IMG/VR virus record: IMGVR_UViG_3300042261_002390
Coordinates: 124,001-188,000 of that record
Length of the DNA stretch: 64,000 nt
Reading direction: 5' to 3' (one strand)
Positions 1-64,000 of the stretch are shown piece by piece. The translations under genes and the position numbers were made by a program. Every line of letters starts with the position of its first letter. Positions within the stretch are counted from its first letter, which is position 1. A model generated the notes under the pieces. That model was not told the DNA's origin. It did no database searches and worked only from the letters and a program-made list of their open reading frames with translations.

Positions 1-1
1 C

Positions 2-1567
2 TCTGCATTGATTGAAAAATATAATAAAGAAGAAATGAAGCCACCATTTATGGCTGTTGATGATGATGGTGAATCGTTATCTTGTTTAAATCTCTCTCGT
101 ATTAATTATGCTACATTGGCATTGGAGAAGGATAAAAAAACTGGTGAAATGAAAGAAAAAGTCAAATTAACTGGTAATACTATTAAATCTAAAACGATGC
201 CGGAATATATTGAAGAATTTATTGATAAAGGATTGAATATGATTCTTCACGGACAGGGTAAAGAATTTGTTGAATATTATTATGACTATTGTGATAATAT
301 TCGTTACATGCAAATTCCATTGAAAAAGATTGCTAGTAAGAGTAAAATTAAGACTACATTAGCTGCATACCGTAAACGTGGTAAGGATAAGAATGGTAGA
401 GAAAAAGGTATGCAGGCACACATGGAATTATTGTTGGAGAAACGAGATAAATTGTGTGAAGAATTGTTTGAAAAACATAAAGATAATTTCGATTTAAAAA
501 AATACGAAAAGAAGGGTATTACCATAGAAGATAAAATGAAATTAGTTTCAGACTATATGCCACCAGAACCACCGTTGGATAGCGTAGTGTATTATGTGAA
601 TACTGGTTACAAAAAATCACATGGCGATTCTAGAATGATTACTGATAAATTTACTGGCAAAGAAAGATTTTGTGCAACTTTAATTGATACTGAAGATTTG
701 ATTGAAAATCCAAATATGCTTGGTGGATATAATTATGAAAAATATTTAGATGCATTCAATAAGCGTGTTGAAACACTATTGGCAGGATTTGACGTTGAAA
801 CTCAAAAGAAGGTTTTGGTTAAAATAGCTAAAAAAGATAATGAGAAGTTAGAAATTAATGCTGGTGATTTAATTAAGGAAGACTTCATTTCGAGTGACTT
901 AGTGTTGAGAAATTTTGATGCTGACGATTTTGATGAATCAATGTATTTGGAAGAACTTGAAGTTATGTTTTGGAATAAAACCGGATATGACCCAAGACTT
1001 ATTTGGAATGGTTTTAAGATGCGTGATGATATGCAAGTATATTACGAGATATATGAGAATGCATTGAATCATTTGAACGATTTAATGACTAAATCAGGTA
1101 AACCAAAAATTAAATCAATTAATGAGCAATATGGTGATGGTGATTTGGTCTTAATTAAAGATGGTGGTGAGTATCGTGTTGGATTATTCAACGGAACATA
1201 TCTTCAAATCATCAAAGAAAATGTTAATGTGCCTAAATCCGAAATCGAATTGGAACTTGATAGAAAATATGAAGAGGCATTAAAGAAGATTGAAGATTTA
1301 AAAGAAAATGAGATGTCAGTTAAAAGTGCTGATGATATTAGGTTAGAAGCAATTGAAATTGAGCGTGAAGAATATTATCCTGAATTTTTGAAAAATTTTG
1401 GATTAAATATTGAAAATTATCCTATGGTTAGATTATTTGCTGAAGTACCTGAATCAGTTGGTGCATTAGATACTTTTATCAAGAATGCAAAGAAGGGCGG
1501 TGGCGATTTTGATGACAATGAAGATAATGAAAGTTATCCGGATGTTGATGCTGATAATGAATATTGA
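2..1567 (+). CDS. Family-B DNA polymerase, C-terminal part (5' end outside window)
   Basis: Frame open from the window start. Late palm/thumb-like segments (LSRINYA, KVKLTGNTIKSK, YVNTG, YNYEKYLDAFNKRVETLL) resemble large-phage PolB. Catalytic motifs are not in the window. Confidence 0.7.
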   Translation, partial: SALIEKYNKEEMKPPFMAVDDDGESLSCLNLSRINYATLALEKDKKTGEMKEKVKLTGNTIKSKTMPEYIEEFIDKGLNMILHGQGKEFVEYYYDYCDNIRYMQIPLKKIASKSKIKTTLAAYRKRGKDKNGREKGMQAHMELLLEKRDKLCEELFEKHKDNFDLKKYEKKGITIEDKMKLVSDYMPPEPPLDSVVYYVNTGYKKSHGDSRMITDKFTGKERFCATLIDTEDLIENPNMLGGYNYEKYLDAFNKRVETLLAGFDVETQKKVLVKIAKKDNEKLEINAGDLIKEDFISSDLVLRNFDADDFDESMYLEELEVMFWNKTGYDPRLIWNGFKMRDDMQVYYEIYENALNHLNDLMTKSGKPKIKSINEQYGDGDLVLIKDGGEYRVGLFNGTYLQIIKENVNVPKSEIELELDRKYEEALKKIEDLKENEMSVKSADDIRLEAIEIEREEYYPEFLKNFGLNIENYPMVRLFAEVPESVGALDTFIKNAKKGGGDFDDNEDNESYPDVDADNEY

Positions 1568-1576
1568 TAATTTGTA

Positions 1577-1585
1577 GTATTTATA
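1577..1585 (+). promoter_or_regulatory. Putative phage late promoter GTATTTATA
   Basis: Intergenic, 15 nt before the ATG at 1601. The motif recurs before many genes. Confidence 0.65.
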
Positions 1586-1600
1586 TGAAAATAGTTTGTT

Positions 1601-2218
1601 ATGGAATTTAAAAAGAAAGAACTAACTGAAATTATTGGAAGTGATGGCAATTTGATTGGTAATAGTGGCATCCCAACAAACGGTGCTGACCTTGAATCAC
1701 AAGCCAATAATACTACAGATTATAATGCCAAAATCGGAGTACAACCATTCAGGTATGATATGTTGGGTCGATTTGGTTTTACGCTTATGCCGTTTTTAGA
1801 GGGTAAAGAAAGCCAAGAACAACTTGAACTTTTAAAGGATTTGGATGAAATGTTATCCGATGGATATAAAGAAATTCTCGAACATTATTATAAGAATCCA
1901 AATAAGCTTAAATCAGATTATCGTAAACTTGTTGATGGAAAGGGTGAAATTGACCTTGATGGTAGTTCGATTAATTCTAAGAAAATTGTCAAAATTATTG
2001 AAAAGCACTTCGAAAATGCTTTTGATAAAGAACCAAAAACAATTGATGAAGCAGTCGTTGCTGAAGATAAAATGGTTGATAAATCTGAAGATGAAATGAG
2101 TAGAAAGAGCGAAAATAACGATGTTCGTGAAAAGAAGCTTGAAAAGATTGCCGGGTTGATAAATAAGCTTGATAAAAAAGATATTGATAAGCTTATGACT
2201 TTGCTGGAAGTTAAATAA
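1601..2218 (+). CDS. Hypothetical protein, possibly head-internal
   Basis: 205-aa ORF after the late motif, with acidic/IxE-type segments (TIDEA, VAED). Confidence 0.75.
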   Translation: MEFKKKELTEIIGSDGNLIGNSGIPTNGADLESQANNTTDYNAKIGVQPFRYDMLGRFGFTLMPFLEGKESQEQLELLKDLDEMLSDGYKEILEHYYKNPNKLKSDYRKLVDGKGEIDLDGSSINSKKIVKIIEKHFENAFDKEPKTIDEAVVAEDKMVDKSEDEMSRKSENNDVREKKLEKIAGLINKLDKKDIDKLMTLLEVK

Positions 2219-2246
2219 ATTTTATACGTAAAAACATATAATATTA

Positions 2247-3026
2247 ATGGCAAATTCACAATTATACGGAAATACATATAAAATCCCTTCTGAGGTCTTA
2301 AAAACTATTCAAGCAACACTTGTATCAAAACCATCGGGCGAAGGTGTCAGAAGGGCTAAATTCATGCTTAAAAACGGTGTTATCTCTTATCAGGCAATGA
2401 AGAGATTAAAAAATTATTTTGATTATTATAATCCACAAACTGACGATAAAATTCAATACGCATTAGCAGGAGGTGATTTAATGAAATCATTCATTGATAG
2501 AACATTAAATGCTAATAGGGATGCTGTTCAACGTTCGAAAGATGTACGTCGAGATATGACAACTAATCCAAATTCAGAGTTGAAACCATATCAAACACCC
2601 AGACTTAATGAAAATGAGAAAAAAAAGAAGCCTAAAGAAAACGCTATTGCAGTAATTGTTGACAATGATAATAAAATTTTGTTGTTAAAACGTGCAGATG
2701 AACCCGGGACTTGGATGCCGAATAAATATGCTTTTGTTGGTGGTGGTATTGAAAAGGGTGAAACTCCTGAAGAAGCATGTAAACGTGAAATACAGGAAGA
2801 AACAAAACTAGATATTGATAAATTTATCAAATCGTTCAGTATTCAAAAGCATGAAAGTAGTATTGAGTATGTTTTCGTATGTAGATATACTGGTGAACCT
2901 ACTGATGTTGAATTAAACGATGAGAATACTAATTATGGATGGTTTAGTATTTCTGAAATAGAATATCTTGATATTGTACCTCATTTAATGGAATATTTGA
3001 CAATTATTTTTAAAGAATATGAATAA
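2247..3026 (+). CDS. Nudix hydrolase with N-terminal phage domain
   Basis: Nudix box GGGIEKGETPEEACKREIQEETKL in the C-terminal half. An RLNENE linker precedes the domain. Confidence 0.9.
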   Translation: MANSQLYGNTYKIPSEVLKTIQATLVSKPSGEGVRRAKFMLKNGVISYQAMKRLKNYFDYYNPQTDDKIQYALAGGDLMKSFIDRTLNANRDAVQRSKDVRRDMTTNPNSELKPYQTPRLNENEKKKKPKENAIAVIVDNDNKILLLKRADEPGTWMPNKYAFVGGGIEKGETPEEACKREIQEETKLDIDKFIKSFSIQKHESSIEYVFVCRYTGEPTDVELNDENTNYGWFSISEIEYLDIVPHLMEYLTIIFKEYE

Positions 3027-3029
3027 TGT

Positions 3030-3290
3030 ATGGTTGGAGTTTATTTAATATTAAATATTAATACTAATAAAGTGTACGTCGGAAGCTCAGTTAATATTGA
3101 AAGGAGGATAAGAAAACATTTTAATGGTGAGAAATCGCCGAGAGCTAAATTAACCAATGAAATTGTTTTAAAAATTAGAAAACAGTGGGCTGATAAGGAA
3201 TATAGTTGTAAAGAATTAAGTTTAATGTATAAGATACATGAAAGAACTGTTAAAAAAATAATTTATCGTGAAAGATGGAAACAAATATAA
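3030..3290 (+). pseudogene. Internally deleted GIY-YIG homing endonuclease
   Basis: GVYLI...VYVGSS...RR..KH N-terminus joined directly to a C-terminal HTH (AKLTNEIV...TVKKII.RERW). The segment carrying the catalytic Glu is absent. Confidence 0.65.
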
Positions 3291-3333
3291 TTTGTATTTA
3301 TAATAAATAAATTTAAACTAAAAACGTAATACG

Positions 3334-3573
3334 ATGAGTAGACTTGAAGAAATTAATGCACAATACAGAACTTGTAGTACTGCAAGGAATGATTACAACA
3401 ATAATGACGAATATACCGCAGGTAACCCTGACGCATTATCAACTGGTGATGAAAAAGGTAAGGGTGAAGTGAATGGTCAGGTTGGTAGTGCGACAGACAT
3501 TAAAGTAAGACAAACTTTGATGACCAAAAATAAATTTAATAAGAATAAAGAATACAACGCAGGTACTGCATAA
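3334..3573 (+). CDS. Hypothetical protein
   Basis: 79-aa ORF, GTATTTATA at 3294-3302, coupled to the next gene (TAATG). Confidence 0.75.
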   Translation: MSRLEEINAQYRTCSTARNDYNNNDEYTAGNPDALSTGDEKGKGEVNGQVGSATDIKVRQTLMTKNKFNKNKEYNAGTA

Positions 3574-4523
3574 TGTCAGAAGAAAAGAAAATACTGTTCG
3601 AAAACATTAAAATTTTCCGTCACATAATAAATGAGGCTGTTGGCGGTGATGCTGCTATTCTTGATGCTATTGAGAATCATGAATGGATATATCTATATTA
3701 TGCCGGGGATGAAAATAGTGCAAAAGGATATCGTACAATCAGACCCTATGTTTTAGGTACAAACAAAAGTGGTAATAAGGTATTAAGAGCATGGCAAGAC
3801 AATAAAAAAAATAGCTGGCATTTTGATAATAAACCAACTAGAGATGATAGCAAGTATCATGATTATTGGACTGACCATGAGGGTGAAAAACCGGGATGGA
3901 GAATGTTTCGTGTTGATAAAATATCCCAAATATTACCGATTGGTAGAAAATTTGTGGATAGTAATGGGAATGTCATGATTCCTTCAGGATATCGTGAAGG
4001 TGACGATGATAACATGACATCAATAATTGCATATGTTTCAACAGATAGAGAACCTGAAGAAAAAATAACACATGCATTTGATGCTGCAGTTGGCGAACCT
4101 GAACAAACAAGCGGAATTAATTGGAATAGTATTGCAAGGGGTAATAAAAATCGAAGAAAGATAACCAAATACGATGTTGAAACTTTAAGTAGATTAGCTA
4201 CTAAATTTCATAAAAGAAGTAAAGGAAATTATGTGGTAGTTATTGATGATAAAAACCAATTTCAATTATTAACTCAAAACCAATTAAATAGTTCAGCTAA
4301 AAAGGGCATTACAATTCCAGATAATGCTATTGTTGGTAGATTGTCAAATTTATATGATACTTTAGTTCGAGGAAAAAATGAACCTGTCGATGATACTTGG
4401 TTCAAAAATCAAAAACAAGGCAGTCAAATGCCGGAACGAACAACACAAGAACCTCAAAACGAAATAAAGGAAAATAATTTACCATCAATTCCATTCGATA
4501 AAAAGTCTTTTTTCAAACAATAA
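3573..4523 (+). CDS. WYL-domain protein
   Basis: IYLYY...GYRTIRPYVLG...VLRAWQ...GWRMFRVDKI fits the WYL SH3-like pattern. No HTH seen. Confidence 0.75.
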   Translation: MSEEKKILFENIKIFRHIINEAVGGDAAILDAIENHEWIYLYYAGDENSAKGYRTIRPYVLGTNKSGNKVLRAWQDNKKNSWHFDNKPTRDDSKYHDYWTDHEGEKPGWRMFRVDKISQILPIGRKFVDSNGNVMIPSGYREGDDDNMTSIIAYVSTDREPEEKITHAFDAAVGEPEQTSGINWNSIARGNKNRRKITKYDVETLSRLATKFHKRSKGNYVVVIDDKNQFQLLTQNQLNSSAKKGITIPDNAIVGRLSNLYDTLVRGKNEPVDDTWFKNQKQGSQMPERTTQEPQNEIKENNLPSIPFDKKSFFKQ

Positions 4524-4555
4524 TGTATTTATAAAAAACAATAAAATTTTATAAA

Positions 4556-5218
4556 ATGGCAAATGTTATTAATTTAAATAAACTCAGAGATGAGATAGAT
4601 AATCGAAAGAAAGAAAAAAATATTCCGACAACACCAACAAGTAGTGGTCAGGTAGGTGCGTCGCCACGTCATGCATTTTTAAATGGATTGCTTGAATCGA
4701 TTAATACGGGTAGAGAAACAAATGCAAGTGCATTAATAAAAACTGTTGAAAATAAGGTTGCTGAAAAAAATGGTGAAACACCTAAAATTAGTGCTCCTAG
4801 AAGTATTCAAACTGAACAAGCACCTCGTCATATTCCACAAAGAATTAATGAAGTTGAAATGTCACCAGAAAGGGATGAGCAATTATTTGTTGATTTAGAG
4901 AAAAGAAGAAATAAGACATTGGCTGAGTCGATTGCATCATATTCTCATGCACCAATGGTCGGTGCACCAATGAATAATCAAGTGCAACCCACGAATATCA
5001 ATGAAGGTTATTTGGTTGAAAATGTAAAAAAAATTATCGACAATTATTTGGTTGAAAATTTTGCTCCTGTCATTGAAGAAACAATAAAAAGTACTATTAT
5101 TGAAATGTATGCCGTTGAAAGAATTAAAGAAGTACTTCACGAAAATAAAGATTTGATTCGAACGGTTGTAATTGAAACTATCAGGGAAATACAAGCAAAA
5201 TCAAAAGCAAAAGGATAG
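4556..5218 (+). CDS. Hypothetical protein, possibly head-internal
   Basis: 220-aa ORF after GTATTTATA (4525-4533), with repeated INE/LVE motifs. Confidence 0.75.
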   Translation: MANVINLNKLRDEIDNRKKEKNIPTTPTSSGQVGASPRHAFLNGLLESINTGRETNASALIKTVENKVAEKNGETPKISAPRSIQTEQAPRHIPQRINEVEMSPERDEQLFVDLEKRRNKTLAESIASYSHAPMVGAPMNNQVQPTNINEGYLVENVKKIIDNYLVENFAPVIEETIKSTIIEMYAVERIKEVLHENKDLIRTVVIETIREIQAKSKAKG

Positions 5219-5227
5219 TAATAAACT

Positions 5228-5256
5228 AAAAGCGCAATAAGAATTGCGCTTTTTTT
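5228..5256 (+). terminator. Intrinsic terminator
   Basis: AAAAGCGCAAT-aaga-ATTGCGCT-TTTTTT hairpin plus U-tract. Confidence 0.85.
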
Positions 5257-5259
5257 ATC

Positions 5260-6554
5260 ATTATTGTTTTTCTTTTCATAAATTTTTAGTATTTATGTAT
5301 GTTATTACATACGAAATGTTGAAAGCAATTAAAATAAGATTATATTTAAATCAAGAACAAGTTAATTATGTGAATAATTTGCTTGGTACTTCTCGTTTTA
5401 TCTATAATAATTTACTTGCTTATAGGATTGAAAAATATGATAAAGATAAACGCAGTGTTTCTTTTGGAGAACTAGGTAAAAAACTAGTTGAATTAAAATC
5501 TGAACATGAATGGATAAAAAATAGTCATTCAAAAGTTTTGCAACAATCTATGATTAATTTAGATGTTGCATATAAATCGTTTTATAAAAACGGTAATGGT
5601 TTTCCTAAATTTAAATCAAAAAAAGACAATAAACAAAGTTGTAGATTTCCTTCTGATGCTATTGGTAGAATTAAAGGAAATAGAATAAATATCGTTAAAC
5701 AGCTTAAAGATATTCATTTTAAATGTAGCACTAAAGATGAAATATTTTTAAATTACAATCAAAAATTAATTAAATCTGCAACACTAGCAAAAACCAAATC
5801 TAATTGTTATTATTTGAGCATTTTAATTGAAGATAATAGAACAAAGCAATTACCAAAAACAGATAATATTATTGGTTTAGATTTGGGGATAAAGGATTTT
5901 ATTATAACTAGCGAAGGTGAAGTATTTGAGAATATTAAAATTAGACGAAATAATCAAAAGAAATTAGTTAGACTTAACAGACAATTATCAAAAAAAACTA
6001 ATGGCAGTAAGAACAAAAACAAAGCAAGAATTAGATTAGCAAAATTTCATGAGAAATTAAATAACAAAAAAGAAAATTACTTGCATTTAATTACTAATCG
6101 ATTACTTAATGAAAATCAAGTTATAGTTATTGAAGATTTAAATGTAAAAGGAATGTTAAAAAATCATTGTTTAGCAAAATCAATACAAGAGTTAAGTTTA
6201 AATAGGTTTAAGAATATTTTAGTTTATAAATGTCATTGGTATGGAAGGGATTTAGTCGAGATTGACAGATATTATCCTTCTTCAAAGTTATGTAATTATT
6301 GTGGCTATAAGAATGATGAACTGACATTGAAAGACAGAGAATGGGTTTGTCCAGAATGTAAAACTCATCATGATAGGGACATAAATGCTGCAATTAATAT
6401 AGGAAAAGAAGGAAAAAGAATTTTATTAATTAGAGAAAATAAAATAAATATAGGGTTGAGTTCACCCGAATTAACGCCTTTGGACAGTCGTGGTTACACA
6501 CTGGATGAATTAGGAAAAGAATGTAATTATAACGAATTTATGTGATTACGGAAC
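5260..6554 (+). mobile_element. Non-autonomous IS605/IS1341-like element (tnpB only); ends approximate
   Basis: tnpB with no adjacent tnpA, lying between a terminator and the promoter of the next gene. Confidence 0.6.
5316..6545 (+). CDS. tnpB: IS200/IS605-family RNA-guided endonuclease TnpB
   Basis: N-terminal MLKAIKIRLY HTH, FPKFKSKK, RuvC-I GLDLGIKD, RuvC-II IEDL, zinc finger CNYC/CPEC, RuvC-III DRDINAAINI. Likely start is the ATG at 5316. Confidence 0.95.
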   Translation: MLKAIKIRLYLNQEQVNYVNNLLGTSRFIYNNLLAYRIEKYDKDKRSVSFGELGKKLVELKSEHEWIKNSHSKVLQQSMINLDVAYKSFYKNGNGFPKFKSKKDNKQSCRFPSDAIGRIKGNRINIVKQLKDIHFKCSTKDEIFLNYNQKLIKSATLAKTKSNCYYLSILIEDNRTKQLPKTDNIIGLDLGIKDFIITSEGEVFENIKIRRNNQKKLVRLNRQLSKKTNGSKNKNKARIRLAKFHEKLNNKKENYLHLITNRLLNENQVIVIEDLNVKGMLKNHCLAKSIQELSLNRFKNILVYKCHWYGRDLVEIDRYYPSSKLCNYCGYKNDELTLKDREWVCPECKTHHDRDINAAINIGKEGKRILLIRENKINIGLSSPELTPLDSRGYTLDELGKECNYNEFM

Positions 6555-6575
6555 TATTTATGGTTATATGAAATA
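6445..6575 (+). ncRNA. Probable omega/reRNA overlapping the tnpB 3' end
   Basis: TnpB guide RNAs are known to overlap the gene 3' end. A locally GC-richer hairpin (GGGTTGAGTTCACCC) follows RuvC-III. Boundaries are inferred. Confidence 0.5.
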
Positions 6576-6583
6576 ATTGTGTT

Positions 6584-9500
6584 ATGACATACGAAGAATT
6601 CAGAGAAAAATTTTTACCAGAATTTAGTAAAATCAGGACATTTGCGGGAAAAATTAGATATGCAGACCAATACTTAACTAAAATAGGTGCTGGAACTGGT
6701 CGTGCTGTTTATGATATTGACGGCAGTAAGGTATTAAAAGTTGCTAAAAATCCCAAAGGCGTTGCTCAAAATGAAGTTGAAGCACCACTTGGTGATGATT
6801 ATTATATTAAAGATGTTGTTACTGAAGTATTTGATAGTGCCGATGATGATAGCTGGATAATTGCAGAAAAAGCAAAAAAGGTTAATGAAAGTAGAATTAA
6901 ACAATTAACTGGTATACCAAGTTTGGTTAGATTATATACATTTTTAAAATATGTTTATGAACAAAGTGTAAAACCAAATCGAAATAACCCAACTAGATTA
7001 AATCAAAATGAAATAGATTTTTTTTATGAAAATGAATTTGCTTCTGGTTTGGCTGATTTAATTGGTAGTTATGAACATTCGTATGGTGATATGGGTAGAC
7101 CAAGCAGTTATGGCGAAGTTTTGCGTAATGGTCAACCAACAATAGTTTTAACTGATTATGGATTGAACGATGAGGTATATTCACAACACTATGATAGAAG
7201 TAGAAAAAAAGGGTATCGTATGTATGAATTATATCAGTTTGCTGATGGTAATGATGACATGCTTTCAGATATTGGTAATACCGGGGAAGTTCGTCATGTT
7301 ATGTGGGCACAAGTACCATATAGCGTAGGTGATGGTGATGGCGTTATTAATGAAGAATTTGTACATTTTGTATCGAATCGTGACTATTATCCTGAAAAAC
7401 CTTTGGAAACAATGCCATATTTGGTTGAAAATTTCCACGAATGTATTAATAATTTGAAGGAAGCATTAAATGTTGCAAAGGATAAGAAACATTTTTATAG
7501 TAATTTATTGAAACTCCAAGAATATTTAACTAATCAAGGTTGGTTTAATAGAGAACCACTTGGTGAGTTATACGAGGTTGATAATAAAAAAATTAATGAA
7601 AGTTTAGATATTAAATTAGCTAATGAGGTTGCATTGGAAGTTGCACAGATTAAAGGTTTTAATGAGCCTAAATACTTAGGTTCTGGCAATTTTGGTGTTG
7701 CTTATGATATTGGTGATGGTAAGGTGTTAAAAATTACTACAGACCATACGGAAGCTAATGAAAATATAGGTTTATTAGGTAAACCATTAAAATATATTGC
7801 AAAACCATTTAATGTATATAAAATCGAATCAGAAAGTGGTAGAGTTGATGACGATACTTATGCAATAGTACTTGAAAAACTTCAAACTGATGTTGAAAAA
7901 TTTACTAAATTAAGACAGCGATTAGATTATGCGTTTGGTAAAATATTGGATTTAAGTCTTGCTGATGTTTTGGCTGATTATGTTGCTGATTATATTAATC
8001 CCGGGGATATGAGAAGAATTGAAGCTTATATGAAGAAGAACCCAATAGATGCTGAATTTTTCTATAGTTTGATTCATATTGCTGATGAAGCTAAATCATA
8101 TGGTGTTGATAGTATTGATTACATTAACCCGAAAAATCTCGGCTATATGCCTAGTGGAGCGATTGGTTTTTTTGATGTTGGATTTGGTAATGCATTCGTA
8201 CAACCCGACATACCAAAAATGAGTATTGGCGAAGATGGCGCAGCTAAATTTTCACAGACCGATTCTATTGGTCGTGATGATTTTCCAACATATGACCAAG
8301 ATAACGGCGATGACCCTATTGAGAACAATCTTGACGCTAATTCGGCAAATTATGTTGACGAAAGAGAAATGAAGTTCATGCCAAAAAGTAAGGGTGTTGA
8401 AGTTAAGAAGAAATGTAGATTAGGCGGGTTAGGTAATACTAGTGCAGCATGTAATCAAGGAGATATTAGTAATTTGAATATCAGTAGATTAGATGAAATT
8501 AATATCAGACATAATGAAACCGTTTGGGGTTGGGTATCACCAAATAACGAATTTATACGTGTTCCTAAACTAAATCATAGGGGATATATCATGAGAGTAT
8601 ATAAGGACTATGAATATAGCTGGGATTATGATAGAGTGTTTGATAAAGCAATTGAAGACGGATGGGTTAGAGTAATTTATGAATATTTCTCAGATAAATT
8701 TCGTGGCGAATTATCATTAAACGGATACGATAAAGATAGGGTGATTTCCGTATTTAAAACAATGTTTTATGATTTAGTTAAATATGGTGGTAATAGCATT
8801 TATTTGGAATATGAAAATCCTAAAGGCTATGATAGTTTTTATGCTGGCAATACTGAAGGTAGAAAAAAATTAAATGATTTTATTGGTATTACTGAAACAA
8901 TTAATGAAGAAATCCATGCTGATGATGCTAAGGAATATAACGATGCTATGCAAGCTATGCTTGATGGTAAAAAGGATGTATCAACAATTGCATTTAAAAT
9001 CAGACCTGCTTTGCGTGATGTTGTAACTCAAAATGATTTTGGTTTAATCCCGGTACAACAGGAAAGAAGTAATGTCGATATGAATATCGTTTATCGTAAA
9101 ACTTCAAGGGGTGAAGCTAATGCAAAACGATTGTATCAAATTATGATGAAACATGGTGGTTATGCTGCAGACCAAACACCTGATGAAGCACGTGAGATTG
9201 GTATGTTATTGGATTATAGTAATGATTCGATTAATCAATATATTGAAAATAAGTATGTTAATAAAATAGATGAAGGTATTTTTGACGATTTTGAAACTAG
9301 ATTCAGAGCACATAAAATAAGTAATGTTGAAAATGTGATATACCGTGAGTCTGATGGATATTTTATAATAAAAAATCCGAAATCATTACAACATATTACT
9401 CATAACGTTCGTGGTGTTATTACATCTTCAGGTGATTTATATGTGGAAAATTATGTGAAAAAAGTGCATAGTACTATTTTAATGATACTGAGTGATTTAG

Positions 9501-11950
9501 GTATCATTCAATATGTTGAGGGATGGACACGAGTGCTGCCGAATGAATTTATTACAGTTACACGGTATAAAAACACTAATAATTTTTTTGCTGGTGAATC
9601 AAATATAATGTTAAGCCAAGATGATAAAAGAATTTCAGGAAATTGGAATGGTGTAGCTGATTATCAAGAATCTTTAAGACTGTTTCAAAGTTATATGAAT
9701 AAGGCTAAAGATAAGAATCCTGACATAAATTTTTATCCTGAAAAAATAAACGATTATGATGATTCATACAATGGATTGAAGGGCTTATATTTTGAAGGTG
9801 TCGGTGATACTTATGTTGAAAAGAAATTTGGCATTGAACCTGAATTTTCTGATTTTGAAGATAAATATAATTCAGCACAAAATTATAAAGATAGGGACAA
9901 GGTGGTATATAACGATGGTAAAGGTCTTGTCATAATAAAAAATCCTAAGAATTTAGATAATATCGGATATGGCGTTAGAGGTATTATTGACAAATATGGT
10001 AATTTATATGTTGAACAAAAATCGAAAGTAATACATGATAAGATTTTGAAGATATTAACTGAATTGGGATTAATTAAATATAATATAAATTGGCGATATG
10101 AGATTCCTACTGAGTTTATTACTGTGCATAGAAATTATCACAAGAATCAATTTTTACTTGGTGATTCTAATGACATGATGATTCCTGATGAATATAGGAG
10201 TGAATATCAAAAGGATATTTTGCCTAGTTTTTCTGAAGCAGAACCAGTATTTAATACATTTATTGAAAAAGCAAAACAAGTTAATCCTGATATTGATTTC
10301 AGTACAGACCTTATTGATGGCTATGTAAAATTCAATACTAATGAGGGTGTTGGTGACAAATATGCTGAGAAGAAATTTGGTGTTGAGCCAGAATTTTCTG
10401 ATTTTGAAAAAAGATATGCATCAAAACAGAATGTTGAACAAGAAGAGGTGGTATACCAAGATAATGAATTGATTTTAATTAAAAACCCTAAATCATTGGA
10501 ACATATCGGCTCAAATGTAAGAGGTGTTGTTGATAAAGAAGGTAATTTGTATGTTGAACAAGAAGTTGGAAATATACATGAAGATATTTTAAAAATACTA
10601 AATAGTTTAAACTTAATTAGATATCAAAATAATTGGGAAAGGAAAATTCCTTCAAATTATATAACAGTTCAAAGATATTATAATACTGATTTATTTTATT
10701 TGGGCGAATCAAATGAAACAATGCTCCCTGATGAAGATAGATTTGAAGACCATAATGCAGCTAGATATGTAGATGCAAAACCAGTGTTTCAACAGTTCAT
10801 TCATCGTGCAAAACAAAAGAATCCTAAAATTAAGTTTATTAATGATATGTTGACTGTTTATCAGGATTATAATGAATCAGTGGAAAAATTTGATAATAAT
10901 TTTGGTTTGTATTCAGAAAATACTATCTTTGCTGATGAAAATTTAGATGAAACTTTAGGTGAGTTGGATAAATACTACGTGAAAACTGGTATATATGACG
11001 ACGAAGACCGTGATGTGATTTTATCGATAACGAATGGTGATAATTGGACAAAGCTTATTGCTGACATGTATTATTATCTTGGAGATAGGTATAATAAGCA
11101 AATGGTTGAACCGAGAAAATTAAATGATAATGAAATCACGTATCTTAAAAATACACATGAATTATTGAAGGCGTATGATAAAAATGTATTACCAATTCAT
11201 GACTTATTTGCTCGTGAACATAATGCACATGCTCTTGAAAAAATGAATGACCTTAATACTAGGAATGTTATACTGAAGAAACTTAAACAGATTCCAAGTG
11301 TATATCTTCGTAATTTAAGAGCTGATTTGAGAAAGGAAAGAGACCATTATGAATTTGATAGTTTGTTGAAAAACATTAATTCAATTCTTAATTCAATGAG
11401 AGTTCTGAATAATGTTAATGCTGAAAGAGCTAATTTAATTTTAAAGAAAGTTTTTTCAAATGAGAACGATACTTTTGAAAAGATTAAAGAAAGATTTGAT
11501 AATATATTTATACCATATTTGTCACAAGATGAACCGATTGAGGAAATTTTAGATAATATTAAGTATTGGAAAGATGAAGTGGAATTGTTATATAATAAGA
11601 ACGACGTTGTTGCTGTTAAAATAATGAGTGCTGAAGCAATGACAGCATTTGGTTGTAGTTCACAATGGTGCTTTGCAAGAGATACTGGTTGGTGGGATAA
11701 TTATGCTGAATATGGGTTTGCAACAATTGTATATAACTTTAATTTAGACCCTAGTGACCCTAAAAGAATGGTCGTGGTTTTAGATAATGGTAATGTATAT
11801 AACATGTATAATGAGTACATGGATGAAGGTATTGAATATTTGGAAGAAATTGGTGTATATGATTATATGCCGACATCGGATGAATATGAACACGAGTTTG
11901 ATAGCGAAGTGAATGAAAATATTGAAGAGGCTAGAAAATTAATAATTTGA
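6584..11950 (+). CDS. 1788-aa polyvalent protein: two protein-kinase-like domains, three ~180-aa repeats, C-terminal PcfJ-like domain
   Basis: Kinase 1: IGAGTGRAVY..VLKVAK..E..DMGR..LTDYG. Kinase 2: LGSGNFGVAY..VLKIT..E..DYINPKNLG..FFDVG. C-terminal AMTAFGCSSQWCFA..WWDNY resembles PcfJ-like domains. Confidence 0.8.
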   Translation: MTYEEFREKFLPEFSKIRTFAGKIRYADQYLTKIGAGTGRAVYDIDGSKVLKVAKNPKGVAQNEVEAPLGDDYYIKDVVTEVFDSADDDSWIIAEKAKKVNESRIKQLTGIPSLVRLYTFLKYVYEQSVKPNRNNPTRLNQNEIDFFYENEFASGLADLIGSYEHSYGDMGRPSSYGEVLRNGQPTIVLTDYGLNDEVYSQHYDRSRKKGYRMYELYQFADGNDDMLSDIGNTGEVRHVMWAQVPYSVGDGDGVINEEFVHFVSNRDYYPEKPLETMPYLVENFHECINNLKEALNVAKDKKHFYSNLLKLQEYLTNQGWFNREPLGELYEVDNKKINESLDIKLANEVALEVAQIKGFNEPKYLGSGNFGVAYDIGDGKVLKITTDHTEANENIGLLGKPLKYIAKPFNVYKIESESGRVDDDTYAIVLEKLQTDVEKFTKLRQRLDYAFGKILDLSLADVLADYVADYINPGDMRRIEAYMKKNPIDAEFFYSLIHIADEAKSYGVDSIDYINPKNLGYMPSGAIGFFDVGFGNAFVQPDIPKMSIGEDGAAKFSQTDSIGRDDFPTYDQDNGDDPIENNLDANSANYVDEREMKFMPKSKGVEVKKKCRLGGLGNTSAACNQGDISNLNISRLDEINIRHNETVWGWVSPNNEFIRVPKLNHRGYIMRVYKDYEYSWDYDRVFDKAIEDGWVRVIYEYFSDKFRGELSLNGYDKDRVISVFKTMFYDLVKYGGNSIYLEYENPKGYDSFYAGNTEGRKKLNDFIGITETINEEIHADDAKEYNDAMQAMLDGKKDVSTIAFKIRPALRDVVTQNDFGLIPVQQERSNVDMNIVYRKTSRGEANAKRLYQIMMKHGGYAADQTPDEAREIGMLLDYSNDSINQYIENKYVNKIDEGIFDDFETRFRAHKISNVENVIYRESDGYFIIKNPKSLQHITHNVRGVITSSGDLYVENYVKKVHSTILMILSDLGIIQYVEGWTRVLPNEFITVTRYKNTNNFFAGESNIMLSQDDKRISGNWNGVADYQESLRLFQSYMNKAKDKNPDINFYPEKINDYDDSYNGLKGLYFEGVGDTYVEKKFGIEPEFSDFEDKYNSAQNYKDRDKVVYNDGKGLVIIKNPKNLDNIGYGVRGIIDKYGNLYVEQKSKVIHDKILKILTELGLIKYNINWRYEIPTEFITVHRNYHKNQFLLGDSNDMMIPDEYRSEYQKDILPSFSEAEPVFNTFIEKAKQVNPDIDFSTDLIDGYVKFNTNEGVGDKYAEKKFGVEPEFSDFEKRYASKQNVEQEEVVYQDNELILIKNPKSLEHIGSNVRGVVDKEGNLYVEQEVGNIHEDILKILNSLNLIRYQNNWERKIPSNYITVQRYYNTDLFYLGESNETMLPDEDRFEDHNAARYVDAKPVFQQFIHRAKQKNPKIKFINDMLTVYQDYNESVEKFDNNFGLYSENTIFADENLDETLGELDKYYVKTGIYDDEDRDVILSITNGDNWTKLIADMYYYLGDRYNKQMVEPRKLNDNEITYLKNTHELLKAYDKNVLPIHDLFAREHNAHALEKMNDLNTRNVILKKLKQIPSVYLRNLRADLRKERDHYEFDSLLKNINSILNSMRVLNNVNAERANLILKKVFSNENDTFEKIKERFDNIFIPYLSQDEPIEEILDNIKYWKDEVELLYNKNDVVAVKIMSAEAMTAFGCSSQWCFARDTGWWDNYAEYGFATIVYNFNLDPSDPKRMVVVLDNGNVYNMYNEYMDEGIEYLEEIGVYDYMPTSDEYEHEFDSEVNENIEEARKLII
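9269..10880 (+). repeat. Three tandem diverged ~540-nt domain repeats inside the giant ORF
   Basis: Each copy has IKNPK.L..I...VRG.I...G.LYVE...H..IL..L...W....P...ITV.R...G(E/D)SN. Copies 2 and 3 share EGVGD.Y.EKKFG.EPEFSDFE. Confidence 0.9.
10901..10931 (+). promoter_or_regulatory. Bacteroidota-type promoter embedded in the giant ORF
   Basis: TTTG-N19-TATCTTTG, located in an interdomain linker. Confidence 0.45.
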
Positions 11951-12101
11951 TAAAATTCAAAAAAAGAATATCAATAGAGATTTGAGAAAGTTTAAATACT
12001 TGACATCTATGGGATATACTATATTGTATCTATGGGAATATGATTTAAAACACAATTTAAATGAATGTAAAAATAAATTAAATAGACTGTTATATGAATA
12101 A
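11946..12101 (+). pseudogene. C-terminal relic of a Vsr/DUF559-like endonuclease
   Basis: Start-less frame FDKIQKKNINRDLRKFKYLTSMGYTILYLWEYDLKHNLNECKNKLNRLLYE*. The RD..K...L...GY.IL.LWE.D pattern is typical of Vsr-like nucleases. Not in the ORF track. Confidence 0.75.
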
Positions 12102-13719
12102 GATAAAAAATTTTATAGCTGATTTAAAAACCAAACCGTTTATCAAATCAATGATAAATGATTTGAATGCTGAAGTATATGTTGTTGGTGGTGCAACTAG
12201 AGACCTTATTCTCAATAAAAATAACAAGGATATTGATTTATTAATTAGAAAAATACCAATCGATGTGTTAATATCTCATTTAAAAAATTATGGTAAATTA
12301 GATATTGTGGGTAAATCATTTGGAGTTATTAAGTTTATTGATTCAGATGGCGTTGATTATGATATAGCATTGCCTCGCCGAGAAAAACCAACAGGTGAGG
12401 GTGGACATAAAGACTTTGAAATTCAGAGCGATGAAAATTTACCGATTGAAGTGGATTTGAGTAGAAGGGACGCTAAACTTAATGCAATGGCAATTGATTT
12501 AAACAACGAAAAATTTGTTGACCCTTTGGGTGGTTTGGACGATATTCAAAATAAACAAATATCTGCTGCAAATCCTAATGCATTTTCAGATGACCCACTT
12601 CGTATGTTGAGAATGATTGGTTTTGCAAGTCGATTTGGATTTACGATTGAACCCAGAACAATGGAAATGATTCAAAAAAATGCTGAAAGTATTAAGAGAA
12701 TACCTGCTGAAAGAATTATCGAAGAATTCAAGAAGATTATCGAAAAGGGTAATCCTAGAATTGGTGTTGAACTTTTAGTATCTACCGGGTTATTTAAACA
12801 AATATTTGGTAATGAAATCAAGCAATCACAAATAGATAAGCGTGATTTTGAAAGCGTTAAATCTATGGCTGAGTTTTTATTTTTGATGATGTATGATGTT
12901 GTTCAAAATCCGTCACAATTTTATTTAAGTAAATTTAGTACGGAAGATGCTTTAAGGGATAAAAACTATAAAGAAATAAAAGCATTGGAGTTGGCATTTG
13001 CAAATACCAATAATAATCCAGTGGCTACAAGGTCAGTTGCACATAACATGTATGTAATGTCACCTGTTTCTTTGGAGAGTTCAATTCTTCCTTCTGAGAT
13101 TAAAACTGCAGCACAGGATTTGCTTTCAGGTAGATATCCTAAAACAGTTAATGAATTGGCTGTTAATGGCGGTGATTTAATGCAGTTAGGATTAAAAGGT
13201 AAAGAAGTTGGTGATATGCAAAAGTCATTATTGCTTAAAGTTTATGGCGATAAAGTTCGTAACGATAAGAATAGTTTGCTTGCTGTTGCTAAAGGTGAAG
13301 AACCAAACAACTTAAGTGAGGTTGATGCTAATATTGATAAGAATGTTCTTTATAGTGCAGTTGTGCTTGACGATGAGTCACGTAGCAAATTATTGAAAGT
13401 GGTTCAACCTATGATACCTGATGGTTGGGAAGTTATAGCGCATCACATGACAATCAAAATGGGTGCAATAAACCCCGAAAATCGGGGTGATTTGAATACC
13501 GAAGTAACGCTTGATGTTATTGATTACGCTATCGATGATATGGCATTTGCTGTTGGTGTAAGTGGTTATCCATCCAACAATAAGAAGCCTCATATTACTA
13601 TTGCAATTAATAGACTTGAAGGTGCTAAACCAGTAATGTCTAATAATTTAACTGATTGGAAACCATTAGGTTTTCCATTAAAACTGAAAGGAATTGTTAC
13701 TGAAATTAAACGAAATTAA
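12094..13719 (+). CDS. cca: CCA-adding/poly(A) polymerase-family nucleotidyltransferase fused to a C-terminal 2H phosphoesterase
   Basis: VVGGATRD..KDID, DLSRRD..NAMA, DPLGG..D, FSDDPLRMLR. The C-terminal domain has two HxT motifs (HHMTI, PHITI). Confidence 0.88.
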   Translation: MNKIKNFIADLKTKPFIKSMINDLNAEVYVVGGATRDLILNKNNKDIDLLIRKIPIDVLISHLKNYGKLDIVGKSFGVIKFIDSDGVDYDIALPRREKPTGEGGHKDFEIQSDENLPIEVDLSRRDAKLNAMAIDLNNEKFVDPLGGLDDIQNKQISAANPNAFSDDPLRMLRMIGFASRFGFTIEPRTMEMIQKNAESIKRIPAERIIEEFKKIIEKGNPRIGVELLVSTGLFKQIFGNEIKQSQIDKRDFESVKSMAEFLFLMMYDVVQNPSQFYLSKFSTEDALRDKNYKEIKALELAFANTNNNPVATRSVAHNMYVMSPVSLESSILPSEIKTAAQDLLSGRYPKTVNELAVNGGDLMQLGLKGKEVGDMQKSLLLKVYGDKVRNDKNSLLAVAKGEEPNNLSEVDANIDKNVLYSAVVLDDESRSKLLKVVQPMIPDGWEVIAHHMTIKMGAINPENRGDLNTEVTLDVIDYAIDDMAFAVGVSGYPSNNKKPHITIAINRLEGAKPVMSNNLTDWKPLGFPLKLKGIVTEIKRN

Positions 13720-13755
13720 GTCTAAATAAGTAGTTGAATTCATTAAAGATATTTT

Positions 13756-14394
13756 ATGATTAGCAGAAATATATATTTTGAAGAAAACAAGTTTAAAAGA
13801 TTTGGTGATTATATTGAGTATCATTTACTTAATGAGATAGCTAAGAAATATGGTATAACTAACGAAAATGGCGTTGAAGTAAACGTGTTTAATGTAAATC
13901 GAAAGGGGAAAAAATTTAAGCCATTCGATATTTTTGTTAGGAACATAAAAAAAAGAATTGAAGTAAAAGGTGATTACATGACAGTTCGATTGGGTAATAT
14001 TATTGTTGAAACTTATGGACACGATGGATTTTCAGGGATATCTACCACAAAAGCAGATTATTGGGTTTTTGTTACTGGCTTTTATAAAATTTGGATAACA
14101 CCAAATGAATTAAAAAAATACATTACATTAAGAAATTTAAGCGTCGGAGATGTTAGAGGCAATGGGGATAATTATACAAAAAAAGCATATAAAGTAAGAC
14201 ATGACGATTTTATTGACTATATTTTAAATCTTAACGATAAAAATATTGGACTAGTTGTTCCGATAGATAGAAATAGTCCGTTATATTGGCATAAATGTAT
14301 TCCTTTTAATTATAGTCTTAGAAAATATCATCAAGAGGCTAATATTTTTGAAGAACGTAAGGATGAATTATTTAAAATAAAAAGAAGTAGATGA
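13756..14394 (+). CDS. PD-(D/E)xK endonuclease-like protein
   Basis: E..L...FDIFV...IEVKGD...GNIIVE...SGI.TTKADYW. Confidence 0.7.
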   Translation: MISRNIYFEENKFKRFGDYIEYHLLNEIAKKYGITNENGVEVNVFNVNRKGKKFKPFDIFVRNIKKRIEVKGDYMTVRLGNIIVETYGHDGFSGISTTKADYWVFVTGFYKIWITPNELKKYITLRNLSVGDVRGNGDNYTKKAYKVRHDDFIDYILNLNDKNIGLVVPIDRNSPLYWHKCIPFNYSLRKYHQEANIFEERKDELFKIKRSR

Positions 14395-14420
14395 AAAAAA
14401 GATTAGTAGCATTTGAATGA
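14391..14420 (+). pseudogene. Orphaned original 5' end of the HAD gene (MKKRLVAFE*)
   Basis: ATGA overlap with the upstream stop. The peptide aligns with RKRLIAIDFD at the start of 15493..16098. Confidence 0.65.
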
Positions 14421-14422
14421 TA

Positions 14423-15436
14423 TTAAATATATTTAAAAAAATATCCTTTAGTGTGATTTCTTTCACCACTAATAACTCTTCTAATACATTTGTCTTTAAT
14501 TTTCATAATATCACATAATTCATGTATATTATTGAAAGTGCGAATGTATTGTTTTGTATTATAGTCAAACATTTCTATTTTACGTAGCTTAGATAATCTA
14601 TTATATGTGCCTTGTCGATATTCTCTTAATGTTTGAAATATTTCATATTTTCTGCTTAGTCTTAATGTTTCAGAATCATAATACATTTCATTTTTTATTA
14701 TATTGAGGTCGTGATATGAATAATAAAAAATTTTTGAGATGTAATTATTACTTGACTGATATACTGTATTAGTTAATTTAGTGTTATTCGATATGTGATA
14801 TCTTAAAAAATCATGTTTAATTTGTTTTAATAATGCCTCCGACCCGATTATCTGAAATCTTAGTCTTCCTTTTTTTTGATTTTTTTCGTTAGTAATTGAC
14901 CCGTCACCATCAAAAACACCTCTAATAAAATGCCAAAAATATTCATTAGGTATATTTGGCATTTCACAGGTGAACGATTTGTTGGGATATATGCCCAATT
15001 TATTTAAATCATCAACAATTTCTTTAGATGCTATTTGTAATGAATATCTAGTATATGTTTTATTTGTTCTTTTATCAAAAATATCGTATTTGGCTAATTT
15101 ATGTTCAGACTTGAGTTCTCGTTTAAATATTTCAACAAGCTCACTGTCTTTAGATGTAAAAGTTAATTTAAATTTATTAACATATCCGTCAGATATGATT
15201 AATCCTAGTATGTAAGCTTTATTTTTATTGTTGATTTCTTTAAAAAAATTTATATCAATGCTGTGTTTTCTATTATTGCCGTCGTGAGATTTATTATCTA
15301 ACGTATATCCATATTTTTTCAACCGATTTCCGATTGTTGATGGTGATACGTCACCAATTAAGTTAGCTATTTTATTTAATGAGTATTTATCTTTAAAATA
15401 ATAATTAAATATTTGTTCTATGTTTATGTTTTTCAT
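14423..15436 (-). CDS. Free-standing LAGLIDADG homing endonuclease with HTH/NUMOD1-like domains
   Basis: AYILGLIISDG and HFIRGVFDGDGSI motifs, NUMOD1-like C-terminus (IRTFNNIHE...TKGYFFKY), own minus-strand GTATTTAT at 15455-15462. Confidence 0.9.
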   Translation of the reverse strand: MKNINIEQIFNYYFKDKYSLNKIANLIGDVSPSTIGNRLKKYGYTLDNKSHDGNNRKHSIDINFFKEINNKNKAYILGLIISDGYVNKFKLTFTSKDSELVEIFKRELKSEHKLAKYDIFDKRTNKTYTRYSLQIASKEIVDDLNKLGIYPNKSFTCEMPNIPNEYFWHFIRGVFDGDGSITNEKNQKKGRLRFQIIGSEALLKQIKHDFLRYHISNNTKLTNTVYQSSNNYISKIFYYSYHDLNIIKNEMYYDSETLRLSRKYEIFQTLREYRQGTYNRLSKLRKIEMFDYNTKQYIRTFNNIHELCDIMKIKDKCIRRVISGERNHTKGYFFKYI

Positions 15437-15492
15437 AAATTTGCATTTTTAAAAATAAATACTTTGAGATTTAAAATTATTGGGTTTTGATT

Positions 15493-16098
15493 ATGGAAAA
15501 AAATAAAAATACTCGAAAACGTCTAATAGCCATCGATTTTGACCAATGTTTGGTCAACACCCCTGAAGAAATTCAAGGTAAGAAAACTTGGGAAGAAGTT
15601 AAAGGTGTTCCTTATCCGCATAATGGATGGTGGGGTAGGAAAGAAAGCTTAGATTTGGATGTTTTTGATATAAAACCATATCCTAACGTACTGTCTGTTT
15701 TAAGAAAAGAAAGCAGTAGAAATGATACGTATGTTATTGTTTTAACAGCAAGAATGGAAAAATTGCGTCCATATGTGCAAGCAGTTCTTGATGCAAATAA
15801 CATTAGGGTTGATAAATTGGATATGAAAAGTGATAATAAAACAAAGGGTGAAAGAATATTGGCATATTTAGCTGAGATGCCTGAAATAAAAGAAATTTCA
15901 GTTTTCGATGACCAAGAAAAACATCTTGATTCGTATCGTGAAATTATAGATAAACTACCTAAAGGTGTTAAATTGAATATTTTTAAAACTGATGAGGGTG
16001 TGATTAATTTAGTTGAATCAAAAAATAAACTCAATCATATTATTTCTGATGAAATTGAAAATTTTTTTGATTGTATTTATATTAAAAAAATTCTATGA
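15493..16098 (+). CDS. HAD-family phosphatase (Swiss-Army-knife RNA-repair HAD-like)
   Basis: IDFD..LVNTP, WW...ESL, VLTAR, K, VFDD motifs. Confidence 0.8.
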   Translation: MEKNKNTRKRLIAIDFDQCLVNTPEEIQGKKTWEEVKGVPYPHNGWWGRKESLDLDVFDIKPYPNVLSVLRKESSRNDTYVIVLTARMEKLRPYVQAVLDANNIRVDKLDMKSDNKTKGERILAYLAEMPEIKEISVFDDQEKHLDSYREIIDKLPKGVKLNIFKTDEGVINLVESKNKLNHIISDEIENFFDCIYIKKIL

Positions 16099-16910
16099 TT
16101 GACATGAGATATAAACCACGCTTTCTTCCGCAAGTTTCTGCACCATACAATATTGTATTAGAGAGGCTTGATGAAGAAGGTGTTGACTATCATTTAGTTG
16201 AAGTAGACCCAAATGAATTAAAACCAATACAGGGTATTGTATTTAGTGATGATATTGGTAATGTGAAATTGGATGATTTCACCCCAATTTATATCGATAG
16301 CGAATACAATATACTTGATGGACATCACAGGGCGATGCGTGCTTTATTTGATGGAGTTCCGTTAAAAGCAGTGATGCTTGAATTAAACAGTAAGGATGGT
16401 AGCCGAGTTTTAAATAAAATTCAAGACATTTATGAATATGAAGAAATGCGTGGCTTGGAAGAAGTTGAAATGCAGGATACTATTAATTATTATCAAGGTG
16501 ATGAAAATCAATTTTTAACTTCATTAGATGAAGATAATGCTGCAGTACAGAACGAAAATCCAAGTCTAAATCAACAAAAAATCATTGCTTATCGAAAAGA
16601 ACCAATTAAGGAAAATTCTGTTGTTGGTAATTTCTTCACATTAAACCCTTTAGATGGTTTCAGTAAATATGAGATTGAATTTGATAATCTTCTCGATACT
16701 GATGCATTAGGTGTGATGTATAAAGATAGTCAAGACCCGGTTGACATATTGTCAAAAATTTGGTTTCCTAATGTTAATTTTGAGGAAATTAGTAAACAAT
16801 ATGATGTGCCTGCAGCTAATTTGAAAAGTAAAGCAGTTGCAGAAAAAGCTAATAAAATGGGTTTTGATGGAATTAAATACGGTGATAAATTAATACAAGG
16901 ATTAAAATAA
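16095..16910 (+). CDS. ParB/Srx-like domain plus C-terminal ADP-ribosyltransferase-like domain
   Basis: VDPNELKPIQ..PIYID...ILDGHHR (ParB-like). AYR..GNFFT..Y.I.FDNLLD..GFDGIKY weakly resembles ART-PolyVal. Confidence 0.6.
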   Translation: MIDMRYKPRFLPQVSAPYNIVLERLDEEGVDYHLVEVDPNELKPIQGIVFSDDIGNVKLDDFTPIYIDSEYNILDGHHRAMRALFDGVPLKAVMLELNSKDGSRVLNKIQDIYEYEEMRGLEEVEMQDTINYYQGDENQFLTSLDEDNAAVQNENPSLNQQKIIAYRKEPIKENSVVGNFFTLNPLDGFSKYEIEFDNLLDTDALGVMYKDSQDPVDILSKIWFPNVNFEEISKQYDVPAANLKSKAVAEKANKMGFDGIKYGDKLIQGLK

Positions 16911-16916
16911 TTAACT

Positions 16917-17249
16917 ATGAATACATATAAAATTACAAACATTACAAATCAATTAAATAAACGTGAAAGTCAATATAATAGTAATGTTGATATTCAATAT
17001 GTTGATAATATGATAAAAAAAACAATTACGGTGAAACCCGGAGAAACTGTTTATTTATCTATTGATAAATTACCAACATCAATTCATAAATTAAAAATGA
17101 AGAACTTCATCATTGTATTGTTTATGGATACAGTGGAATTGGAACATCTTATCGATAAATCAAAAGCAAAAACTGTGGAAATTCCTGAGATTGTTGAACA
17201 GCCAATAATTACGAAAAAGAGGAATAAAAAAGAAAACGAATCTAAATAA
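16917..17249 (+). CDS. Hypothetical protein
   Basis: 110-aa ORF in operon, followed by a terminator. Confidence 0.75.
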   Translation: MNTYKITNITNQLNKRESQYNSNVDIQYVDNMIKKTITVKPGETVYLSIDKLPTSIHKLKMKNFIIVLFMDTVELEHLIDKSKAKTVEIPEIVEQPIITKKRNKKENESK

Positions 17250-17266
17250 TTAATATTCAGTCAGAT

Positions 17267-17296
17267 AAAAAGGTCAACAAATGTTGACCTTTTTTT
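17267..17296 (+). terminator. Intrinsic terminator
   Basis: AAAAAGGTCAACA-aa-TGTTGACCTTTTTTT. Confidence 0.85.
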
Positions 17297-17388
17297 ATTA
17301 TATTTTTTATCTATAATATTCAAGATTTATCCAAAAAATACGTATTTATAATAAATTACATTAATTTATAAATTTTTATAAGACGTAT

Positions 17389-18771
17389 ATGGACGGAAAA
17401 ATTAGAATATTATTCTACAATCTTGATGGTGCAGGGGTTAATTATTTTAGAACATTAACACCAGCAATGGAACTTGAAAGAAATCACTCTGATGATTTTC
17501 ATGTGGAAATTAATCCTGAGTTAGATTTAAATGACCCAAATTTAATTGACTATTTAAAAACATTTCACATTATTCATTATCATCGTCAATTTTTACCTGA
17601 TACTCGAAAAATGTTGAATTTAGCTGACGAGTTAAAAAAAGCTGGTACAACATTGATTGTCGATATTGACGACTATTGGCATTTGCATAAAAAACATCCA
17701 TTTTATGATGTAAGTGTTGCAAATAAGTTATATTTACCAATTATTCAAAATCTTAAAATTGCTGATTATGTGACAACGACCTCGGAATTATTTGCTGAAG
17801 AAATTCGTAAAATTACGGGGAAAGATAATGTCATGGTTTATTATAATTCAATTGACCCAACATGGATGAAGCAATTTCAAAATAATTGGAAGCCAGACCC
17901 TGATGGTCGTGTAAGAATAACATATATGGCTGGTTCATCACATATGGGCGATATTGAACAACTTAAAGGCGTAGTCAATTATTTGAAAGCTGATTATCGT
18001 TTAAAAGATAAGTATAAGATTATTATCGCCGGATGGGATACTGAAGGTAATACTACTGACGTTAAATTTAATCAGGAATTTGGAGTTGAATTACAAAAAA
18101 GAGGTCTGTGGACAACAGATATAGTTAAGAGCATTAATAATTCAAGAGGTGATGTAGATGCTATTGTTAAATTACCTAACGATTTGAAGGAAAAATACAG
18201 GAATAAGGTTTTCGACGTGAAACAAAGAGATATTAAGTCTGAAGAAAGTGTTTATTATTTCTATGAGAAAATTTTAACTGATAATCATAAAATAATTGAT
18301 AATCCTGACTACTTACAATGGCTGATGAATTTCGAAAGAAATGTGAAATATGATGATGAGGGTAATTTTGGTAGACGTTGGACTCAAAAAGCAAACACAT
18401 ATGCTCAGGTTTTGGATGAAACTGATGTTGTTATTGCTCCTTTAGCTGATAACGAATTTAATAGAATGAAATCTAATTTGAAGCAAGTTGAATGTTGGAC
18501 AAGAAAACTCCCAATTATTTGTTCGGATATTCCACCATATAATGTTCATGGTAGACACATGGAAAATTGTGTATTAATCCCCGTAAAAAAAGACTCATAT
18601 AAAGATTGGCAGAAAAATTTGAAAAAACTTATTCTTGATGCTGATTTACGAAAGAAATTAGGCGAACAATTGTATGAGGATTTTAAAGAAGAATATAATT
18701 TAGCAAACGTTACAAAAAAACGTGCTGAATTTTATAAGTCAGTTGTGGCTAAAACATTAGAATTAGCATAA
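17389..18771 (+). CDS. Glycosyltransferase, GT-B fold (GT4-like)
   Basis: GVNYFR..P, VDIDDYW, ADYVTTTS, NSID, GSSH..D, IAPL..N.FN..KSNLK..E....LPIICSD. Confidence 0.85.
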   Translation: MDGKIRILFYNLDGAGVNYFRTLTPAMELERNHSDDFHVEINPELDLNDPNLIDYLKTFHIIHYHRQFLPDTRKMLNLADELKKAGTTLIVDIDDYWHLHKKHPFYDVSVANKLYLPIIQNLKIADYVTTTSELFAEEIRKITGKDNVMVYYNSIDPTWMKQFQNNWKPDPDGRVRITYMAGSSHMGDIEQLKGVVNYLKADYRLKDKYKIIIAGWDTEGNTTDVKFNQEFGVELQKRGLWTTDIVKSINNSRGDVDAIVKLPNDLKEKYRNKVFDVKQRDIKSEESVYYFYEKILTDNHKIIDNPDYLQWLMNFERNVKYDDEGNFGRRWTQKANTYAQVLDETDVVIAPLADNEFNRMKSNLKQVECWTRKLPIICSDIPPYNVHGRHMENCVLIPVKKDSYKDWQKNLKKLILDADLRKKLGEQLYEDFKEEYNLANVTKKRAEFYKSVVAKTLELA

Positions 18772-18782
18772 TATTATCTGCT

Positions 18783-19319
18783 ATGAAAAAAATAATTTAC
18801 AAGGTGAAAAATTGGTTTAATGAAAATTATTTGAAACGATATTTAGCTGGTGTTCATGTTATTTTTATTAACTATTTTACATTTTCATATAGTCAGAATA
18901 GGATTGTTAGTTCTCGCAGTAATGCAAAATATAGGACGATTATGAAGCAACTTAATAGTGAAAAATATAAGAAATATTTTTACAATGCTGTTAAATATAA
19001 ACTTTCAAATCGTAATAAACCCATTCCCATTCCATTTACTAATAGTTTTATTGATAGAATTAAATCATTTATCTCATTAACATATATTTATTTTTTTGAG
19101 AGAGAATTGTTTAATTCAATAAAACAATTTAGAGGATGGAAAAAAACTGTGTGTGTGTTAGATGACAAAATTGATAATTATTTCGAAAACACTACTGTTC
19201 TTGAAAGAAATGATAGACGTTTAGAATATAAGATAATTAATAAAATCAATCACGATGCTCTAATAAGATTAGGTAAAATTAAAACAAGACGAGTATTACA
19301 AATTAAGTTAAATGAGTAA
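18783..19319 (+). CDS. Hypothetical protein
   Basis: 178-aa basic ORF in operon. Confidence 0.65.
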   Translation: MKKIIYKVKNWFNENYLKRYLAGVHVIFINYFTFSYSQNRIVSSRSNAKYRTIMKQLNSEKYKKYFYNAVKYKLSNRNKPIPIPFTNSFIDRIKSFISLTYIYFFERELFNSIKQFRGWKKTVCVLDDKIDNYFENTTVLERNDRRLEYKIINKINHDALIRLGKIKTRRVLQIKLNE

Positions 19320-20229
19320 TAAATTTAAAAAAGCAATATTTTGGTTATATCTTAAATTTCATATGCTGATGACATACATCAGCATATCTTTATATAATAC
19401 TGAAATTGATATTTTAAAAGCAGACCCAAATGACTTGAAAGAAAGCGATAAGAAGATTCAACGAATGCGACATCGCAATCAAACTCTTGAAAAATTTTAC
19501 GCCGGACAGCGAGATGAGAAATATGTTCAGGATTATTATGAAATATTGAAAAAAGCAGATAAATTTATTAGGACAGCAACGCCACATAAAATGGCAGTTG
19601 CTGCCGATAAGCATGGCTCAAACTACGGTCAAAAGGACATATATGGTAGAAGATATGAGCATTATGGATTTTTCGATGAAAAGCATAAACATTCAGGAAA
19701 AACTTTGGGTGAAGTTCTTGAACGTGAATATATGGAAAGAAGAACCGATGATGATGAATATGAATTATTATATATCTTTAATAATAAACCCATTGAAACT
19801 GGTTTTGTTAAAGTATTGGATGTGCTTGAGGAAACAAAAAAAGAAGATGCTGATTTTGAGTATGAAGTTGTCGATATATTCAGGAAGTCAAAACAATTTG
19901 AATTTCCAATTAAAGCTTACAGGGATATTGATGTTGAAAATAAAATTGAGCAACTTACTGAGTTTTTACACGTTAAAAAAATTGGTTTTGAACACAGACA
20001 ATTAGAATTTTTCATTCCATTAAAATTTAAAACAAATGAAATTGAAGAAAATTCTGAAATATTCTTTGAGATTACGAATATTAGAACTATCTTTGTCAAG
20101 AATGAATATGGTGAACTAATGGGTTTTGGCGTTAATCGATTCATGAAAAAAATAATACATAATAACACTCATGAAGTATGGAAATTCGAAGGAATTGAAA
20201 TGGAAACAATGAGTGAATATAAAAGTTAA
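19312..20229 (+). CDS. Hypothetical protein
   Basis: 305-aa ORF overlapping the upstream stop. Confidence 0.75.
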   Translation: MSNKFKKAIFWLYLKFHMLMTYISISLYNTEIDILKADPNDLKESDKKIQRMRHRNQTLEKFYAGQRDEKYVQDYYEILKKADKFIRTATPHKMAVAADKHGSNYGQKDIYGRRYEHYGFFDEKHKHSGKTLGEVLEREYMERRTDDDEYELLYIFNNKPIETGFVKVLDVLEETKKEDADFEYEVVDIFRKSKQFEFPIKAYRDIDVENKIEQLTEFLHVKKIGFEHRQLEFFIPLKFKTNEIEENSEIFFEITNIRTIFVKNEYGELMGFGVNRFMKKIIHNNTHEVWKFEGIEMETMSEYKS

Positions 20230-20233
20230 AGAA

Positions 20234-20659
20234 ATGAGTAGTTTTTTAGATAATTTGAAAAAAGCTGTTGAGACTGGTGAATTTAATTCGGATGCTGCCA
20301 AAAAAATTAATGAAATTTCCGAATTGGCTAGTAATATTACAAAGAGTGAAAAAGAACTTGAAGAATCACTTAACGAGAGATTGCTTAATAGCGGTATTAA
20401 AACAGTTACTGAGGAAGAAGTAAAAACATTTAATTCTGAACATGATGAGAAAATGTCAGCAATTAGAAAACAAGATGCAATTAATCTTGAAATTAAAACA
20501 TTGATTGAAGTTGAAGAAATGGTGGCTTTAACTATTGGTGATATGTTTGAACATCTTAAGTCAGTAAAAGAAAGAAATTCATTGGATGACCCAGCCAACA
20601 GTGATTTGGCTAAGAAAATTGAAGAAATTGAGTTAAAATACAAGTCATTTATTAATTAA
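20234..20659 (+). CDS. Hypothetical coiled-coil protein
   Basis: Helical acidic ORF, likely start ATG 20234. Confidence 0.75.
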   Translation: MSSFLDNLKKAVETGEFNSDAAKKINEISELASNITKSEKELEESLNERLLNSGIKTVTEEEVKTFNSEHDEKMSAIRKQDAINLEIKTLIEVEEMVALTIGDMFEHLKSVKERNSLDDPANSDLAKKIEEIELKYKSFIN

Positions 20660-20673
20660 TATTTATTACATTT

Positions 20674-21150
20674 ATGAAAAATCATTTAGAAGAAGCTTCA
20701 GACCATGTTGAAAATTTGTTCGATTTGGTGAGAAACAGTCAAACAATTCCACAGTGGATTGAGTTTAAAGTATTGTGTAACAACAAACTGAAGGAGGTTT
20801 GTAAAATTCAAAAAGCCACAGATGTTCTCGAAACATTAACAAGTTACAATTATGTTGTAATAATCAATGAAAGTATTTTCGATGGGTTGCCTGAAGATTT
20901 GCAGAAAATGGCTATTGAGAATACTTTAGCTGGCGTGTGTGTGAGTGAAAGTGATTCGTTATCGATTGGTAAGCCTGATTTTACCGCACACACTGGTATG
21001 TTGAAGAAATTTGGATACGAAAAGATTGATATGATGCGTGAGTCTATTAAGAGCTTATTCGTAGCACAGAAACAAAAAGAAGATGAGGAAAAAGCTTTGA
21101 CGAAGGGTAAGAAAGGTAGGAGAGGGAACAATAGTTCCGGTGGAGAATAA
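20674..21150 (+). CDS. Phage metallopeptidase-like protein, apparently inactive
   Basis: YVVIINE.IF..L....Q.MAI...KPD pattern of the putative phage metallopeptidase family, but HELxH is replaced by NTLAG. Confidence 0.5.
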   Translation: MKNHLEEASDHVENLFDLVRNSQTIPQWIEFKVLCNNKLKEVCKIQKATDVLETLTSYNYVVIINESIFDGLPEDLQKMAIENTLAGVCVSESDSLSIGKPDFTAHTGMLKKFGYEKIDMMRESIKSLFVAQKQKEDEEKALTKGKKGRRGNNSSGGE

Positions 21151-21166
21151 AGAACTACAAGTTTTG

Positions 21167-21199
21167 AAAATCCTGACTAAGTTTAGTCAGGATTTTTTT
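21167..21199 (+). terminator. Intrinsic terminator
   Basis: AAAATCCTGACTAA-gt-TTAGTCAGGATTTTTTT. Confidence 0.85.
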
Positions 21200-21231
21200 G
21201 TTTATTAGTATTTATAGTAAAATTTGTTATA

Positions 21232-21630
21232 ATGGTATCATATAATATTAATTTTCCTTTAAGGGATGATGTTTCAACAAATACATTTTTTTTAACCACT
21301 AAAGTTACTAAAGATGCATTTAGTTCCGATTTATTGTTATTGTTGCTCACTCAAAGGGGTGAAAGATATTATGAACCAGACTATGGAACAAATTTATTGA
21401 AATATATTTTTGAGCCGAATGATAACATTACAGCAACTGATGTTGAGCAAGAGATAAAAAGAACCGTATCGTTATATATTCCAGCACTTACTATCAATAA
21501 AGTGTCATTTAATTGGAATTTCGACGATAACGGTAAGCCAATATCAGACAACCAATTAAATGTAAATATTATGTTCACATATACTGAAGATGCATTTAGC
21601 GAAACTGGTTCATTAGATTTAAATTTTTAA
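21232..21630 (+). CDS. Baseplate wedge subunit, T4 gp25/GPW-like
   Basis: LLLLLTQRGERYYEPDYGTNLLKYIFEP signature. GTATTTATA at 21208. Confidence 0.9.
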   Translation: MVSYNINFPLRDDVSTNTFFLTTKVTKDAFSSDLLLLLLTQRGERYYEPDYGTNLLKYIFEPNDNITATDVEQEIKRTVSLYIPALTINKVSFNWNFDDNGKPISDNQLNVNIMFTYTEDAFSETGSLDLNF

Positions 21631-21643
21631 TTAAAATACAAAT

Positions 21644-23491
21644 ATGGCAGCAGAAACAACAAATATTATTAAGTACGGAAGTAGAACATTTGGTGAAATA
21701 CGTACTGATTTAATTTCATTTATCAGACAAACATATCCAACAATATTAAGTGATTTTACCGATTCTAGTATTGGGTCGATGTTGATTGACTTAAATGCTG
21801 GTGTTGGTAATAATCTTAGCGTTAATACTGATAGAGCATTTCAGGAAACACAACTAGAATATGCCCAACAAAGAGCATCAATATTAAATATTGCAAAAAA
21901 TATGGGATTCAATATCCCGGCAAAAAGACCATCAGTTACTGTTGTTGATTTTACTGTACTGATTCCTGTATTGGGTGATAAACCAGATGCATCATATTAT
22001 CCTGTTTTAGATGCAGGAGCACAAATTATCGGCGGTGGTAAAGTATTTGAAACACAAAATGTTATTGATTGGAGTTCTCCATATAGTAGCTTAGGTGACC
22101 CAAATCGCTCAATAATTCCAAATTTGGATTCGAATGGTGTGATTGTGAGCTATAATGTTACCAAGAGAGAAGTTGTTGTTAATGGCACGTCTAGTATATA
22201 TAAGACAATAATTACCAGTAATAATGTTGTTCCCTTTTTCAGCATAACATTACCTGACCCGGATGTTATTGAGATTGAAAGTATAATTCTTCTTGAAGGC
22301 ACGAATTATAACACTAACCCAACTGCTAGTGAATTTAATAATTCCGCTAACAGATATTATGAGGTGGATTACCTAGCGCAACAGAAAGTTTTCGTTGAAA
22401 ATACACAATCGTCACAATTAAATGTTCAAGCAAATGGCGTAAAGGCAGCTCAATGGATTGACGTTACAAAAAAATTCATAAAAGAATTTACTTCGAATGG
22501 TTATTGTAAAGTCACATTTGGTTCGGGGGATTCTGATATTGATGCATTTAAAAGTGGGTTTTTAAAAGAAGGTGTTAGTAATAAATATTTTCTCGAAAAT
22601 TTCTTAAATAATACAGCACTTGGTGAAAAATTGAAAGCAGGTTATACTTTATTTGTTAAATACCGTACTGGTGGTGGTTCAAGTTCAAATATTGGAGCAA
22701 GAGCATTAACTCAATTAGGTAATTATACACTTACTTCAAATGGTTCTCGTCAAGATTATCGACAAAATGTTGTAAGAAGTTTAAAAGTAAATAACCCAAT
22801 CCCGGCAATTGGTGGTAATGATGGTTTAAGTGTAGAACAAATAAGACAATTGATTAAATATAATTTTTCATCACAAATGAGAGATGTTACGTTAACTGAT
22901 TATTTGTTGCAAATATATAAAATGCCGGGTAAGTTTGGTTCGCCATTTAGAGCAAATGCATTAAAATTAGACAACAAGGTAATTATACCAATTTTAGATA
23001 TTGGTGCTGATGGAAAATTGTCAAATACTAGCAATAGTTTATTAAAAGAAAATATTGCAGAATATCTTAGTCAGTATAGAATGATTAATGACTATATTGA
23101 AATCAGAGATGGTAAAATATTTAATCTCGCATTTGATATTGATGTTTATGTTGAAAACATTGCCGATAATCAAATTGCTAATAGTATTATTACAATTGTA
23201 AGAAACTATTTGGATATCAATAATTATGAAATGAATGAGGACATATTTCTCGGAAGATTACAGAAAGAAATTTTAGCAGCAAACGGTGTTATTAACGTTA
23301 TTGAAATTAAGGTATATAATAAACAAGGCGGTAATTACTCCAACAATGTTGTATCACAGGATATTTTAAATACCTCAACAGGTCAAATTAAAATTATTAA
23401 TAACACAATTTATTCGACAGAAGATTCGATGTTTGAAATCAAATATCCTGAAAAGGATATTAGAGTTTTCTTACGTAAAAAGACTGTATAA
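21644..23491 (+). CDS. Baseplate wedge subunit, T4 gp6/baseplate J-like
   Basis: RTF.EIR..L, DF..SSIG.MLID, D....E..L..AQ.R.S..NIAK..G, VTFGSG, YRTGGG, AIGG.D, R.VTL.DY. Confidence 0.9.
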   Translation: MAAETTNIIKYGSRTFGEIRTDLISFIRQTYPTILSDFTDSSIGSMLIDLNAGVGNNLSVNTDRAFQETQLEYAQQRASILNIAKNMGFNIPAKRPSVTVVDFTVLIPVLGDKPDASYYPVLDAGAQIIGGGKVFETQNVIDWSSPYSSLGDPNRSIIPNLDSNGVIVSYNVTKREVVVNGTSSIYKTIITSNNVVPFFSITLPDPDVIEIESIILLEGTNYNTNPTASEFNNSANRYYEVDYLAQQKVFVENTQSSQLNVQANGVKAAQWIDVTKKFIKEFTSNGYCKVTFGSGDSDIDAFKSGFLKEGVSNKYFLENFLNNTALGEKLKAGYTLFVKYRTGGGSSSNIGARALTQLGNYTLTSNGSRQDYRQNVVRSLKVNNPIPAIGGNDGLSVEQIRQLIKYNFSSQMRDVTLTDYLLQIYKMPGKFGSPFRANALKLDNKVIIPILDIGADGKLSNTSNSLLKENIAEYLSQYRMINDYIEIRDGKIFNLAFDIDVYVENIADNQIANSIITIVRNYLDINNYEMNEDIFLGRLQKEILAANGVINVIEIKVYNKQGGNYSNNVVSQDILNTSTGQIKIINNTIYSTEDSMFEIKYPEKDIRVFLRKKTV

Positions 23492-24687
23492 TGGAAGTTA
23501 TAAAAAAAACTATATTACAAGCGTTAATTACAGGTACTACTATTGTGAGTGGTGTCACAAAATATGTTATCATACCTAATCCGGATGCTGTTTATCATAT
23601 GAAAATTGGATTGGACTCAAATTCTGAAGATATTGGTTTTTTTGATGTAATTACTGATTATGTGAGTGGTAGTACAACAACCACAACCAGTACAACAACC
23701 AGTACCAGTACAACTACCACAACTAGTACAACAACCAGTACCAGTACAACTACCACTAATTCACCTAGCTGTAATTTGAACATGACATTAAATATTGGTG
23801 ATGAAAATCTAAATTGGGGTGGTTATTTAGGTAATTACAATAGTAATTATGGTAATATAATTGTTAATTATGGGGATGGAAGTCCATTAGAAACTATAGA
23901 AGCATATGATGATGGAGGAACATGGTTCTATTACATAGAAAAGACTTATGGAAGTACTGGAATATATAATGTATCTATACAACTCCCTATTTGTGACTTA
24001 CCATTTATTAGTTTTGTTAATGCTAATATATCTCAACTAAATATAATAGATTTTCCTAATATTGAGCATTTCGAATTAGTAAATCAATTGGTAGAGTTAA
24101 ACATTCCTGATTTAAACAATTTTAAATCTTTAAAACACTTCTACTTAAATGGTGGTGTATATGAAACTACAGATTTTACAGTATTGCCTTTACTAGAAGA
24201 ATTAAGTATTGGAAGTTCGGATATTACTGGTTTAAATATTAATAATATGGGTTCTTTGTTAATGCTTAGTATAACACAATGTACTGGTATAGCGACTATA
24301 GATGTTGCTGGTTTATATAATCTTCTTGATATAGACATAGTAGATACGCCCATATCTATAAATAATCTTAATGAGTTGACATCAATAACAATTCTACGTT
24401 TAGAGAATGTTAATATGTCTAATATAGACTTAAGTGTAATTCCTTCTCTTGAAATATTCATAGTAGTGAATGGAACGTCTTTTACTGATGTTTTTGATTT
24501 TTCACAATCTCCAAATTTGTATCAAATAGCAATATCTAGTACATCTTTAACTGCGGGAGAAATTGAAACATCCATCTATTCTGTTTATGATAGAACATCA
24601 TTAACACAGGGAAGTGTGTCATTTGCAGAATTCCCATATACACCAACAATACTTAGTTATTTAGCATCCGTAAATTGGACAATATAA
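23491..24687 (+). CDS. Virion structural protein with Thr/Ser linker, PKD-like and LRR-like domains
   Basis: Baseplate operon. ~30-residue T/S tract, VNYGDGS...TYGSTGIYNVSI (PKD-like), repeated LxxLxxLxI units. Confidence 0.7.
   Translation: MEVIKKTILQALITGTTIVSGVTKYVIIPNPDAVYHMKIGLDSNSEDIGFFDVITDYVSGSTTTTTSTTTSTSTTTTTSTTTSTSTTTTNSPSCNLNMTLNIGDENLNWGGYLGNYNSNYGNIIVNYGDGSPLETIEAYDDGGTWFYYIEKTYGSTGIYNVSIQLPICDLPFISFVNANISQLNIIDFPNIEHFELVNQLVELNIPDLNNFKSLKHFYLNGGVYETTDFTVLPLLEELSIGSSDITGLNINNMGSLLMLSITQCTGIATIDVAGLYNLLDIDIVDTPISINNLNELTSITILRLENVNMSNIDLSVIPSLEIFIVVNGTSFTDVFDFSQSPNLYQIAISSTSLTAGEIETSIYSVYDRTSLTQGSVSFAEFPYTPTILSYLASVNWTI
23671..23757 (+). repeat. Thr/Ser-coding tandem repeat (36-nt unit duplicated at 23689-23724 and 23725-23757)
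   Basis: AGTACAACAACCAGTACCAGTACAACTACCAC(AACT) x2. Confidence 0.9.
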
Positions 24688-24698
24688 TATTTAATATA

Positions 24699-25139
24699 AT
24701 GATTATAACCGGAAATACTGAAAGTAGATTAATTGAGCTTAGAAAATATAAGGTAACTAATGTTTTTGAGCAAATGTACGTTAGCGGTGGTACGTTAAGT
24801 AAAGATGGTGTTGATTATTCAGTATCAACATCTAATAGTATTGTTTATTATTTAGGGGGAATTAGGTATTGTGATACAATCACTGGAAGTACGTCCGGAA
24901 CTAGTTATTCATTTACTAGTCAAAGTTATGGAAGTCCTGATTTTATTGATTTACCTTATTATAAAAATCCTAATAAAGAAAATATCATCAGTAATCCAAA
25001 AATAGATGATGATGTATTTATTATAAGACAAGAATCATCAGCGTTTGAAAATAACTATAGGCTTGAGTATGTGAAAAATCTCAATGATTTAATTACATAT
25101 GCTGGTGGTAATTACTTTAAAATTGTAAATAATTCATAA
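24699..25139 (+). CDS. Putative virion structural protein
   Basis: S/T/G-rich ORF in the baseplate operon. Confidence 0.7.
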   Translation: MIITGNTESRLIELRKYKVTNVFEQMYVSGGTLSKDGVDYSVSTSNSIVYYLGGIRYCDTITGSTSGTSYSFTSQSYGSPDFIDLPYYKNPNKENIISNPKIDDDVFIIRQESSAFENNYRLEYVKNLNDLITYAGGNYFKIVNNS

Positions 25140-25140
25140 T

Positions 25141-26049
25141 ATGAGTATTGGAACATATGGTATAGTTAGAGCATCTGATGTCAGTATCAATGATATTGAG
25201 GTATATTATAATTACACGCCGGATAGGTATACTGCAAATAATACTATTTTAAAAATAGATGATGCTACGAGTGTACTTGATTATTGCTATCTCCCAACAA
25301 ATGACCCGAATGCTGTAGGTACTGAAAATTTGTTAGAGGGAATGTATGATTTGAGATTACCAGCATCTATATTTAATCAATTGGGTATATATACAATATA
25401 TATTAAGCCTAAAACAGTTAATTCAGTTATTGTTGATTGCAGTGTTTTATCTGCATTACCATCTATAAGGGGTATTGTTTTAGATATTAATTCATTGCCG
25501 GAAGATTTAAGAGCAAATAATGCAATGCAGGGATATAGAATTGAATATATTAATGCAGATGGAACTAAATTAAGAAATGTTGTACGTTACGTGGTAACTG
25601 CTAATAAAGTATCACCAGTTAGTGAAAATGTCGGTGATACGAATCAAAAAGCAATACGATATAGATTTGATGATTCCGGAACATTGATGTTTTTACAATT
25701 AACACCAAGTAGTTCGTCTGATGTGAAAGCAAACGTAAAGCCATTTATTGGTAATGTTGGGCAAACAATATTAATTACAAATACTTATTTTTCACCAGTT
25801 GTCCTCGAAGTTGAATTAGTTGAAAATACTATTGATACTTTATCAAATATTATTGCAGGGGAACAAATTAAAGACGTAAGTAACGGCATATTAACATATT
25901 ATGATTCAAATAGAGTTATAACAAAACAATTTAATTTGTTTGAAATTAAGGATGATGTTACTAATGTTTCATTATATGAAGTAAAAGAAAAACGGACATA
26001 TATCGATGAAAGTCAAAATTTTGATGATATCGTTAATGAGGTATCTTAA
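25141..26049 (+). CDS. Putative baseplate structural protein
   Basis: 302-aa beta-rich ORF in the baseplate operon. Confidence 0.7.
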   Translation: MSIGTYGIVRASDVSINDIEVYYNYTPDRYTANNTILKIDDATSVLDYCYLPTNDPNAVGTENLLEGMYDLRLPASIFNQLGIYTIYIKPKTVNSVIVDCSVLSALPSIRGIVLDINSLPEDLRANNAMQGYRIEYINADGTKLRNVVRYVVTANKVSPVSENVGDTNQKAIRYRFDDSGTLMFLQLTPSSSSDVKANVKPFIGNVGQTILITNTYFSPVVLEVELVENTIDTLSNIIAGEQIKDVSNGILTYYDSNRVITKQFNLFEIKDDVTNVSLYEVKEKRTYIDESQNFDDIVNEVS

Positions 26050-26076
26050 ACCATATTATATTGACAATTAACTTGA

Positions 26077-26109
26077 GAAAAATCCCGATGTAAAATATTG
26101 GGATTTTTC
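26077..26109 (+). terminator. Intrinsic terminator
   Basis: GAAAAATCCCGAT...ATTGGGATTTTTC. Confidence 0.7.
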
Positions 26110-26143
26110 ATTTTATAGGTATTTATAATAAAAATTTAAGCTT

Positions 26144-29100
26144 GTGGCAAAAGTTAAAGTTATAAATAACAATCTCGACCAAAATTTAAACGGGAACACA
26201 TTCACTAACGTACCATCTGAAACAATATTTTCATTTGGTAAATTTTCGATTACGTCTAATTTTGATGGACGAAAATATATCAATTATTCTGATACTTTAA
26301 GTTCATTCGTTCGTCCAGTAACATTGGAAAATATAGGCATTTCGGATGTTGAATCAGAAATTATCTATCAGTACAATACCAATGCAGTTTTAAATTTAGA
26401 CAAATCAGATTTAAACACTTTCATTAGATTTGGTTCGGCATATGAATTTTTAAGAGTATGTATTGAGAACATTATCCTTACATATCCCGGAAGTATTTTT
26501 ATGAATTCTCAATTGTCGAGAAATAATAATATAACGTATTTTGATTATATATATGACCCGGTAAGTAATTCATCAACATTTAAGATTCCGATGAATTGTG
26601 TTATGAATACATTTGGGTTGGTTTATAATTATGGGAATAATAGTATTCCAGACAATAACGAGCTTAAGAATCTAAATTTTTCGTATGAGAATTATGTGGT
26701 GTGGACATCAATGAATCCTGATGATAATACTAGTAATGTTATCGGTTTCACTGGAAATACCACAGGGAGAAACTATTTAACACTTACTGTTCATGGTAAT
26801 CCGTTTAGTATGATTACTACTGATTCAGCACCGCTTGATTTTCACATCAAGCCTAATAATTATGTTTTTGAAAAATTTAGGGCGGTCTTAAATGAATTTG
26901 AAAAATATATTGTTTCATCTAGAGTGGGTATGAATGGTTTTGAATTTGTTTTGAAAGACCCGACCTTGTTGGATGATGGTAACATTACATATTCGGATAT
27001 TAAATTATTGTGGAATACGTCAGACAAATATAATATTGACATAAACACACCTAACTATCAGAAATTTTTGGAAATTGTTTTAACTGTTGGGGTAAAATAC
27101 GATAAAATTAAAACAGACTTAATTGCAAGATTTTTAACTCCTTCGTCAATTAAGGCATATGACCTTACAGATGAGGGAAAAATGACTAAATTGCTTAGAA
27201 TTTACGGTAGAGAATTCGACCAAATTCGTGAATTTATTGATTCGTTGGTTTATATTAATAAGGTGACGTATGATAAAGTAAACAATGTCCCCGACCAAGT
27301 TGTAAGAAATTTATCAAGAACATTCGGATGGGATTATTTCTCATTGGTTAATGAAACTGAATTGATTGAAAGTTTTTTAACTGTTGATGAAAATGAGAGA
27401 GATTTGAATTCTGATTTATTGCCTGCTGAGATTGATATTGAATTGTGGAGAAGGATTATCATGAACACCAATTATTTTTGGAAAAGTAAAGGCACTAGAG
27501 AAGCCATTAAATCGATGTTTTTATTAATTGGTATTCCCGAGCCATTTATAAATATTACTGAATATGTGTATACTGTTGATGGAAAGATAAATCCAAATAC
27601 TGTACCGTTTTCAATAAATGATTTCCCAACACAATCATTACCATACGATACTGAAGGTTATCCTAAAGCACCAATCGAAGGTAATAATTATTATTTTCAA
27701 ATATCCGGGGATACTGATAACGGTCAAACATATTTTGACTTATTTAGAAAAGTTGGATTTAATTTGATGAGAACGCCAGATAATAAAAAATCTTGGGTTG
27801 AAAGTGGTGCAACTTATCGAATAGACGATTCAACGCCACAATATTATCAATTGGATAGTAAACTTGTCCTTAATACTAAGGAAGTTGATGTTGCTCTTGA
27901 TACTGCAAGAGGTATTGAGTATGATGTATATAACTATATTCAAAAGGATTATGCAATTAATTCTAGTGGATATACATTGCCATACTCATATGTAAATATA
28001 TCATTAGGCGTTAGTGGTTCACAAAACACATTTCCACTTCCATTAAATTATTCTTCTGAGAAGGTTATGGGCGACCTTGAAGTTCGTTTTAATGGTATAT
28101 TATTAAATGCTCCGAAAACAGGAACAACAACCGGAATCACATACCAAGCTGATTATAGTATTGACGAAGTTAGTAAGACATTTACCATCCTTAATGGAAT
28201 ATATGCTAAAAATAATACGTTGAGAAGGGATGTTATACAAGCTACATTTATTTATTCTGGTGGTACTCATTCACTTTCAGGATTATCAGTAAATTATGTT
28301 GTAACTAGGGTTAAGGCTGATGTAAATGGAACTGTAATACCATTGCCGACATATCCACGTGGTGATGTTCAAGTAACTATTAACGGTATTGCATTAACTA
28401 AAGGTACACCACAATTTATCGCAGATTATACACTCGACCCAAATAATTCAACAGGTAGTACAAATAATCAAATTATTATTCAAAATCCTGAAGTTATTGC
28501 ATATTTACAAATAAATCCCGAAATTCAAATTGCATATGTTGAGGTTGAAGGCAGTAATGATATTTATGCAAGAAGTGAAATTGTTAGAGTAGATAGTTTT
28601 AATTCAAGTAAAATATATTTGAATCAATCTGCAAATAAATATGTTTATAGATTGAATTATAAGGCAAATAATGCTTCTGACATTAAAGTGTTAATTGATG
28701 GGATTGCACTTGAACCAAATACCGATTATTCAATAAATGTACAAAATCTATATGAGGTTTTCTTACCAAGAGGTATAAAATACGGAAGTGTGATAAGCGT
28801 CTATTATCTTGTTGGTGCGAATGCGTTGTTTAACCCGGTGATATCTGATGTATTTGGTATTGGTGATATTAGCAATTTATCGTTTTTAGAATTTATTGAT
28901 TTGATTCAAAAAAGATTGGTTAATAGTAGAAATAGAAAAACAATTAGTGATTTTAAGGGTGGTTGGTATCCTACTTTATTGAGAGTATATACCGAATACT
29001 TGAAACGTGCAACATTGCCGGAAGATAATCCATTGCATTCAAATGGTTACACATTTGCTAATTTATATCCATTCTTAAGTAAATATAATGCATTTTTCCA

Positions 29101-30826
29101 AAGATTTGTTGACCAATTGTTATCAGCAACAATTATCTTACGAAGGGGTGGATTAATGGTCAGAAACAGCGTATTTACTAAACAAAAATTTATGTATAGA
29201 AGAGGCGTTAATTTATATGCCAATAATTCAACAACTACTGACAAAAGAGGAAACCCAATGTATGAATATCTTGGCGATGATGATGTGATTTTTAAAATTG
29301 TACAAGATATATTACCTCCTGAACCACCTAATCCACCAACATTATATGTCGATACTATTACAGGTGGTATTGGTAGTATTATTACTGGTGGTGAGAATAT
29401 TTTAGGTATTGAAGTAATTAATAAATATGGCGTTGATTATAGAAAGTGGAACGGTAGCTCTTGGGATACTTGGGTTCGAATAAGCGAATCAGGAACGCTA
29501 ATTTCTGATAGCTATTCAACAACAATATCTGATGTAACCCCAGATACTATGTATGAGTATCGAGCATTTGTTCAATCACCATATACTGGATACACTGGTC
29601 AATCAAAAACAATTACAACACCAGTAGTAGTACCAGACCCGGAAATATTTACAAAGAATGCTTCGGTAACTCAAACAACATTAGCTAGTGGTGGTGAAAA
29701 TATTGTTCGATATGCTGATGCTGATTATTATGGTATGCAATATAGAGTGCTTTACACAAGTACTTGGACTACAGTTCCAGCACCGTTATTGTCCACACCA
29801 TTGGTTACTAATAATTATGATTATCTTATAACTGGTTTGTCGCCGGAAACAGCATATGAATATCGTGCATATATGACCGTTGATGGCGTTCCATATTATG
29901 GTAATACTAAAACGACAGTAACGTCAGCAATTGCACCGACAATACCAACAGTAATTACTGGTGGTGCTCACGATGTGACTGATATTTGTATGCAAATTGG
30001 CGATAATTACGTTAGTGATAAGGGAAATGCTTGCATCACTGAATATGGCGTATTATACACTCAAAATCCCGCATATAGCTGTGCGTCATGTTTGGTCTAT
30101 GGTAATACACCTACATATGTGTGCAAAAAATCAATATCAAGTGATATTGGGGTGGGAACATGTTATTTCCCCGATGGTGTTCAATCAATTATTAATTTAG
30201 ACCCAAACACTCAAACATATTATAGAGCATATGCCACAAATAGTGTGGGCGTTGGATATGGATGTGTTAATTCTCAAGCTACATGCGTGTCATCAACAGT
30301 TCATACAGTATATTTAAGTGACGGTAATTACAATTCGTGTTCGATTTCAGCAGTTAATTCGTGTGCTAAAATTGTTATTGAGCCACCATTAACCCCGGGA
30401 CAAAGTTTTACATTATCTTACAGTAATAATGCATGCTCGACTACAGATACTGTAACTAGATTAATGTCAACATGCTCTTTTGTTTGTTGTGGTATTAATA
30501 AATTAGATTGTGCCAGTACAAATATCCCAGATAATTATAGTGCTTGTTCGTGTGATGTATCTGATAATAAGGTAGGAACAATAAATATCGACTATGCTAC
30601 TAATTTAAGTGATATTACATTTTATACGATAGCAAATAGTCACACATCGAACGCTTGTTTAGATTATAATAATTGTGCATCGACATGCATTACATCAATA
30701 AGCAATCCTGTTAATGGTACATTCCAAATTTCAGGAGATTTAAACAATCAATATATGTGCATTTATACCGCCAGTAATTTCACCGGAAATGAAAGTGGTG
30801 GTTTTGTACCATTTGAGATTGCATGA
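26144..30826 (+). CDS. Large baseplate/tail protein with FN3-like repeats and Cys-rich C-terminus
   Basis: IWRR-like ELWRRI..N..YFWKSKGTREAI (wedge/P2 gpI-like motif), three FN3-like units (TPDTMYEYRAF, LSPETAYEYRAY, LDPNTQTYYRAYATNSVG). GTG start after GTATTTATA. Confidence 0.8.
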   Translation: MAKVKVINNNLDQNLNGNTFTNVPSETIFSFGKFSITSNFDGRKYINYSDTLSSFVRPVTLENIGISDVESEIIYQYNTNAVLNLDKSDLNTFIRFGSAYEFLRVCIENIILTYPGSIFMNSQLSRNNNITYFDYIYDPVSNSSTFKIPMNCVMNTFGLVYNYGNNSIPDNNELKNLNFSYENYVVWTSMNPDDNTSNVIGFTGNTTGRNYLTLTVHGNPFSMITTDSAPLDFHIKPNNYVFEKFRAVLNEFEKYIVSSRVGMNGFEFVLKDPTLLDDGNITYSDIKLLWNTSDKYNIDINTPNYQKFLEIVLTVGVKYDKIKTDLIARFLTPSSIKAYDLTDEGKMTKLLRIYGREFDQIREFIDSLVYINKVTYDKVNNVPDQVVRNLSRTFGWDYFSLVNETELIESFLTVDENERDLNSDLLPAEIDIELWRRIIMNTNYFWKSKGTREAIKSMFLLIGIPEPFINITEYVYTVDGKINPNTVPFSINDFPTQSLPYDTEGYPKAPIEGNNYYFQISGDTDNGQTYFDLFRKVGFNLMRTPDNKKSWVESGATYRIDDSTPQYYQLDSKLVLNTKEVDVALDTARGIEYDVYNYIQKDYAINSSGYTLPYSYVNISLGVSGSQNTFPLPLNYSSEKVMGDLEVRFNGILLNAPKTGTTTGITYQADYSIDEVSKTFTILNGIYAKNNTLRRDVIQATFIYSGGTHSLSGLSVNYVVTRVKADVNGTVIPLPTYPRGDVQVTINGIALTKGTPQFIADYTLDPNNSTGSTNNQIIIQNPEVIAYLQINPEIQIAYVEVEGSNDIYARSEIVRVDSFNSSKIYLNQSANKYVYRLNYKANNASDIKVLIDGIALEPNTDYSINVQNLYEVFLPRGIKYGSVISVYYLVGANALFNPVISDVFGIGDISNLSFLEFIDLIQKRLVNSRNRKTISDFKGGWYPTLLRVYTEYLKRATLPEDNPLHSNGYTFANLYPFLSKYNAFFQRFVDQLLSATIILRRGGLMVRNSVFTKQKFMYRRGVNLYANNSTTTDKRGNPMYEYLGDDDVIFKIVQDILPPEPPNPPTLYVDTITGGIGSIITGGENILGIEVINKYGVDYRKWNGSSWDTWVRISESGTLISDSYSTTISDVTPDTMYEYRAFVQSPYTGYTGQSKTITTPVVVPDPEIFTKNASVTQTTLASGGENIVRYADADYYGMQYRVLYTSTWTTVPAPLLSTPLVTNNYDYLITGLSPETAYEYRAYMTVDGVPYYGNTKTTVTSAIAPTIPTVITGGAHDVTDICMQIGDNYVSDKGNACITEYGVLYTQNPAYSCASCLVYGNTPTYVCKKSISSDIGVGTCYFPDGVQSIINLDPNTQTYYRAYATNSVGVGYGCVNSQATCVSSTVHTVYLSDGNYNSCSISAVNSCAKIVIEPPLTPGQSFTLSYSNNACSTTDTVTRLMSTCSFVCCGINKLDCASTNIPDNYSACSCDVSDNKVGTINIDYATNLSDITFYTIANSHTSNACLDYNNCASTCITSISNPVNGTFQISGDLNNQYMCIYTASNFTGNESGGFVPFEIA

Positions 30827-30865
30827 TTTATAAAATAAATTGTATTTATAGTAAAATAATATAAA

Positions 30866-32665
30866 ATGGCATTTATTGAAAAAGAAAACCCTGTTGTGTT
30901 GAATATAATGTTAACTTCTAAGGGTAGAGAACAATTATCTACTGGAAATTTAACATTCAGTTATTTTGCTATTGGTGATAGTGAAATGGATTATAATTTT
31001 ATTCGAGAAGTTAATGCTGACCCAAATGTTGACCCTAAATACGTGTCGTTTGATTCTAGCATATTAAGACCAAAAGATAAGAATCCTAAAATCATTTCAT
31101 TTGTGCCAAGAAATTTGAGTGGTGACCCATATAATGAGATAGCAACAATATCGCCCATATCATATGATGTGGTAAATACAGCAAACCCAATTGGATTTTT
31201 TAGTGGAAATACTTTTATAATCGATGCATTACATGTTAAGCAGCCGGACATGATGATATACATGAGTGGTGCTACAGGTGGAACATCGTTATCAATACGA
31301 AAAGCACCTACTTTCGGTGCTAGTGGGAATGAACCAGCAATAAATGATTTATTGTTTGTGAAATGGAGTGCTGATGTCGATACTACCGGGCACACAATTA
31401 ATGATAATCTACCAACACCATATTTGATGTATCAAATTGTTGATAAAACGGGTACTTTGGCTGCAAATACATTAAAGGTTATTGTTGATAGAGAACTGCC
31501 TGATTTTAGTGCGTTTTCTCCTTCAAATGTTTCTGGGGCATTGTTATATTATAGTGGTTTAACATCACCTCATCAAATGTCACCCGATTATTTAACAGAA
31601 AGTGTTTTAGATTTTTTTAATAACTACCAATGTACAATTGATGCATATCCTTTTTGGAATATGACAATGGTGTATACTGAAGAATTAGCTGGGATACAAG
31701 CTGCCGATAGAAAATATACTCAATTTAATAGTAGGACATATGGTGGGTTTGTATCATACATTCAAAATCAATCACCAGTATATAAAAAATTGGGTATCAT
31801 ACACTATACAAATAATTCTCCGGCGAATACGTATGGTGAAGAATTTTATTTAAATACACCAACCATAACTATCCCAACAATTATGTGGCATAAAGCAAGT
31901 ACAACTAAATTAGGTGTTAGTTTTAGTGCGATTGGGAATGTTAAATTATTAACTGGCGATACTGTATCATTAAACATTGAATATTATGATTTGGGTGATA
32001 CTGATGGTAATATTATTGGTAAAGTATTCCCGGGACTTAAAATATTTGTCATTGAAGACCAAGAATTGTTGTTTGCTATGTCGTATAAGTCAAATAGGTC
32101 TTGGACACTACCAAATTATTTAGTGGGTGGTGGTAGTGGTATTATTCCTTGCCCAACTACAAGTACAACAACTACAACAACTACGGCAGGTCCTGTTATC
32201 CCGACAACTACTACAACTAGTACAACTACTACAAGCACAACTAGTACAAGTACAACTTCTACTAGTACAAGCACAACTAGTACAACTTCTACAAGTACTA
32301 GTACGACCTCTACAAGTACAACAACAACATTACCACCCGTAAAAACATTGGATGTTGTTAGCGTTGGAACACCTGATACTACATTAGATTATGGTATTAC
32401 ATTATCAAATACTACTGGCTCACCGATAACATTTAGATTACAAATATCGAATGAAACGCAAGCTGCTGGTGTATTCCATAATAGTGGTCAAATTATTGTA
32501 CCTGCTGGTACAGTTAATCAATATTATAGTGGTACGATTACTGGTTTCCCATTCTCTAATGCAAATGGCGATACAATTGATGCTAATTTGAGTGATGATG
32601 ATGGTGTGACATGGACTGCTTCATTTAATTTTGACCCACCATATACTTTGCCATATGGTGCATAA
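30866..32665 (+). CDS. Tail/baseplate protein with tail-collar-like N-terminus and long mucin-like Thr/Ser tract
   Basis: MLTSKGREQL...YFAIGDSE N-terminus, ~55-residue T/S tract, small beta-rich terminal domain. Confidence 0.75.
   Translation: MAFIEKENPVVLNIMLTSKGREQLSTGNLTFSYFAIGDSEMDYNFIREVNADPNVDPKYVSFDSSILRPKDKNPKIISFVPRNLSGDPYNEIATISPISYDVVNTANPIGFFSGNTFIIDALHVKQPDMMIYMSGATGGTSLSIRKAPTFGASGNEPAINDLLFVKWSADVDTTGHTINDNLPTPYLMYQIVDKTGTLAANTLKVIVDRELPDFSAFSPSNVSGALLYYSGLTSPHQMSPDYLTESVLDFFNNYQCTIDAYPFWNMTMVYTEELAGIQAADRKYTQFNSRTYGGFVSYIQNQSPVYKKLGIIHYTNNSPANTYGEEFYLNTPTITIPTIMWHKASTTKLGVSFSAIGNVKLLTGDTVSLNIEYYDLGDTDGNIIGKVFPGLKIFVIEDQELLFAMSYKSNRSWTLPNYLVGGGSGIIPCPTTSTTTTTTTAGPVIPTTTTTSTTTTSTTSTSTTSTSTSTTSTTSTSTSTTSTSTTTTLPPVKTLDVVSVGTPDTTLDYGITLSNTTGSPITFRLQISNETQAAGVFHNSGQIIVPAGTVNQYYSGTITGFPFSNANGDTIDANLSDDDGVTWTASFNFDPPYTLPYGA
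32155..32329 (+). repeat. Low-complexity Thr/Ser-coding repeat
   Basis: Repeated ACTAGTACAA(C/G) units encoding TTSTTTTTTT...TTTTTSTTTTSTTSTSTTSTSTSTTSTTSTSTSTTSTSTTT. Confidence 0.9.
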
Positions 32666-32669
32666 AATC

Positions 32670-32701
32670 CTTGCAAATTAGCTAATTATTTTGTAGTTTT
32701 G
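32670..32701 (+). promoter_or_regulatory. Bacteroidota sigma-type promoter for the glycosylation cassette
   Basis: CTTG-N20-TAGTTTTG, with the ATG only 4 nt downstream. Confidence 0.7.
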
Positions 32702-32705
32702 TATT

Positions 32706-33707
32706 ATGAAAGAATTAAGATTTGTAAGTGCTCAACCTGCTACGGACTATTATGCGTGGCAGGTTGAAGTAATGATTAATAATTTCCTTGAAATGGGAAT
32801 TAATGGAAATTATATCGATATAATTTGTATGATAAATAATAACGTGATTCCCGAAAAATGGTCGAAATTAGCTAATCATTATAATTTTGTTCGTTTCTTT
32901 TTTTATAATGATACTAGAAAATTAAAATTCTATCCATCTTCAACAAGACCAAATGCATTAAAACAACATTGGTTAACAAGACCAGAATTATTAGAGAATC
33001 ATATATTTTATCATGATTGTGATATTGTATTTACTAAGCCAATAGATTGGTCTAAGTTTTTGGATGACGATAATAAATGGTATGGGTCTGATACTCGTTG
33101 GTATATTTCTCATGATTATATCATATCAAAAGGTGAGGATATATTGGATAAAATGTGTGGAATTGTTGATATTGACAAGCAAATTGTAAAAGATAACGAA
33201 TTAAATAGTATTGGCGCACAATATTTAATGAAAGATATTGATTGGCAATTTTGGGATAGGGTTGAGCGTGATTCAGAACGATTATTTAAAGAAATTACCG
33301 ACATTAACAATTACAAAATATTCCTAGATAATCAAAGAATTGCTGATGAAAAAGCTAAAGGCATTAATGGATTACCACCATATCATCCATTACAAATATG
33401 GTGTGCTGACATGTGGGCAGTATTATGGAATGGATGGAAAATGGGTAAAGAAACGATTTGTAGTGAAGAATTACAATTTGCATGGGCAACGTCAGGTGAG
33501 GATGATTGGCATAAATTCAATATTTTTCATAATGCAGGAGTCACTGAAGAAATAAAAGCTACTGCGGAAAAGGAAGGATTATTTTATAAAGCAGATTATA
33601 TGAATAAACTACCATATAATGAAGAATTAAAAATTAAACCCCGCACTACAAGTTTAAAGTATTGGGAAATAATTAAGAAAACCGCAAAAAAATCAGTTTT
33701 ATTGTAA
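32706..33707 (+). CDS. GT-A glycosyltransferase resembling plant peptidyl-serine galactosyltransferase (SERGT1, GT96)/HPAT (GT95)
   Basis: Ordered motifs DYYAWQ, YPSSTRPNAL..HW, IFYHDCDIVF.KP (DxD), WCADMWA. Confidence 0.65.
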   Translation: MKELRFVSAQPATDYYAWQVEVMINNFLEMGINGNYIDIICMINNNVIPEKWSKLANHYNFVRFFFYNDTRKLKFYPSSTRPNALKQHWLTRPELLENHIFYHDCDIVFTKPIDWSKFLDDDNKWYGSDTRWYISHDYIISKGEDILDKMCGIVDIDKQIVKDNELNSIGAQYLMKDIDWQFWDRVERDSERLFKEITDINNYKIFLDNQRIADEKAKGINGLPPYHPLQIWCADMWAVLWNGWKMGKETICSEELQFAWATSGEDDWHKFNIFHNAGVTEEIKATAEKEGLFYKADYMNKLPYNEELKIKPRTTSLKYWEIIKKTAKKSVLL

Positions 33708-33708
33708 T

Positions 33709-34362
33709 ATGGAAAGAATAATACACCAAATTTGGGTTGGTTCTTATGAAATGCCCGAGAGAGAAAAATATTTTATGAAAAGGGTTAAAGAATTAAACCC
33801 TACATTTCAACATATGTTGTGGAATGATAATAATTTACCAAACCTACCTGATAAAATTAAAACACTTTGTGATGCGTTTAGAAAACAAAAAGATTATGCT
33901 CATATTGCTGATGTTTTGAGAATATTCCTCGTTAAAGAGTATGGTGGATTGTATATTGATGTGGATTTTAAACCGATGAAACCATTTACATTGTTTGATA
34001 ACAACAATAACTCAATGTTTGTATGTTATCATGGTGGTAATGATTATACTATGCCTAATGGTGTATTCGGTGGCAAAAAAAATTCAGAACAAGTAAATTT
34101 TATATATGAGTTAGTTGATATTGGAAAAAGTGGATGGTATGGACCTAGTTGGCTGGGTGGTGCAGTAAAACAATATTTAAAACTAGATTATGAAACAAAT
34201 CATGATATAGTTAAAATAAAATGTGCTGAAAACAATATCGATTACTGTTTATTTCCTGAGTTTGAGACATATTTCAAGCATTTAGCATTATATTCTTGGT
34301 CACCGGAAAATAAGAGAAATTTTGAAAATGGAAATATAAATTATTTAGAATGGACGAGATAG
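33709..34362 (+). CDS. Glycosyltransferase family 32 (Och1-like, DxD)
   Basis: RIIHQIWVG, LWND, YAHIADVLR, EYGGLYIDVD. Confidence 0.9.
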   Translation: MERIIHQIWVGSYEMPEREKYFMKRVKELNPTFQHMLWNDNNLPNLPDKIKTLCDAFRKQKDYAHIADVLRIFLVKEYGGLYIDVDFKPMKPFTLFDNNNNSMFVCYHGGNDYTMPNGVFGGKKNSEQVNFIYELVDIGKSGWYGPSWLGGAVKQYLKLDYETNHDIVKIKCAENNIDYCLFPEFETYFKHLALYSWSPENKRNFENGNINYLEWTR

Positions 34363-34970
34363 AAAAGATATTTTCTGGTGATAATCATTTATATGGTAGA
34401 ACCGATATTGATAATTTTAGCGTATCTGGATGTGGGTCTCAAATGGATGACTCCACATTAAACGTTAGAAATAATTTATATCAATTTTTAAATAAACATG
34501 GGATTAATAGTATTGCTGATATACCGTGTGGTGATTACTGGTGGATGAGGCATGTTAAATTATTTGAGATTGAATATATTGGTGGTGATATAATAACACC
34601 ACAAATTCAAAAAATGAAAAAAAACTTTCCATACGTTGATTTTAGAAGAATTGATATTCGATTAGACAAACTACCAACTGTCGATTTATTATTTTGTCGA
34701 GATTGTTTATTTCATTTTAGCTCAGTTGATAAGAAAATGGCATTACATAATTTTATAAATTCAGACATCAAATACATTCTAATGAGTAATCACCCTCTTT
34801 CAAATAAAAATAACGACATTGTTACGGGTGATTTTACACATATTAACTGGCGACTAGAACCGTGGAATTTTGGATTACCGATTGATATATTATATGATAG
34901 TAATGTAGGATATGATACTAAAGAATTACAACTTTACACAAAAAATCAAATTATTGAATTTTTATTATGA
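34350..34970 (+). CDS. Class I SAM-dependent methyltransferase
   Basis: SGCGS, SIADIPCGD..W, YIGGDI, DLLFCRDCLFHF. Confidence 0.88.
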   Translation: MDEIEKIFSGDNHLYGRTDIDNFSVSGCGSQMDDSTLNVRNNLYQFLNKHGINSIADIPCGDYWWMRHVKLFEIEYIGGDIITPQIQKMKKNFPYVDFRRIDIRLDKLPTVDLLFCRDCLFHFSSVDKKMALHNFINSDIKYILMSNHPLSNKNNDIVTGDFTHINWRLEPWNFGLPIDILYDSNVGYDTKELQLYTKNQIIEFLL

Positions 34971-35773
34971 ATAAAAGAGTTAGTTTTGTTTGTACAACAT
35001 ATAGAAGGTTTAGATGTGTTGAAAGAATTTTATTGCAATGCCGGGCACAAACATATCAAAATAAAGAATTGATTATCTTTAACACTGATGTTGAATATCC
35101 AATTACAATTGGATTTGATGATGTAAATATTGTGATTGTTAATAATAATACTGATTATCAAACCGGGAAACCTTATGAAAATAGAGGTCAAATTTGTCGT
35201 GATGCTGTAACACATGCAACAGGTGATTATTTCATGCTTGCAGATGATGATGATATTTATTTGCCTTGGCATCTTCAACAAGCTGTTGAGGGGATTGAAG
35301 AATTAGGTACTGATGCATGGAAACCGCAAAAGAGCTTATTCGCTACAAAGGAAAAGATTGAGTTATGCCAGAATACATTAGAAGCGAGTGTGATTGTTAA
35401 AATGCCTAGAATCAGGCAAATTGGGTTTAGAAGTGATATTACCGGATATGAGGGGTTAAGCTGGTATACTAAATTAAGAGATGAAGGTCAGTTGAATGAA
35501 AACAATTTGAATTATGTCCCATCATATTGTTTTAATTGGAGCGACCCACATGAACTTGCAGGACATAAGCAAAGCGGTGATATTAACAACCCCAATAATT
35601 TTGAAAACCATAAAAATGCCTCAAAGGATGTTGCTACGAAACCGTTGGAAATTAAATGCTTATGTGAATTAAATAATGTGTATGATAAATATTATGACTG
35701 GTTACAATCGAACTCAAATATTTTGAACACCGATTACTATGAAAGATATGTGAGGCAATTTATAACTAATTAA
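34967..35773 (+). CDS. Glycosyltransferase family 2
   Basis: VSFVCTTYRR, QTYQNKELII, ATGDYFMLADDDDIYLPWHL. Confidence 0.9.
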   Translation: MNKRVSFVCTTYRRFRCVERILLQCRAQTYQNKELIIFNTDVEYPITIGFDDVNIVIVNNNTDYQTGKPYENRGQICRDAVTHATGDYFMLADDDDIYLPWHLQQAVEGIEELGTDAWKPQKSLFATKEKIELCQNTLEASVIVKMPRIRQIGFRSDITGYEGLSWYTKLRDEGQLNENNLNYVPSYCFNWSDPHELAGHKQSGDINNPNNFENHKNASKDVATKPLEIKCLCELNNVYDKYYDWLQSNSNILNTDYYERYVRQFITN

Positions 35774-35806
35774 AATTATCAGTATTTATAGTAAATTTGA
35801 TTAACA

Positions 35807-36553
35807 ATGGCAATTGGTTATACAGTATTTACATCATATCTTTTAGAATCATATAGTGGATACAGCACTGCAGTTCACTGTAACTATATTAATTCATTAT
35901 TTTTAGATACAGCATATCCACAAATGCAAGAAGTATCGATTAGCTTTACAAATCCAAATGATTTTAAGTTTCTAAGTAATGATATTAATGCTGGAACTGG
36001 ATTTACTGCAAATAAAATCTATGCACTTATTCAGGTGGTTGATAATTTATTATTTGATAGTGTATCAAATGTTAAACCAACTGCTTCAGGGTGGACTAAA
36101 TATGATATTACTAATCAAATCACCGGGTATGTTTCAGGTAGTTTATTAACTGCAACGGGATTAACAAATCAAGTATTTAAAATTCCGTTACAACATTATT
36201 ATGATGACCCTGCAACATTATTTACTGCATATAACTTACATGACTATATTCAATATCCAACCAAAGAGGCATCTGATGATAATGATTTATGCTTTGGCGA
36301 TGAATTATTTTTCATGGGAAATGTTTCAACACAAATTAAAGCTGTTGCATATACTACTGATTTATCAATCAATTTACCTTTAAATGAATTCAATTCTTCC
36401 ACTAATGCAACATGGAATGAGGATAAGGTTTCAATTACTGAAATCGGCATTTATGACGCTAATAAAAACCTCGTTGCAATCGGAAAATTGAATAATCCAA
36501 TTGAAAAAGATTCAACAATTGCTAGGACTATTGTATTCTCTTTAGATTTCTAA
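35807..36553 (+). CDS. Tail/baseplate protein with tail-collar-like C-terminal motif
   Basis: ITEIGIYDANKNLVAIGKLNNPIEK...VFSLDF. GTATTTATA at 35782. Confidence 0.75.
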   Translation: MAIGYTVFTSYLLESYSGYSTAVHCNYINSLFLDTAYPQMQEVSISFTNPNDFKFLSNDINAGTGFTANKIYALIQVVDNLLFDSVSNVKPTASGWTKYDITNQITGYVSGSLLTATGLTNQVFKIPLQHYYDDPATLFTAYNLHDYIQYPTKEASDDNDLCFGDELFFMGNVSTQIKAVAYTTDLSINLPLNEFNSSTNATWNEDKVSITEIGIYDANKNLVAIGKLNNPIEKDSTIARTIVFSLDF

Positions 36554-36633
36554 TAAAAAAATCATAATTTTTTATACTTTTTTATAGTTTCTTAGTATTT
36601 ATTATAAATTACAATACTAATTAATTATAATAT

Positions 36634-36828
36634 ATGAAAGATGTTATGACTGAAGTTGAAAATAAACCCAAATCGATAATTATCGATGGTAGATTGCATA
36701 ATAGGTTTAAAATATTTTGCAAGGGAAAAAGCATGAAAATTGGAGGTGTTATCGAAGACCTGATTCGTTTATATTTGAACAATCCTAAAACCATGCAAAA
36801 AATGATTGATGAACAAAATGAAAACTAA
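36634..36828 (+). CDS. Ribbon-helix-helix DNA-binding protein
   Basis: KSIIID..LH.RFK..C....MKI..VIE.LI..YL. Confidence 0.7.
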   Translation: MKDVMTEVENKPKSIIIDGRLHNRFKIFCKGKSMKIGGVIEDLIRLYLNNPKTMQKMIDEQNEN

Positions 36829-36835
36829 TAATAGT

Positions 36836-37447
36836 ATGGAACAATATATCTGGTCACTTGATATAAGTACAACTAATATTGGTTGTGCATTGTGGGATTC
36901 AAATGGAAAACTTATTGAATTAAAGCATTTAGCATTGAAATTAAAAAAAGATGTCCCTATTGAAGACAGGGAAATTCACAAAGCTGAAATTTTTCGAAAA
37001 TATGTTTTAGAATTTAAAGAACGATTGTTAAATGAATTGAACGGTGAATTAATTCATGTTATTGTCGAAGAACCATTGGGCGGTAGTAATAATCCAACTA
37101 CTGCGTCATTATTGTTTGGCTTTAATGGTATATGTAGATACATAATATTTCAAGCATTTGATGTTCACCCAATGAAAATAAGTGTATATGATTCCAGAAA
37201 ATTGTTCTGTCCTGAATTGGTTCACGTTGCATACACTAAGAAAGGTGAGAAAAAAGAAACTCTTTCATTCCCCAAAGAATATATTGACAAAAAAAAGCTT
37301 TATATATGGAAAAAAGTTTGTAAATTAGAACCGCAAATCGAATGGTTTTATAAGAAAGATTCTACAGAACCAAAAGATGAGTGTTTTGACATGTCAGATA
37401 GTTATGCTGTTGGATATGCAGGACTTAAAGTTTTAAATGTTAAATGA
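36836..37447 (+). CDS. RuvC-like Holliday junction resolvase
   Basis: SLDISTTNIGCALW, IVEEP, DMSDSYAVG. Confidence 0.8.
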   Translation: MEQYIWSLDISTTNIGCALWDSNGKLIELKHLALKLKKDVPIEDREIHKAEIFRKYVLEFKERLLNELNGELIHVIVEEPLGGSNNPTTASLLFGFNGICRYIIFQAFDVHPMKISVYDSRKLFCPELVHVAYTKKGEKKETLSFPKEYIDKKKLYIWKKVCKLEPQIEWFYKKDSTEPKDECFDMSDSYAVGYAGLKVLNVK

Positions 37448-37752
37448 ATAAAATATACCTAATACAATCAACCGATGATAGCTGTTATAAGATAGGTGTG
37501 TCTAAACATCCACAAAAACGACTTGCCGAACACCAGACTGGCAATCCATCGCCATTAAAACTCATTGATACGTATCCATCCGATATAGCATATGAAATAG
37601 AAAAGGTATTACATCGAAAATATTCGTATGCAAAAAAAGAAGGCGAATGGTTTGATTTGGGGGTTCTTAATGAAGTGACATTTAAAAGTGAATGCCAAAA
37701 AATTGAGGAAAATCTGAAGTTTTTGAAAAAAAATGGTAATGTATTTATATAA
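37444..37752 (+). CDS. GIY-YIG/T5orf172-domain protein
   Basis: IYLI...YKIGVS..P.KRL...QTGNP...E..LH.......GEWF. Confidence 0.88.
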   Translation: MNKIYLIQSTDDSCYKIGVSKHPQKRLAEHQTGNPSPLKLIDTYPSDIAYEIEKVLHRKYSYAKKEGEWFDLGVLNEVTFKSECQKIEENLKFLKKNGNVFI

Positions 37753-37755
37753 AAG

Positions 37756-37787
37756 CTTGTGTTTTTGATATTTTCAAGTTAATTTTG
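37756..37787 (+). promoter_or_regulatory. Bacteroidota sigma-type promoter (tandem with late motif at 37741)
   Basis: CTTG-N20-TAATTTTG. Confidence 0.65.
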
Positions 37788-37814
37788 AAAATTATTTATA
37801 ATAAATATACGACT

Positions 37815-39263
37815 ATGAATAAAGAAAGAATTGAAAAAGCTGTAGAAATTATTAATTATGCTATTGATAATGGGGTGTCGGTTAAACATGCTTCGGTGAT
37901 ATGTGGTAGAAGTAATACCTATGTTAAAAACGTTAAAGCTGATTTAATGTTCAGACACTTAAGTGGTAATCTCGATAAAAATTTGTTTGAATTGTTTCAA
38001 AATGCATATAAACGTTATGCTGACTCTAATGACGAAACAACTCAAAAAATAATTGAGGAAAATAAACCCGCAGATATACCGAGTAGCAATGGTCAAACAT
38101 TGATTTATCAAGAAGATGGTAATAATGCCGATATTGAGTGGAAAAGCGGGTCTAACTATAGTTCAGACCATATTAAAACTCTTGATGAATTGCTCGATGC
38201 GACTAAGGTTGATAAAAACGTTTGGAATGTTAAAAACTATGTCGTTAATAAATGGGATGTGACTTCATGGAAAAAAGGACTTCCCGAAACAGTACAAAAT
38301 TTCCAAGTAAAAGCATGGCTCGAAAAAAATACAAAAACCGTTAAAGAACGTGCTGTAGGCGAAATCTTCCGTGAAATGACACAAGACTATGAACCACCAG
38401 TGTTTACTCCTAAAATCGACTATCTTCCATTAAATAACGGTGAAAATAATTTGCTTGAAATTACATTGTTCGATTTGCATATAGGTAAATTGGCATGGGG
38501 CGGTGAAACTGGTGAAAACTACGATACTAAAATAGCACGTAGCCGTTTTCTACTGGCAATTGAAAAATTGATTCAAAGAGCATCAGGATTTCAATTTTCA
38601 AGAATTGTATTTCCTGTAGGTAGTGATTTCTTCAACAGTGATACAATCTATAATACAACAACAAAAGGTACACCACAAGATGAAGATTTGCGTTGGCAGA
38701 AAACATTCCAAGTTGGTGTAAGGTTGTTGGTAGATGCAATTAACATACTTAAAAGTTTGGGTGTTCCTATTGATGTTATTGTTATTCCCGGGAATCATGA
38801 TTTTGAACGTAGTTATTATATGGGCGAATATTTGTGTGCTTGGTATAATAATGACCCACAAGTAGCTGTAAATAACGGAGCATCACCAAGAAAATATTAC
38901 CGATTTGGCAAAGTATTGATTGGTTACACTCACGGTAGTGAAGAAAAGGAAGGTAATCTTCCAATGATAATGGCTAACGATATCGAATCAAAACCAATGT
39001 GGAGTGAAACAGTATTCCACGAATGGCATTTAGGACACATTCATAGAAAACGTAATGTGAAACATGCCATTGTTGATAAAAATATGATGGTGAATGAAGA
39101 TTTGGGTGTTACTGTGAGATATTTATCAAGTCTTACTGGAACTGAAGAATGGCATCATAAAAAAGGATTTATTGGCTCACTTAAAGCAGGTGAAGCATTT
39201 ATATGGAATGATGAAACTGGTTTAATAGCACACTTAAATGCAAATATTTCAATTGAAGAATAA
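37815..39263 (+). CDS. Calcineurin-like metallophosphoesterase with N-terminal extension
   Basis: DLHIG, GSDFFN, PGNHD, THG, GHIH. Confidence 0.85.
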   Translation: MNKERIEKAVEIINYAIDNGVSVKHASVICGRSNTYVKNVKADLMFRHLSGNLDKNLFELFQNAYKRYADSNDETTQKIIEENKPADIPSSNGQTLIYQEDGNNADIEWKSGSNYSSDHIKTLDELLDATKVDKNVWNVKNYVVNKWDVTSWKKGLPETVQNFQVKAWLEKNTKTVKERAVGEIFREMTQDYEPPVFTPKIDYLPLNNGENNLLEITLFDLHIGKLAWGGETGENYDTKIARSRFLLAIEKLIQRASGFQFSRIVFPVGSDFFNSDTIYNTTTKGTPQDEDLRWQKTFQVGVRLLVDAINILKSLGVPIDVIVIPGNHDFERSYYMGEYLCAWYNNDPQVAVNNGASPRKYYRFGKVLIGYTHGSEEKEGNLPMIMANDIESKPMWSETVFHEWHLGHIHRKRNVKHAIVDKNMMVNEDLGVTVRYLSSLTGTEEWHHKKGFIGSLKAGEAFIWNDETGLIAHLNANISIEE

Positions 39264-39265
39264 TT

Positions 39266-39856
39266 ATGAGTGATAAATTAGCAAAATTAGCAAAAGGAAA
39301 TGTTGGGGGTAAGAAATCACCAGCATCTGCAACAAAACAAGTAAAACCAACTGAAAAGCAGCAGACTACTGTTAAGCAAAAACCAGTGGTAAAACCTGTT
39401 GAAGAAAAAGTTTTAACTCCTGAAGAAGAACGTGATTTGAAAGCCAAACAAATGGTTGAAGAATTGTTGTCTGATGTTGAGTTTTTACCTAAATCTGAAG
39501 AAATTGTTGCTGTTGAAAAAACTGTTGTTGAAGCTAAAACATCGGGAGAGGGTGTTGAATGGCTCGAAGAACAGGTAAATTTATTGACTGAAGAAAATTC
39601 AGCACTTAAAATTCAGCTACAGCAAGCTAAAGATGATTACAGCCGATTGTTTAATCAATATCGGGAAAAATCTGAAAATTCTGAAATGTTTAGTAAAACA
39701 CCGGAAAATAATATTATGTTACTTTTCGATGAGTTTCAAAACAATTATCTTGGACGTAATGCTGAAAATCAGAGATATGATTTTATTTATATGGATAAAT
39801 TGCTGAGAAAAATGTTATCAGTATTTCCATTTTTAGATAAATATCGAAGATTTTAA
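39266..39856 (+). CDS. Hypothetical coiled-coil protein
   Basis: 196-aa ORF in operon. Confidence 0.75.
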   Translation: MSDKLAKLAKGNVGGKKSPASATKQVKPTEKQQTTVKQKPVVKPVEEKVLTPEEERDLKAKQMVEELLSDVEFLPKSEEIVAVEKTVVEAKTSGEGVEWLEEQVNLLTEENSALKIQLQQAKDDYSRLFNQYREKSENSEMFSKTPENNIMLLFDEFQNNYLGRNAENQRYDFIYMDKLLRKMLSVFPFLDKYRRF

Positions 39857-39885
39857 TATATTTAATTTAAATTGCCTCAAAACAT

Positions 39886-39917
39886 TTTGTTATTGGGGCA
39901 ATTTTTTTATATATTTG
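39886..39917 (+). promoter_or_regulatory. Bacteroidota sigma-type promoter overlapping a terminator hairpin
   Basis: TTTG-N20-TATATTTG, ATG 4 nt downstream. An AATTGCCTCAA...TTGGGGCAATT hairpin overlaps it. Confidence 0.7.
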
Positions 39918-39921
39918 TACC

Positions 39922-40995
39922 ATGATAAAGGGATTAGAATTTCATAGTATCATTCAAAACATCTTTGTGGATGTTAATGGATATGAAGTTTCGGAACAAT
40001 TACAGGTGAATTGTCCGAGATGTCAGGAAAGGGAAGGTTTGCCACATCCTGATGGAAAATTTAATCTTGAAATCAACACCAATCGTAAAGTGTTTAGGTG
40101 TTGGAAATGTGATGAACCTCGTTTTACTGGTTCATTACGAAAACTTGTTCGGATGTATGGTTCATATGCTGATTATGAAATATATAAAGCATATGCAGGT
40201 ACACACGATTTTTATGAAAATAATGATGATGATGATGAGTATGATGTTCAGGTTAAATTACCTGATGAAATGATACTGTTTTCCGAAATGAACCCAAGCA
40301 ATCTTCAACATTTTGAAGCGTATAATTATTTAGTTAATGACAGAAAAATTTCTCGTGACATTATATTGAAATATCGGCTTGGATTTTGTACTACTGGAAA
40401 ATATGCCAATCGAGTAATCATACCATCGTATGGTGTGAACGGTGATGTTAATTATTTTGTAGCTAGAACCTACGACCCCACCATTAAAAATAAAAAATAT
40501 GATAATCCTAAATCTGATAAGGATAAGATTATTTTTAATGAAGGTTATATTAATTGGGATTCTACGATATACTTAGTTGAAGGTGCGTTTGAAATGTTAT
40601 CTTTTCCGGTAAATACAATACCTATGTTAGGAAAGACTATTTCGTCCACGTTATTTATGAAACTGAAAGAATTATTGCCTGAAGTAGTTATAATACTAGA
40701 CCCGGATGCTTATAAAAATAGTGTTGAATTATTTTATACATTACAATCTATTTATGTTGAGTGTGAAGAAAGGGTAAAAATAGTTAAACTTCCAACAAAT
40801 GATGACTTAGATGAATTAAGAAGGAATCATGGTATTGATGAAGTAATCAAAGCATTATATACTGCTAGAAGTTTAACTGTCGATGATTATTTTATACATA
40901 AATTGCAAAATCCGTATGACAGAAAAGGACGATACGATTCTTATTCAAGAAACAATAAATGGGAATCAGGGAGCACAAAAAATTTTATACGATAA
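39922..40995 (+). CDS. DNA primase (DnaG-like, Zn finger + TOPRIM)
   Basis: CPRC...CWKC, YL..RKI, RVIIP, YFVAR, KYDNP, LVEG.F, LDPDA. Confidence 0.9.
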   Translation: MIKGLEFHSIIQNIFVDVNGYEVSEQLQVNCPRCQEREGLPHPDGKFNLEINTNRKVFRCWKCDEPRFTGSLRKLVRMYGSYADYEIYKAYAGTHDFYENNDDDDEYDVQVKLPDEMILFSEMNPSNLQHFEAYNYLVNDRKISRDIILKYRLGFCTTGKYANRVIIPSYGVNGDVNYFVARTYDPTIKNKKYDNPKSDKDKIIFNEGYINWDSTIYLVEGAFEMLSFPVNTIPMLGKTISSTLFMKLKELLPEVVIILDPDAYKNSVELFYTLQSIYVECEERVKIVKLPTNDDLDELRRNHGIDEVIKALYTARSLTVDDYFIHKLQNPYDRKGRYDSYSRNNKWESGSTKNFIR

Positions 40996-41518
40996 ATATA
41001 AAAAGATTGTTAAAGATTATTTACGAAATAAATATAGACAACATATTGATATTGAAGATGATATTTCAGAAATAATGATTAATGTTTTTTTGAATTTATC
41101 TTCTTTCGATGAAAGTAAATCTAAGTTCAAAACTTGGGTGTTATTTGTGGCACGAAACCATATGATTGATAAATGGAGAAGTAATTCAATAACACTTACA
41201 TCATTCAACAGTGGTGAAATAAGCACCGATTCAGTTACTTGTACTAATTTTGAATATGAGAGTAGTATTACACTAACCAATTCATTATCATATTCATCGA
41301 CCAATACTGCTAATTTTGAAAATAATAATTCGTTAAATTATCTTTCATCACAAATCTCCCCTAGCGAATATATGATGTTGGATATGAAATATTTGCAAGG
41401 TTTTAATTATGATGAGATAGGTAAGGAATTTAATTTAACTAGTAGTACTGTTAGCAATAAAGTTAATTACATTAAAACAAAACTGAAGAAAAATTATTCT
41501 GAAATATTTGAAGAATAA
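40916..41518 (+). CDS. Sigma-70 family (ECF-like) RNA polymerase sigma factor
   Basis: LYDKY, EDDISE, FDESKSKFKTWV..VARNHMID, region-4 HTH GFNYDEIG...TVSNKV. Confidence 0.88.
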   Translation: MTEKDDTILIQETINGNQGAQKILYDKYKKIVKDYLRNKYRQHIDIEDDISEIMINVFLNLSSFDESKSKFKTWVLFVARNHMIDKWRSNSITLTSFNSGEISTDSVTCTNFEYESSITLTNSLSYSSTNTANFENNNSLNYLSSQISPSEYMMLDMKYLQGFNYDEIGKEFNLTSSTVSNKVNYIKTKLKKNYSEIFEE

Positions 41519-41546
41519 AAAAAGGCGGTTATTACCGCCTTTTTTT
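41518..41546. terminator. Bidirectional terminator between convergent genes
   Basis: AAAAAAGGCGGT-tatt-ACCGCCTTTTTTT. Confidence 0.88.
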
Positions 41547-41940
41547 ATTTAATCTCGATTTTCTTCGCCGTCAATTTCTTTTTCTCTTGTTGTTTTGGTA
41601 CTGAAACTTTTAAAATACCATCTTCGTATACAGCATCAATATTTTCTTTATCGATAATATCACCTAGAGAGAATTTAAGCTCATATTTACCTTTAAATAT
41701 CTGCTGTTTAAGGTATTTAACGTCTTTATTTTTTTTATGTTCAGCAGTGATGATTAATTCATTCTTATTGATTTCAGTATTGATGTCGTTTTTATTTACG
41801 CCCGGCAACGATACCTCAACAACATACCCTTCAGTTGTCTCAATAATGTCATGTGTTGGATAAGTAAATTCAAGTGAATCATTAATAGATTCTAAAAGAA
41901 ATTCATGAAATAAGTCTAAATTGTTAAATGTTCTAAGCAT
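41545..41940 (-). CDS. Small heat-shock protein (Hsp20)
   Basis: DIIET..GY.VEV.LPGV.K.DI, I.A.YEDGILKV.VPK...KKIEIK. Confidence 0.92.
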   Translation of the reverse strand: MLRTFNNLDLFHEFLLESINDSLEFTYPTHDIIETTEGYVVEVSLPGVNKNDINTEINKNELIITAEHKKNKDVKYLKQQIFKGKYELKFSLGDIIDKENIDAVYEDGILKVSVPKQQEKKKLTAKKIEIK

Positions 41941-42070
41941 ACTATTTAAATTTTAAGTTTGTTATTATTTTTTTTATGCGCATATATTATCGAATTTTAT
42001 ACCAATTTAATAATACTGCCAAAATGTTAGTTCTATTGTTTATTATATGACAAATTAACAATTAAAAATC

Positions 42071-42102
42071 CTTGTATTTAAGAATAAAATTACATAGTTT
42101 TG
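42071..42102 (+). promoter_or_regulatory. Bacteroidota sigma-type promoter
   Basis: CTTG-N20-TAGTTTTG, 17 nt before ATG 42120. Confidence 0.7.
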
Positions 42103-42119
42103 TGAAAAATATTGAAAAG

Positions 42120-45100
42120 ATGAATAAAGTTTCGACTATAGCTCATATTGCTGACATCCATATTCGAAAAACACCAACAAGAAATGCTGAATATGAATAT
42201 GTGTTTAAGAACCTAATAAAATCACTGAAAGAAAAAAAACCGAGTCGTATTGTAGTTGCTGGTGATTTAGTACATGATTATCTTGATTTGCAGGGTGAAC
42301 AATTAATCCTTGTATCTTTTTTTCTTAATGAATTAAGCAAAATTGCACCTGTTCGAGTTACTCGTGGTAATCATGATTGTCGAAAAAAGAATTTGAATCG
42401 TGTGGATTCGGTTAAGGCAATTATTGAAGTGTTACAGAATCCAAATATCGTCTATTACGATAAGACTGATTTTTATTTTGATGATAATGTGATTTGGGCA
42501 GTTTGGCATCATGGTGAACAGAAAAATAATCCTTGGAAAAGTAAAGCAGCTAAAAGTATTGAAGCAAACAAAGCTGAAAATGGCTATACTGTAATTGATA
42601 TTTTTCATGACCCGGTAAGCGGATGTAAATCAACTAGTGGTTTCGAAATGAACAGCAAATCGTACTATAGGATTTCAGATTTTAAAGGCGATTTCTCATT
42701 GTTTGGTGACATTCATAAGATGCAGTATTTTGATGCTGCTAAAACTAAAGCATATTGTGGTTCATTAGTTGCACAAGATTTTAGTGAGGGTGATGATAAT
42801 TTTCATGGATATTTATTATGGGATATTGAAGCCAAAAGTGTTGAAGAAGTATCTGTTAAAAGTGAATATTCTTTTAAAAATGTATTGATTACACCGTATA
42901 CTGATTTTGATGATTTGGATTTCGAAATACCGAATCCAACGAAATTTATGAAGGTGAGGTTTGTGTGGGGTACTCTTCCACAAGTTAGAAATAAGGATTC
43001 TGAAAGAAAACTTGCTACTTATCTTAAAAGCAAGTATAATAATGTTACTATTTCTCATATTAACAAATTCCTTGAAGTAGATAAAGTTCAAGTAAATGAA
43101 AATGTTACATTACAAAACATTACCGATGCTGCAGTCCAACATGAAATTTTTAAGGAATATCTTGAAAAAATCGGTGTTGATGCTAACATGATTAATGATG
43201 TTATTGCACTTGATGAAGAAATCCTAAAGGAAATTGATGTTAGTAATGATGAAAGTATTGAATGGGATGTTATTAAATTCGGTGGCGTTAATTTTATGTC
43301 GTATGCTAAATTAGACATTGATTGGCGAGATATGGATGGATTATTCCAGATAACTGGTGATAATACTGCAGGCAAAACGACAATCATGAAAATTATTTCA
43401 TATGTTTTATTTAATAAGACATTGGAAACTGAATTTAGAATGAAATATGGTGATAAACGTTTTGTTAATAATCGTAATGGTGCTAGTTTTTGTGAAGCTT
43501 ATTTAGTGATTCAAGGTAATGGCGAATATTATGGCATTAAAAGACGTACTGAACTTACTAGGTCTAAAGATGGGGAAATTTCAGGTGCACCAACAACATT
43601 AAACTATTATTTGTTATCTAATCCTGATGAGGAAATGGATGTGAAAACATCGTTAGAAACATTAGATAGCGACCGGAGAGTAAAAACACAAAAAAATATT
43701 GATGCTATTGTTGGAACATACGATAATTTCATGCGTATTGTTATGACAACATCTGATACACTTAACCGGATATTATCTAATGATATGGCAACGTTTATTG
43801 ATTCATTGTTGTTTGATAGTGGTTTGGATATTTTCGATAAAAAACTCGAAGGTTTTAAGACCTATCAGAAGCGAGTAAATGAAAAACCTAGAGTTAGTTG
43901 TAATGTTGAGTTTACTACAACGCAAAATAGTACATATACTCAGGAAATTAATGATTTAGACGCAGAAATAAAGGAAATTGAAACCGTTAAGATTCCCGAT
44001 ATTGAAACTAGGATTGGTACTGGTAGAACATATGTTGAAAACTTATTGAAAAAGCTATATAAGATTGACCCTGATATTTATAACTTAGATGTTGATAAAA
44101 CCAAAAACACTGTGAATGTCCATAATGCAAATATTGGCGATTTTAAAGCACGCCAAGTCGTTTTAAAGAATAGTATTGATGTTTTAAGGGAAACATATGA
44201 TTCTGAAAGATTGAGTGAATTAAATCAGAAAAAAGAGCAGCATAAGTCGATTGAATATTCCAATAAGATAAAAATAAAAAATCTTGAGCAGGTTAGGATG
44301 AATCATGACCATACGATTGAAATATTGAAAGGTAATGTTGTTCGATTGAAAGAACAAGGTCTTAAATATAAGAATGAAATTGTTGAGTTGAAGAAAAGTA
44401 AAACATGTCCGACTTGTGGTCAGGCATTAACATCTGAACATCAACAACATATTGGAGAAAATATAGTGAAAATTGAAGCCGAGATGTTTTCAATTGCAGA
44501 TAAAATAAAAAACATTAATGATGTACAAATTCTCGATGAACTGAAAAAAATCACTGAGATTGATGAAGAAATTAATCAAATTAATACATTGATTGATACT
44601 CAAACATTAGAAATGGATGATGTTTTAACTGAGATTGGAAAACTTACTAATGAGAAGAACGATGTTGATAGACGTAGAGAATTGCTGGTTGAATATGAGC
44701 AAATTCCCACTAAAATACAAAATGAAGAACTGAAAACAACTATTTTAAAACAAAAACTTGATAATCATGAAAATAGCTTAAAACAAATCGAGCAAAATCA
44801 TAAGATTGAAGCTGCTATTGAATTAGCAAAACAAAAAATACATCGACTTGAATTGGACTTAAATGATGAGAACGAAAATATCTTCATTAAAAAGACTGCA
44901 ATTGGTGATAAACAAATAAAAATAAAGAATAATGAATTATTAATTACTGAATTTAAAGTACAAGAATATTGTGATAATGTTATGTCGCTATATAAAAAAT
45001 GTGTACACCGAGATGGTATTCCAAAACAGATGTTAAGTAATTATATTTTACCTAAAATCAATGTTACGTTGGAAAATATTTTATCAGTAGCACCTTTTAA

Positions 45101-45452
45101 AGTATGGCTTGACCCTGATGATTTAAGACCAAAATTGGCTTATAATAATAGACCAACTGCAATTATTGATTGTATTAGTGCATCCGGGAAAGAAAGAACG
45201 TTCTCAAGTGTTGTGTTAAAGTTTGCATTGAATCAAATCAATGTTAAGACAAAACCAACAATATTTTTGTTAGATGAAGTAATGGGTAAACTTGATGAAA
45301 ACAGTGTCGAAGAATTTATTGAAATGCTTCAATTGATTAAGCAAAACATGAAAAAAGTATTAGTTATTGAACATAAATATGAAATATCTCCGGATTATCT
45401 TTTAAGCGTAAGTTTGAATGAAGACGGCATATCTTCAGTAGTGATTGAATAA
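42120..45452 (+). CDS. Fused Mre11/SbcD nuclease - Rad50/SbcC ATPase (gp47-gp46-like)
   Basis: ADIH, GDLVH, GNHD, GDIH, then Walker A GDNTAGKTT, zinc hook CPTCGQ, signature ASGKE, Walker B FLLDE, H-loop IEH. Confidence 0.92.
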   Translation: MNKVSTIAHIADIHIRKTPTRNAEYEYVFKNLIKSLKEKKPSRIVVAGDLVHDYLDLQGEQLILVSFFLNELSKIAPVRVTRGNHDCRKKNLNRVDSVKAIIEVLQNPNIVYYDKTDFYFDDNVIWAVWHHGEQKNNPWKSKAAKSIEANKAENGYTVIDIFHDPVSGCKSTSGFEMNSKSYYRISDFKGDFSLFGDIHKMQYFDAAKTKAYCGSLVAQDFSEGDDNFHGYLLWDIEAKSVEEVSVKSEYSFKNVLITPYTDFDDLDFEIPNPTKFMKVRFVWGTLPQVRNKDSERKLATYLKSKYNNVTISHINKFLEVDKVQVNENVTLQNITDAAVQHEIFKEYLEKIGVDANMINDVIALDEEILKEIDVSNDESIEWDVIKFGGVNFMSYAKLDIDWRDMDGLFQITGDNTAGKTTIMKIISYVLFNKTLETEFRMKYGDKRFVNNRNGASFCEAYLVIQGNGEYYGIKRRTELTRSKDGEISGAPTTLNYYLLSNPDEEMDVKTSLETLDSDRRVKTQKNIDAIVGTYDNFMRIVMTTSDTLNRILSNDMATFIDSLLFDSGLDIFDKKLEGFKTYQKRVNEKPRVSCNVEFTTTQNSTYTQEINDLDAEIKEIETVKIPDIETRIGTGRTYVENLLKKLYKIDPDIYNLDVDKTKNTVNVHNANIGDFKARQVVLKNSIDVLRETYDSERLSELNQKKEQHKSIEYSNKIKIKNLEQVRMNHDHTIEILKGNVVRLKEQGLKYKNEIVELKKSKTCPTCGQALTSEHQQHIGENIVKIEAEMFSIADKIKNINDVQILDELKKITEIDEEINQINTLIDTQTLEMDDVLTEIGKLTNEKNDVDRRRELLVEYEQIPTKIQNEELKTTILKQKLDNHENSLKQIEQNHKIEAAIELAKQKIHRLELDLNDENENIFIKKTAIGDKQIKIKNNELLITEFKVQEYCDNVMSLYKKCVHRDGIPKQMLSNYILPKINVTLENILSVAPFKVWLDPDDLRPKLAYNNRPTAIIDCISASGKERTFSSVVLKFALNQINVKTKPTIFLLDEVMGKLDENSVEEFIEMLQLIKQNMKKVLVIEHKYEISPDYLLSVSLNEDGISSVVIE

Positions 45453-45463
45453 AAATAAAAACT

Positions 45464-45631
45464 ATGAATGAAGCTGTTGAAAGAGAAAGAGCCAGACTTA
45501 TTAAAGAAGGTCTGAAAGTCGCTGACGCATTGGCTAATGTCGATATCGATGATATTGATAAGGATGAATTGGAAACTTTGATTGAAAAGGCGAAGAAATT
45601 AAAGTCTAGTATATATTGGAAATTAAGTTAA
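45464..45631 (+). CDS. Small hypothetical protein (55 aa)
   Basis: MNEAVERERARLIKEGLKVADALANVDIDD...IYWKLS*. Fills the gap exactly and is shorter than any ORF in the track. Confidence 0.7.
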   Translation: MNEAVERERARLIKEGLKVADALANVDIDDIDKDELETLIEKAKKLKSSIYWKLS

Positions 45632-45633
45632 TT

Positions 45634-46092
45634 ATGGAAAAAACAGATTGGAATTTAAGGTTTATGCAACTTGCCGACCATGTAGCACAATGGAGTAAGG
45701 ATAGAAGTACAAAAATCGGTGCGGTAATCGTTCGAGAACGAGACCCATTATCAATTGGGTATAATGGTTTTCCTCGTGGATGTGAGGATGATTCGGAAGA
45801 AAGACATCAGCGTCCATTGAAATATGATTGGGTGTTACATGCCGAAGAAAATGCTATTATAAATGCTGCACGTCAAGGTAATAAAACAATGGGTGCTGAT
45901 ATGTATGTAAATTGGTTTCCATGTGCTAAATGTGCTGGTATGATAATTAATGCAGGAATTAAGCGAGTGTTTTGCGATAAAGAACCTGATTTTAATCACC
46001 CAACATTTGGGGCAAGTTTTAAACTATCATTACAAAAATTAACCGAAGGTGGTGTTGAAATTATTTACATGAATTATGATGCACATAGATAA
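45634..46092 (+). CDS. dCMP deaminase
   Basis: SKD.STKIGAVI, GYNGFPRG, HAEENAI, PCAKC. Confidence 0.93.
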   Translation: MEKTDWNLRFMQLADHVAQWSKDRSTKIGAVIVRERDPLSIGYNGFPRGCEDDSEERHQRPLKYDWVLHAEENAIINAARQGNKTMGADMYVNWFPCAKCAGMIINAGIKRVFCDKEPDFNHPTFGASFKLSLQKLTEGGVEIIYMNYDAHR

Positions 46093-46681
46093 AACGATAT
46101 TTAAGGTTCAGGAGTTCAACCACTATAAAACAGAAAGTCCTAAAACTCAAATTGTCATCGGTAGTAGTATGAGAAAAAGCAACTATCATATTGTAAGATT
46201 GCAACATAAGGATTTTGGAAAGACTAAAAGATGGAATACATATACAATTACCCGGGATGGAGTAATATATCAACACTACGACCCTAAATATCATTCAGAT
46301 TTTATGGGAATTAAAGAAGGCGATAAACAATCAATTTCAATTGTTTTAGAAAACATGGGATATTTAATTGAATCGCCATCTGGCAAATATATTAATTGGC
46401 TTGATGAGGAATGTGATGGTACATTGGTTGGAAAAAAGAAATGGCTGGGATATAATTATTGGGAAAAGTATAGCAAAGAACAAATTGAAAACTGTGCTGA
46501 ATTATGTAGACAGCTTTGTGATGAATTTGGAATCCCTAAAGTTGTAATTGATTTCCGGAATTATCACAAAGATATTGTAAAGTTTAGGGGAATTGTTTTT
46601 AGAAGCAATTATTTTGAAGACAGTAATGATATTAATCCATTGATTGATATTAATAAATTAAATGAATTAGTAAATAAATAA
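46076..46681 (+). CDS. N-acetylmuramoyl-L-alanine amidase-like protein, catalytically degenerate
   Basis: Colinear with 53006..53758 but lacks the Zn-binding His residues and the catalytic Glu. Confidence 0.75.
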   Translation: MMHIDKTIFKVQEFNHYKTESPKTQIVIGSSMRKSNYHIVRLQHKDFGKTKRWNTYTITRDGVIYQHYDPKYHSDFMGIKEGDKQSISIVLENMGYLIESPSGKYINWLDEECDGTLVGKKKWLGYNYWEKYSKEQIENCAELCRQLCDEFGIPKVVIDFRNYHKDIVKFRGIVFRSNYFEDSNDINPLIDINKLNELVNK

Positions 46682-46688
46682 AGTATTT

Positions 46689-46868
46689 ATGAATAACAAA
46701 TATAAAATAAAAATTGAAGCACCGCTTATTCGTCCCGGTATTACTATTGAAACAGAATGTAGCGAAAGGTATGTCGTTAAAGTAGTAAATAAGATGATGG
46801 AAATTGTGCGTGAAATAAATGAAGAGTCAAAAACACCACAAAATGGGGAAAGTAACCAACATAATTAA
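46689..46868 (+). CDS. Small hypothetical protein (59 aa)
   Basis: MNNKYKIKIEAPLIRPGITIETECSERYV...QHN*. Fills the gap and is shorter than any ORF in the track. Confidence 0.55.
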   Translation: MNNKYKIKIEAPLIRPGITIETECSERYVVKVVNKMMEIVREINEESKTPQNGESNQHN

Positions 46869-47469
46869 TGAGGAAATTTCGGCAATAACTCAAGATAAGA
46901 AAAAAGAAATTTTTGATTATCATAATATAACTGAAAGTGCTTGGAGGGATATTGTCGATGAAGCACAAGATTTTCAAGGTATTTCATTTGATTTTGAGAA
47001 TAATGACACTACTGGTCAGAAGAAAATATTTTATATTCATAAAGATTTGAGAAAGAATCAACCTATCAAATATCAAATCAATGCTGAATTATTTGAAGCC
47101 GGGGGTGATTGGGAAAATCCTGTAATGTATTTTAGACTTCAATTTGTTCGTGATTATGGTATTGTACATAGCGTTGATGAAAATAAAGATAATGAACCTG
47201 AATATGTTTGGGACATTAAACGGAAAATCAAAAATAGTGGATTGCGCAATTGTTACTGTATTATTCCACCCGTTGAGGCTGGTAATAAATTAAAAGAAGC
47301 TGATAAGAGTAATAAAAAATATAAATGGTTCGCATATCAGAGTAGTGAAATGACGAAAGAAGAAGATAAATTAGCTAGAATTACTCCTGAAGATAAAAAG
47401 AATTGTTGGAAGTGGCTTCAAGAATTATTAGCTAAAGTTGTTGATGAAAGACATAAAATGCTTGATTAG
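46843..47469 (+). CDS. Hypothetical protein, possibly head-internal
   Basis: N-terminal KVTNIINEEI...ITES motif. Confidence 0.75.
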   Translation: MGKVTNIINEEISAITQDKKKEIFDYHNITESAWRDIVDEAQDFQGISFDFENNDTTGQKKIFYIHKDLRKNQPIKYQINAELFEAGGDWENPVMYFRLQFVRDYGIVHSVDENKDNEPEYVWDIKRKIKNSGLRNCYCIIPPVEAGNKLKEADKSNKKYKWFAYQSSEMTKEEDKLARITPEDKKNCWKWLQELLAKVVDERHKMLD

Positions 47470-47490
47470 TATTTATTATAAAAAACAGAT

Positions 47491-47976
47491 ATGAACGATA
47501 TAAATAAAAAGAATGCATCAAATCAAATGCGAACATTTATAGGCAGAATGCGTAAGGGTTATACTGCAGCAAATGAATCAGTAACTGAGAAAAAAGACTT
47601 AAATGTGCGTGATATGTTAAAAATAACACGTAAATTAAATGAAGAAGTTAGTAATAACCCAATTGACAAAAAAACAGCATATGACCAAGAAAATGAAGAA
47701 AAAAAGCTGTTGAATTATTTTAAGGATATGAATGTAAATATTCGGTTCATACCTCTTGAAGTTTATGATAATTTTGTTTTTTGGGGCGGGACTGTTGATG
47801 GAATGATTCAGTTCGTATTTAAAGTGACTCCTAATGAAAATACTAGTAATGTTGAATTTAATTACTTAGAAGATTTTTCACCGGATAATCCTGAAAACGA
47901 TGAGATTGTGAATAGACTTGAAGCTTATTATGATATTTTTTCAAAATTTTGGCAAGAAAACATGGTTCAACATTAA
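47491..47976 (+). CDS. Hypothetical protein
   Basis: After GTATTTAT at 47469, with ANES/LNEE motifs. Confidence 0.75.
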   Translation: MNDINKKNASNQMRTFIGRMRKGYTAANESVTEKKDLNVRDMLKITRKLNEEVSNNPIDKKTAYDQENEEKKLLNYFKDMNVNIRFIPLEVYDNFVFWGGTVDGMIQFVFKVTPNENTSNVEFNYLEDFSPDNPENDEIVNRLEAYYDIFSKFWQENMVQH

Positions 47977-47987
47977 ATAATTTGATT

Positions 47988-48767
47988 ATGAATAAAAGTG
48001 TTAATATTAATTTAAGTACGTTAATTTTAATTGGCATCATCACATTCTTATTGATTGGTGGTGGATGGACATATTATCAAAATAGGGTTGATAATTTGAA
48101 AAAAGAACTTGCTACTGAAACAAAGCTAAAAAACGCATTATTGGATAGTGTTGAATATTATCAGAATAAGGAAAAAGAATGGGTTGCTGAAAAGCTGACT
48201 ATTCAAACATCAGTTGAAAATTTGAAAAATCTTAACAATAAACTAACTGAAAACCAGAAAGAATTGGTTAAGAGAATTGAAGAAATAGGGAAAGATTATA
48301 AAATTATTGCTGCTGCTTTAATTAAAACTCAGGTAAAGGTAGATTCTTTATTATTACGAACTAAGCCAACAATAGATACATTAAAAAAGACGGTAGCTTT
48401 TGCTGATACATATAAGGAAGGTAAAAAAGAAATGAGTTTTAGTTTCACCATTGGTAATGTATTGCCAGCATTTAAAAACATTGACCCTTATCTAAGGATA
48501 GATTCACTTTCTTTCCCCAATAAACAGTTTGTTAATTTTAATTGGAAAAACGATAAGAAGGAGGGTTATCCTGTTTCATTTAGTGTTTCAAATTCAAACG
48601 ATTTTTTTAAAACAGTTAACATTGATAGCTATATTATACCCGAAGTTAATAAGTCTGAATTAAAACCAAATAATTGGCAAAAATTTGGAAAATTCATTAA
48701 AGGTAGCGGTAAAACATTAATAACAATAGGCGTTGCAGGATTTGCTGGTTGGTATATTGCCAAATAA
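47988..48767 (+). CDS. Membrane-anchored coiled-coil protein (possible spanin-like)
   Basis: N-terminal TM (TLILIGIITFLLIGGGW), coiled coil, hydrophobic C-terminus. Confidence 0.55.
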   Translation: MNKSVNINLSTLILIGIITFLLIGGGWTYYQNRVDNLKKELATETKLKNALLDSVEYYQNKEKEWVAEKLTIQTSVENLKNLNNKLTENQKELVKRIEEIGKDYKIIAAALIKTQVKVDSLLLRTKPTIDTLKKTVAFADTYKEGKKEMSFSFTIGNVLPAFKNIDPYLRIDSLSFPNKQFVNFNWKNDKKEGYPVSFSVSNSNDFFKTVNIDSYIIPEVNKSELKPNNWQKFGKFIKGSGKTLITIGVAGFAGWYIAK

Positions 48768-48862
48768 ATTAAATCGAACATACTAATATTGTATGTTCTT
48801 TTTATTTATTATCGTTTTTTTGCTTCATCTAAGTATTTATAAACAACTGAATAAATAGTGAA

Positions 48863-49069
48863 ATGGATGAAAATCGTGTAAAAAAATTAATTGGTGATGA
48901 AATCGACAAGTTTGTTAAGGATTCACTAGATAAGGAAATAAAAAAAGTCTTACATTCTTCAAATAGTCAAACTAGGGAAGAAATGATTAGCACCATTAAA
49001 AATGCTATGGAAGCAGTTTATAAAATGCTTTGGGTTAAAAAAGATTTTTGGCGTTCAGACATTAAATAA
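48863..49069 (+). CDS. Hypothetical protein
   Basis: 68 aa after GTATTTATA at 48833. Confidence 0.7.
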   Translation: MDENRVKKLIGDEIDKFVKDSLDKEIKKVLHSSNSQTREEMISTIKNAMEAVYKMLWVKKDFWRSDIK

Positions 49070-49075
49070 TTTAGT

Positions 49076-49822
49076 ATGCGTAGAAAACCATCAGGATATT
49101 GGACTAAAGAACGTTGTGGTGAAGTTGCTTCATTGTGTAATTCAAGAAGTGAATTCAGATTAAAATATATTTCAGCATATAATAATTCGTGGGAGTTTGG
49201 ATGGCTTGATGAAATATGTACACATATGAATATTGCTGGAAATTTAAGAAAAAGATTAGTTTATTCATATGAATTTTCAGATAATTATGTGTATGTCGGT
49301 ATTACTTGTAATATGAATAGGAGAAATAAACAACATTTTGAGATTGGTGGTGCGGTGTTTGAACACATACATGAATCAAAATTATTGCCGATAAACAAAA
49401 TATTATCTGATGGTATTGTTGATGTGGAAAATGCATGTGAATTAGAGAGTTTTTGGGTTAATAAATATTTGATTGACGGTTGGAATATTTTAAATAAAAT
49501 TAAAACAGGTGGGTTGGGTGGAAATATATTGAAGTGGGATAAGATTAATTATTCAAAAGTGGCTATTCTATGTGAAACGAGAAAAGAATTTTCGATTCGA
49601 TTTGTTTCAGCATATATTAATGCTCGTAAAAATGGTTGGCTGGATGATATATGTTCACACATGATTTCTCGAAGAAAGCCGAAAAATTATTGGGATTTTG
49701 ATAGCTGTCGTGATGCAGCAAAAAAGTATAATACAAGATATGACTTTTCACATAAATGTAGCGGTGCATATTTTGTGTCGAAAAAAAATAATTGGTTGGA
49801 TATTTTTTATCCTAAATATTAA
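49076..49822 (+). CDS. GIY-YIG-type homing endonuclease with three W...C...R.EF...SAY...WLD repeats
   Basis: LVYSYEF...VYVGIT....RR..QH...E..W...Y...GW.ILN...GG core flanked by DNA-binding repeats. Confidence 0.8.
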   Translation: MRRKPSGYWTKERCGEVASLCNSRSEFRLKYISAYNNSWEFGWLDEICTHMNIAGNLRKRLVYSYEFSDNYVYVGITCNMNRRNKQHFEIGGAVFEHIHESKLLPINKILSDGIVDVENACELESFWVNKYLIDGWNILNKIKTGGLGGNILKWDKINYSKVAILCETRKEFSIRFVSAYINARKNGWLDDICSHMISRRKPKNYWDFDSCRDAAKKYNTRYDFSHKCSGAYFVSKKNNWLDIFYPKY

Positions 49823-49827
49823 TACAA

Positions 49828-52305
49828 ATGATTGTGAAAAAAATAAATGAAACATCAATAAAACCAACATCAGACAAGCCAGTGAGTGACCAGTCGAGGA
49901 GATTTGAAAAAAAATTTAATAGTACTATGAATCAGTATAATATTAAATTGGATGAAGTGGATGATTTATTAAACGAAGCTGAGTTGTCGCTTAAAAAGAA
50001 AATCTTTAGCTTACCTAAAATGGAAGCATTAGTTTTTTCTGACCCTAAACTTACTACCGTTTATGATGAAATGGCTGAGAATGGTGAAGAACGTTTTGGC
50101 TATCACTATAATGAAACCATTATGAATATGATATTTAACGATTGGGTATTAAACAGTCCTAAATATCTTCAAAAATATAAAATGGCGATTCCAAAGAAAA
50201 AGAAGAGAAGAGATAAAAGTGGTATTAACCAACTCAAAAAAATGGCTAAAACACCTACTCCTTCAATTCAACCACAAACGACTGATGAAACGACTGGTGC
50301 AGCATCATCGGGTGCGTATGCAGGTCCTGCTGCATGGAAAAAAGGTGGCGATTTAATGGAAGAACCAAATAAAGTTGAAGAAACTAGTACATCAGCATCA
50401 TCAGGAGCATATGTTACTCCTGCAGCTTGGGGTTCTGGCGATTTAATGAAAGCCAAAGGTAAAAGTCAAGCAATGCGTAAACCAATATGGCAAGGTGGTA
50501 AGATAATACAAGAAAGTAATTATTTAACTGACCCTGCAGGATTTATGAAATTTATTGATGCATTGAATGAGCAAATAGGTATTGAAGAACCACAAATGGC
50601 TCAAAATCCTAACGTTAAGCCTGATAGTCGTTCTGACGTTAATCGTAAGATTATTGATGGAACTTCTGCTTTTAATAGTGATACTATTAAGGGTTGGGGA
50701 AAGGATGACACTAATATTCAGTATAATACGATGAAAACTGGTAAAGTAGACAACCCTAATTTTCAACATATGGAAGAAGAAATAATGGATGAAAAGGCAA
50801 AATCAAAAGCACAACAACGTTTATTCGGTATGGCTCATGCTGTGCAAAAAGGCGAATTAAGTCCGAGTAAGGTTGGCGGTGATGTTAAAAAAATTGCAAA
50901 AACAGTGAGTGCAAAAGATGTTGAAGATTTTGCATCAACAAAACATAAAAAATTACCTGAAAAGGTCGATGAATTAGCGTTAAATGAATTTCTAAGTCTA
51001 CATGATATTGTTGAATATGTATCAGATAGAAATGGTGAAGAACCTTTCGAAATGCATGGCGATAAATGGCAGTTTGTTAACGGTAAATATCCTAATGGTA
51101 AGGTGGATATTGCTGTTTATCGATACGGCACTGATTTAGCATATGATTATGAAAGATGGAGAGAAGAAATGAACATTAATGAAACAGACCAATCAATGAT
51201 AGGAGATACACAAAGTACTATGGCAAATAAACCACAAGCAACAGGTACAGTTACTACTGGTGGTGTTCCAGTAGGATTGACCGACATGAAAGAAAATTAT
51301 AATTTGTTGGAAGAAATTGATAATGAATTGAATGCATACTCAATTCATCAGAATAAACTAAAGAAAATTGCTGAAGATAGGAAACCATCAGCATTAGTAT
51401 TAAAAGACCGTCTGGGTGCTGAAAATGCAACTAATTTCAAAAAAGATTTAGGTCAGAGCGGTACTAAAGACATTATTAATGTTGAAAAAGAATTGATGTA
51501 CAAAGACCAGCAAACAGATGTAGGGGATGACCCACAAAAACTTGGTCAGGATATTGAAAAGAAAGCATTACAGGTAACCAAAGGTAAGTCATTCGATAAT
51601 GTTGGAGACTCAACTAATGATAAGGGTAATGAAATTCCTAAGCGTAATTTGACTAGTGAGGAACAAGACGAAGTTAATATGTATCGTTTAGGACAGCAAG
51701 ATTTGGTTTATGATAATAAACCAAGTGAACGTTTTGAAGAACGTATGAAAGCTGATATGGGTGATACTTTATATAAACAAAGACAAGAAAAACTTGATTT
51801 CAGAGCTAAAGCACCAATGTATAACAAAGATACACAACCAACTGAAGAAGGTATTGAAAAATCACAATTTGATAAAAATAAATCTGGCTGGAATGAAAGA
51901 ACTGGATTGGAAGAATCTATGGTTACTGGTAGATATCGTGATGCTTTGAATAAGAGTCATATTATTGACTTCACAATAAACGAAGCATTAGCTATGACCC
52001 CGGGAAGCGAAGAATCATTATTTAAATTAGATTTTACTGGTTTGGGTAATATGTATATGAGCAAAACTGAAAACTATAAAGTAAGTATGAATGAAGGCGT
52101 AGTTGAGGTACTTAATTTGCATGATTTTTATACTGATGGGAAGAATGTTTATTTCGTAAAAAATAATGCACAGAATTTGAGCGAAAGTGAAGTAAAATCG
52201 ACAAATGTAGTTAACGAAAATGTTGAAAAAATGAAACATTTATTGGGTTACAATCCAAATAGGTTTGTTAATACTAATAATATAAAAAAGAATAGAGGTT
52301 TTTAA
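49828..52305 (+). CDS. Large putative head-internal protein containing a DUF3008-like module
   Basis: AKSKAQQRLFGMAHAVQKG...DVEDFASTKHKKLP, duplicated ETT.A.SSGAY..PAAW, many (L/I)xE linkers. Confidence 0.7.
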   Translation: MIVKKINETSIKPTSDKPVSDQSRRFEKKFNSTMNQYNIKLDEVDDLLNEAELSLKKKIFSLPKMEALVFSDPKLTTVYDEMAENGEERFGYHYNETIMNMIFNDWVLNSPKYLQKYKMAIPKKKKRRDKSGINQLKKMAKTPTPSIQPQTTDETTGAASSGAYAGPAAWKKGGDLMEEPNKVEETSTSASSGAYVTPAAWGSGDLMKAKGKSQAMRKPIWQGGKIIQESNYLTDPAGFMKFIDALNEQIGIEEPQMAQNPNVKPDSRSDVNRKIIDGTSAFNSDTIKGWGKDDTNIQYNTMKTGKVDNPNFQHMEEEIMDEKAKSKAQQRLFGMAHAVQKGELSPSKVGGDVKKIAKTVSAKDVEDFASTKHKKLPEKVDELALNEFLSLHDIVEYVSDRNGEEPFEMHGDKWQFVNGKYPNGKVDIAVYRYGTDLAYDYERWREEMNINETDQSMIGDTQSTMANKPQATGTVTTGGVPVGLTDMKENYNLLEEIDNELNAYSIHQNKLKKIAEDRKPSALVLKDRLGAENATNFKKDLGQSGTKDIINVEKELMYKDQQTDVGDDPQKLGQDIEKKALQVTKGKSFDNVGDSTNDKGNEIPKRNLTSEEQDEVNMYRLGQQDLVYDNKPSERFEERMKADMGDTLYKQRQEKLDFRAKAPMYNKDTQPTEEGIEKSQFDKNKSGWNERTGLEESMVTGRYRDALNKSHIIDFTINEALAMTPGSEESLFKLDFTGLGNMYMSKTENYKVSMNEGVVEVLNLHDFYTDGKNVYFVKNNAQNLSESEVKSTNVVNENVEKMKHLLGYNPNRFVNTNNIKKNRGF

Positions 52306-52679
52306 TGACTGATTATAAAACAATAACCAAAGAAGAATTTGATGCTGCATATAAACTTTATCCACCTAATAAGTGGATAAAGTTTGGATATAAATATTTC
52401 TCAAAAGGAACTGAGATGAAAGACATGTATTTGAAAAATATTCTAACATATGTGCTATTGAGTTTTTTTATTTTTGGTTTTATTGGTACAATATTGAATC
52501 TATCAAGAAAACTTATATTAATACCAACAATTATTTACACCATCGCAGTGTTTTTATTTGTAGGGTATATGTTTAGTGTTGTTTTATTGAATAATAGGAG
52601 AGTTGCTAAAGTTGCAAAAGAACTTGGGGTAACGCTTGAAGAATATAATTATATAGTAAATACATATTATCCACAATGA
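52305..52679 (+). CDS. Two-TM membrane protein
   Basis: Two hydrophobic segments, near the endolysin (holin-like role possible, unproven). Confidence 0.7.
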   Translation: MTDYKTITKEEFDAAYKLYPPNKWIKFGYKYFSKGTEMKDMYLKNILTYVLLSFFIFGFIGTILNLSRKLILIPTIIYTIAVFLFVGYMFSVVLLNNRRVAKVAKELGVTLEEYNYIVNTYYPQ

Positions 52680-52930
52680 GTAATTTTAAAGATAAATGGA
52701 GAAAATTTTGGGGATATACATATCTCCTAAATATTAATACTGGTGAAATTCATGATACGAAAAACGCTAAGAGTAGATGTCATATTGAAGATATTAGTAA
52801 AAAGAATAAGAAATATTTGACAAAAAAACAATCTGAGAAAATACTTGGCACTACTGTAAATAAAAAAGAAGTAAATGGCTGTAGATTTTGTAATCCGAAT
52901 AAAAATACTGACGATAGATTTAAAAAATAA
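52676..52930 (+). CDS. Small putative Zn-binding protein
   Basis: EIH...C...GCRFC. Confidence 0.65.
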   Translation: MSNFKDKWRKFWGYTYLLNINTGEIHDTKNAKSRCHIEDISKKNKKYLTKKQSEKILGTTVNKKEVNGCRFCNPNKNTDDRFKK

Positions 52931-52946
52931 TCGAGAATTACCAGTG

Positions 52947-52972
52947 AATAGGGGCATTTAGCCCCTATTTTT
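52947..52972 (+). terminator. Intrinsic terminator
   Basis: AATAGGGGC-attta-GCCCCTATTTTT. Confidence 0.85.
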
Positions 52973-53005
52973 ATTTTAGGAGTATTTATGTGAAAAATAC
53001 GAATA

Positions 53006-53758
53006 ATGTTTAGTTTAAATAAATTTACCTACGGATTATTAAACGATAGTAATGCATATGCTCTAGATATGAAAAAAAATGAATCATTAGCATATGGTAC
53101 ATTAGATTTGAATGAGATTATTGATGTTGATTTTCCAGATAATCAGTATTTCAAAATACAAACTCCTAAAAAACAGATAGTTTTACATCATACTGTTAGC
53201 GGAGTTGGTGTTGATGGTGATATATCGTGGTGGAGACAAACATCTGACCGTATTGGCACTGCTGTTATTATTGGAGCGGATGGTAAAATATATCAATGTT
53301 TTTCTTCGATATATTGGGCATATCATTTGGGATTGAAAACTGATAACAATACAGCACTAAATAAAGGCAGTATTGGTATTGAAATTGATTCATGGGGTGG
53401 GTTGATTGAATCAAATGGTAAATGGTATCCAGCTAAATGGGATAGTAATTTAAATAGTTTTATACCTAATATTCGAGTTTCTTCAATAGCAAATGTTACG
53501 AAATATCCTAAAGGATATAAAGGCTTTTATGGATACGAATCGTATTCTGATGAACAAATTGATGCAGTATATAAATTATTGAAATATTGGGGTGGAAAAT
53601 ATAATATTCCACTAAACTATAATGAAGATATGTTTAACGTTAGTAATAGAGCGTTAAATGGTACTCCGGGCGTTTGGTCACACACTTCATTCAGAGCAGA
53701 TAAGAGTGATTGCCATCCACAACCTGAAATAATTGAAATGCTTAAATCATTAATGTAG
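53006..53758 (+). CDS. N-acetylmuramoyl-L-alanine amidase (Amidase_2), probable endolysin
   Basis: IVLHHT, DGKIYQ, WAYHLG, SIGIEI, Y..EQ, SH...R.DKSDCHP. Late motif at 52982. Confidence 0.9.
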   Translation: MFSLNKFTYGLLNDSNAYALDMKKNESLAYGTLDLNEIIDVDFPDNQYFKIQTPKKQIVLHHTVSGVGVDGDISWWRQTSDRIGTAVIIGADGKIYQCFSSIYWAYHLGLKTDNNTALNKGSIGIEIDSWGGLIESNGKWYPAKWDSNLNSFIPNIRVSSIANVTKYPKGYKGFYGYESYSDEQIDAVYKLLKYWGGKYNIPLNYNEDMFNVSNRALNGTPGVWSHTSFRADKSDCHPQPEIIEMLKSLM

Positions 53759-54186
53759 TGAATAATAAAAGCGAACAAAAATTTATTATAGTGAAAAGCA
53801 GGGTGGAATTATATAAAGATTTCGCAATGAATTTATTATATTATATTGACCGCTATTATATTGACTTTGAAAGTCTTAACACCAAGGAAGACATATTTAA
53901 TCATTTTTCATTTTGTTATAATAAGGTTTGCGATGAGTTTTTAAAAGAAGAAATTAATTTCAAAGAAAATGCTGAATTGAAGGAATATTTTCATACATAT
54001 TATTATCATCAATATTATATGATGCAAAATAATGCCCATCCATTAGATTATTATGAAAAATTTTGGAAAACAATATTCGATATCGATAAGCATAAAAATA
54101 GAAATATCGTTAACATACTAATCGAAATTTATCAAATTTACGATAAATCGATAAATCATGAAAAAAATATATTGGAAATAGTGTAA
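53758..54186 (+). CDS. Hypothetical protein
   Basis: 142-aa ORF coupled to the amidase. Confidence 0.7.
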   Translation: MNNKSEQKFIIVKSRVELYKDFAMNLLYYIDRYYIDFESLNTKEDIFNHFSFCYNKVCDEFLKEEINFKENAELKEYFHTYYYHQYYMMQNNAHPLDYYEKFWKTIFDIDKHKNRNIVNILIEIYQIYDKSINHEKNILEIV

Positions 54187-54263
54187 AACTCTTGCACATA
54201 TTAAAATTTTTGAATATATTTACGACCGCAAAAAATAATATAAGATATTTAATAAATCACTTT

Positions 54264-54518
54264 ATGGCAAATTTAAAGTTAGACCTTTTGAACAAAATTC
54301 AGAATGACAAGTATTTTGAAGAAATGGAATTAGTACGTCTTGCACAAGACCCAAACATTAATTACAGAGAAAAAATCGATGCTATGTCGTACCGATTACA
54401 ATCAATTGCAATTATCAATGCACAGTTGGGATTGGTTGAGCAATATTTTAACGAACAAGCACCACAACAGGCTGCACCGCAAGGTCAGGTTCATCAAGGT
54501 CAATCTCACGGAGAATAA
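54264..54518 (+). CDS. Hypothetical protein
   Basis: Likely start ATG 54264. Upstream CTTG-N20-TATATTTA (54191-54222). Confidence 0.75.
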   Translation: MANLKLDLLNKIQNDKYFEEMELVRLAQDPNINYREKIDAMSYRLQSIAIINAQLGLVEQYFNEQAPQQAAPQGQVHQGQSHGE

Positions 54519-54521
54519 TTT

Positions 54522-54716
54522 ATGGAAATAATAACTGAAATATATCAGTTTTTATTCATTTCTTCCATCATCTATATATTTTATGTCTTGTTTGATTTGA
54601 GTATTAAGATGTATGGAAGATTTGTTTTAAAAACAGATGCACGATTTAAAATCGGGGTTTCTGGAAAAATTATATTTTGGATATCCTTGGGGATAATTTT
54701 TACTTATTTAATATGA
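54522..54716 (+). CDS. Small membrane protein
   Basis: Two hydrophobic stretches. Confidence 0.7.
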   Translation: MEIITEIYQFLFISSIIYIFYVLFDLSIKMYGRFVLKTDARFKIGVSGKIIFWISLGIIFTYLI

Positions 54717-55207
54717 CAAAGGTAGTACAAGAAGCATTTGCACCTATTGCTGAATACTTTATTAGCATGTCGGTAGACACAGTAACAGGATTCCATATAC
54801 TTGAAATTGGTATTCCAGATAAATGGGCATTTAGTGACAGTCGTGACATTAAATGTGAAGTTCTGGCTGAAAGTGAAGAAGGAAAGGTTTTAAAAATTTC
54901 ATCACATGATGAACAAATCGTTATTGATGATTTGATTGAATTTGTTTGTATAATAGTCGATACTAACATTAAGATTGTTATGAAAGAAGAAGAGTTTAAA
55001 GAAAAAATGAATGAAATGAAAAAAATGTTAGAGGATGAAGCTAATAAATTTTATGCTGAACTTGATATGCTTAAAGACAATTCATTCAAAAGATTAGCCG
55101 AAGAATTAAACCCGAATCCTAATGACTCGAATACGGGTCAAAAAAAAAGAACGTATAATAAGAAAGCAACATATAAACCCATAACATTAACTGGTACTAC
55201 TTCTTAA
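54713..55207 (+). CDS. Hypothetical protein
   Basis: ATGA overlap with the upstream gene. Confidence 0.75.
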   Translation: MTKVVQEAFAPIAEYFISMSVDTVTGFHILEIGIPDKWAFSDSRDIKCEVLAESEEGKVLKISSHDEQIVIDDLIEFVCIIVDTNIKIVMKEEEFKEKMNEMKKMLEDEANKFYAELDMLKDNSFKRLAEELNPNPNDSNTGQKKRTYNKKATYKPITLTGTTS

Positions 55208-55217
55208 TTTTCGCAAT

Positions 55218-55559
55218 ATGAGTAAAAATCTAAAATCTATTGATTTTGATGATGATTACGAAGACTATGAGAATTTTAGTAAGCATATGGATGATGATAC
55301 TGAAAGAAATAAGAAAAAATTTGCAAGAATTCTTGGTTCTCAGTCGGAAATGCTTCTAGCCGAAATTGAGCAAAAAAAAGAAAGTCAAAAACATTTAAGA
55401 AAAAAATATGTGAGATATATCTTAAAACATGAAAAGAATAGGTATAGTGAAAATTCACTTAATTCCTTATCGTTTGAAGATGTTGTGTCAATATATGAGG
55501 ATGTAAAATTGAATAGAAATGTTTTTAGTAAAATTTTTGACTTTTTCTTTGGTGGTTAA
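55218..55559 (+). CDS. Hypothetical protein
   Basis: 113-aa ORF. Confidence 0.7.
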   Translation: MSKNLKSIDFDDDYEDYENFSKHMDDDTERNKKKFARILGSQSEMLLAEIEQKKESQKHLRKKYVRYILKHEKNRYSENSLNSLSFEDVVSIYEDVKLNRNVFSKIFDFFFGG

Positions 55560-55578
55560 CATTTTTTGAATAATTTTG
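55548..55578 (+). promoter_or_regulatory. Bacteroidota sigma-type promoter
   Basis: TTTG-N19-TAATTTTG. Confidence 0.6.
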
Positions 55579-55603
55579 TGGTATTAATTTTAAATATAGC
55601 GTA

Positions 55604-56401
55604 ATGAAAGGTTTATATGATGAGATTTTTAATAAAGTATCGATTTATGACATGCTTTTTTTTAGTATAAAGGCGGTATTAATTCACCCGACCTTAGAAG
55701 ACTTGGAAGCAAATGATATGCCCATGTATAATCAATGGAAGTATGTCTCAAAAACTAAGTATGATTGTGATTTAGATGTGGATAGTTCCAATGCTAAATC
55801 CGGTCAGAAGATTTATGAAGACAATGCGGTATATCACCCGGAGTATTGTAAAATTGTTGCTATCACATATGCTTCAATCTATCTTGAAGATGGTAATATG
55901 AAGAGAAACTTTAAGAAAATTATTAATCAGGATGAACGAGTTCTTCTTGAAACTTTTATGAGTGAATTGACATATTTGTCGAATGCCTCATTAAAATTAA
56001 CGCCTCAATTTTTTCCTACGTTATGTGGTCATAATGTTTTTGGTTACGACATTCCATTTTTAATTAAAAGGTTTATCTTATTGCACTCACAATTTGAAAC
56101 CCCAATGCAATTGCCGTTATTATTAAAACGGACGCTTAATAGTAAGCCTTGGGAAACCATTGTTGTTGATACTAGTGTTGTTTGGAAGTTTAATGGCTTT
56201 GATAGTGCATCGTTAATGATGATTTCGGATTTTTTGAAATTGGAGAGAACAGTAGACATCATGCCACATAATGAATTATCAAAATATTATTGGGAAAATA
56301 TTGATGAAAACTCAAAACAAACTTTAGAGTATATTGGATTGCAAGCAGCAAATCAAACCAATCTTGTTATTAAACTCATTAATATACTTAGATTGTTGTA
56401 A
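55604..56401 (+). CDS. PolB-related 3'-5' exonuclease-like protein, degenerate active site
   Basis: PEYCKIVAI, LCGHN..GYDIPFL.KR, KPWE...DT..WKF, SL are typical of the family. ExoI DxE reads SIK. Confidence 0.75.
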   Translation: MKGLYDEIFNKVSIYDMLFFSIKAVLIHPTLEDLEANDMPMYNQWKYVSKTKYDCDLDVDSSNAKSGQKIYEDNAVYHPEYCKIVAITYASIYLEDGNMKRNFKKIINQDERVLLETFMSELTYLSNASLKLTPQFFPTLCGHNVFGYDIPFLIKRFILLHSQFETPMQLPLLLKRTLNSKPWETIVVDTSVVWKFNGFDSASLMMISDFLKLERTVDIMPHNELSKYYWENIDENSKQTLEYIGLQAANQTNLVIKLINILRLL

Positions 56402-56472
56402 TTGATATTTCTGTTTTATTATATGGGAGTCGGTTTTAATATAAACTGACTCCTTTGTATTTATATTATATT

Positions 56473-57408
56473 ATGAGACGTGGATTACTAATATCAGGTA
56501 ATGGTTCTTGGGATTCGTATGGAAATGGTACATTAGCTAGGATTAATGGAAATTACGATGTTGTTGTCGGCATGTCAACAGGAAGTTTAAGTGCACCTAT
56601 GGTTGCATTAAATCAATGGGAAATGTTGAGAAACGGTAATGAATTGATTAAAATATCAGATGTTTTTGATATTCGTTGGTATAAAATTAAACCAGTAGAC
56701 AAGTATGGGAGAATTCGAAAATTCCCTATAATAATCACACTAATACTTGGAAATAAAACAATATATACTTCAAATAAACTTCGAAAAAGTCTTGATTATT
56801 ATATAAATGAAGATTATTTTTATGAACTTCGTAGTGAAAATAAAGAGATATTGGTGGGGTCACAAAATTATTCTAGGATACCACCTAAGATTCAATTTTT
56901 TAGCTCAATGGTTGAAACTTGTGAAGAATTTAAGGATTGGATGTGGTGTAGTGCTAATTTTCCTTTTTACGGGTCACTGGTGAAAAAAAGTTGGCGTGAT
57001 TCATATGGTAATTTTCATGTTGGTAGGTGGAATGGTGGTGTTTTGACCGATTTAGATGGATTGAATCAATTGATAGATAGAGATTTAGATGAGATTGATA
57101 TTGTACTGCATCGCCCACGATTAGAAGAAAAACTTGAAGGAAATCATATACATAGCTTAATAGAGTATGTCTCAAGTAGTATTCAGTCATTACGTAATGA
57201 CTATGAAACTCAATATTTTTATGAGAAGATACACGAATTAAATAAAAACGGTACTAAAGTTAGAGTGTTTTGGCTGCCTCGAAAATTGAGTTTAAATCCG
57301 ATGGCGTATGATAATAGTGAAATGGACGCTTGGTGGGATGAAGGTTATGCTACCGCATTTGAACCACGACGTTTAGAAATATTTGAACCAATATCTAGGA
57401 AGTTTTGA
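56473..57408 (+). CDS. Patatin-like phospholipase, degenerate
   Basis: LLISGNGS, VGMSTGSL (GxSxG), SANFP, NGG in place of DGG, WWDEGY. Confidence 0.75.
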   Translation: MRRGLLISGNGSWDSYGNGTLARINGNYDVVVGMSTGSLSAPMVALNQWEMLRNGNELIKISDVFDIRWYKIKPVDKYGRIRKFPIIITLILGNKTIYTSNKLRKSLDYYINEDYFYELRSENKEILVGSQNYSRIPPKIQFFSSMVETCEEFKDWMWCSANFPFYGSLVKKSWRDSYGNFHVGRWNGGVLTDLDGLNQLIDRDLDEIDIVLHRPRLEEKLEGNHIHSLIEYVSSSIQSLRNDYETQYFYEKIHELNKNGTKVRVFWLPRKLSLNPMAYDNSEMDAWWDEGYATAFEPRRLEIFEPISRKF

Positions 57409-57460
57409 GACCATTTTAAACGTTTATAGCCATTCTTCAATTAATTGATAAAAGATATTG

Positions 57461-57504
57461 TAATTAGGCTAAATGTCGCTATAAATTGAAATTTAGCCTA
57501 ATTA
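57461..57504. terminator. Inverted repeat between convergent gene blocks
   Basis: TAATTAGGCTAAAT...ATTTAGCCTAATTA (14-bp stem). Confidence 0.65.
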
Positions 57505-57510
57505 TCGATA

Positions 57511-57816
57511 TTATACCCACTTCAGCCAGTCTTTGAACGTACCATCAATAAACTCGGCATCATATTGATTGTCGAAATCATCTTCTTCGACATATGCTCT
57601 TTTCATTTTAGTTGAACCATATAGCATATAATCAATCATATCAACTATTGTTTCGAAGAAAATATACATTTTGTCCTTATAGATGTAAATAAAGCTATCT
57701 TTCCAATTTATTGATTCCGGGTCTATTGAATAGTTTAATAATACCCCAACTATCTTATTCCCCTTTTCGCCATGCATATGTGTTTCTTCATGGACTGTTT
57801 TAATTTTGGTTTTCAT
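57511..57816 (-). CDS. Hypothetical protein
   Basis: 101-aa ORF. Confidence 0.7.
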   Translation of the reverse strand: MKTKIKTVHEETHMHGEKGNKIVGVLLNYSIDPESINWKDSFIYIYKDKMYIFFETIVDMIDYMLYGSTKMKRAYVEEDDFDNQYDAEFIDGTFKDWLKWV

Positions 57817-57820
57817 ATTG

Positions 57821-58369
57821 TTAATTTAAGATATAGTTGATATATTTTTGTTTTCTAGTTGGTATGGTATTTTTATTATTAATTACATTACCGATGCCTT
57901 CATTATATGAACGAACGGCTAAAGTCCATACTGAATTGCCCTCATTCACCCAAGCATTATGCATTTCTTTTAAATAAAACATTCCAGCAAATATGTATTT
58001 CTGATTTATATCAAGTTCATCCCAATTGTCGGGAATTATTTTTTTAAATTCAGGGTTCAATAATATTTTATTGTATGTTGTAGTTTTTACTTGCATAAAA
58101 CCGATACAGGTTTTATTTATTGCATTATGTTTAAATTTCGATTCCCAATTAATTAATCTAAAAATCAGTCTGATTGGTAACTCAAATGCATTAGCTGTAA
58201 TATATATGAATTTAACATATTTTGCATCAACATAATTTGGTATTTTTAAGTCTGAAATTATTTCAATTTTGTTTTTGATTTCGTTATAGCTTTCGTCTTC
58301 AATTTGATTGTTTGGATATACAGTAATTGCAAACAACAATAAAATCATTAGTACTGTTTTTTTCATCAT
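57821..58369 (-). CDS. Lytic transglycosylase (SLT domain) with signal peptide
   Basis: LI.WESKF...A, IGFMQV, AG..YL, A.RSYNEG.G, hydrophobic N-terminus. Confidence 0.85.
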   Translation of the reverse strand: MMKKTVLMILLLFAITVYPNNQIEDESYNEIKNKIEIISDLKIPNYVDAKYVKFIYITANAFELPIRLIFRLINWESKFKHNAINKTCIGFMQVKTTTYNKILLNPEFKKIIPDNWDELDINQKYIFAGMFYLKEMHNAWVNEGNSVWTLAVRSYNEGIGNVINNKNTIPTRKQKYINYILN

Positions 58370-58532
58370 ATTTTTTGATTTAAATTGTGATTATTTTTGA
58401 CTACCAATTAGTTGGGTAGTTTAAAAAGAATAAAATGCCCGGAAAATTGTGATTTCCCGGGTATTTTATAAAATTTATTTGAAGTATATTGTATATTTGT
58501 TAGTTTTCTTATATGATTCATTCTTTTGTCTG

Positions 58533-58541
58533 TATAAATAC
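58533..58541 (-). promoter_or_regulatory. Putative late promoter GTATTTATA (minus strand) for the SLT gene
   Basis: TATAAATAC on + strand, upstream of 58369. Confidence 0.6.
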
Positions 58542-58577
58542 TATAAAATATGGTTTTCTGTACAATGTACGTTTTTA

Positions 58578-59348
58578 TTAGTTTTCAATTCTTGGTATCT
58601 CATATTTACTTAGCAATCGATTTACTGTTTTAGTTGGGGAGAATTTAAATATATGTGTATCTCCGATTCTATTAAAACCGCATCTAGTCGCTACCGAAAA
58701 TAATTTATATTCGTTAATTTCAGTATCGTCTTTTGTTTCAAAATCTTTGAGCGAATAATAATCACTAGCTGTTATATTTTCAAAATTATTCGTATCTTTA
58801 ACTGCACTTAACAGTTTAAGTAGCTTCTCTTCGTAATATTCTTTATCGTTTCCGTTATTTTGATATGGCTTTACTAATGCTAAAATTGCGACCCCATCAT
58901 CGTAATAATCCCTATATATCGATTCGATATATTCTTCAGTAACGAACATTTTACGGTAATCAGCATGAACTACTAAAGAATGTAGTAAAACTATCTTTTT
59001 ATATTTCATCATGTCGAATAACCCTGAATCAACTATTGATTTCAATTCATCATAAGTATCTTCACTATGAAATTTTTTCAACAATTTATATAGGTCAAAT
59101 TTTAACATATTAGCCAATTCGATATTCCAGATTGAAAAAGCATATTCACCAATTATAAGCGGATGCTTTTTTTCCTTTAATCTGAGAACCGATATTGTTC
59201 CTTCACATTCGGTAATAATATTCTCATCTTGAGTGATGAAATCGTAATTTTTCCTATATGCTGTTGTTTTAAATGTTAATTTAGATAAAAATCTAATATC
59301 ATTATACATCGTTTCATTAATTTTTGCAAAATTAGTTATTAATTCCAT
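58578..59348 (-). CDS. Hypothetical protein, possible GNAT-fold
   Basis: LLHSLVVHADYRK resembles GNAT motif A. RCGF near the C-terminus. Confidence 0.5.
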   Translation of the reverse strand: MELITNFAKINETMYNDIRFLSKLTFKTTAYRKNYDFITQDENIITECEGTISVLRLKEKKHPLIIGEYAFSIWNIELANMLKFDLYKLLKKFHSEDTYDELKSIVDSGLFDMMKYKKIVLLHSLVVHADYRKMFVTEEYIESIYRDYYDDGVAILALVKPYQNNGNDKEYYEEKLLKLLSAVKDTNNFENITASDYYSLKDFETKDDTEINEYKLFSVATRCGFNRIGDTHIFKFSPTKTVNRLLSKYEIPRIEN

Positions 59349-59363
59349 ATTAACAAGATAAAA

Positions 59364-59792
59364 TTATAACAATTCATGTGATTTATCCATTTTAGCTAGT
59401 AAATCGACGTAATATTGACGAATATTCTCATTGTTGAGGTATTCTTGTGGTTCAAAATTTTCGTCAATCCAATCGCCCCAATATAACTGAACATTGTACT
59501 TACACATGTCATTTATAAATTCATTGAGCGATTTAGGAAATGGTAGTGTTTGTTTTATCTTATTATATGGAAGTAGTATATTATATTCGTTTGAATAAAA
59601 CTCCAATACGACATTATCGTCACTGGTATATCTATACCAAGTTCCCATGTCTTTCCCTCTCCAACCATCAAACAAAACAATAATATTGCTATCTGATTTT
59701 TGAAATAACATATTAATGTTAAATGGTTGTGTGAGAAACTTTTTATATTTCTCACACCCAATTGTTTCAATATATGACGATACCTTAATCAT
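59364..59792 (-). CDS. Hypothetical protein
   Basis: 142-aa ORF in the minus-strand operon. Confidence 0.7.
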   Translation of the reverse strand: MIKVSSYIETIGCEKYKKFLTQPFNINMLFQKSDSNIIVLFDGWRGKDMGTWYRYTSDDNVVLEFYSNEYNILLPYNKIKQTLPFPKSLNEFINDMCKYNVQLYWGDWIDENFEPQEYLNNENIRQYYVDLLAKMDKSHELL

Positions 59793-60018
59793 CGGTCAAA
59801 TTAAATTCACCAACAGCAATAACTAGTACTGATTTAGGTAATTCTTTGTTTTTCAACTCGTTTCGAATTATAGTGTTTGCAACATAATCACTGAAAATTT
59901 CTCCGACGTTCATGATGTTTCTATCTTTAATTTCGAACAATGTTTCATCAGTTTCATTATCGATAAATTTGACAGTGATTCTTGGCGTTTCTTTGATATA
60001 TCTTTGATTATCGCTCAT
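59785..60018 (-). CDS. Hypothetical protein
   Basis: Likely start MSDNQRY. Confidence 0.7.
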   Translation of the reverse strand: MSDNQRYIKETPRITVKFIDNETDETLFEIKDRNIMNVGEIFSDYVANTIIRNELKNKELPKSVLVIAVGEFNLTDD

Positions 60019-60253
60019 CGTTATTCGTTTTATTTTTTTCTTTATCTGCATCAATCATTGCAGCAAATTTGAATACATCAAAAAAGATAACTTTAATCAT
60101 CCAAATAATCAGTACCCAATGAATATACAGTATTTCAAAGTTAAATTTGGGTGCGAAAAAGAACTTCCAAATCAAATTTATTGGAGTTGCTGATATGATT
60201 GACTCAATAAAGTAATATAACATTACTGGAATTATATAAAATAATTGCTTCAT
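60008..60253 (-). CDS. Small membrane protein
   Basis: Two hydrophobic segments. Confidence 0.7.
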   Translation of the reverse strand: MKQLFYIIPVMLYYFIESIISATPINLIWKFFFAPKFNFEILYIHWVLIIWMIKVIFFDVFKFAAMIDADKEKNKTNNDER

Positions 60254-60263
60254 ACGTTTTTAT

Positions 60264-60782
60264 TTATTTCGTGTTAATTTTTAATCCCATTTCTTTCATT
60301 CTGAGCAATGCTTCTGCATTGCCTTTAGCGTCATCTATAGGGTGATGAGTATGTTTTGTCGTTCTAAGATGTTTCCATTTAGCGAAAGTATCTTTAACCA
60401 TTCCACAATATAGGTCACCAATCCGTCTTGAAGTCCAATTAAAAGGATTTGAGCCATAATAAACATGGAAATAGTAGTTTATCCATGAAGCATCAAATCC
60501 ATTATTGTCTGCGAATAAAACAGGTTTTCCTTTAGAGTTTTCAATAACCCATTTAGCAAAATTAGCCATAACGATTGAAGGTTCATCGAATGTAAGATGC
60601 TCTTCCCTACTAATACCACTAATGGCAAGCGTTTCAGGGTCATATTTATCTGAAATTGGCTTTATTTTACCGTAGAACATAGTATCGAGTTTTGGCGTTA
60701 GTTTTACAACGCCAAAACATACCATACTATTCATCCCAATAATTTGACCATCAGTTTCAATATCGATTACAAAGTTACTCAT
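60264..60782 (-). CDS. DEDDh 3'-5' exoribonuclease (Rv2179c/RNase T-like)
   Basis: VIDIETDG, DNNGFD, HHPIDDAKG. Confidence 0.88.
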   Translation of the reverse strand: MSNFVIDIETDGQIIGMNSMVCFGVVKLTPKLDTMFYGKIKPISDKYDPETLAISGISREEHLTFDEPSIVMANFAKWVIENSKGKPVLFADNNGFDASWINYYFHVYYGSNPFNWTSRRIGDLYCGMVKDTFAKWKHLRTTKHTHHPIDDAKGNAEALLRMKEMGLKINTK

Positions 60783-60783
60783 C

Positions 60784-61032
60784 CTATACTTTCAGTGCTA
60801 ATTTCTGTAGATTAGCTTTGAATGTTTTTCTTGCAAAGATAAATAAAAATATTTCATACAAGGTATGCATTAAAGCAAAAATATAGTGAAATAATGAAAC
60901 ACATATTGCAACCAATAACCCAAATGTGAATTTATTGAGCCAACCTTCAAATTTTTCGAACATTGTGCCAATTCGTTTCCAGTGATTTACCTCTTTTTTC
61001 CAGAGGATATTTAATAATGTTACTTTTTTCAT
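60784..61032 (-). CDS. Small membrane protein
   Basis: Long hydrophobic segment. Confidence 0.65.
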   Translation of the reverse strand: MKKVTLLNILWKKEVNHWKRIGTMFEKFEGWLNKFTFGLLVAICVSLFHYIFALMHTLYEIFLFIFARKTFKANLQKLALKV

Positions 61033-61033
61033 G

Positions 61034-61660
61034 TTAATAAGGTGCTTTATGAATTAATGAATCAGGTATAGCTGCATATAGACTAGGTGGGAGATAAATG
61101 ATGTCAATTGTTGAAATGCTTGGCATACTTAAGTCAAATGTCCATCTATTGTCTATCACATAGTCTAATTCCTTTTTACAATAATACGCAACGCTGTCGT
61201 TTAAACTGTTCTCAATATAAACATCATTTAAATATGATGTATATCTAGAATCATCACTAACAAATCCTAGTTTTAGTTTATTATAATTACTTTTATCAAT
61301 ATAGATTATAAATTTAACTGGAATTTGATGTTTATCTTTTTTATTTAACTTGAATTTATCTAATTTCCCATCAGTAAAATCAAAGTTTTTAATAATGTCG
61401 ATATTTGGAAGTGAATCCGAGCCGTAGACATAATATTTAAGTGAATCTTGAATATAAAATGTCGAAAACTCAGATTTATCGTAAACAACTGTTTTAGTTA
61501 ATTGTTTATTGCGTAAGCTGTAGTTAACGGTAAGGGTGGCAATTAATGCCACACCTGTCCCGGTAACCAATATCATGTAACGATATTCCCAAAATCTTTT
61601 TTTTACGAAACACATCCATATGAAAGAAACAAGAAGTATTGAAATTATAAAAGTATACAT
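61034..61660 (-). CDS. Membrane protein (two N-terminal TMs)
   Basis: Hydrophobic N-terminal segments followed by a soluble domain. Confidence 0.7.
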   Translation of the reverse strand: MYTFIISILLVSFIWMCFVKKRFWEYRYMILVTGTGVALIATLTVNYSLRNKQLTKTVVYDKSEFSTFYIQDSLKYYVYGSDSLPNIDIIKNFDFTDGKLDKFKLNKKDKHQIPVKFIIYIDKSNYNKLKLGFVSDDSRYTSYLNDVYIENSLNDSVAYYCKKELDYVIDNRWTFDLSMPSISTIDIIYLPPSLYAAIPDSLIHKAPY

Positions 61661-61689
61661 AGTTTTAAAGTCTTAAAAGTTAATAATAA

Positions 61690-63084
61690 TTATTTTTCGT
61701 CGTCAGTATCTGCCCATTCAAGACCCGGACAGTAATCGGTGTAACTAGCACTAAAATATTCACCAAAAATACCTGTACTACCATAAATTCCACGACCGAT
61801 TGCACACAATCCACGCCAAACAGCCAATGCCAATGGTACTATAATTTTCATAGCAAACCAAATTGCAGGTTTAATCAAGATGTATAGGAAGCTGTATGCA
61901 ATACCCAATGCAACATATTTTATTGGGTAATATAACCAAATTAATGGCTCAACATACCAAACCTTTTTACCTGTTTTATACTTATTTACAATTTTTTGCC
62001 CGAAACCAATAATAAAGAAACCGATTAGATATGCAATACCAACAATTGATAATCCCGCTAAAACATAAACATACAATAACCAATTAGTTGCTGACCAGTC
62101 AATAACAATTGTTAATAGGTGTGCAATTAAATTCACTATAAAGAATGAGGCTGTGAGAAAAAATAACGTAATCAATCCACCAACGAACTGTTTAGTTCTT
62201 CTGATGATGTTCTTCCAATCTAAATCAAATGTGAATGCATCAACAAAAAAATCAATTAGTTTATTCAATGCATTATTAATTGGTTTCATTCTAGCATCCC
62301 ATTTTTCTTTCTTGATTGCTTCTTTACGTTCAATTTCTCGTTGTTTAAGAAGACGTTTTTGGTAATCTTCTCGTTTTTTCGCATTAATTTGCGTACTCCA
62401 TGCGTTCCACTTTAATTCAAGTTCTTTTCTTTTTCCCAAGTATTCTTTTTGATTAGTACCATATTCTAAGCCATACTTTTCAAGCAGAAAATAATTTAGA
62501 ATATCGGTGTCTTTGTTTTTTAAATAAAACTTGGCTGTTGTAGGCAATTTTAAATTACCCCTGTAATAGTACTCGTAGACTTCTTCTTCTTCAATACTTA
62601 ACAACCAGCTATTAATGAATTTTTCCAGTGACCAGATTAAAATTCTTGGGAAAAGCATGATTAGCGAATATATAACTTCCCCAATCACTTTAAATGGAAC
62701 AACTAAAACTGAAAAAATCAGCAACCAAAAGTACGGACAGCCATTTTGCATAGTTTTAGGTGTCGGAGCATTTGAGCCAAGCACGTATTTCACCAAACGA
62801 TAGTGCCATGATTTCATGCTTACACGCATCAATTTAGGCTTTTCTGCCTGAACAATGTACGCATCATCGCCAGTTTGAAGGTAAATTTTACTGTTTAATG
62901 ATAACGAACCAACAATAGTTTCAACTACTTTAATATAGTAGCCTTCATAGTCTTTGTAAAGGAAGCCTTTACAATACAAGATGTTAGGTTTGTTGAATTC
63001 AACAACCTTATTCATCAATAACTCTAATTTTTCAAGTTTGTCGGTAATGTTTCCGACAACAGCTTTTTTAGTTATTTTTCCCAT
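61690..63084 (-). CDS. Multi-pass membrane protein
   Basis: Several TM segments, SWHYRL..., CPYFW, C-terminal YCP. Confidence 0.75.
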   Translation of the reverse strand: MGKITKKAVVGNITDKLEKLELLMNKVVEFNKPNILYCKGFLYKDYEGYYIKVVETIVGSLSLNSKIYLQTGDDAYIVQAEKPKLMRVSMKSWHYRLVKYVLGSNAPTPKTMQNGCPYFWLLIFSVLVVPFKVIGEVIYSLIMLFPRILIWSLEKFINSWLLSIEEEEVYEYYYRGNLKLPTTAKFYLKNKDTDILNYFLLEKYGLEYGTNQKEYLGKRKELELKWNAWSTQINAKKREDYQKRLLKQREIERKEAIKKEKWDARMKPINNALNKLIDFFVDAFTFDLDWKNIIRRTKQFVGGLITLFFLTASFFIVNLIAHLLTIVIDWSATNWLLYVYVLAGLSIVGIAYLIGFFIIGFGQKIVNKYKTGKKVWYVEPLIWLYYPIKYVALGIAYSFLYILIKPAIWFAMKIIVPLALAVWRGLCAIGRGIYGSTGIFGEYFSASYTDYCPGLEWADTDDEK

Positions 63085-63580
63085 TTTGAAATTGATTTAA
63101 TTTATTAATAATTTTATCTTTAATTCCTGTTTGTTTAATACCTTCAAGAGCACGTGGTGTTCTGACAAAATTCTCATCCGGGAGAAAATTCGATAGATTT
63201 AAATCATCGACAGCCACATAATGTTGAACATTGTTCGTTTTAACATATTCAAGTATTTCACTTGCACGACAATTTTCTAATTCACTCAAACTTTTGAACA
63301 ATGTACCCCAATGATTGGGTGTGATGTCTGATATTGTACAATTAATGTTATTAACTGCAAATATCTGATTCAACATGTTCAAATCATATTCATTTTTCCA
63401 ATCACTACTTAAAACAACAATAGGATTGGTTGCTTCAATAATTTCGTTAAAAACTTTAACACATTTCGCATCAAACAAGTATGAATTGTACAATGGACAC
63501 CACTTCTTAGGGTTCACGTTAAATTGAATCAATGTGGCTAAAACACCATCGATGTCGAGCATGAGGTATGGTTTATTCAT
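63068..63580 (-). CDS. HAD-family protein (Swiss-Army-knife RNA-repair HAD type 2)
   Basis: LDIDGVL, VVLSSDWK, RASEI..Y, YVAVDD. Confidence 0.85.
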   Translation of the reverse strand: MNKPYLMLDIDGVLATLIQFNVNPKKWCPLYNSYLFDAKCVKVFNEIIEATNPIVVLSSDWKNEYDLNMLNQIFAVNNINCTISDITPNHWGTLFKSLSELENCRASEILEYVKTNNVQHYVAVDDLNLSNFLPDENFVRTPRALEGIKQTGIKDKIINKLNQFQNGKNN

Positions 63581-63998
63581 CGAGTTCATTTAATAATTTT
63601 CTTACATTGTCCAGATGTTTATTATCCATCGGCTTACCGCAAGTGTTCAATTTAATGAAGGTTTCGTAAATGTCTTTTTTCGACGGATTTCTTAATGTTC
63701 CATATACGATTCCGTGTTCTTCAAATTTATGTCTATCTCTGAAAGATAATTCAGAAAACTTATAACCTTTGTATTTGAATCGGTCTTCATAGAACTCACA
63801 AATTGCGGTAAGTCGTTGTTTACCGTCGATAATTTCAAATGCTTCGGCACGTTTATCGGAATATGGTCGCTCAACGAAAACAAATTTACCAATATCAACA
63901 TTGTTGAAAATGCTATCGATTAACGCAATCTTATCGCTGAGTTCCCAAACATGTTCACGCTGATACTCAACGTCAAAATCAACACCATTAAAATGTAC
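63573..63998 (-). CDS. DUF262 (GmrSD N-terminal/ParB-like) protein, 5' end outside window
   Basis: Own translation: YQREHVW..DKIALIDSI...EIIDGKQRLTAI..F...IYETFIKLNTCGKP. Not in the ORF track because it lacks a start in the window. Confidence 0.85.
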   Translation of the reverse strand, partial: VHFNGVDFDVEYQREHVWELSDKIALIDSIFNNVDIGKFVFVERPYSDKRAEAFEIIDGKQRLTAICEFYEDRFKYKGYKFSELSFRDRHKFEEHGIVYGTLRNPSKKDIYETFIKLNTCGKPMDNKHLDNVRKLLNELDE

Positions 63999-64000
63999 CA

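What the first reader, a model, noticed from the sequence alone, without database searches (positions are those of the whole stretch)
1601..52305. Shared (L/I)NE / IIxEEI signature marks a family of putative head-packaged enzymes across the window
The same linkers occur beside enzyme domains in other genes: RLNENE before the Nudix domain, HIINEA before WYL, NLSEV between CCA and 2H, LVESKNKLNHIISDEI at the HAD C-terminus, IKEN before the ART-like domain, NIINEEI in 46843, and many in 49828. Most of these genes follow the GTATTTAT motif. Inference: a late-expressed, capsid-targeted set of counter-defence enzymes.
Basis: inference. Interest (0 to 1): 0.6.

Follow-up and report, generated by a model that had tools for sequence, protein, structure and literature searches.

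The report
Capsid-targeting tags on jumbo-phage enzymes
An uncultured T4-related jumbo phage carries short (L/I)-x-E tags, matching the likely cut site of its own head protease, on many unrelated late proteins and enzymes, so they are probably loaded into the capsid as T4 internal proteins are; no virion data exist yet.

Summary
The quoted peptides exist, and the core signature exceeds chance. [LI]NE occurs 111 times against 63 expected in the 246-kb genome, and the excess lies at residues 6-30 and in genes behind the GTATTTAT motif.

The genome encodes a T4 gp21-type prohead protease. Its major capsid protein has an invariant INE at residues 58-60, near where T4 gp23 is cut.

Two portable tags contain the motif:
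- A leader of about 25 residues with a K-x-R-L-F-E-x-M core ending in [LIV]NE, found on about 10 unrelated proteins here and 30 across five genomes.
- A short IIxEEI helix at protein termini, 19 observed against 2.65 expected.

In three large families, L/I and E are fixed while the middle residue varies, as expected for a T4-type (L/I)xE site.

In the window, the WYL-like gene (3573), 46843, 49828, the Nudix linker, the end of the CCA module, 1601, 4556 and 47491 carry conserved sites. IKEN lies in a conserved core and is uninformative. The HAD C-terminal helix matches the second tag only loosely in this genome.

Capsid targeting with protease processing is the best explanation (about 0.6). 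It is inferred, not shown. Packaging of the individual enzymes is less certain.

The parts
1577..1584 (+). GTATTTAT promoter-like motif 24 nt before gene 1601. Other copies before window genes are at 3294, 4525, 16073, 17342, 21208, 26119, 30842, 35782, 36595, 37741, 47469, 48833, 52982, and on the minus strand at 15455.
   Evidence: Genome-wide the same motif precedes the terminase, portal, scaffold-like and large tail-like genes.
1601..2218 (+). 205-aa protein of unknown function whose 10-residue N-terminal peptide ends in LTE (nt 1622-1630). It is a candidate T4-like short capsid-targeting sequence.
   Evidence: In 87 of 87 homologs that have the downstream anchor, the preceding tripeptide is [LIVM]xE. 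It sits at residues 8-10 in 84 of them, with 12 different middle residues.
2247..3026 (+). N-terminal domain of about 118 aa, a linker, then a Nudix hydrolase domain (residues 132-241). The LNE is at residues 120-122 (nt 2604-2612).
   Evidence: Pfam NUDIX E 1e-20. [LIM]xE is kept in 14 of 14 homologs inside an indel-rich linker. Related Nudix domains are fused to portal or head proteins in Burkholderia phages.
3573..4523 (+). 316-aa protein made of a class-1 leader (residues 1-21, nt 3573-3635, ending INE), a WYL-like beta-barrel and a C-terminal domain.
   Evidence: Leader HMM hit. 263 homologs; E21, R16 and E4 are invariant in a 30-sequence alignment. The leader ends in [LIV]xE in 109 of 120 homologs. 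WYL is weak in Pfam, but all top fold hits are WYL proteins.
4556..5218 (+). 220-aa protein with INE at residues 148-150 (nt 4997-5005), after a variable linker and before a conserved C-terminal helix.
   Evidence: [LIM]NE is kept in 5 of 5 genomes.
6584..11950 (+). 1788-aa giant multi-module protein with INE sites at residues 255, 337 and 773 (nt 7346-7354, 7592-7600, 8900-8908). In relatives G002 and G003 the orthologous giant protein also contains the CCA module.
   Evidence: The INE at about residue 255 is kept in 4 of 4 genomes. The linker site and the C-terminal [LI]xE are kept in most.
12094..13719 (+). CCA-adding/poly(A) polymerase-family nucleotidyltransferase joined to a 2H-like phosphoesterase. 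The LSE at residues 407-409 (nt 13312-13320) lies at the joint.
   Evidence: Pfam and PHROGs. All four genomes that have the module show LSE, LNE, IKE or LNE at the module end, while the sequence after it differs. The 2H part is a separate gene in G001, G002 and G005.
15487..16098 (+). HAD phosphatase of the RNA-repair type with a C-terminal helix IISDEI (nt 16039-16056). Orthologs in G001 and G003 end with the exact class-2 hexapeptide.
   Evidence: In this genome D replaces E at the position that would be cut.
16095..16910 (+). 271-aa protein with a ParB-N-like N-terminal domain and a possibly ART-like C-terminal part. IKEN (residues 171-174) lies in an invariant core segment.
   Evidence: The ART-PolyVal resemblance is only a feature-based lead (score 0.83).
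20213..20659 (+). 148-aa protein with INE at residues 32-34 (nt 20306-20314), kept as I-x-E in orthologs and followed by a variable stretch.
   Evidence: 3 of 3 orthologs.
46843..47469 (+). 208-aa protein of unknown function with the class-2 tag IINEEI at nt 46861-46878. The likely true start is 46843, not 46819.
   Evidence: 106 homologs: IINEEI in 60, and II-x-EEI with a varying third residue in most others, at residue 7. The Atlas record starts at residue 9 of the longer ORF.
47491..47976 (+). 161-aa protein with a conserved N-terminal region of about 50 aa ending in LNE (nt 47635-47643), followed by an indel-rich linker.
   Evidence: 4 of 4 orthologs. GTATTTAT lies 22 nt upstream.
49828..52305 (+). 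825-aa modular protein with six [LI]NE sites at nt 49843, 49969, 50563, 50980, 51175 and 51976 (each 9 nt long), a DUF3008 module and a conserved C-terminal domain. It is a candidate processed internal-head polyprotein.
   Evidence: 6 sites against 0.59 expected. All six are kept as [LI]xE in a homolog whose best-matching segment is 59% identical, even where the modules between them are swapped. Three of six are kept in all four distant genomes.

Best explanation
The window belongs to an uncultured jumbo phage of about 340 kb, distantly related to T4 and probably infecting Bacteroidota.

Proposed mechanism:
- Its gp21-type prohead protease most likely cuts after Glu in (L/I)-x-E. In this genome the preferred form is (L/I)-N-E.
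- Two portable tags containing that site direct otherwise unrelated late proteins into the prohead, as the T4 capsid-targeting sequence does for the internal proteins and Alt.
- Tag 1 is an N-terminal helix of about 25 residues with a K-x-R-L-F-E-x-M core, ending in the site.
- Tag 2 is a short II-x-EE-I helix at the extreme N- or C-terminus.
- Larger multi-module proteins (49828, the giant 6584 protein with the CCA module, and the Nudix protein) carry the same site at module joints. They would be cut into pieces inside the head.
- The cargo would then be delivered with the DNA.

Shown: the protease gene, the motif statistics, its position in proteins, its conservation, and its association with the promoter-like motif.

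Inferred: cleavage, targeting, presence in virions, and any counter-defence role.
For: - Protease: Peptidase_S77 at 72 bits, and PHROG head maturation protease at E 4e-39.
- Head module order is terminase, portal, protease, scaffold-like protein, capsid protein.
- Capsid protein: INE at residues 58-60 is invariant in five genomes. A T4-like gp23 has LTE at 63-65 and shares an FENQ segment in the propeptide. The 65-residue T4 propeptide is from PMC5694885.
- Class-1 leader: 9 HMM hits in this genome and 30 in five genomes, all at N-termini. A tenth, weak LKE-ending match at genome 7760 brings the count here to about 10. The mature parts share no detectable homology.
- Class-1 cargo includes GP88, DUF5661, a weak metallopeptidase match and the WYL-like protein.
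- Class-2 tag: 19 observed against 2.65 expected, concentrated at termini. Its carriers fall into at least eight groups with no BLAST-detectable similarity to one another. Codon use follows the genome, so selection acts on the protein. One carrier is an ART-PolyVal domain at E 8e-17.
- P3 and P1 are fixed and P2 is free in three large families.
- Density in GTATTTAT operons is 1.83 against 1.11 per 1000 aa, with the shuffle expectation about 0.8. The N-terminal site occurs in 15 of 104 against 10 of 197 genes (p 0.008). The direction is the same in all five genomes.
- T4 precedent: a 10-residue targeting sequence with processing determinants at residues 8 and 10, and Alt cut at both ends (ITE-6 and LTE-619) (PMC9026906, PMC5694885).
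Against: - There is no virion proteome, no N-terminal sequence and no cultured close relative. The nearest isolate capsid protein is 34% identical.
- Generic [LI]xE and [LI]NE sites are only slightly better conserved than control tripeptides. Individual internal sites cannot be called from conservation alone.
- About 60% of [LI]NE copies are expected by chance.
- The leaders show no evident similarity to the T4 targeting sequence.
- GTATTTAT also precedes a repair exonuclease gene.
- The protease-substrate complex prediction gave no verdict.
- The 3573 and 1601 proteins are highly conserved core proteins. That fits structural or core roles as well as, or better than, fast-evolving counter-defence cargo.
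Confidence: 0.6

Rival explanations
1. Compositional chance. In a 31% GC genome I, L, N, E and K are the commonest residues, so (L/I)NE and II-x-EE-I strings arise without function.
For: Amino-acid composition. 63 to 77 copies of [LI]NE are expected by chance. Many window copies are not conserved, with 1 of 4 orthologs keeping the site in TnpB, tail and replication proteins. IKEN and similar strings fit only the loose pattern.
Against: Shuffle tests give z 6.6 overall and 0 of 500 for residues 16-30. The hexapeptide is 19 observed against 2.65 expected, with 12 at N-termini. L/I and E stay invariant with a free middle residue across hundreds of homologs.
Confidence: 0.07
2. The tags are short linear motifs that bind a shared partner unrelated to the capsid, such as a chaperone, a clamp-like hub or an assembly factor. 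On this view their resemblance to the protease site is coincidental.
For: The class-2 tag is an amphipathic helix, often followed by an aromatic-acidic patch. In this genome's HAD protein, D replaces E at the would-be cut position. Nothing here shows cleavage.
Against: The same tripeptide ends the class-1 leaders, sits at the capsid-protein maturation position and near the protease N-terminus, and is enriched in late-motif operons next to head genes. A pattern of fixed P3 and P1 with free P2 is typical of a protease site rather than a binding helix.
Confidence: 0.15
3. The sites are real protease sites, but the carriers are mainly scaffold or core components that are degraded and expelled during maturation. 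On this view they are not delivered enzymes, and the enzyme examples (Nudix, CCA-2H, HAD) are cytoplasmic proteins with fortuitous or unrelated conserved linkers.
For: Several carriers are acidic, low-complexity proteins lying beside head genes: genome 5177, 7760, 70694, and parts of 49828. T4 gp22, gp67 and gp68 behave this way (PMC5694885). RNA-repair enzymes work well from the cytoplasm.
Against: Carriers with clear enzyme or ligand-binding domains exist: ART-PolyVal, GP88, the WYL-like protein and a weak metallopeptidase match. Nudix domains fused to portal proteins occur in other phages. The CCA module sits inside giant multi-module proteins bounded by the motif.
Confidence: 0.18

Closest known systems
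T4 internal proteins IPI-III and Alt, with their capsid-targeting sequence and gp21 processing
   Same: Both have a gp21-family protease and an (L/I)xE cut site. Both use short N-terminal propeptides on otherwise unrelated cargo. The 1601 family has the fixed residues at positions 8 and 10, exactly as in the T4 targeting sequence. C-terminal propeptides are also known in T4 (Alt). The genes are late genes near structural genes (PMC9026906, PMC5694885).
   Different: The leader sequences are not evidently similar to those of T4. There are two tag classes, one of about 25 residues. The cargo includes Nudix, a WYL-like protein, RNA-repair modules and giant multi-module proteins. There is no experimental evidence.
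Ejection and inner-body proteins with propeptides in phiKZ, 201phi2-1 and SPN3US
   Same: Both involve jumbo phages with a diverged gp21-like protease that cuts after Glu. Many head proteins are processed, some at several sites, and propeptides are thought to target cargo (PMC5694885, PMC9026906).
   Different: Those phages use small residues (S/A/G) at P3 and long propeptides of 100-160 residues. Here P3 is L/I. The short tags are portable and recognisable by sequence.
Polyvalent proteins of phages and conjugative elements (Iyer et al. 2017)
   Same: Both involve multi-domain proteins with ART-PolyVal, ParB-like, metallopeptidase and Nudix-linked domains, encoded near virion genes and predicted to be packaged and injected (PMC5512222).
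   Different: Here many domains are separate genes, each with its own tag, and the large proteins carry conserved protease-type sites at module joints. In the passages of that paper I searched, no shared targeting tag or prohead-protease site at module joints came up.
Portal-Nudix and head-protein-Nudix fusions in Burkholderia phages (Bcep781 group, BcepB1A)
   Same: A related Nudix domain is physically attached to a head morphogenesis protein.
   Different: There the attachment is by gene fusion. Here it would be through a separate N-terminal domain and a cleavable linker.

Membership tests
T4-type prohead-protease substrates and capsid-targeting sequence | The phage encodes a gp21-family (Peptidase S77) prohead protease | tested here: met
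   PF03420 at 72.1 bits against a cut-off of 27. phrog_207 at E 4e-39.
T4-type prohead-protease substrates and capsid-targeting sequence | An (L/I)xE motif at the N-terminal maturation position of the major capsid protein | tested here: met
   INE at residues 58-60 is invariant in 5 of 5 genomes, 17 residues before the conserved VIRR segment. A T4-like gp23 has LTE at 63-65. Cleavage itself is not shown.
T4-type prohead-protease substrates and capsid-targeting sequence | A short N-terminal propeptide ending in the motif, shared by otherwise unrelated proteins | tested here: met
T4-type prohead-protease substrates and capsid-targeting sequence | Sequence similarity of the tag to the T4 IPIII targeting sequence | not tested
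   No T4 IP sequence was fetched. Only the positional parallel (fixed residues 8 and 10) was seen in the 1601 family (PMC9026906).
T4-type prohead-protease substrates and capsid-targeting sequence | Protein present in virions with the propeptide removed; the tag is sufficient to package a reporter | not testable with these tools
   Needs virion mass spectrometry and genetics in a cultured relative.
phiKZ-type processed head proteins | A cleavage motif with S/A/G at P3 (S/A/G-x-E) | tested here: not met
   P3 is L/I (rarely V/M) in all conserved sites.
Polyvalent proteins | Several conflict-type enzymatic domains in one polypeptide, encoded with virion genes | tested here: inconclusive
   The giant protein plus CCA and 2H modules form one ORF in G002 and G003. 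However, Pfam finds no domain in the 1788-aa window protein. ART-PolyVal is found only in a relative's single-domain protein.
NUDIX hydrolase | Pfam NUDIX domain above the gathering score | tested here: met
   74.2 bits against 21.1.
WYL domain | Pfam WYL above the gathering score, or the WYL fold | tested here: inconclusive
   19.7 bits against 21.8. Some homologs carry PF13280. All top PDB fold hits are WYL proteins, but with E 5e-3 to 5e-2 on a model of pLDDT 62.
ADP-ribosyltransferase (gene 16095) | Match to an ART family or fold | tested here: inconclusive
   No Pfam hit. There is only a 0.83 feature-based lead to an ART-PolyVal cluster. The N-terminal part resembles ParB-N.

The most novel reading that the evidence does not exclude
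This phage clade pre-loads its capsid with a ready-made toolkit: a CCA-adding enzyme, a 2H phosphoesterase, a HAD phosphatase, a Nudix hydrolase, a WYL-like ligand or DNA binder and ART-type enzymes. The toolkit is addressed by two portable sequence tags. It is released from single proteins and giant precursors by the prohead protease at (L/I)xE joints. RNA repair and nucleotide-signal hydrolysis would therefore begin at the moment of DNA entry, before any phage gene is expressed.
Probability: 0.25. Interest if true: 0.8.

Novelty: new variant of a known kind. Interest (0 to 1): 0.6.

Why it matters
- Capsid-targeting sequences are documented experimentally only for T4 and inferred for phiKZ-like phages.
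- A recognisable, portable tag in a large uncultured clade of freshwater jumbo phages would let the injected proteome be predicted from sequence alone. The three protein families searched have 106 to 611 homologs each.
- It would point to which enzymes act at the first moment of infection.
- It would give a handle for packaging foreign proteins in a non-enterobacterial phage.
- It would turn the proposed delivery of polyvalent proteins into a testable cleavage-and-packaging model.

Tried and rejected
- Megablast of 6.5 kb against isolated phages found no match.
- The 3573 protein has no relative in isolated phages.
- The search for related loci with the CCA protein found nothing. It was replaced by searching four complete related genomes through handles.
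- A genome-wide test that [LI]xE or [LI]NE sites are better conserved than control tripeptides gave only weak separation: 0.40 against 0.19-0.45. Conservation alone is therefore not used as proof for single internal sites.
- Complex prediction of the protease with the first 60 residues of the 3573 protein gave no verdict. It is not evidence either way.
- The Atlas search for the 46819 protein gave no usable hit, and its model is poor.
- Ribosomal protein bS21, which marks a published clade of Bacteroidetes jumbo phages (PMC9723584), was not found in this 75%-complete record. Membership in that clade is therefore not claimed.
- The N-terminal INE of the minus-strand gene 58578-59348, and LNE sites in TnpB, tail and replication proteins, are not conserved and are treated as chance.
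- The reads tools were not used. No alternative genetic code was needed.
Full report
**What the window is.**
- The 64-kb window is bases 124001-188000 of a single 246,149-bp virus record with 31% GC, estimated 75% complete.
- Proteins identical to the window's occur on a contig of 339,914 bp, so the full genome is probably about 340 kb.
- The genome has a T4-like head module. It runs large terminase, portal, a 259-aa protein, a gp21-family prohead protease (Peptidase_S77, 72 bits), a 540-aa acidic scaffold-like protein, then the major capsid protein.
- The nearest isolated relative by capsid protein is a Flavobacterium phage at 34% identity.
- Four complete related jumbo genomes of 322-365 kb were fetched whole for comparison.
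- The window itself encodes these genes:
  - a Nudix hydrolase;
  - a WYL-like protein;
  - a TnpB/IS605 OrfB-like gene;
  - a 1788-aa giant protein;
  - a CCA-adding enzyme joined to a 2H-like phosphoesterase;
  - a LAGLIDADG homing endonuclease;
  - an RNA-repair-type HAD phosphatase;
  - baseplate and probable fibre genes;
  - an exonuclease and a primase;
  - a fused Mre11-Rad50.

**Check of the observation.**
- Every quoted string is present.
- [LI]NE occurs 111 times in the genome against 63.3 in per-protein shuffles (z 6.6). Against a dipeptide-aware expectation of 76.5 the z is about 3.9. [LI]KE and [LI]NK are at expectation.
- [LI]NE is the most over-represented [LI]xE tripeptide in four of the five genomes.
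- The excess is positional. Residues 16-30 of predicted proteins hold 15 copies against 4.1 expected (0 of 500 shuffles), and residues 6-15 hold 8 against 2.8.
- The 49828 protein holds six copies against 0.59 expected.
- The loose pattern [LI]xE is nearly uninformative: 978 copies against 824 expected. As a class it is not better conserved than control tripeptides.

**Two portable tags.**
- The N-terminal copies fall into recognisable families.
- *Class 1* is a leader of 19-27 residues with a K-x-R-L-F-E-x-M core ending in [LIV]NE.
  - An HMM built from seven leaders and searched against the six-frame translation found further members. After one iteration it found 30 genes in the five genomes (9, 7, 6, 4 and 4), all at N-termini. 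A tenth, weak match at genome 7760 brings the count in this genome to about ten.
  - The mature parts of the ten carriers in this genome share no detectable similarity.
  - They include a GP88 domain, DUF5661, a weak HExxH metallopeptidase match, several acidic low-complexity proteins, and the window's 3573 protein.
  - Only 3573-4523 lies in the window.
  - The hexapeptide [LI][LI]NE[ED][LIV] occurs 19 times in the five proteomes against 2.65 expected. Twelve lie in the first 30 residues against 0.48 expected, and three lie at extreme C-termini.
  - Its carriers fall into at least eight groups with no BLAST-detectable similarity to one another.
  - Its codons follow genome usage, so selection acts on the peptide rather than the DNA.
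  - One carrier in a relative is an ART-PolyVal domain at E 8e-17.

**Link to the protease.**
- The capsid protein has INE at residues 58-60, invariant in all five genomes. It lies 17 residues before the conserved VIRR segment.
- A T4-like gp23 fetched for comparison has LTE at 63-65 before AEIGG, and shares an FENQ segment in the propeptide. T4 gp23 loses a 65-residue propeptide (PMC5694885).
- The protease itself has I/L-x-E at about residue 32 in all five genomes.
- In T4 the first 10 residues of IPIII are sufficient for packaging, with processing determinants at residues 8 and 10. Alt is cut at ITE-6 and at LTE-619 (PMC9026906, PMC5694885).
- Three large families searched here show the same logic:
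  - In the 1601 family, 87 of 87 anchor-bearing members have [LIVM]-x-E, at residues 8-10 in 84 of them, with 12 different middle residues.
  - In the 3573 family, the leader ends in [LIV]-x-E in 109 of 120 members, mostly LTE or ITE. INE or LNE is the variant seen in this genome.
  - In the 46843 family, II-x-EE-I sits at residue 7 with a variable third residue.
- Fixed P3 and P1 with a free P2 is what a T4-type protease site predicts.

- *RLNENE (Nudix).* [LIM]-x-E is kept in 14 of 14 homologs inside an indel-rich linker between a conserved 118-aa N-terminal domain and the Nudix domain. Related Nudix domains are fused to portal or head proteins in Burkholderia phages.
- *HIINEA.* This is the end of a genuine class-1 leader. 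The protein behind it has a WYL-like barrel. Pfam is just below threshold, and all top fold hits are WYL proteins on a model of moderate confidence.
- *NLSEV.* It is not [LI]NE. However, the end of the CCA module carries LSE, LNE, IKE or LNE in all four genomes that have it, while the sequence after it differs. In G002 and G003 the CCA module lies inside giant proteins of 2247 and 1810 aa that are orthologous to the window's 6584-11950 protein. In G001, G002 and G005 the 2H part is a separate gene.
- *Giant protein.* It has a conserved INE at about residue 255 (4 of 4 genomes) and further sites at module joints.
- *HAD C-terminus.* Orthologs in two relatives end with the exact class-2 hexapeptide. 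This genome has IISDEI, with D at the would-be cut position.
- *IKEN.* It lies inside an invariant core segment and is uninformative. The ART-like call for that protein is only a lead, and its N-terminal part looks ParB-like.
- *NIINEEI.* This is a class-2 tag, and the start codon is probably 46843.
- *49828.* All six sites are kept as [LI]-x-E in a homolog whose best-matching segment is 59% identical. This holds even where the modules between them, including DUF3008, have been replaced.

**The promoter-like motif.**
- GTATTTAT is enriched in the window, 22 copies against 9.35 expected.
- It extends to roughly GTATTTATAwAAAA and sits 22-30 nt before start codons.
- It precedes the terminase, portal, scaffold-like and large tail-like genes, and five of the class-1 genes.
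- It is present 77-133 times in each of the five genomes.
- In all five genomes, [LI]NE density is higher in operons behind it. Here it is 1.83 against 1.11 per 1000 aa, with the shuffle expectation about 0.8.
- N-terminal sites are two to six times more frequent in those operons. Here they occur in 15 of 104 against 10 of 197 genes (p 0.008), and the difference is significant in four of the five genomes.
- The motif also precedes a repair exonuclease gene, so it is not exclusive to virion genes. Its late timing is inferred.

**Interpretation and limits.**
- The most economical reading is a T4-type system. A gp21-family protease has an (L/I)xE specificity, portable targeting tags end in that site, and multi-module precursors are cut at module joints.
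- This matches the prediction that polyvalent proteins are packaged in the capsid and injected with the DNA (PMC5512222).
- Nothing here shows cleavage or presence in virions.
- About 60% of [LI]NE copies are expected by chance, so single internal sites remain uncertain.
- Several carriers look like core or scaffold material rather than enzymes.
- The 3573 and 1601 families are strongly conserved core proteins, which is not typical of fast-evolving counter-defence cargo.
- I put about 0.6 on the tag-plus-protease mechanism. I put about 0.35-0.45 on packaging of the specific enzymes (Nudix, CCA-2H, HAD).

**Novelty.**
- The mechanism is of a known kind: the T4 capsid-targeting sequence and the phiKZ-type propeptides.
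- The new elements are two sequence-recognisable tags, the cargo set, and the protease-type joints in giant proteins, all in a large uncultured clade.
- I found no description of them in the papers searched.

Noticed in passing
window 5244-6545 (+): A TnpB/IS605 OrfB-like gene (Cas12f1-like TNB, OrfB_IS605 and HTH domains) sits inside the phage genome. A GTATTTAT lies at 5289, so the true start is probably downstream of the TTG at 5244. Orthologs at 26-43% identity exist in three related genomes.
   Followed up: partly
window 14423-15436 (-): A LAGLIDADG homing endonuclease on the opposite strand, with its own GTATTTAT at 15455-15462, is inserted between gene 13756 and the HAD gene. It has no syntenic ortholog in most relatives.
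   Followed up: partly
window 42072-45452 (+): Mre11-like phosphoesterase and Rad50 (with zinc hook) are fused in one 1126-aa ORF, which is conserved at 60-66% identity in all four relatives.
   Followed up: partly
window 12094-13719, and G001-G003, G005 (L030-L037): The CCA-adding module, the 2H module and the giant protein are shuffled among relatives. They form one 1810-aa or 2247-aa ORF in two genomes and separate genes in the others.
   Followed up: yes
window 49828-52305, residues 155-175 and 186-206: There are two copies of a repeat with an SSGAY core followed by a PAAW core. They are found nowhere else in the genome and are kept in the homolog. The DUF3008 module at residues 324-380 is replaced by unrelated sequence in relatives, and is otherwise found in Synechococcus phages.
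   Followed up: partly
genome 26231-27688 (L003:6231-7688), outside the window: A Mom-like DNA modification domain is fused to a GIY-YIG/homing-endonuclease domain directly after the capsid gene.
   Followed up: no
genome 24462-26144 (L003:4462-6144): The capsid-protein propeptide shares an FENQ segment with T4-like gp23. The class-1 leaders have a similar LFE core, so the leaders may mimic the part of the capsid propeptide that contacts the core.
   Followed up: no
window 53006-53758 (+): This protein has an HHTVSG segment and conserved orthologs, suggesting a cell-wall amidase. Its N-terminal LNE at residue 35 is kept in only 2 of 3 orthologs.
   Followed up: no
whole record G000: IMG/VR labels the record a provirus. 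However, it has the gene content of a lytic T4-like jumbo phage and appears to be a fragment of a genome of about 340 kb.
   Followed up: partly

Follow-up and report, generated by a model that had tools for sequence, protein, structure and literature searches.

Why a single phage gene should encode a long chain of unrelated domains, and whether that chain is meant to stay whole, is the question raised by a giant ORF in the window analysed here, i.e. 64,000 nt of an uncultivated, metagenomic T4-like jumbo phage (positions 124,001 to 188,000 of IMG/VR record IMGVR_UViG_3300042261_002390). The ORF (6584..11950, plus strand) starts with ATG, contains no internal stop codons and specifies an intact protein of 1,788 aa. 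An earlier note on this DNA had interpreted it as a polyprotein packaged in the head, cut after Glu in (L/I)xE motifs between its domains and injected at infection. About 10 modules are arranged in the order K1-X-K2-L-B-C-D1-D2-D3-E (Table 1).

Table 1. Modules of the 1,788-aa protein and features flanking its gene (window coordinates)
Feature	Position	Strand	Description
TnpB/OrfB, IS605-type	5244..6545	+	Pfam and PHROG matches; inserted just upstream of the giant gene
Promoter-like motif CTATTTAT	6554..6561	+	22 nt upstream of the ATG; GTATTTAT in relatives
K1	6584..7354	+	aa 1-257; C-lobe-less protein-kinase-like domain, ends V-I-N-E257
X	7355..7600	+	aa 258-339; small helical domain, ends K-I-N-E339
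K2	7601..8233	+	aa 340-550; second putative truncated eukaryotic-type protein kinase domain, ends I-G-E550
L	8234..8497	+	aa 551-638; acidic, disordered linker carrying V-D-E593; mini-domain of about 35 aa behind it
B	8498..8908	+	aa 639-775; alpha/beta domain, no function assigned, ends T-I-N-E775
C	8909..9274	+	aa 776-897; predicted NleE/PG1857-like fold, ends K-I-D-E897
D1	9275..9796	+	aa 898-1071; repeat copy 1, most divergent, then Y-F-E1071-G
D2	9797..10345	+	aa 1072-1254; repeat copy 2, start (E)GVGDTY, then T-N-E1254-G
D3	10346..10876	+	aa 1255-1431; repeat copy 3, ends Y-N-E1431
Linker D3-E	10877..10951	+	aa 1432-1456, ends N-L-D-E1456; HSP-end peak at aa 1455
E and stop codon	10952..11950	+	aa 1457-1788; helical N-part, alpha/beta C-part (alignment A11)
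CCA-2H ORF	12094..13719	+	541 aa; CCA-adding enzyme (PolyA_pol) with C-terminal 2H phosphoesterase-like module; Pfam PF01743, PF12627

The two kinases recognized earlier are supported by predicted fold and by catalytic residues. According to the models, both putative kinases have the C-lobe-less fold of polyvalent proteins with the catalytic residues kept. The folded core of K1 spans aa 1-209 (pLDDT >90); aa 210-253, which come next, are conserved but were modelled with low confidence. G35/G37/G39, K52, E66, D169, and D191 show no variation among 50 sequences. Its profile matches include the SteC kinase (E 7.6e-4) and PKC iota (E 0.12), and Foldseek returned kinase-fold matches with a probability of 1.0. 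In K2, a glycine, K383, E390, N518, and D531 are common to all 60 sequences compared, and D512 is kept in nearly all of them; the alignment of K2 to kinases stops at the DFG motif, and a weak match (E 0.03) was obtained with the PHROG T7-type kinase family. The Pfam Pkinase model did not match the whole protein, and profile-profile comparison of K1 with K2 aligned only the glycine-loop/Lys region (E 5e-4, probability 31%). The proposal that K1 and K2 are paralogues is therefore based on predicted fold and motifs, not on sequence. Many relatives carry the kinases in triplicate at the N-terminus. Salmonella SteC and T7 gp0.7 are likewise small kinases that invaders deploy against host proteins, but K1 and K2 differ from them in having no significant sequence-family membership and in standing in tandem within a giant chain.

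Module X was found by HMM in 86 of the 95 related proteins, and its helices (aa 257-317) were modelled at pLDDT 83-89, with values of <50 at aa 329-338. In module L, C611, C623, and E638 are invariant (60 sequences), as is the terminal motif NL.I..L-D-E638. The three repeats are real: D1, D2, and D3 are mutually 37-51% identical (51% between D3 and D2), and each begins with xEG, as the earlier note had stated. D2 was modelled at pLDDT 93-98, and the 66 copies of the D family that were compared all share an N-P pair, a G, an H, and an R, with a second R in nearly every copy. Module D had no match in PDB profile searches, Pfam, PHROGs, ESM Atlas features, BFVD, or Foldseek and VIA searches of the PDB, a wide one among them, the Foldseek comparison being one that had been suggested beforehand. 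The C-part of module E contains an invariant GCSSQWCF motif. Module E is an insertion relative to the closest relative, P0002, in which D3 is followed directly by the CCA module; where E occurs in relatives, it is also preceded by L-D-E or I-N-E. The earlier description of a PcfJ-like domain was not borne out by the Pfam PF14284 HMM, which gave no match at E values up to 5 in 12 E-module sequences or up to 1 in the whole protein; the sole link of E to PcfJ is a language-model neighbour cluster (score 0.90) in which 33% of the members carry PcfJ.

In total, 95 relatives of 1,000-2,900 aa share these modules in differing orders and copy numbers. They also carry ART-PolyVal, 2H, GNAT, and ParB-type domains (PF18760, PF13563, PF00583/PF13508, and PF02195). 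The CCA-adding, 2H, GNAT, and ART modules fused in relatives had not been mentioned in the earlier note, and neither had the published class to which the protein belongs. A nucleotide search of a phage collection found nothing, and the corresponding protein search returned only three K1-like matches. With its multiple domains, mosaic relatives and hallmark domains, the 1,788-aa protein is a polyvalent protein; for this class, packaging and delivery along with the DNA were predicted (Iyer, Burroughs, Anand, de Souza, and Aravind 2017, PMC5512222). It shares with that class the presence of many unrelated effector domains in one giant, extensively shuffled phage polypeptide and a kinase lacking the C-terminal subdomain, which was reported from (pro)phages of Bacteroidetes and Verrucomicrobia (PMC5512222). 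That paper does not describe the N-terminal tandem-kinase core, the B, C, D, and E modules, or the use of CCA-adding enzymes as polyvalent modules (the string 'CCA' occurs 0 times in PMC5512222). Processing by embedded peptidases, mainly the zincin-like MPTase, was proposed for that class (PMC5512222), whereas Pfam and PHROG searches found no peptidase family in the 1,788-aa protein; an embedded peptidase is not obligatory for the class. Instead, almost every joint carries the recognition motif of a separate T4-type head protease. The protein thus appears to represent a new variant of polyvalent protein, in which head-protease sites serve as couplers.

All ten motifs listed in the earlier note are present (starting at aa 254, 336, 635, 772, 894, 1069, 1252, 1429, 1453, and 1776), but the (L/I)xE rule invoked for them holds for only six; YFE1071, TNE1254, YNE1431, and VNE1778 have Y, T, Y, and V, respectively, at P3. 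The claim that the motifs mark domain boundaries is upheld by BLAST breakpoints, AlphaFold linkers, and a sixfold enrichment across the family. Borders were set without reference to the motif: BLAST HSP ends against 94 relatives supplied breakpoints, and two AlphaFold models supplied linkers of low pLDDT. MAFFT alignments of the C-terminal 1,151 aa with module fragments as rows (A1 and A5-A8) misplaced whole groups of rows and were discarded; the two models were therefore folded from clean alignments, aa 1-645 from A9 and aa 638-1260 from A10. HSP-end peaks are located at aa 334, 545, 592, 639, 770, 894, 925, 1068, 1251, 1420, and 1455. The strict [LI][ND]E sites are INE257, INE339, LDE638, INE775, IDE897, and LDE1456, and all but one of these six lie within 5 aa of a peak; since the windows cover about 7% of the protein, this corresponds, by our own arithmetic, to a binomial p of about 1e-5. 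In addition, xEG at 1071 and 1254 coincides with borders, and [LIVM]xE also occurs at 550 and 593, adjoining the peaks at 545 and 592. Stretches with pLDDT <50 (aa 210-253, 329-338, 552-600, 636-645, 771-775, 894-911, 1055-1076, and 1250-1260) correspond to the motif positions and separate domains with pLDDT above 85-90, as seen in the comparison of boundaries that had been proposed earlier, and the six [LI][ND]E sites, being at or next to these linkers, are predicted to be accessible.

The same association is found across the family. Near 910 breakpoints in 95 proteins (window of 5 aa), [LI][ND]E is enriched 6.0- to 6.1-fold and [LI]xE 3.3-fold, compared with 0.67-fold for [LI]xD, 0.48-fold for [LI]xQ, and 0.87-fold for [AGS]xE, while permuted orders of the same residues, a composition-matched control, reach 1.3- to 2.4-fold. 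The motif is thus enriched at module borders over background; the earlier note had named a lack of such enrichment in linkers as one of the refuting outcomes. In absolute numbers, 261 [LI][ND]E sites were observed near breakpoints vs 38.5 expected from local composition; outside the breakpoint windows the motif is not depleted (437 observed, 283 expected). An [LIVM]xE lies within 5 aa of 73% of the 568 variable-region breakpoints vs 25% of random positions. Module C is preceded by [ILM]-x-E whether it follows L, B, D, or uncharacterized modules; in relatives, [IVM]-[ND]-E followed by A stands before the CCA module and L-L-x-E before the 2H module; and at D-domain junctions E-G is conserved and the P3 residue varies. 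The junction motif therefore moves with the modules, whatever their neighbour.

The phage itself encodes a T4 gp21-type S77 protease, the type named in the earlier note (G000:22025-22726; PF03420, 72 bits; 32% identity with T4 gp21; SSRG motif retained). The adjoining scaffold contains 21 [LI]xE sites in 540 aa, and a gp23-like capsid protein is present (PF07068, 213 bits), whose closest relatives belong to Flavobacterium phages. In T4, gp21 cuts after L/I-x-E, and a 65-residue propeptide is removed from gp23 (PMC9026906); M-I-N-E60, followed by S, in the capsid protein of this phage aligns with the T4 gp23 maturation cut F-L-T-E65, followed by A. In other phages, D and K1 also occur as stand-alone proteins, which begin with leaders of 15-25 aa that end in [LI]xE, as do the propeptides of T4 internal proteins; one stand-alone D gene lies directly 3' of a T4 gp13-like neck gene; clear leaders are confined to these stand-alone homologues. 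The band-based virion proteome of XacN1 makes no mention of ORF170, a stand-alone K1 homologue, and is therefore uninformative. In the giant protein, the N-terminus M-T-Y-x-E-F is nearly invariant, and M-T-Y-E-E-F...L-P-E13 resembles MKTYQEFIAE of T4, in whose capsid-targeting sequence residues 4 and 7 (Y and F) matter for targeting (PMC9026906). The M-T-Y-E-E-F segment was modelled as a confident helix packed on K1 (pLDDT 93), and in other lineages the equivalent segment comes after a separate leader. We have downgraded the reading as a targeting sequence accordingly, since the two sequences may be alike by coincidence.

The surroundings of the gene give a mixed picture. It is located just downstream of the replication genes (DNA polymerase B and NUDIX), with the baseplate genes about 9 kb further downstream, and thus outside the head cluster, which argues against a role as head cargo. 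The TnpB/OrfB gene is absent from relatives (synteny in L005 and L006) and is not part of the system. A [GC]TATTTAT motif like that preceding the giant gene is found 14-40 nt upstream of the terminase, portal, protease, scaffold, gp25-like wedge, tail-spike-like, and amidase genes; because it lies in front of genes for an SbcD-like exonuclease and a glycosyltransferase as well, a 'late' class is not established. The T4 late promoter TATAAATA was not usefully associated with the structural genes of this phage. A scan of genome contigs yielded one 362-kb contig that had been binned as a Paceibacterota MAG, which gives no clue to the host. The CCA-2H ORF downstream is 75% identical to aa 1457-1990 of P0002, and its modules are fused in about 70 relatives; it has no N-terminal targeting part and retains N-L-S-E between its two modules. 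It is a detached C-terminal part of an ancestral polyvalent gene. Since this ORF is separate yet keeps L-S-E, retention of the motif alone is no proof of current cleavage.

Taken together, the gene probably encodes a polyvalent protein built as a chain of cleavable cargo, which would be packaged, cut, and injected; we give this reading a probability of roughly 55%. The presence of a head-protease motif at almost every joint suggests that the chain is loaded whole before it is cut and injected. The interpretation put forward in the earlier note is thereby partly supported, all of its computationally testable predictions having come out favourable. In the proposed scheme, the giant gene would be expressed late, along with the head genes, and the 205-kDa precursor would enter the prohead core, where the S77 head protease would cut after Glu in exposed [L/I]-[N/D]-E couplers. 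This would release about 10 products of 5-39 kDa, i.e. the two putative kinases, the domain with the predicted NleE fold, the three D domains, B, X, and E, to which the relatives would add a CCA-adding enzyme, a 2H phosphoesterase, a GNAT, and an ADP-ribosyltransferase. The pieces would stay with the DNA in the head, be ejected at infection and act before phage gene expression, with likely roles in host takeover and anti-defence and, in relatives, in tRNA repair.

A different explanation, which we regard as rather unlikely, is that the protein acts uncleaved in the cytoplasm as a multi-enzyme assembly, such as a kinase/tRNA-repair hub, and that the motif is a linker, a helix cap, or a recombination joint. 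The upstream neighbours are consistent with this, being genes for replication and nucleotide metabolism, and so is the expression of CCA-2H as an ORF of its own here, since in phages enzymes of these two kinds normally work in the cytoplasm like any other. In many cases, too, the conserved part of a module opens with the motif (E-E-I-D-A-S-E-A in C, E-G-V-A-D-K-Y in D), and part of it could therefore be structural; but one and the same tripeptide is found ahead of folds that are not related to each other (kinase, NleE-like, D, E, CCA, and 2H), so that no single structural role explains it, and it lies in low-confidence, probably disordered linkers. A 9-nt string, ATTAATGAA, is common to three junctions and compatible with micro-homology, yet there is no identity of junction DNA beyond 9-12 nt, and the pattern of variation (L/I/V/M at P3, N/D/K/T/S at P2, and a fixed Glu at P1) fits selection on protein rather than on DNA. 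Depletion of D and Q at P1 is as expected for a Glu-specific protease, and the motif equals the predicted capsid maturation site of the phage, both of which count against an uncleaved hub. An Asp at P1 prevents processing in T4.

It is still less probable that the chain is a true polyprotein cut in the cytoplasm, by another Glu-specific protease or a free gp21-like one, and that its products stay in the producing cell. The junction motifs are silent on the place of cleavage, an unambiguous capsid-targeting sequence was not found in the 1,788-aa protein, and the position of the gene relative to the head cluster could be read in the same way. Against this, the activity of the gp21-type protease in T4 is confined to assembled proheads (PMC9026906), Pfam detected no other protease domain in the protein or its neighbours, and the promoter-like motif is common to head genes; furthermore, the leaders of the stand-alone D and K1 proteins fit targeting propeptides and have no obvious use in the cytoplasm. 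Finally, a chance coincidence of motif and border in a low-GC proteome rich in Glu, Asn, Ile, and Leu is effectively refuted: six [LI][ND]E sites are not far from the approximately 3-4 predicted from composition (our own arithmetic), [LIVM]xE occurs 33 times in the protein, and four of the ten motifs listed earlier break the rule, but it is position rather than number that stands out, with five of the six sites on independently set borders and a sixfold enrichment in 95 proteins that permuted motifs do not approach.

A packaged and cleaved cargo chain would have its nearest counterparts in the internal proteins IPI, IPII, and IPIII and Alt of T4. The phage has a T4-type head module (S77 protease, gp22-like scaffold, and gp23-like capsid protein), T4 internal proteins carry short N-terminal propeptides that end in L/I-x-E and are cut after Glu, and the T4 cargo is diverse, fast-evolving, directed against the host and ejected with the DNA; Alt, moreover, is an ADP-ribosyltransferase, like modules in relatives of the 1,788-aa protein. 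In T4, however, the cargo consists of separate small products, each with its own targeting peptide and trimmed at its ends only, whereas here a single precursor with about 10 units would have an internal cut at each joint. In phiKZ-like giant phages (201phi2-1, phiKZ, and SPN3US), ejection and inner-body proteins are packaged in large mass, a gp21-related protease also cuts them after Glu in a three-residue motif, and the substrates have redundant cleavage sites in their propeptide regions (PMC9026906), but the motif there is S/A-x-E, the substrates are single proteins that shed propeptides instead of chains of shuffled enzymes, and the phages belong to a different lineage. RNA-virus polyproteins, such as those with picornavirus 3C sites, follow the same logic of a single translation product, linker motifs, and a viral protease, although sequence, protease class, and biology are unrelated. 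To our knowledge, it is not established for tailed dsDNA phages that enzymatic cargo is processed from a polyprotein; polyvalent proteins are widespread, and we know of only a few cases of splitting, which involve embedded peptidases.

If the head protease does cut at the couplers, the processing known from T4 internal proteins would be joined to polyvalent effectors, and the free shuffling of modules would be explained, since each brings its own coupler. For uncultivated jumbo phages, a simple sequence rule would then predict virion cargo and the boundaries of mature proteins. At least four cargo domains would be new (B, D, E, and C with its predicted NleE fold); they and the tandem minimal-kinase core, likewise new, would become candidates for anti-defence or host-takeover functions, and tRNA-repair enzymes might be delivered pre-made. 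More tentatively, this T4-like jumbo phage lineage may have turned its head-maturation protease into a general unloading device, in which any effector equipped with a coupler could be spliced in, one targeting determinant would carry the whole chain into the prohead and the cargo, in units that fold independently, would be injected in stoichiometric amounts. If this is true, the repeated, fast-diverging D domains would be the counterpart of T4 internal proteins, and relatives, with a CCA-adding enzyme and a 2H phosphoesterase in their cargo, would begin to repair tRNA damage inflicted by the host before phage gene expression.

The giant gene is intact and encodes a protein with the module order K1-X-K2-L-B-C-D1-D2-D3-E, in which K1 and K2 are truncated protein kinases, L is a linker with a mini-domain, C has an NleE/PG1857-like fold, and D1-D3 are copies of a repeat domain. 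Nothing above cut-off was found in Pfam, and the sole PHROG match (aa 29-208) is to a family of unknown function. A database search identified 94 relatives of 1000-2900 aa, all metagenomic and many encoded on 300-366-kb contigs. BLAST and HMM mapping revealed a constant N-terminal part, K1-X-K2(-K2)(-K2)-L, and a variable part in which B, C, D (1-5 copies), and E occur in differing orders. Most relatives add a CCA-adding enzyme (PF01743/PF12627), a 2H phosphoesterase (PF13563, PF08302-like), GNAT, ART-PolyVal (PF18760), ParB, and other modules. The family belongs among the 'polyvalent proteins' defined by Iyer et al. 2017 (PMC5512222), who also described an unusual type of kinase lacking the C-terminal subdomain. 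The only match in the prokaryote genome collection was a K1 homologue (55% identity) on JBAZIW010000001.1 (362,763 bp), labelled as a Candidatus Paceibacterota MAG, the size and content of which suggest that a jumbo-phage genome was assigned to a bacterial bin.

The closest relative, P0002, shares 69% identity over aa 1-1458. The CCA-adding/2H part is fused to the giant protein in ~70 relatives and is a separate ORF here; compared with P0002, module E, a stop codon, and 143 nt are inserted between D3 and CCA. One frame of this 143-nt spacer resembles the remnant of an endonuclease C-terminus (...GYTILYLWEYDL...), which suggests that the CCA-2H split may reflect a rearrangement tied to a mobile element.

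The T4 head protease gp21 cuts after L/I-x-E (PMC9026906), and the earlier note had proposed that ten motifs of this kind mark the domain boundaries. All ten are present, but only six conform to the rule, all as [LI][ND]E, with the Glu preceding the predicted cut (P1) at residues 257, 339, 638, 775, 897, and 1456; YFE1071, TNE1254, YNE1431, and VNE1778 mismatch at P3. Borders were set independently of the motif from peaks of HSP ends against the relatives, i.e. aa 334, 545, 592, 639, 770, 894, 925, 1068, 1251, 1420, and 1455. All but one of the six [LI][ND]E sites are at most 5 aa away from such a peak, two further peaks carry [LIVM]xE (IGE550 and VDE593), and E1071 and E1254 are located at the D1/D2 and D2/D3 peaks, respectively.

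Family-wide, 910 breakpoints in 95 proteins were analysed with a window of 5 aa. Near breakpoints, [LI][ND]E and [LI]xE are enriched 6.0- and 3.3-fold, respectively, whereas the control motifs [LI]xD, [LI]xQ, [LI]xK, and [AGS]xE reach 0.67-, 0.48-, 0.78-, and 0.87-fold; rearranging the three residue classes into their other five orders gives 1.3- to 2.4-fold. Against local composition, 261 [LI][ND]E sites were observed near breakpoints vs 38.5 expected. When only the variable region, with its differing sequence contexts, is considered, [LIVM]xE occurs within 5 aa at 73% of its 568 breakpoints vs 25% of random positions. The breakpoint logo shows L/I (V/M) at P3, N/D at P2, and E at P1. Across the family, the motif accompanies modules regardless of the preceding neighbour: [ILM]-x-E before C, I-N-E or L-D-E before E, [IVM]-[ND]-E|A-E-I-M-S-L-Q-D before CCA, and L-L-x-E before 2H.

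AlphaFold models of aa 1-645 and aa 638-1260, built with family alignments, have mean pLDDT values of 79 and 82, respectively. In both, confidently predicted domains alternate with stretches of pLDDT <50 (protein numbering: 210-253, 329-338, 552-600, 615-621, 636-645, 771-775, 894-911, 1008-1024, 1055-1076, and 1250-1260), and each modelled junction motif falls inside or at the edge of such a stretch. The K1 profile matches SteC, a minimal effector kinase (E 7.6e-4), and PKC iota. Its glycine loop, beta-3 Lys, alpha-C Glu, catalytic Asp, and metal-binding Asp are all invariant family-wide, as are the same positions of K2 apart from the catalytic Asp (D512), which is nearly invariant. Fold and catalytic residues bear out the claim of two kinases, and both are probably active, given these retained residues. 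B has only weak gelsolin-like matches. D is confidently predicted (pLDDT 93-98) and had no match in PDB profile and structure searches, BFVD, the ESM Atlas, Pfam, or PHROGs. The PcfJ-like label proposed for E found no support: Pfam detected no PcfJ in 12 members at E up to 5, and the only hint came from language-model neighbours.

Among the most conserved stretches of the family is aa 205-256 (Y-E-L-Y-x-F-A-D-G-N-D-D...M-W-A-x-x-P-Y...G-D-G), which is predicted to be disordered (pLDDT 30-42). In seven of the 95 relatives K1 is missing and the protein begins precisely at this segment, which could be a binding motif, possibly for scaffold or portal. The mini-domain at aa 601-638, with two invariant cysteines (K-K-K-C-R-L-G-G-L-G-N-T-S-x-A-C-N-Q-G-D), is found in 94 of 95 relatives, always ends in NL.[IF]..[IL]xE, and may be interrupted where other modules have been inserted.

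The window covers positions 124001-188000 of the viral record (246 kb, estimated completeness 75%); GC content is ~30%, and with few exceptions genes are encoded on the + strand. The record represents a distant T4-like jumbo phage, and a database search found a 339,914-bp contig encoding an identical giant protein. Terminase and portal genes lie upstream of the protease, scaffold, and capsid genes. The protease shares 32% identity with T4 gp21 (E 5e-21) and keeps the SSRG serine motif; the nearest cultivated relative of the capsid protein is from a Flavobacterium phage (34% identity). T4 gp23 loses a 65-residue propeptide (PMC9026906). In a pairwise alignment, M-I-N-E60|S-S of the capsid protein aligns with F-L-T-E65|A-E of gp23, so the I-N-E that occupies three of the giant protein's joints is also the tripeptide at the predicted maturation site of the capsid protein.

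Features of the giant-gene region and of the head, baseplate and recombination genes
Feature	Frame	Coordinates	Strand	Remarks
TnpB/OrfB gene, IS605 family	window	5244-6545	+	433 aa; PHROG 506 at E 5e-118
Promoter-like CTATTTAT	window	6554-6561		directly after end of inserted TnpB element
Giant gene	window	6584-11950	+	1788 aa
Segment aa 205-256	window	~7196-7351		
Mini-domain aa 601-638	window	~8384-8497		
Spacer	window	11951-12093		143 nt
CCA-2H separate ORF	window	12094-13719	+	75% identical to P0002 aa 1457-1990
LAGLIDADG/NUMOD-type homing endonuclease gene	window	14423-15436	-	amid otherwise co-directional genes
Baseplate wedge genes	window	21232-23491		
1560-aa ORF	window	26144-30826	+	downstream of wedge genes
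599-aa ORF	window	30866-32665	+	downstream of wedge genes
SbcD-like (gp47-type) recombination nuclease gene	window	37785-39263	+	
SbcC-like (gp46-type) recombination nuclease gene	window	42072-45452	+	extra N-terminal metallophosphoesterase-like region
Peptidase_S77 (gp21-type) protease	record	22025-22726		
Acidic scaffold	record	22811-24433		540 aa; 21 [LI]xE sites
gp23-type capsid protein	record	24462-26144		

The homing endonuclease gene is missing from the syntenic regions of L005 and L006, two contigs carrying relatives. In two relatives, a terminator hairpin is followed by the promoter-like GTATTTAT ~22-30 nt before the giant-gene ATG, and only these are present at the spot occupied here by TnpB, 39 nt ahead of the giant gene (junction ~6546-6561). 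The final 30 nt before the ATG match L005. Because relatives lack the element and these L005-like 30 nt remain, TnpB was apparently inserted right at the promoter. In the whole record, [GC]TATTTAT favours the + strand (71 copies vs 21 on the - strand), and for 49 of the 92 copies an ORF begins 10-60 nt further downstream (e.g. record positions 21997, 22778, and 145208). Annotated ORFs behind it are terminase, portal, protease, scaffold, two tail-spike-like proteins, a gp25-like wedge, and an amidase, which make up the majority of the head, tail, and lysis genes that could be identified; it also precedes the SbcD-like exonuclease and glycosyltransferase genes. For the 1560-aa and 599-aa ORFs, which likewise follow this motif, PHROGs gave no match at E 1e-5; both probably encode new baseplate or tail-fibre proteins. 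[GC]TATTTAT differs from T4's TATAAATA and may be a promoter element of the phage, perhaps a late one; since it is common to them, co-expression of the giant gene with virion genes is plausible.

The nearly invariant family N-terminus, M-T-Y-x-E-F, resembles the T4 capsid-targeting sequence MKTYQEFIAE (confirmed from the T4 record), but forms a structured K1 helix in the model. The leaders of stand-alone modules in other phages, which look like propeptides of T4 internal proteins, are more telling in this respect. Stand-alone D proteins of other phages (190-213 aa) start with MK.ILTE.QYK..., and another [LIVM]xE comes directly before the conserved (D/G)VG(E/D)KY start; one such gene directly follows a T4 gp13-like neck gene. 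Stand-alone K1 proteins start with M-T-F-S-Q-F-L-T-E|A (Xoo-sp13) or MNLNEELQRIKEIMQVDE|. A leader of ~16-20 aa, M.L.E(L/I)..R.(K/E)I(W/M).(L/I/V)(N/D)E, is common to the proteins P0083, P0093, P0120, P0124, P0126, and P0127 of other phages, stands before unrelated modules (K1, E, and ART-PolyVal; before E and ART it reads M.L.E(L/I)..R.(K/E)IW.(L/I)NE|), occurs in no ORF of the record, and could be the capsid-targeting propeptide used by a related lineage of phages.

Established knowledge covers polyvalent proteins, the targeting and processing of internal proteins in T4, and phiKZ-like ejection proteins that are processed by a protease. No description of T4-type L/I-x-E as a universal coupler of shuffled polyvalent modules was found in Iyer et al. 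2017 or in a literature search around prohead proteases, polyproteins, ejection proteins, and jumbo phages, and a core of tandem minimal kinases combined with RNA-repair modules and domains B, D, and E likewise seems to be undescribed.

The main rival explanation, which we consider unlikely, is an uncleaved cytoplasmic multi-enzyme that carries the motif at its joints for structural or recombinational reasons. The giant gene does adjoin replication genes, and the free-standing CCA-2H ORF still keeps an internal L-S-E. However, the motif stands before unrelated folds and in predicted disordered linkers, P3 may be L, I, V, or M and P2 may be N, D, K, T, or S, but P1 does not tolerate D or Q, and there is no extended DNA identity at the junctions. 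We favour, with a probability of roughly 0.55, the reading that the giant protein is a polyvalent cargo precursor: the head protease would cleave it at the conserved couplers, and the separate effectors thus released would be ejected together with the DNA.

What the first reader, a model, noticed from the sequence alone, without database searches (positions are those of the whole stretch)
12094..16098. tRNA 3'-end repair module: CCA enzyme fused to a 2H cyclic phosphodiesterase, plus a HAD phosphatase
Seen: a class II nucleotidyltransferase with no HD domain but a C-terminal 2H domain (HHMTI/PHITI), and an RNA-repair-type HAD downstream. Known: E. coli-type CCA enzymes use an HD domain to heal 2',3'-cyclic phosphate ends, and 2H domains open cyclic phosphates. 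Inferred: 2H opens, HAD dephosphorylates and the NTase re-adds CCA. This would counter host toxins that clip tRNA acceptor ends. A second repair-type HAD lies at 63068.
Basis: partly seen in the sequence, partly recalled or inferred. Interest (0 to 1): 0.7.

Follow-up and report, generated by a model that had tools for sequence, protein, structure and literature searches.

The report
Phage tRNA-end repair enzyme trio
An uncultivated jumbo phage carries a CCA-adding enzyme fused to a small cyclic-phosphodiesterase domain, with a phosphatase gene just downstream; related phages keep these three activities together or fuse them into one protein, which points to a viral kit for mending clipped tRNA 3' ends, though no enzyme activity has been tested.

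Summary
ORF 12094-13719 encodes a class II CCA-type nucleotidyltransferase with no HD domain. Its last about 130 residues form a compact 2H phosphoesterase (H451-x-T453, H500-x-T502). The model has pLDDT 96, and its nearest folds are CNPase and the cyclic-phosphodiesterase domains of fungal and plant tRNA ligases. ORF 15487-16098 is a HAD_SAK_1 phosphatase, and 63068-63589 (minus strand) is a HAD_SAK_2.

- Two probably selfish nuclease genes lie between the fused enzyme and the HAD.
- The upstream 1788-aa ORF matches the N-terminal part of giant relatives (one Pfam-scanned example also has an ART-PolyVal domain) that carry the NTase and 2H domain at their C-terminus.
- The compact 2H domain is a large, unannotated viral family, with 1194 representative clusters.
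- NTase, 2H and HAD occur fused in every combination, including about 700-aa trifunctional proteins in unrelated genome contexts.

Adjacency within this clade mostly reflects general synteny. The fusions are the real evidence that the three enzymes work together.

Most likely mechanism: the 2H domain opens a 2',3'-cyclic phosphate, the HAD removes the remaining phosphate, and the NTase rebuilds CCA. Substrate, reaction order and the counter-defence role are inferred, not shown. I rate it a new variant of a known kind.

The parts
12094..13719 (+). Gene for a 541-aa fusion protein (P0001): class II CCA-type nucleotidyltransferase plus a compact 2H cyclic phosphodiesterase
   Evidence: ORF list. 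Pfam PolyA_pol and PolyA_pol_RNAbd score above their cut-offs. phrog_2244 'tRNA nucleotidyltransferase', E 2.7e-56.
12094..13308 (+). NTase head, neck, body and tail (residues 1-405). Motif A is GGATRD (32-37) with DIDLL (46-50), motif B is RRD (124-126), motif D is DDPLRMLR (166-173). There is no HD domain.
   Evidence: The best NCBIfam match is NF009814 'CCA tRNA nucleotidyltransferase', E 6.3e-43, covering profile positions 15-391 of 396. The residues are invariant in 43 homologues.
13321..13716 (+). Compact 2H phosphoesterase domain (residues 410-541) with H451-x-T453, H500-x-T502 and the family motif G-x-K-P-x-M-S-N (510-517)
   Evidence: Invariant columns in 66 sequences. 56 of the 66 hit PF08302 tRNA_lig_CPD. 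Model pLDDT 96.3. Nearest folds are CNPase and the Trl1 CPD.
13756..14394 (+). 212-aa protein (P0003) with an invariant D58...E69-x-K71 motif. It is probably a PD-(D/E)xK-fold nuclease and an optional, possibly selfish insert between the 2H and HAD genes.
   Evidence: Alignment with the homologues at the same position in L009 and L010. Atlas neighbours carry NOV_C or PDDEXK_14 (a lead only). Present in only 23 of 71 related loci, or 17 of 56 non-redundant ones.
14423..15436 (-). LAGLIDADG homing endonuclease with a NUMOD-like DNA-binding tail. It is a mobile insertion, not part of the pathway.
   Evidence: Pfam LAGLIDADG_3 E 1.3e-8; phrog_4645 'endonuclease' E 3e-43. Absent at this position in L010 and L011, present in L009.
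15487..16098 (+). HAD_SAK_1-family phosphatase (P0002). HAD motifs: I D17-F-D19-Q-C, II T87, III K120, IV D141-D142. Family signature GWWGRxES. The likely start is the ATG at 15493.
   Evidence: Pfam score 30.6 bits against a 25.6 cut-off. Invariant columns. Model pLDDT 93.9. The best solved match is Pnkp1 of the Pnkp1/Rnl/Hen1 complex, and T4 Pnkp phosphatase is also listed.
6584..11950 (+). 1788-aa repetitive giant protein (P0263), the split-off N-terminal part of a polyvalent-type protein. In relatives it continues directly into the NTase and 2H domain.
   Evidence: BLASTP against P0127 and P0135 gives 38-51% identity in several blocks, E down to 1e-61. Those relatives carry ART-PolyVal, PolyA_pol and the compact 2H. 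In 41 of 80 related loci the giant and the NTase form one ORF.
63068..63589 (-). It is not linked to the module and overlaps a GmrSD_N/DUF262 gene by 17 nt.
   Evidence: Pfam HAD_SAK_2 E 3e-22; the neighbouring ORF is GmrSD_N, E 1.7e-17.

Best explanation
This is a phage-encoded kit for healing and rebuilding RNA 3' ends, most probably tRNA acceptor ends. It consists of three enzymes.

1. A compact 2H cyclic phosphodiesterase of the tRNA-ligase/CNPase type opens a 2',3'-cyclic phosphate left by a metal-independent RNase. By analogy with those relatives, the product should be a 3'-OH/2'-phosphate end.
2. The HAD_SAK_1 phosphatase removes the remaining monophosphate to give a clean 2',3'-diol.
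3. The class II nucleotidyltransferase, to which the 2H domain is fused, re-adds the missing C, C or A.

The kit does with a 2H domain plus a HAD what the E. coli multifunctional CCA enzyme is reported to do with its HD domain. In this phage lineage the kit is the C-terminal end of a giant polyvalent-type protein that has been cut into separate genes to varying degrees. Here it is split as giant | NTase-2H | HAD, with two selfish nuclease genes inserted before the HAD.

Shown here: domain identities, intact catalytic residues, and the recurrent fusion and linkage of the three domains. Inferred: the substrate (tRNA), the order of steps, the regiochemistry, and the biological role as counter-defence against RNases that clip acceptor ends.
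For: **Domain identities.**
- NTase: catalytic motifs are present and invariant in 43 homologues. The best family match is a full-length CCA enzyme model, E 6.3e-43 over positions 15-391 of 396.
- 2H: the two HxT motifs are invariant in 66 sequences. The model has pLDDT 96.3. Z is 13.5 to CNPase and 11.4 to fungal Trl1 KIN-CPD, against about 7 to Acb1 or LigT. The top Swiss-Prot model matches are the CPD domains of the S. pombe and A. thaliana tRNA ligases.
- HAD: all four HAD motifs are conserved. It scores above the HAD_SAK_1 cut-off. Its best solved matches include Pnkp1 of the Pnkp1/Rnl/Hen1 repair complex and T4 Pnkp phosphatase.

**Coupling of the three domains.**
- Fusions exist in all combinations: NT-C2H 62, C2H-NT-HAD1 17, C2H-NT 6, NT-HAD1 3, C2H-HAD1 1, NT-C2H-HAD1 1 (Pfam confirms P0143).
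- The compact 2H is also fused to a PNK-type AAA_33 kinase (P0184).
- 52 of 56 non-redundant related viral loci with enough flank have both the 2H and the HAD next to the NTase.
- L088, L089 and L091 share none of ten neighbouring genes with this window yet keep the trio.
- A trifunctional homologue (P0073) lies within 8 kb of RlaP, an AAA_33 kinase, cREC_REC and an RNase_T-like gene.

**Context.**
- The genome has only two tRNA genes, neither encoding a complete CCA. A role limited to maturing a large phage tRNA set is therefore unlikely.
- The reference title for the E. coli CCA enzyme's HD domain activities was seen. Its full content is from my own knowledge of Yakunin et al. 2004.
Against: - No biochemical data exist for any member of the compact 2H family or of HAD_SAK_1.
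- The NTase scores far below every NCBIfam equivalog cut-off (147 bits against 290 for the best). CCA, CC-only, A-only or poly(A) specificity is therefore open.
- Within this clade the whole 20-kb block is syntenic. Unrelated neighbours are found in 62-70 of 80 loci, so adjacency by itself says little.
- Polyvalent proteins string together functionally unrelated effectors. Iyer et al. 2017 argued that the 2H domains in polyvalent proteins act as RNases or degrade signalling nucleotides rather than repair RNA (PMC5512222).
- In cultured phages (RsoM2USA, Atu_ph07, DAC19) the compact 2H stands alone, with no NTase or HAD within 5-6 kb.
- HAD motif I reads DFDQC instead of the usual DxDxT, although Cys recurs there in relatives.
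- I found no defence system in the papers searched that clips CCA ends and is countered by a phage CCA enzyme.
Confidence: 0.55

Rival explanations
1. General RNA-break healing for ligation. The 2H and HAD prepare the 3' ends of RNAs broken anywhere, for example tRNAs cut in the anticodon loop, for sealing by the phage's RNA ligases. This would resemble T4 Pnkp/Rnl or fungal Trl1. The fused NTase would only fill in lost nucleotides, as proposed for RlaP, and CCA ends would not be the specific target.
For: - The genome encodes two RNA_ligase-family proteins (E 1.4e-31 and 9.5e-14; one is Rnl2-like) and an AAA_33 kinase.
- The compact 2H is closest to the CPD of tRNA ligases that act in splicing and ligation.
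- It is fused to a PNK-type kinase in P0184.
- The P0073 locus has RlaP, a kinase and cREC nearby.
Against: - The ligase genes lie 65-90 kb from the module.
- No homologue of this phage's ligases or kinase is found within 10 kb of the NTase in any of 80 related loci.
- The recurrent fusion partner is a full-length CCA-type NTase with a tRNA-binding body and tail, not a ligase.
Confidence: 0.2
2. Independent effectors on one string. The NTase simply matures or maintains CCA on phage and host tRNAs. The 2H domain (with the HAD) is a separate counter-defence enzyme that destroys 2',3'-cyclic or 2'-5'/3'-5' cyclic-oligonucleotide immune signals, like Acb1 or viral 2',5'-phosphodiesterases. The fusion would reflect only the bead-on-a-string nature of polyvalent proteins.
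For: - The module is part of a polyvalent-type protein that carries ART-PolyVal in relatives.
- Iyer et al. 2017 proposed RNase or anti-signalling roles for polyvalent-protein 2H domains.
- Relatives add a second 2H domain that hits Pfam Acb1 and 2_5_RNA_ligase2 (P0137, P0144).
- Acb1 is a weaker fold match, about Z 7.
- Both phage tRNA genes lack an encoded CCA.
Against: - The compact domain is much closer to the tRNA-ligase CPD and CNPase (Z 13.5 and 11.4) than to Acb1 (Z 7.2).
- It gives no Pfam Acb1 hit itself.
- Relatives that have an Acb1-like domain carry it in addition to the compact one, not in its place.
- The trio persists as a stand-alone trifunctional protein outside any polyvalent context.
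- 2H-HAD and 2H-kinase fusions fit RNA end chemistry.
Confidence: 0.15
3. The NTase is not a CCA-adding enzyme. It would be a poly(A) or other tailing polymerase that marks host RNAs for decay or modifies another nucleic acid, with the 2H and HAD conditioning those ends.
For: - The NTase is below the cut-off of every CCA equivalog model, and PcnB also matches at E 4e-29.
- Solved poly(A) polymerases match only slightly worse than CCA enzymes.
- Motifs A-D are shared by all class II enzymes (my own knowledge of the family).
Against: - The only full-length match, head to tail over 15-391 of 396, is the CCA model NF009814. PcnB and A-adding models match only the head and neck.
- The tRNA_NucTran2_2 tail is weakly present, E 3.2e-5.
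- The loop between motifs A and B is not shortened relative to a solved CCA enzyme (alignment). This argues against a CC-only enzyme, but it is an inference.
Confidence: 0.1

Closest known systems
E. coli multifunctional CCA-adding/repair enzyme (Cca, NTase + HD domain; Yakunin et al. 2004 JBC 279:36819, reference seen; NCBIfam NF008137)
   Same: A class II NTase is joined in one polypeptide to a phosphoesterase that could clear 2',3'-cyclic and monophosphate blocks from the end the NTase must extend. The NTase half matches, E 1e-32.
   Different: There is no HD domain. End clearing is divided between an unrelated 2H domain and a separate (in relatives, fused) HAD phosphatase. The element is viral and tied to a giant polyvalent-type protein.
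CPD domain of fungal and plant tRNA ligases (Trl1, AtRNL) and vertebrate CNPase (2H superfamily)
   Same: The fold is the same and both HxT motifs are present. Z is 13.5 to CNPase and 11.4 to C. albicans Trl1 KIN-CPD. The top Swiss-Prot model hits are tRNA ligase CPDs. Pfam tRNA_lig_CPD is the only family hit. A kinase-CPD fusion also exists in the viral family (P0184).
   Different: It is about 125 aa instead of about 200, with only about 50 residues between the two His. It falls below the Pfam cut-off (19.4 against 23 bits). Sequence identity is 12-19%. It is joined to a CCA-type NTase or a HAD rather than to an RNA ligase.
T4 Pnkp/Rnl and bacterial Pnkp1-Rnl-Hen1 RNA repair systems
   Same: A HAD phosphatase heals 3' ends. 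The best solved structural match of the HAD here is Pnkp1, T4 Pnkp phosphatase is also matched, and phrog_415 'polynucleotide kinase' hits it.
   Different: There is no kinase or ligase in the module or within 10 kb in 80 related loci. An NTase takes the place of the ligase as the end-using enzyme.
'Swiss Army Knife' RNA-repair HAD families (Pfam HAD_SAK_1 and HAD_SAK_2) and jumbo-phage RNA repair inventories (Iyer et al. 2021, PMC7824862)
   Same: The HAD is a HAD_SAK_1 member. The 2021 survey lists CCA-adding enzymes, 2H phosphoesterases and stand-alone SAK-HADs among jumbo-phage RNA-repair components.
   Different: In the passages I retrieved, that survey treats the three as separate components. 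I saw no statement of an NTase-2H-HAD fusion or triad, nor of this compact 2H family. The 2016 source paper (Burroughs and Aravind) could not be read, so prior description there cannot be excluded.
Polyvalent proteins of phages and conjugative elements (Iyer et al. 2017, PMC5512222)
   Same: Giant multidomain proteins with ART-PolyVal, and probably kinase-PolyVal-like modules, carry the NTase-2H at their C-terminus in relatives.
   Different: The 2017 paper never mentions CCA enzymes (0 occurrences) and argued that its 2H domains do not act in RNA repair. Here the giant protein is split from the NTase-2H by a stop, a 143-nt gap and a frame change.
Acb1 anti-CBASS 2H phosphodiesterase
   Same: Both are small phage 2H enzymes. 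Some relatives of P0001 carry an extra Acb1-like domain.
   Different: The fold match is much weaker, Z about 7, and this domain gives no Pfam Acb1 hit.

Membership tests
Class II (PolyA_pol-type) tRNA nucleotidyltransferase superfamily | Head domain with GGxxRD and DxD carboxylates (motif A), RRD (motif B) and (E/D)DxxR (motif D); Pfam PF01743 and PF12627 above their cut-offs | tested here: met
   GGATRD 32-37, DIDLL 46-50, RRD 124-126 and DDPLRMLR 166-173. PF01743 scores 74.4 bits against 23, and PF12627 scores 71.1 against 22. The residues are invariant in 43 homologues.
CCA-adding enzyme proper, as opposed to CC-adding, A-adding or poly(A) polymerase | Adds exactly C, C, A to tRNA 3' ends; matches an equivalog model above its cut-off | tested here: inconclusive
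   The best match is NF009814, full length, at 147 bits against a cut-off of 290. PcnB scores 101.7 bits on the head and neck only. The activity cannot be tested with these tools.
E. coli-type multifunctional CCA/repair protein | HD phosphohydrolase domain following the NTase | tested here: not met
   No HD family hit at E<=10 on residues 240-420 or 400-541. NF008137 aligns only over positions 2-208 of 409.
2H phosphoesterase superfamily | Two H-x-T/S motifs on a pseudo-twofold alpha+beta fold | tested here: met
   H451/T453 and H500/T502 are invariant in 66 sequences. The model has pLDDT 96.3. All significant PDB matches are 2H enzymes.
tRNA-ligase CPD / CNPase clade of 2H enzymes (Pfam PF08302) | Closest in sequence and fold to Trl1-CPD/CNPase; hydrolyses RNA>p to a 2'-phosphate | tested here: inconclusive
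   On fold, the criterion is met: Z 13.5 and 11.4, and the top AFDB hits are tRNA ligases. On Pfam, this protein scores 19.4 bits, below the 23-bit cut-off, although 56 of 66 family members hit PF08302 at E<=0.01. Product regiochemistry cannot be tested here.
Acb1 anti-CBASS phosphodiesterase (PF23474) | Pfam Acb1 match; closest fold to Acb1 | tested here: not met
   No Acb1 hit at E<=10. Z is about 7.2, against 13.5 for CNPase.
HAD superfamily, HAD_SAK_1 family (PF10307) | Motifs I (DxDx[TV]), II (S/T), III (K) and IV (DD); Pfam score above the cut-off | tested here: met
   D17/D19, T87, K120 and D141/D142 are conserved. Position 5 of motif I is Cys, as in several relatives. The score is 30.6 bits against 25.6. 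The model has a Rossmannoid HAD fold, pLDDT 93.9.
Polynucleotide 3'-phosphatase function (T4 Pnkp / Pnkp1-like) | Dephosphorylates 2'/3'-phosphate RNA ends | not testable with these tools
   Support is indirect only: the best PDB fold match is Pnkp1 (E 1.2e-4), but generic HADs score nearly as well. There is also a weak profile hit to Pnkp1, E 0.039.
Polyvalent proteins (Iyer et al. 2017) | Giant multidomain protein with PolyVal-type effector domains; delivered with the DNA | tested here: inconclusive
   Relatives P0127 and P0135 carry ART-PolyVal at 33.4-33.6 bits against a 31.2 cut-off, together with NTase and 2H. The window's own giant ORF is homologous to their N-terminal parts but has no Pfam hit itself. 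Only Atlas features suggest it is kinase-PolyVal or T7-kinase-like. Packaging and injection cannot be tested here.
Ligase-centred RNA repair operon (RNA ligase + kinase + phosphatase 'syntax') | RNA ligase (ATP-grasp or RtcB) in the same neighbourhood | tested here: not met
   There is no RtcB in the genome. The RNA_ligase-family genes lie 65-90 kb away. No homologue lies within 10 kb in 80 related loci (this used phmmer with this phage's own ligases, so sensitivity is limited).

The most novel reading that the evidence does not exclude
The NTase-2H-HAD trio is a previously unrecognised payload of injected polyvalent proteins. On this reading the phage delivers, or makes very early, a self-contained tRNA 3'-end repair machine that neutralises host or competitor systems attacking the CCA end or acceptor stem. 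The compact, roughly 125-aa 2H domain, which has more than a thousand unannotated viral clusters, would be a new cyclic-phosphodiesterase family specialised for tRNA 3' termini.
Probability: 0.2. Interest if true: 0.8.

Novelty: new variant of a known kind. Interest (0 to 1): 0.6.

Why it matters
Phage counter-measures against tRNA-directed immunity are known mainly as spare tRNAs and as the T4 kinase/ligase repair of anticodon breaks. A viral machine that cleans and rebuilds the acceptor end would be a third route.

It would imply that attacks on the CCA end are a common enough defence to select for such a machine across a large clade of uncultivated jumbo phages.

The finding also assigns a testable function to three poorly understood things:
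- a large unannotated family of small viral 2H proteins;
- the never-assayed HAD_SAK_1 family;
- one end of the enigmatic giant polyvalent-type proteins.

It offers a natural analogue of the E. coli CCA/HD repair enzyme built from different parts. The roughly 700-aa trifunctional relatives would be convenient single-protein reagents for tRNA end repair.

Tried and rejected
**Searches that found nothing or could not run**
- Megablast of the 4-kb region against GenBank phages: no match.
- The search for related loci with the single protein: no relatives. It succeeded only with an alignment of close NTase domains.
- Profile search of the 2H alignment against PDB sequences: only noise, best E 0.019 to interferon gamma. 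The 2H identity therefore rests on structure prediction and on Pfam.
- The key comparative paper, Burroughs and Aravind 2016, is not held, so I could not check whether the fusion is already described there.
- Literature searches for a phage CCA enzyme countering a defence system found nothing relevant.

**Uninformative results**
- Pfam on nine pieces of the giant ORF: nothing.
- The promoter and terminator scan gave chance-level counts.
- No tRNA or any Rfam family lies in the window.
- The genome has no RtcB and no LigT-type 2H.

**Ideas rejected**
- That conserved gene order in the 80 loci proves functional linkage. A control showed unrelated neighbours are conserved just as often.
- That the 212-aa gene between the 2H and the HAD is a core pathway member. 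It is present in only about 30% of loci.
- That the HAD_SAK_2 at 63068 belongs to the module. It is 47 kb away, on the opposite strand, and coupled to a DUF262/GmrSD_N gene.

**Not done**
- No protein-complex prediction was run, because the report does not claim that the proteins bind each other.

Full report
**1. What is at the coordinates.**

The window is bases 124001-188000 of a 246-kb, 31% G+C IMG/VR virus record. It is a jumbo phage with gp25-like and gp6-like baseplate genes a few kb downstream of the finding.

The region holds four genes:

| Coordinates | Strand | Length | Product |
|---|---|---|---|
| 12094-13719 | + | 541 aa | P0001, NTase fused to a 2H domain |
| 13756-14394 | + | 212 aa | P0003, PD-(D/E)xK-like |
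| 14423-15436 | - | 337 aa | LAGLIDADG homing endonuclease |
| 15487-16098 | + | 203 aa | P0002, HAD_SAK_1 phosphatase |

**2. The nucleotidyltransferase.**

Residues 1-405 hit PolyA_pol and PolyA_pol_RNAbd well above Pfam's cut-offs. They also hit the phage family 'tRNA nucleotidyltransferase' at E 2.7e-56.

The class II catalytic motifs are present: GGATRD/DID, RRD and DDPLRMLR. They are invariant in 43 homologues.

The only model matched from head to tail is NCBIfam NF009814, 'CCA tRNA nucleotidyltransferase' (E 6.3e-43, profile positions 15-391 of 396). PcnB, A-adding and E. coli-type models match the head and neck only. All scores are far below the curated cut-offs.

There is no HD domain. 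The enzyme is therefore a divergent class II NTase of CCA-enzyme architecture. Its nucleotide specificity is not established.

**3. The C-terminal domain is a genuine, compact 2H enzyme of the tRNA-ligase/CNPase type.**

- An exhaustive HMMER search with residues 405-541 found 1194 representative clusters at E<=1e-3.
- In an alignment of 66 diverse members, H451, T453, H500 and T502 (plus A486 and S516) are invariant. 56 of the 66 hit Pfam tRNA_lig_CPD and no other relevant family.
- The AlphaFold model is very confident, with pLDDT 96.3.
- Foldseek's significant PDB matches are all 2H enzymes, led by mouse CNPase.
- Realignment gives Z 13.5 to CNPase (125 of 132 residues at 2.3 A) and Z 11.4 to the Candida tRNA ligase KIN-CPD. 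Z is only about 6-8 to Acb1, LigT and other 2H proteins.
- Among Swiss-Prot models the top hits are the CPD domains of the S. pombe and A. thaliana tRNA ligases.

The domain is about 125 aa, against about 200 for those relatives. In GenBank phages it occurs in only eight records, always annotated 'hypothetical protein'.

**4. The HAD.**

- P0002 passes the HAD_SAK_1 cut-off.
- All four HAD motifs are conserved across 43 homologues, together with a family signature, GWWGRxES.
- Motif I reads DFDQC. Cys at the fifth position recurs in relatives.
- The model has pLDDT 93.9.
- Its best solved match is the phosphatase-bearing Pnkp1 of the Pnkp1/Rnl/Hen1 RNA repair complex, and T4 Pnkp phosphatase is also listed. 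Generic HAD phosphatases score almost as well, so this is only weak functional support.

**5. The two genes in between are probably passengers.**

The LAGLIDADG endonuclease is absent at this position in the close relative loci L010 and L011 and present in L009.

P0003 has an invariant D...ExK motif. Its nearest Atlas neighbours that carry any family carry PD-(D/E)xK families (a lead only). It occupies this slot in only 17 of 56 non-redundant related loci. I read both genes as selfish nuclease insertions.

**6. Comparative genomics and a necessary control.**

A scan of IMG/VR with an NTase alignment gave 344 relatives, of which the best 80 loci were fetched.

Profile searches of their ORFs show the order giant protein - NTase - compact 2H - (PD-(D/E)xK) - HAD almost everywhere, cut into genes in about 20 different ways. 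After collapsing to 60 NTase clusters at 90% identity, 52 of the 56 with at least 6 kb of downstream sequence have both the 2H and the HAD.

A control showed that unrelated neighbours of the window (a NUDIX gene, a glycosyltransferase-like gene, gp25 and others) are found in 62-70 of the same 80 loci. Adjacency in this clade therefore mostly reflects shared ancestry of a syntenic block.

The evidence that the three enzymes work together is instead the following.
- **Fusions in every combination.** Among the collected proteins there are NT-C2H 62, C2H-NT-HAD1 17, C2H-NT 6, NT-HAD1 3, C2H-HAD1 1 and NT-C2H-HAD1 1. Pfam confirms the 2H-HAD fusion P0143 and a kinase-2H fusion, P0184.
- **Persistence in unrelated contexts.** Loci L088, L089 and L091 share none of ten neighbouring genes with the window yet keep the trio, as three adjacent genes or as one ORF with the 2H domain first.
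- **An RNA-repair neighbourhood.** One trifunctional homologue lies within 8 kb of RlaP, an AAA_33 kinase, a cREC_REC gene and an RNase_T-like gene.

**7. The link to a giant polyvalent-type protein.**

The 1788-aa ORF immediately upstream (6584-11950) is homologous in several blocks, at 38-51% identity, to the N-terminal parts of 1700-2250-aa relatives. The C-terminal parts of those relatives are the NTase plus the compact 2H, and their middles carry ART-PolyVal.

In 41 of the 80 loci the giant and the NTase form one ORF. Here they are separated by a stop codon, 143 nt and a frame change.

The giant ORF has no Pfam hit. Its Gly-rich-loop modules resemble T7-kinase and Kinase-PolyVal clusters by Atlas features only.

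Iyer et al. 2017 describe polyvalent proteins as injected multi-effector proteins. They do not mention CCA enzymes, and they argued that polyvalent-protein 2H domains are RNases or anti-signalling enzymes (PMC5512222). This is the main reason to keep a rival reading alive.

**8. The rest of the genome.**

- Two RNA_ligase-family genes (one Rnl2-like), an ATP-dependent DNA ligase and an AAA_33 kinase exist, but they lie 65-90 kb from the module.
- There is no RtcB and no LigT-type 2H.
- Only two tRNA genes are present. Both are confirmed by Rfam, and neither encodes a complete CCA.
- None of this phage's ligase or kinase genes has a homologue within 10 kb of the NTase in the 80 loci.

**9. Mechanism.**

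The most economical reading has three steps:
1. The 2H domain opens a terminal 2',3'-cyclic phosphate. By analogy with Trl1-CPD and CNPase, the product would be 3'-OH/2'-phosphate; this is my own knowledge of those enzymes.
2. The HAD removes the monophosphate.
3. The NTase restores the missing CCA nucleotides.

This parallels the activities reported for the HD domain of the E. coli CCA enzyme (Yakunin et al. 2004; reference seen, content from my own knowledge).

I put this at about 0.55. The rivals are:
- general 3'-end healing that feeds the phage ligases (0.2);
- independent effectors, with the 2H and HAD acting on signalling nucleotides (0.15);
- a non-CCA tailing polymerase (0.1).

**10. 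Known or new.**

The components, and the general idea that jumbo phages carry CCA enzymes, 2H phosphoesterases and SAK-type HADs for RNA repair, are published (Iyer et al. 2021, PMC7824862). JGI's automatic names already read 'tRNA nucleotidyltransferase/poly(A) polymerase/2'-5' RNA ligase' for some relatives with classical 2H domains.

Four things I did not find described:
- the compact tRNA-ligase-type 2H family;
- its systematic triad and fusions with the NTase and HAD_SAK_1;
- the trifunctional proteins of about 700 aa;
- the attachment of this trio to polyvalent-type giants.

No cultured phage record covers 80% or more of P0001. I therefore rate it a new variant of a known kind, of above-average interest because it is directly testable.

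Noticed in passing
window 6584-11950 (+): The 1788-aa protein is built of repeated modules. At least two have a protein-kinase-like Gly-rich loop (for example GSGNFGVAYDIGDGKVLKIT at about residue 366). By Atlas features they resemble T7-kinase and Kinase-PolyVal clusters. There are also three copies of a module of about 170 aa that contains 'IIKNPKSL..VRG..GDLYVE'. No Pfam family matches.
   Followed up: partly
window 8300-8480 (residues about 572-632 of the giant ORF); also the N-terminus of P0056 and internal sites of P0127 and P0135: A conserved linker-like motif, 'NNLDANSxxY ... KKKCxLGGxGNTSxACNQGDIxNL', recurs at module boundaries in the giant proteins and just upstream of the NTase in P0056. 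It could be a processing site or a small Cys-containing element.
   Followed up: no
window 5244-6545 (+): A transposase gene (phrog_506, E 4.8e-118) sits between conserved genes just upstream of the giant ORF. Homologues occur in only 2 of 80 related loci, so it is a recent mobile insertion.
   Followed up: partly
window 2247-3026 (+): A NUDIX hydrolase gene is conserved a few kb upstream of the giant protein in 66 of 80 related loci. Whether it takes part in RNA-end or ADP-ribose chemistry with the module is unknown.
   Followed up: partly
window 63068-63998 (-), continuing to genome position 188364: The HAD_SAK_2 gene overlaps by 17 nt the end of a 263-aa GmrSD_N/DUF262 gene. It is followed by a 464-aa multi-pass membrane protein. 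This is an unexplained pairing of a 'repair-type' HAD with a ParB/DUF262-like domain.
   Followed up: partly
genome C1:82336-82534 (outside the window; locus L092 537-733): These are the only two tRNA genes of the record. One is called with the odd anticodon ATC, and the other has a CAT anticodon and a long variable arm. Neither has a complete encoded CCA; the second is followed by CCG.
   Followed up: partly
relatives P0021, P0137, P0144, P0082: Some relatives add a second, classical 2H domain (Pfam 2_5_RNA_ligase2 and Acb1) after or instead of the compact one. A single protein can therefore carry two different 2H enzymes.
   Followed up: partly
L010 10903-11271, L011 6881-7249; also L015, L029, L035; L097 1340-1768: A small receiver-like gene (Pfam Response_reg or cREC_REC) follows the HAD in a few relatives. 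Iyer et al. 2021 proposed this 'cRec' domain as a cyclic-phosphate-processing enzyme. It is absent from this window.
   Followed up: partly
genome C1:200873-204161 and 225380-226402 (outside the window): There is an ATP-dependent DNA ligase and two RNA_ligase-family genes. One is Rnl2-like. The other has an N-terminal HNH-like segment with a weak hit to IscB.
   Followed up: no
window 12080-12093 and other gene starts in the block: No Shine-Dalgarno-like sequence precedes the ATG of the NTase gene. A relative protein is labelled as coming from a Bacteroidales MAG, and the compact 2H occurs in Bacteroides phages. The host may be a Bacteroidota member, but this was not tested.
   Followed up: no
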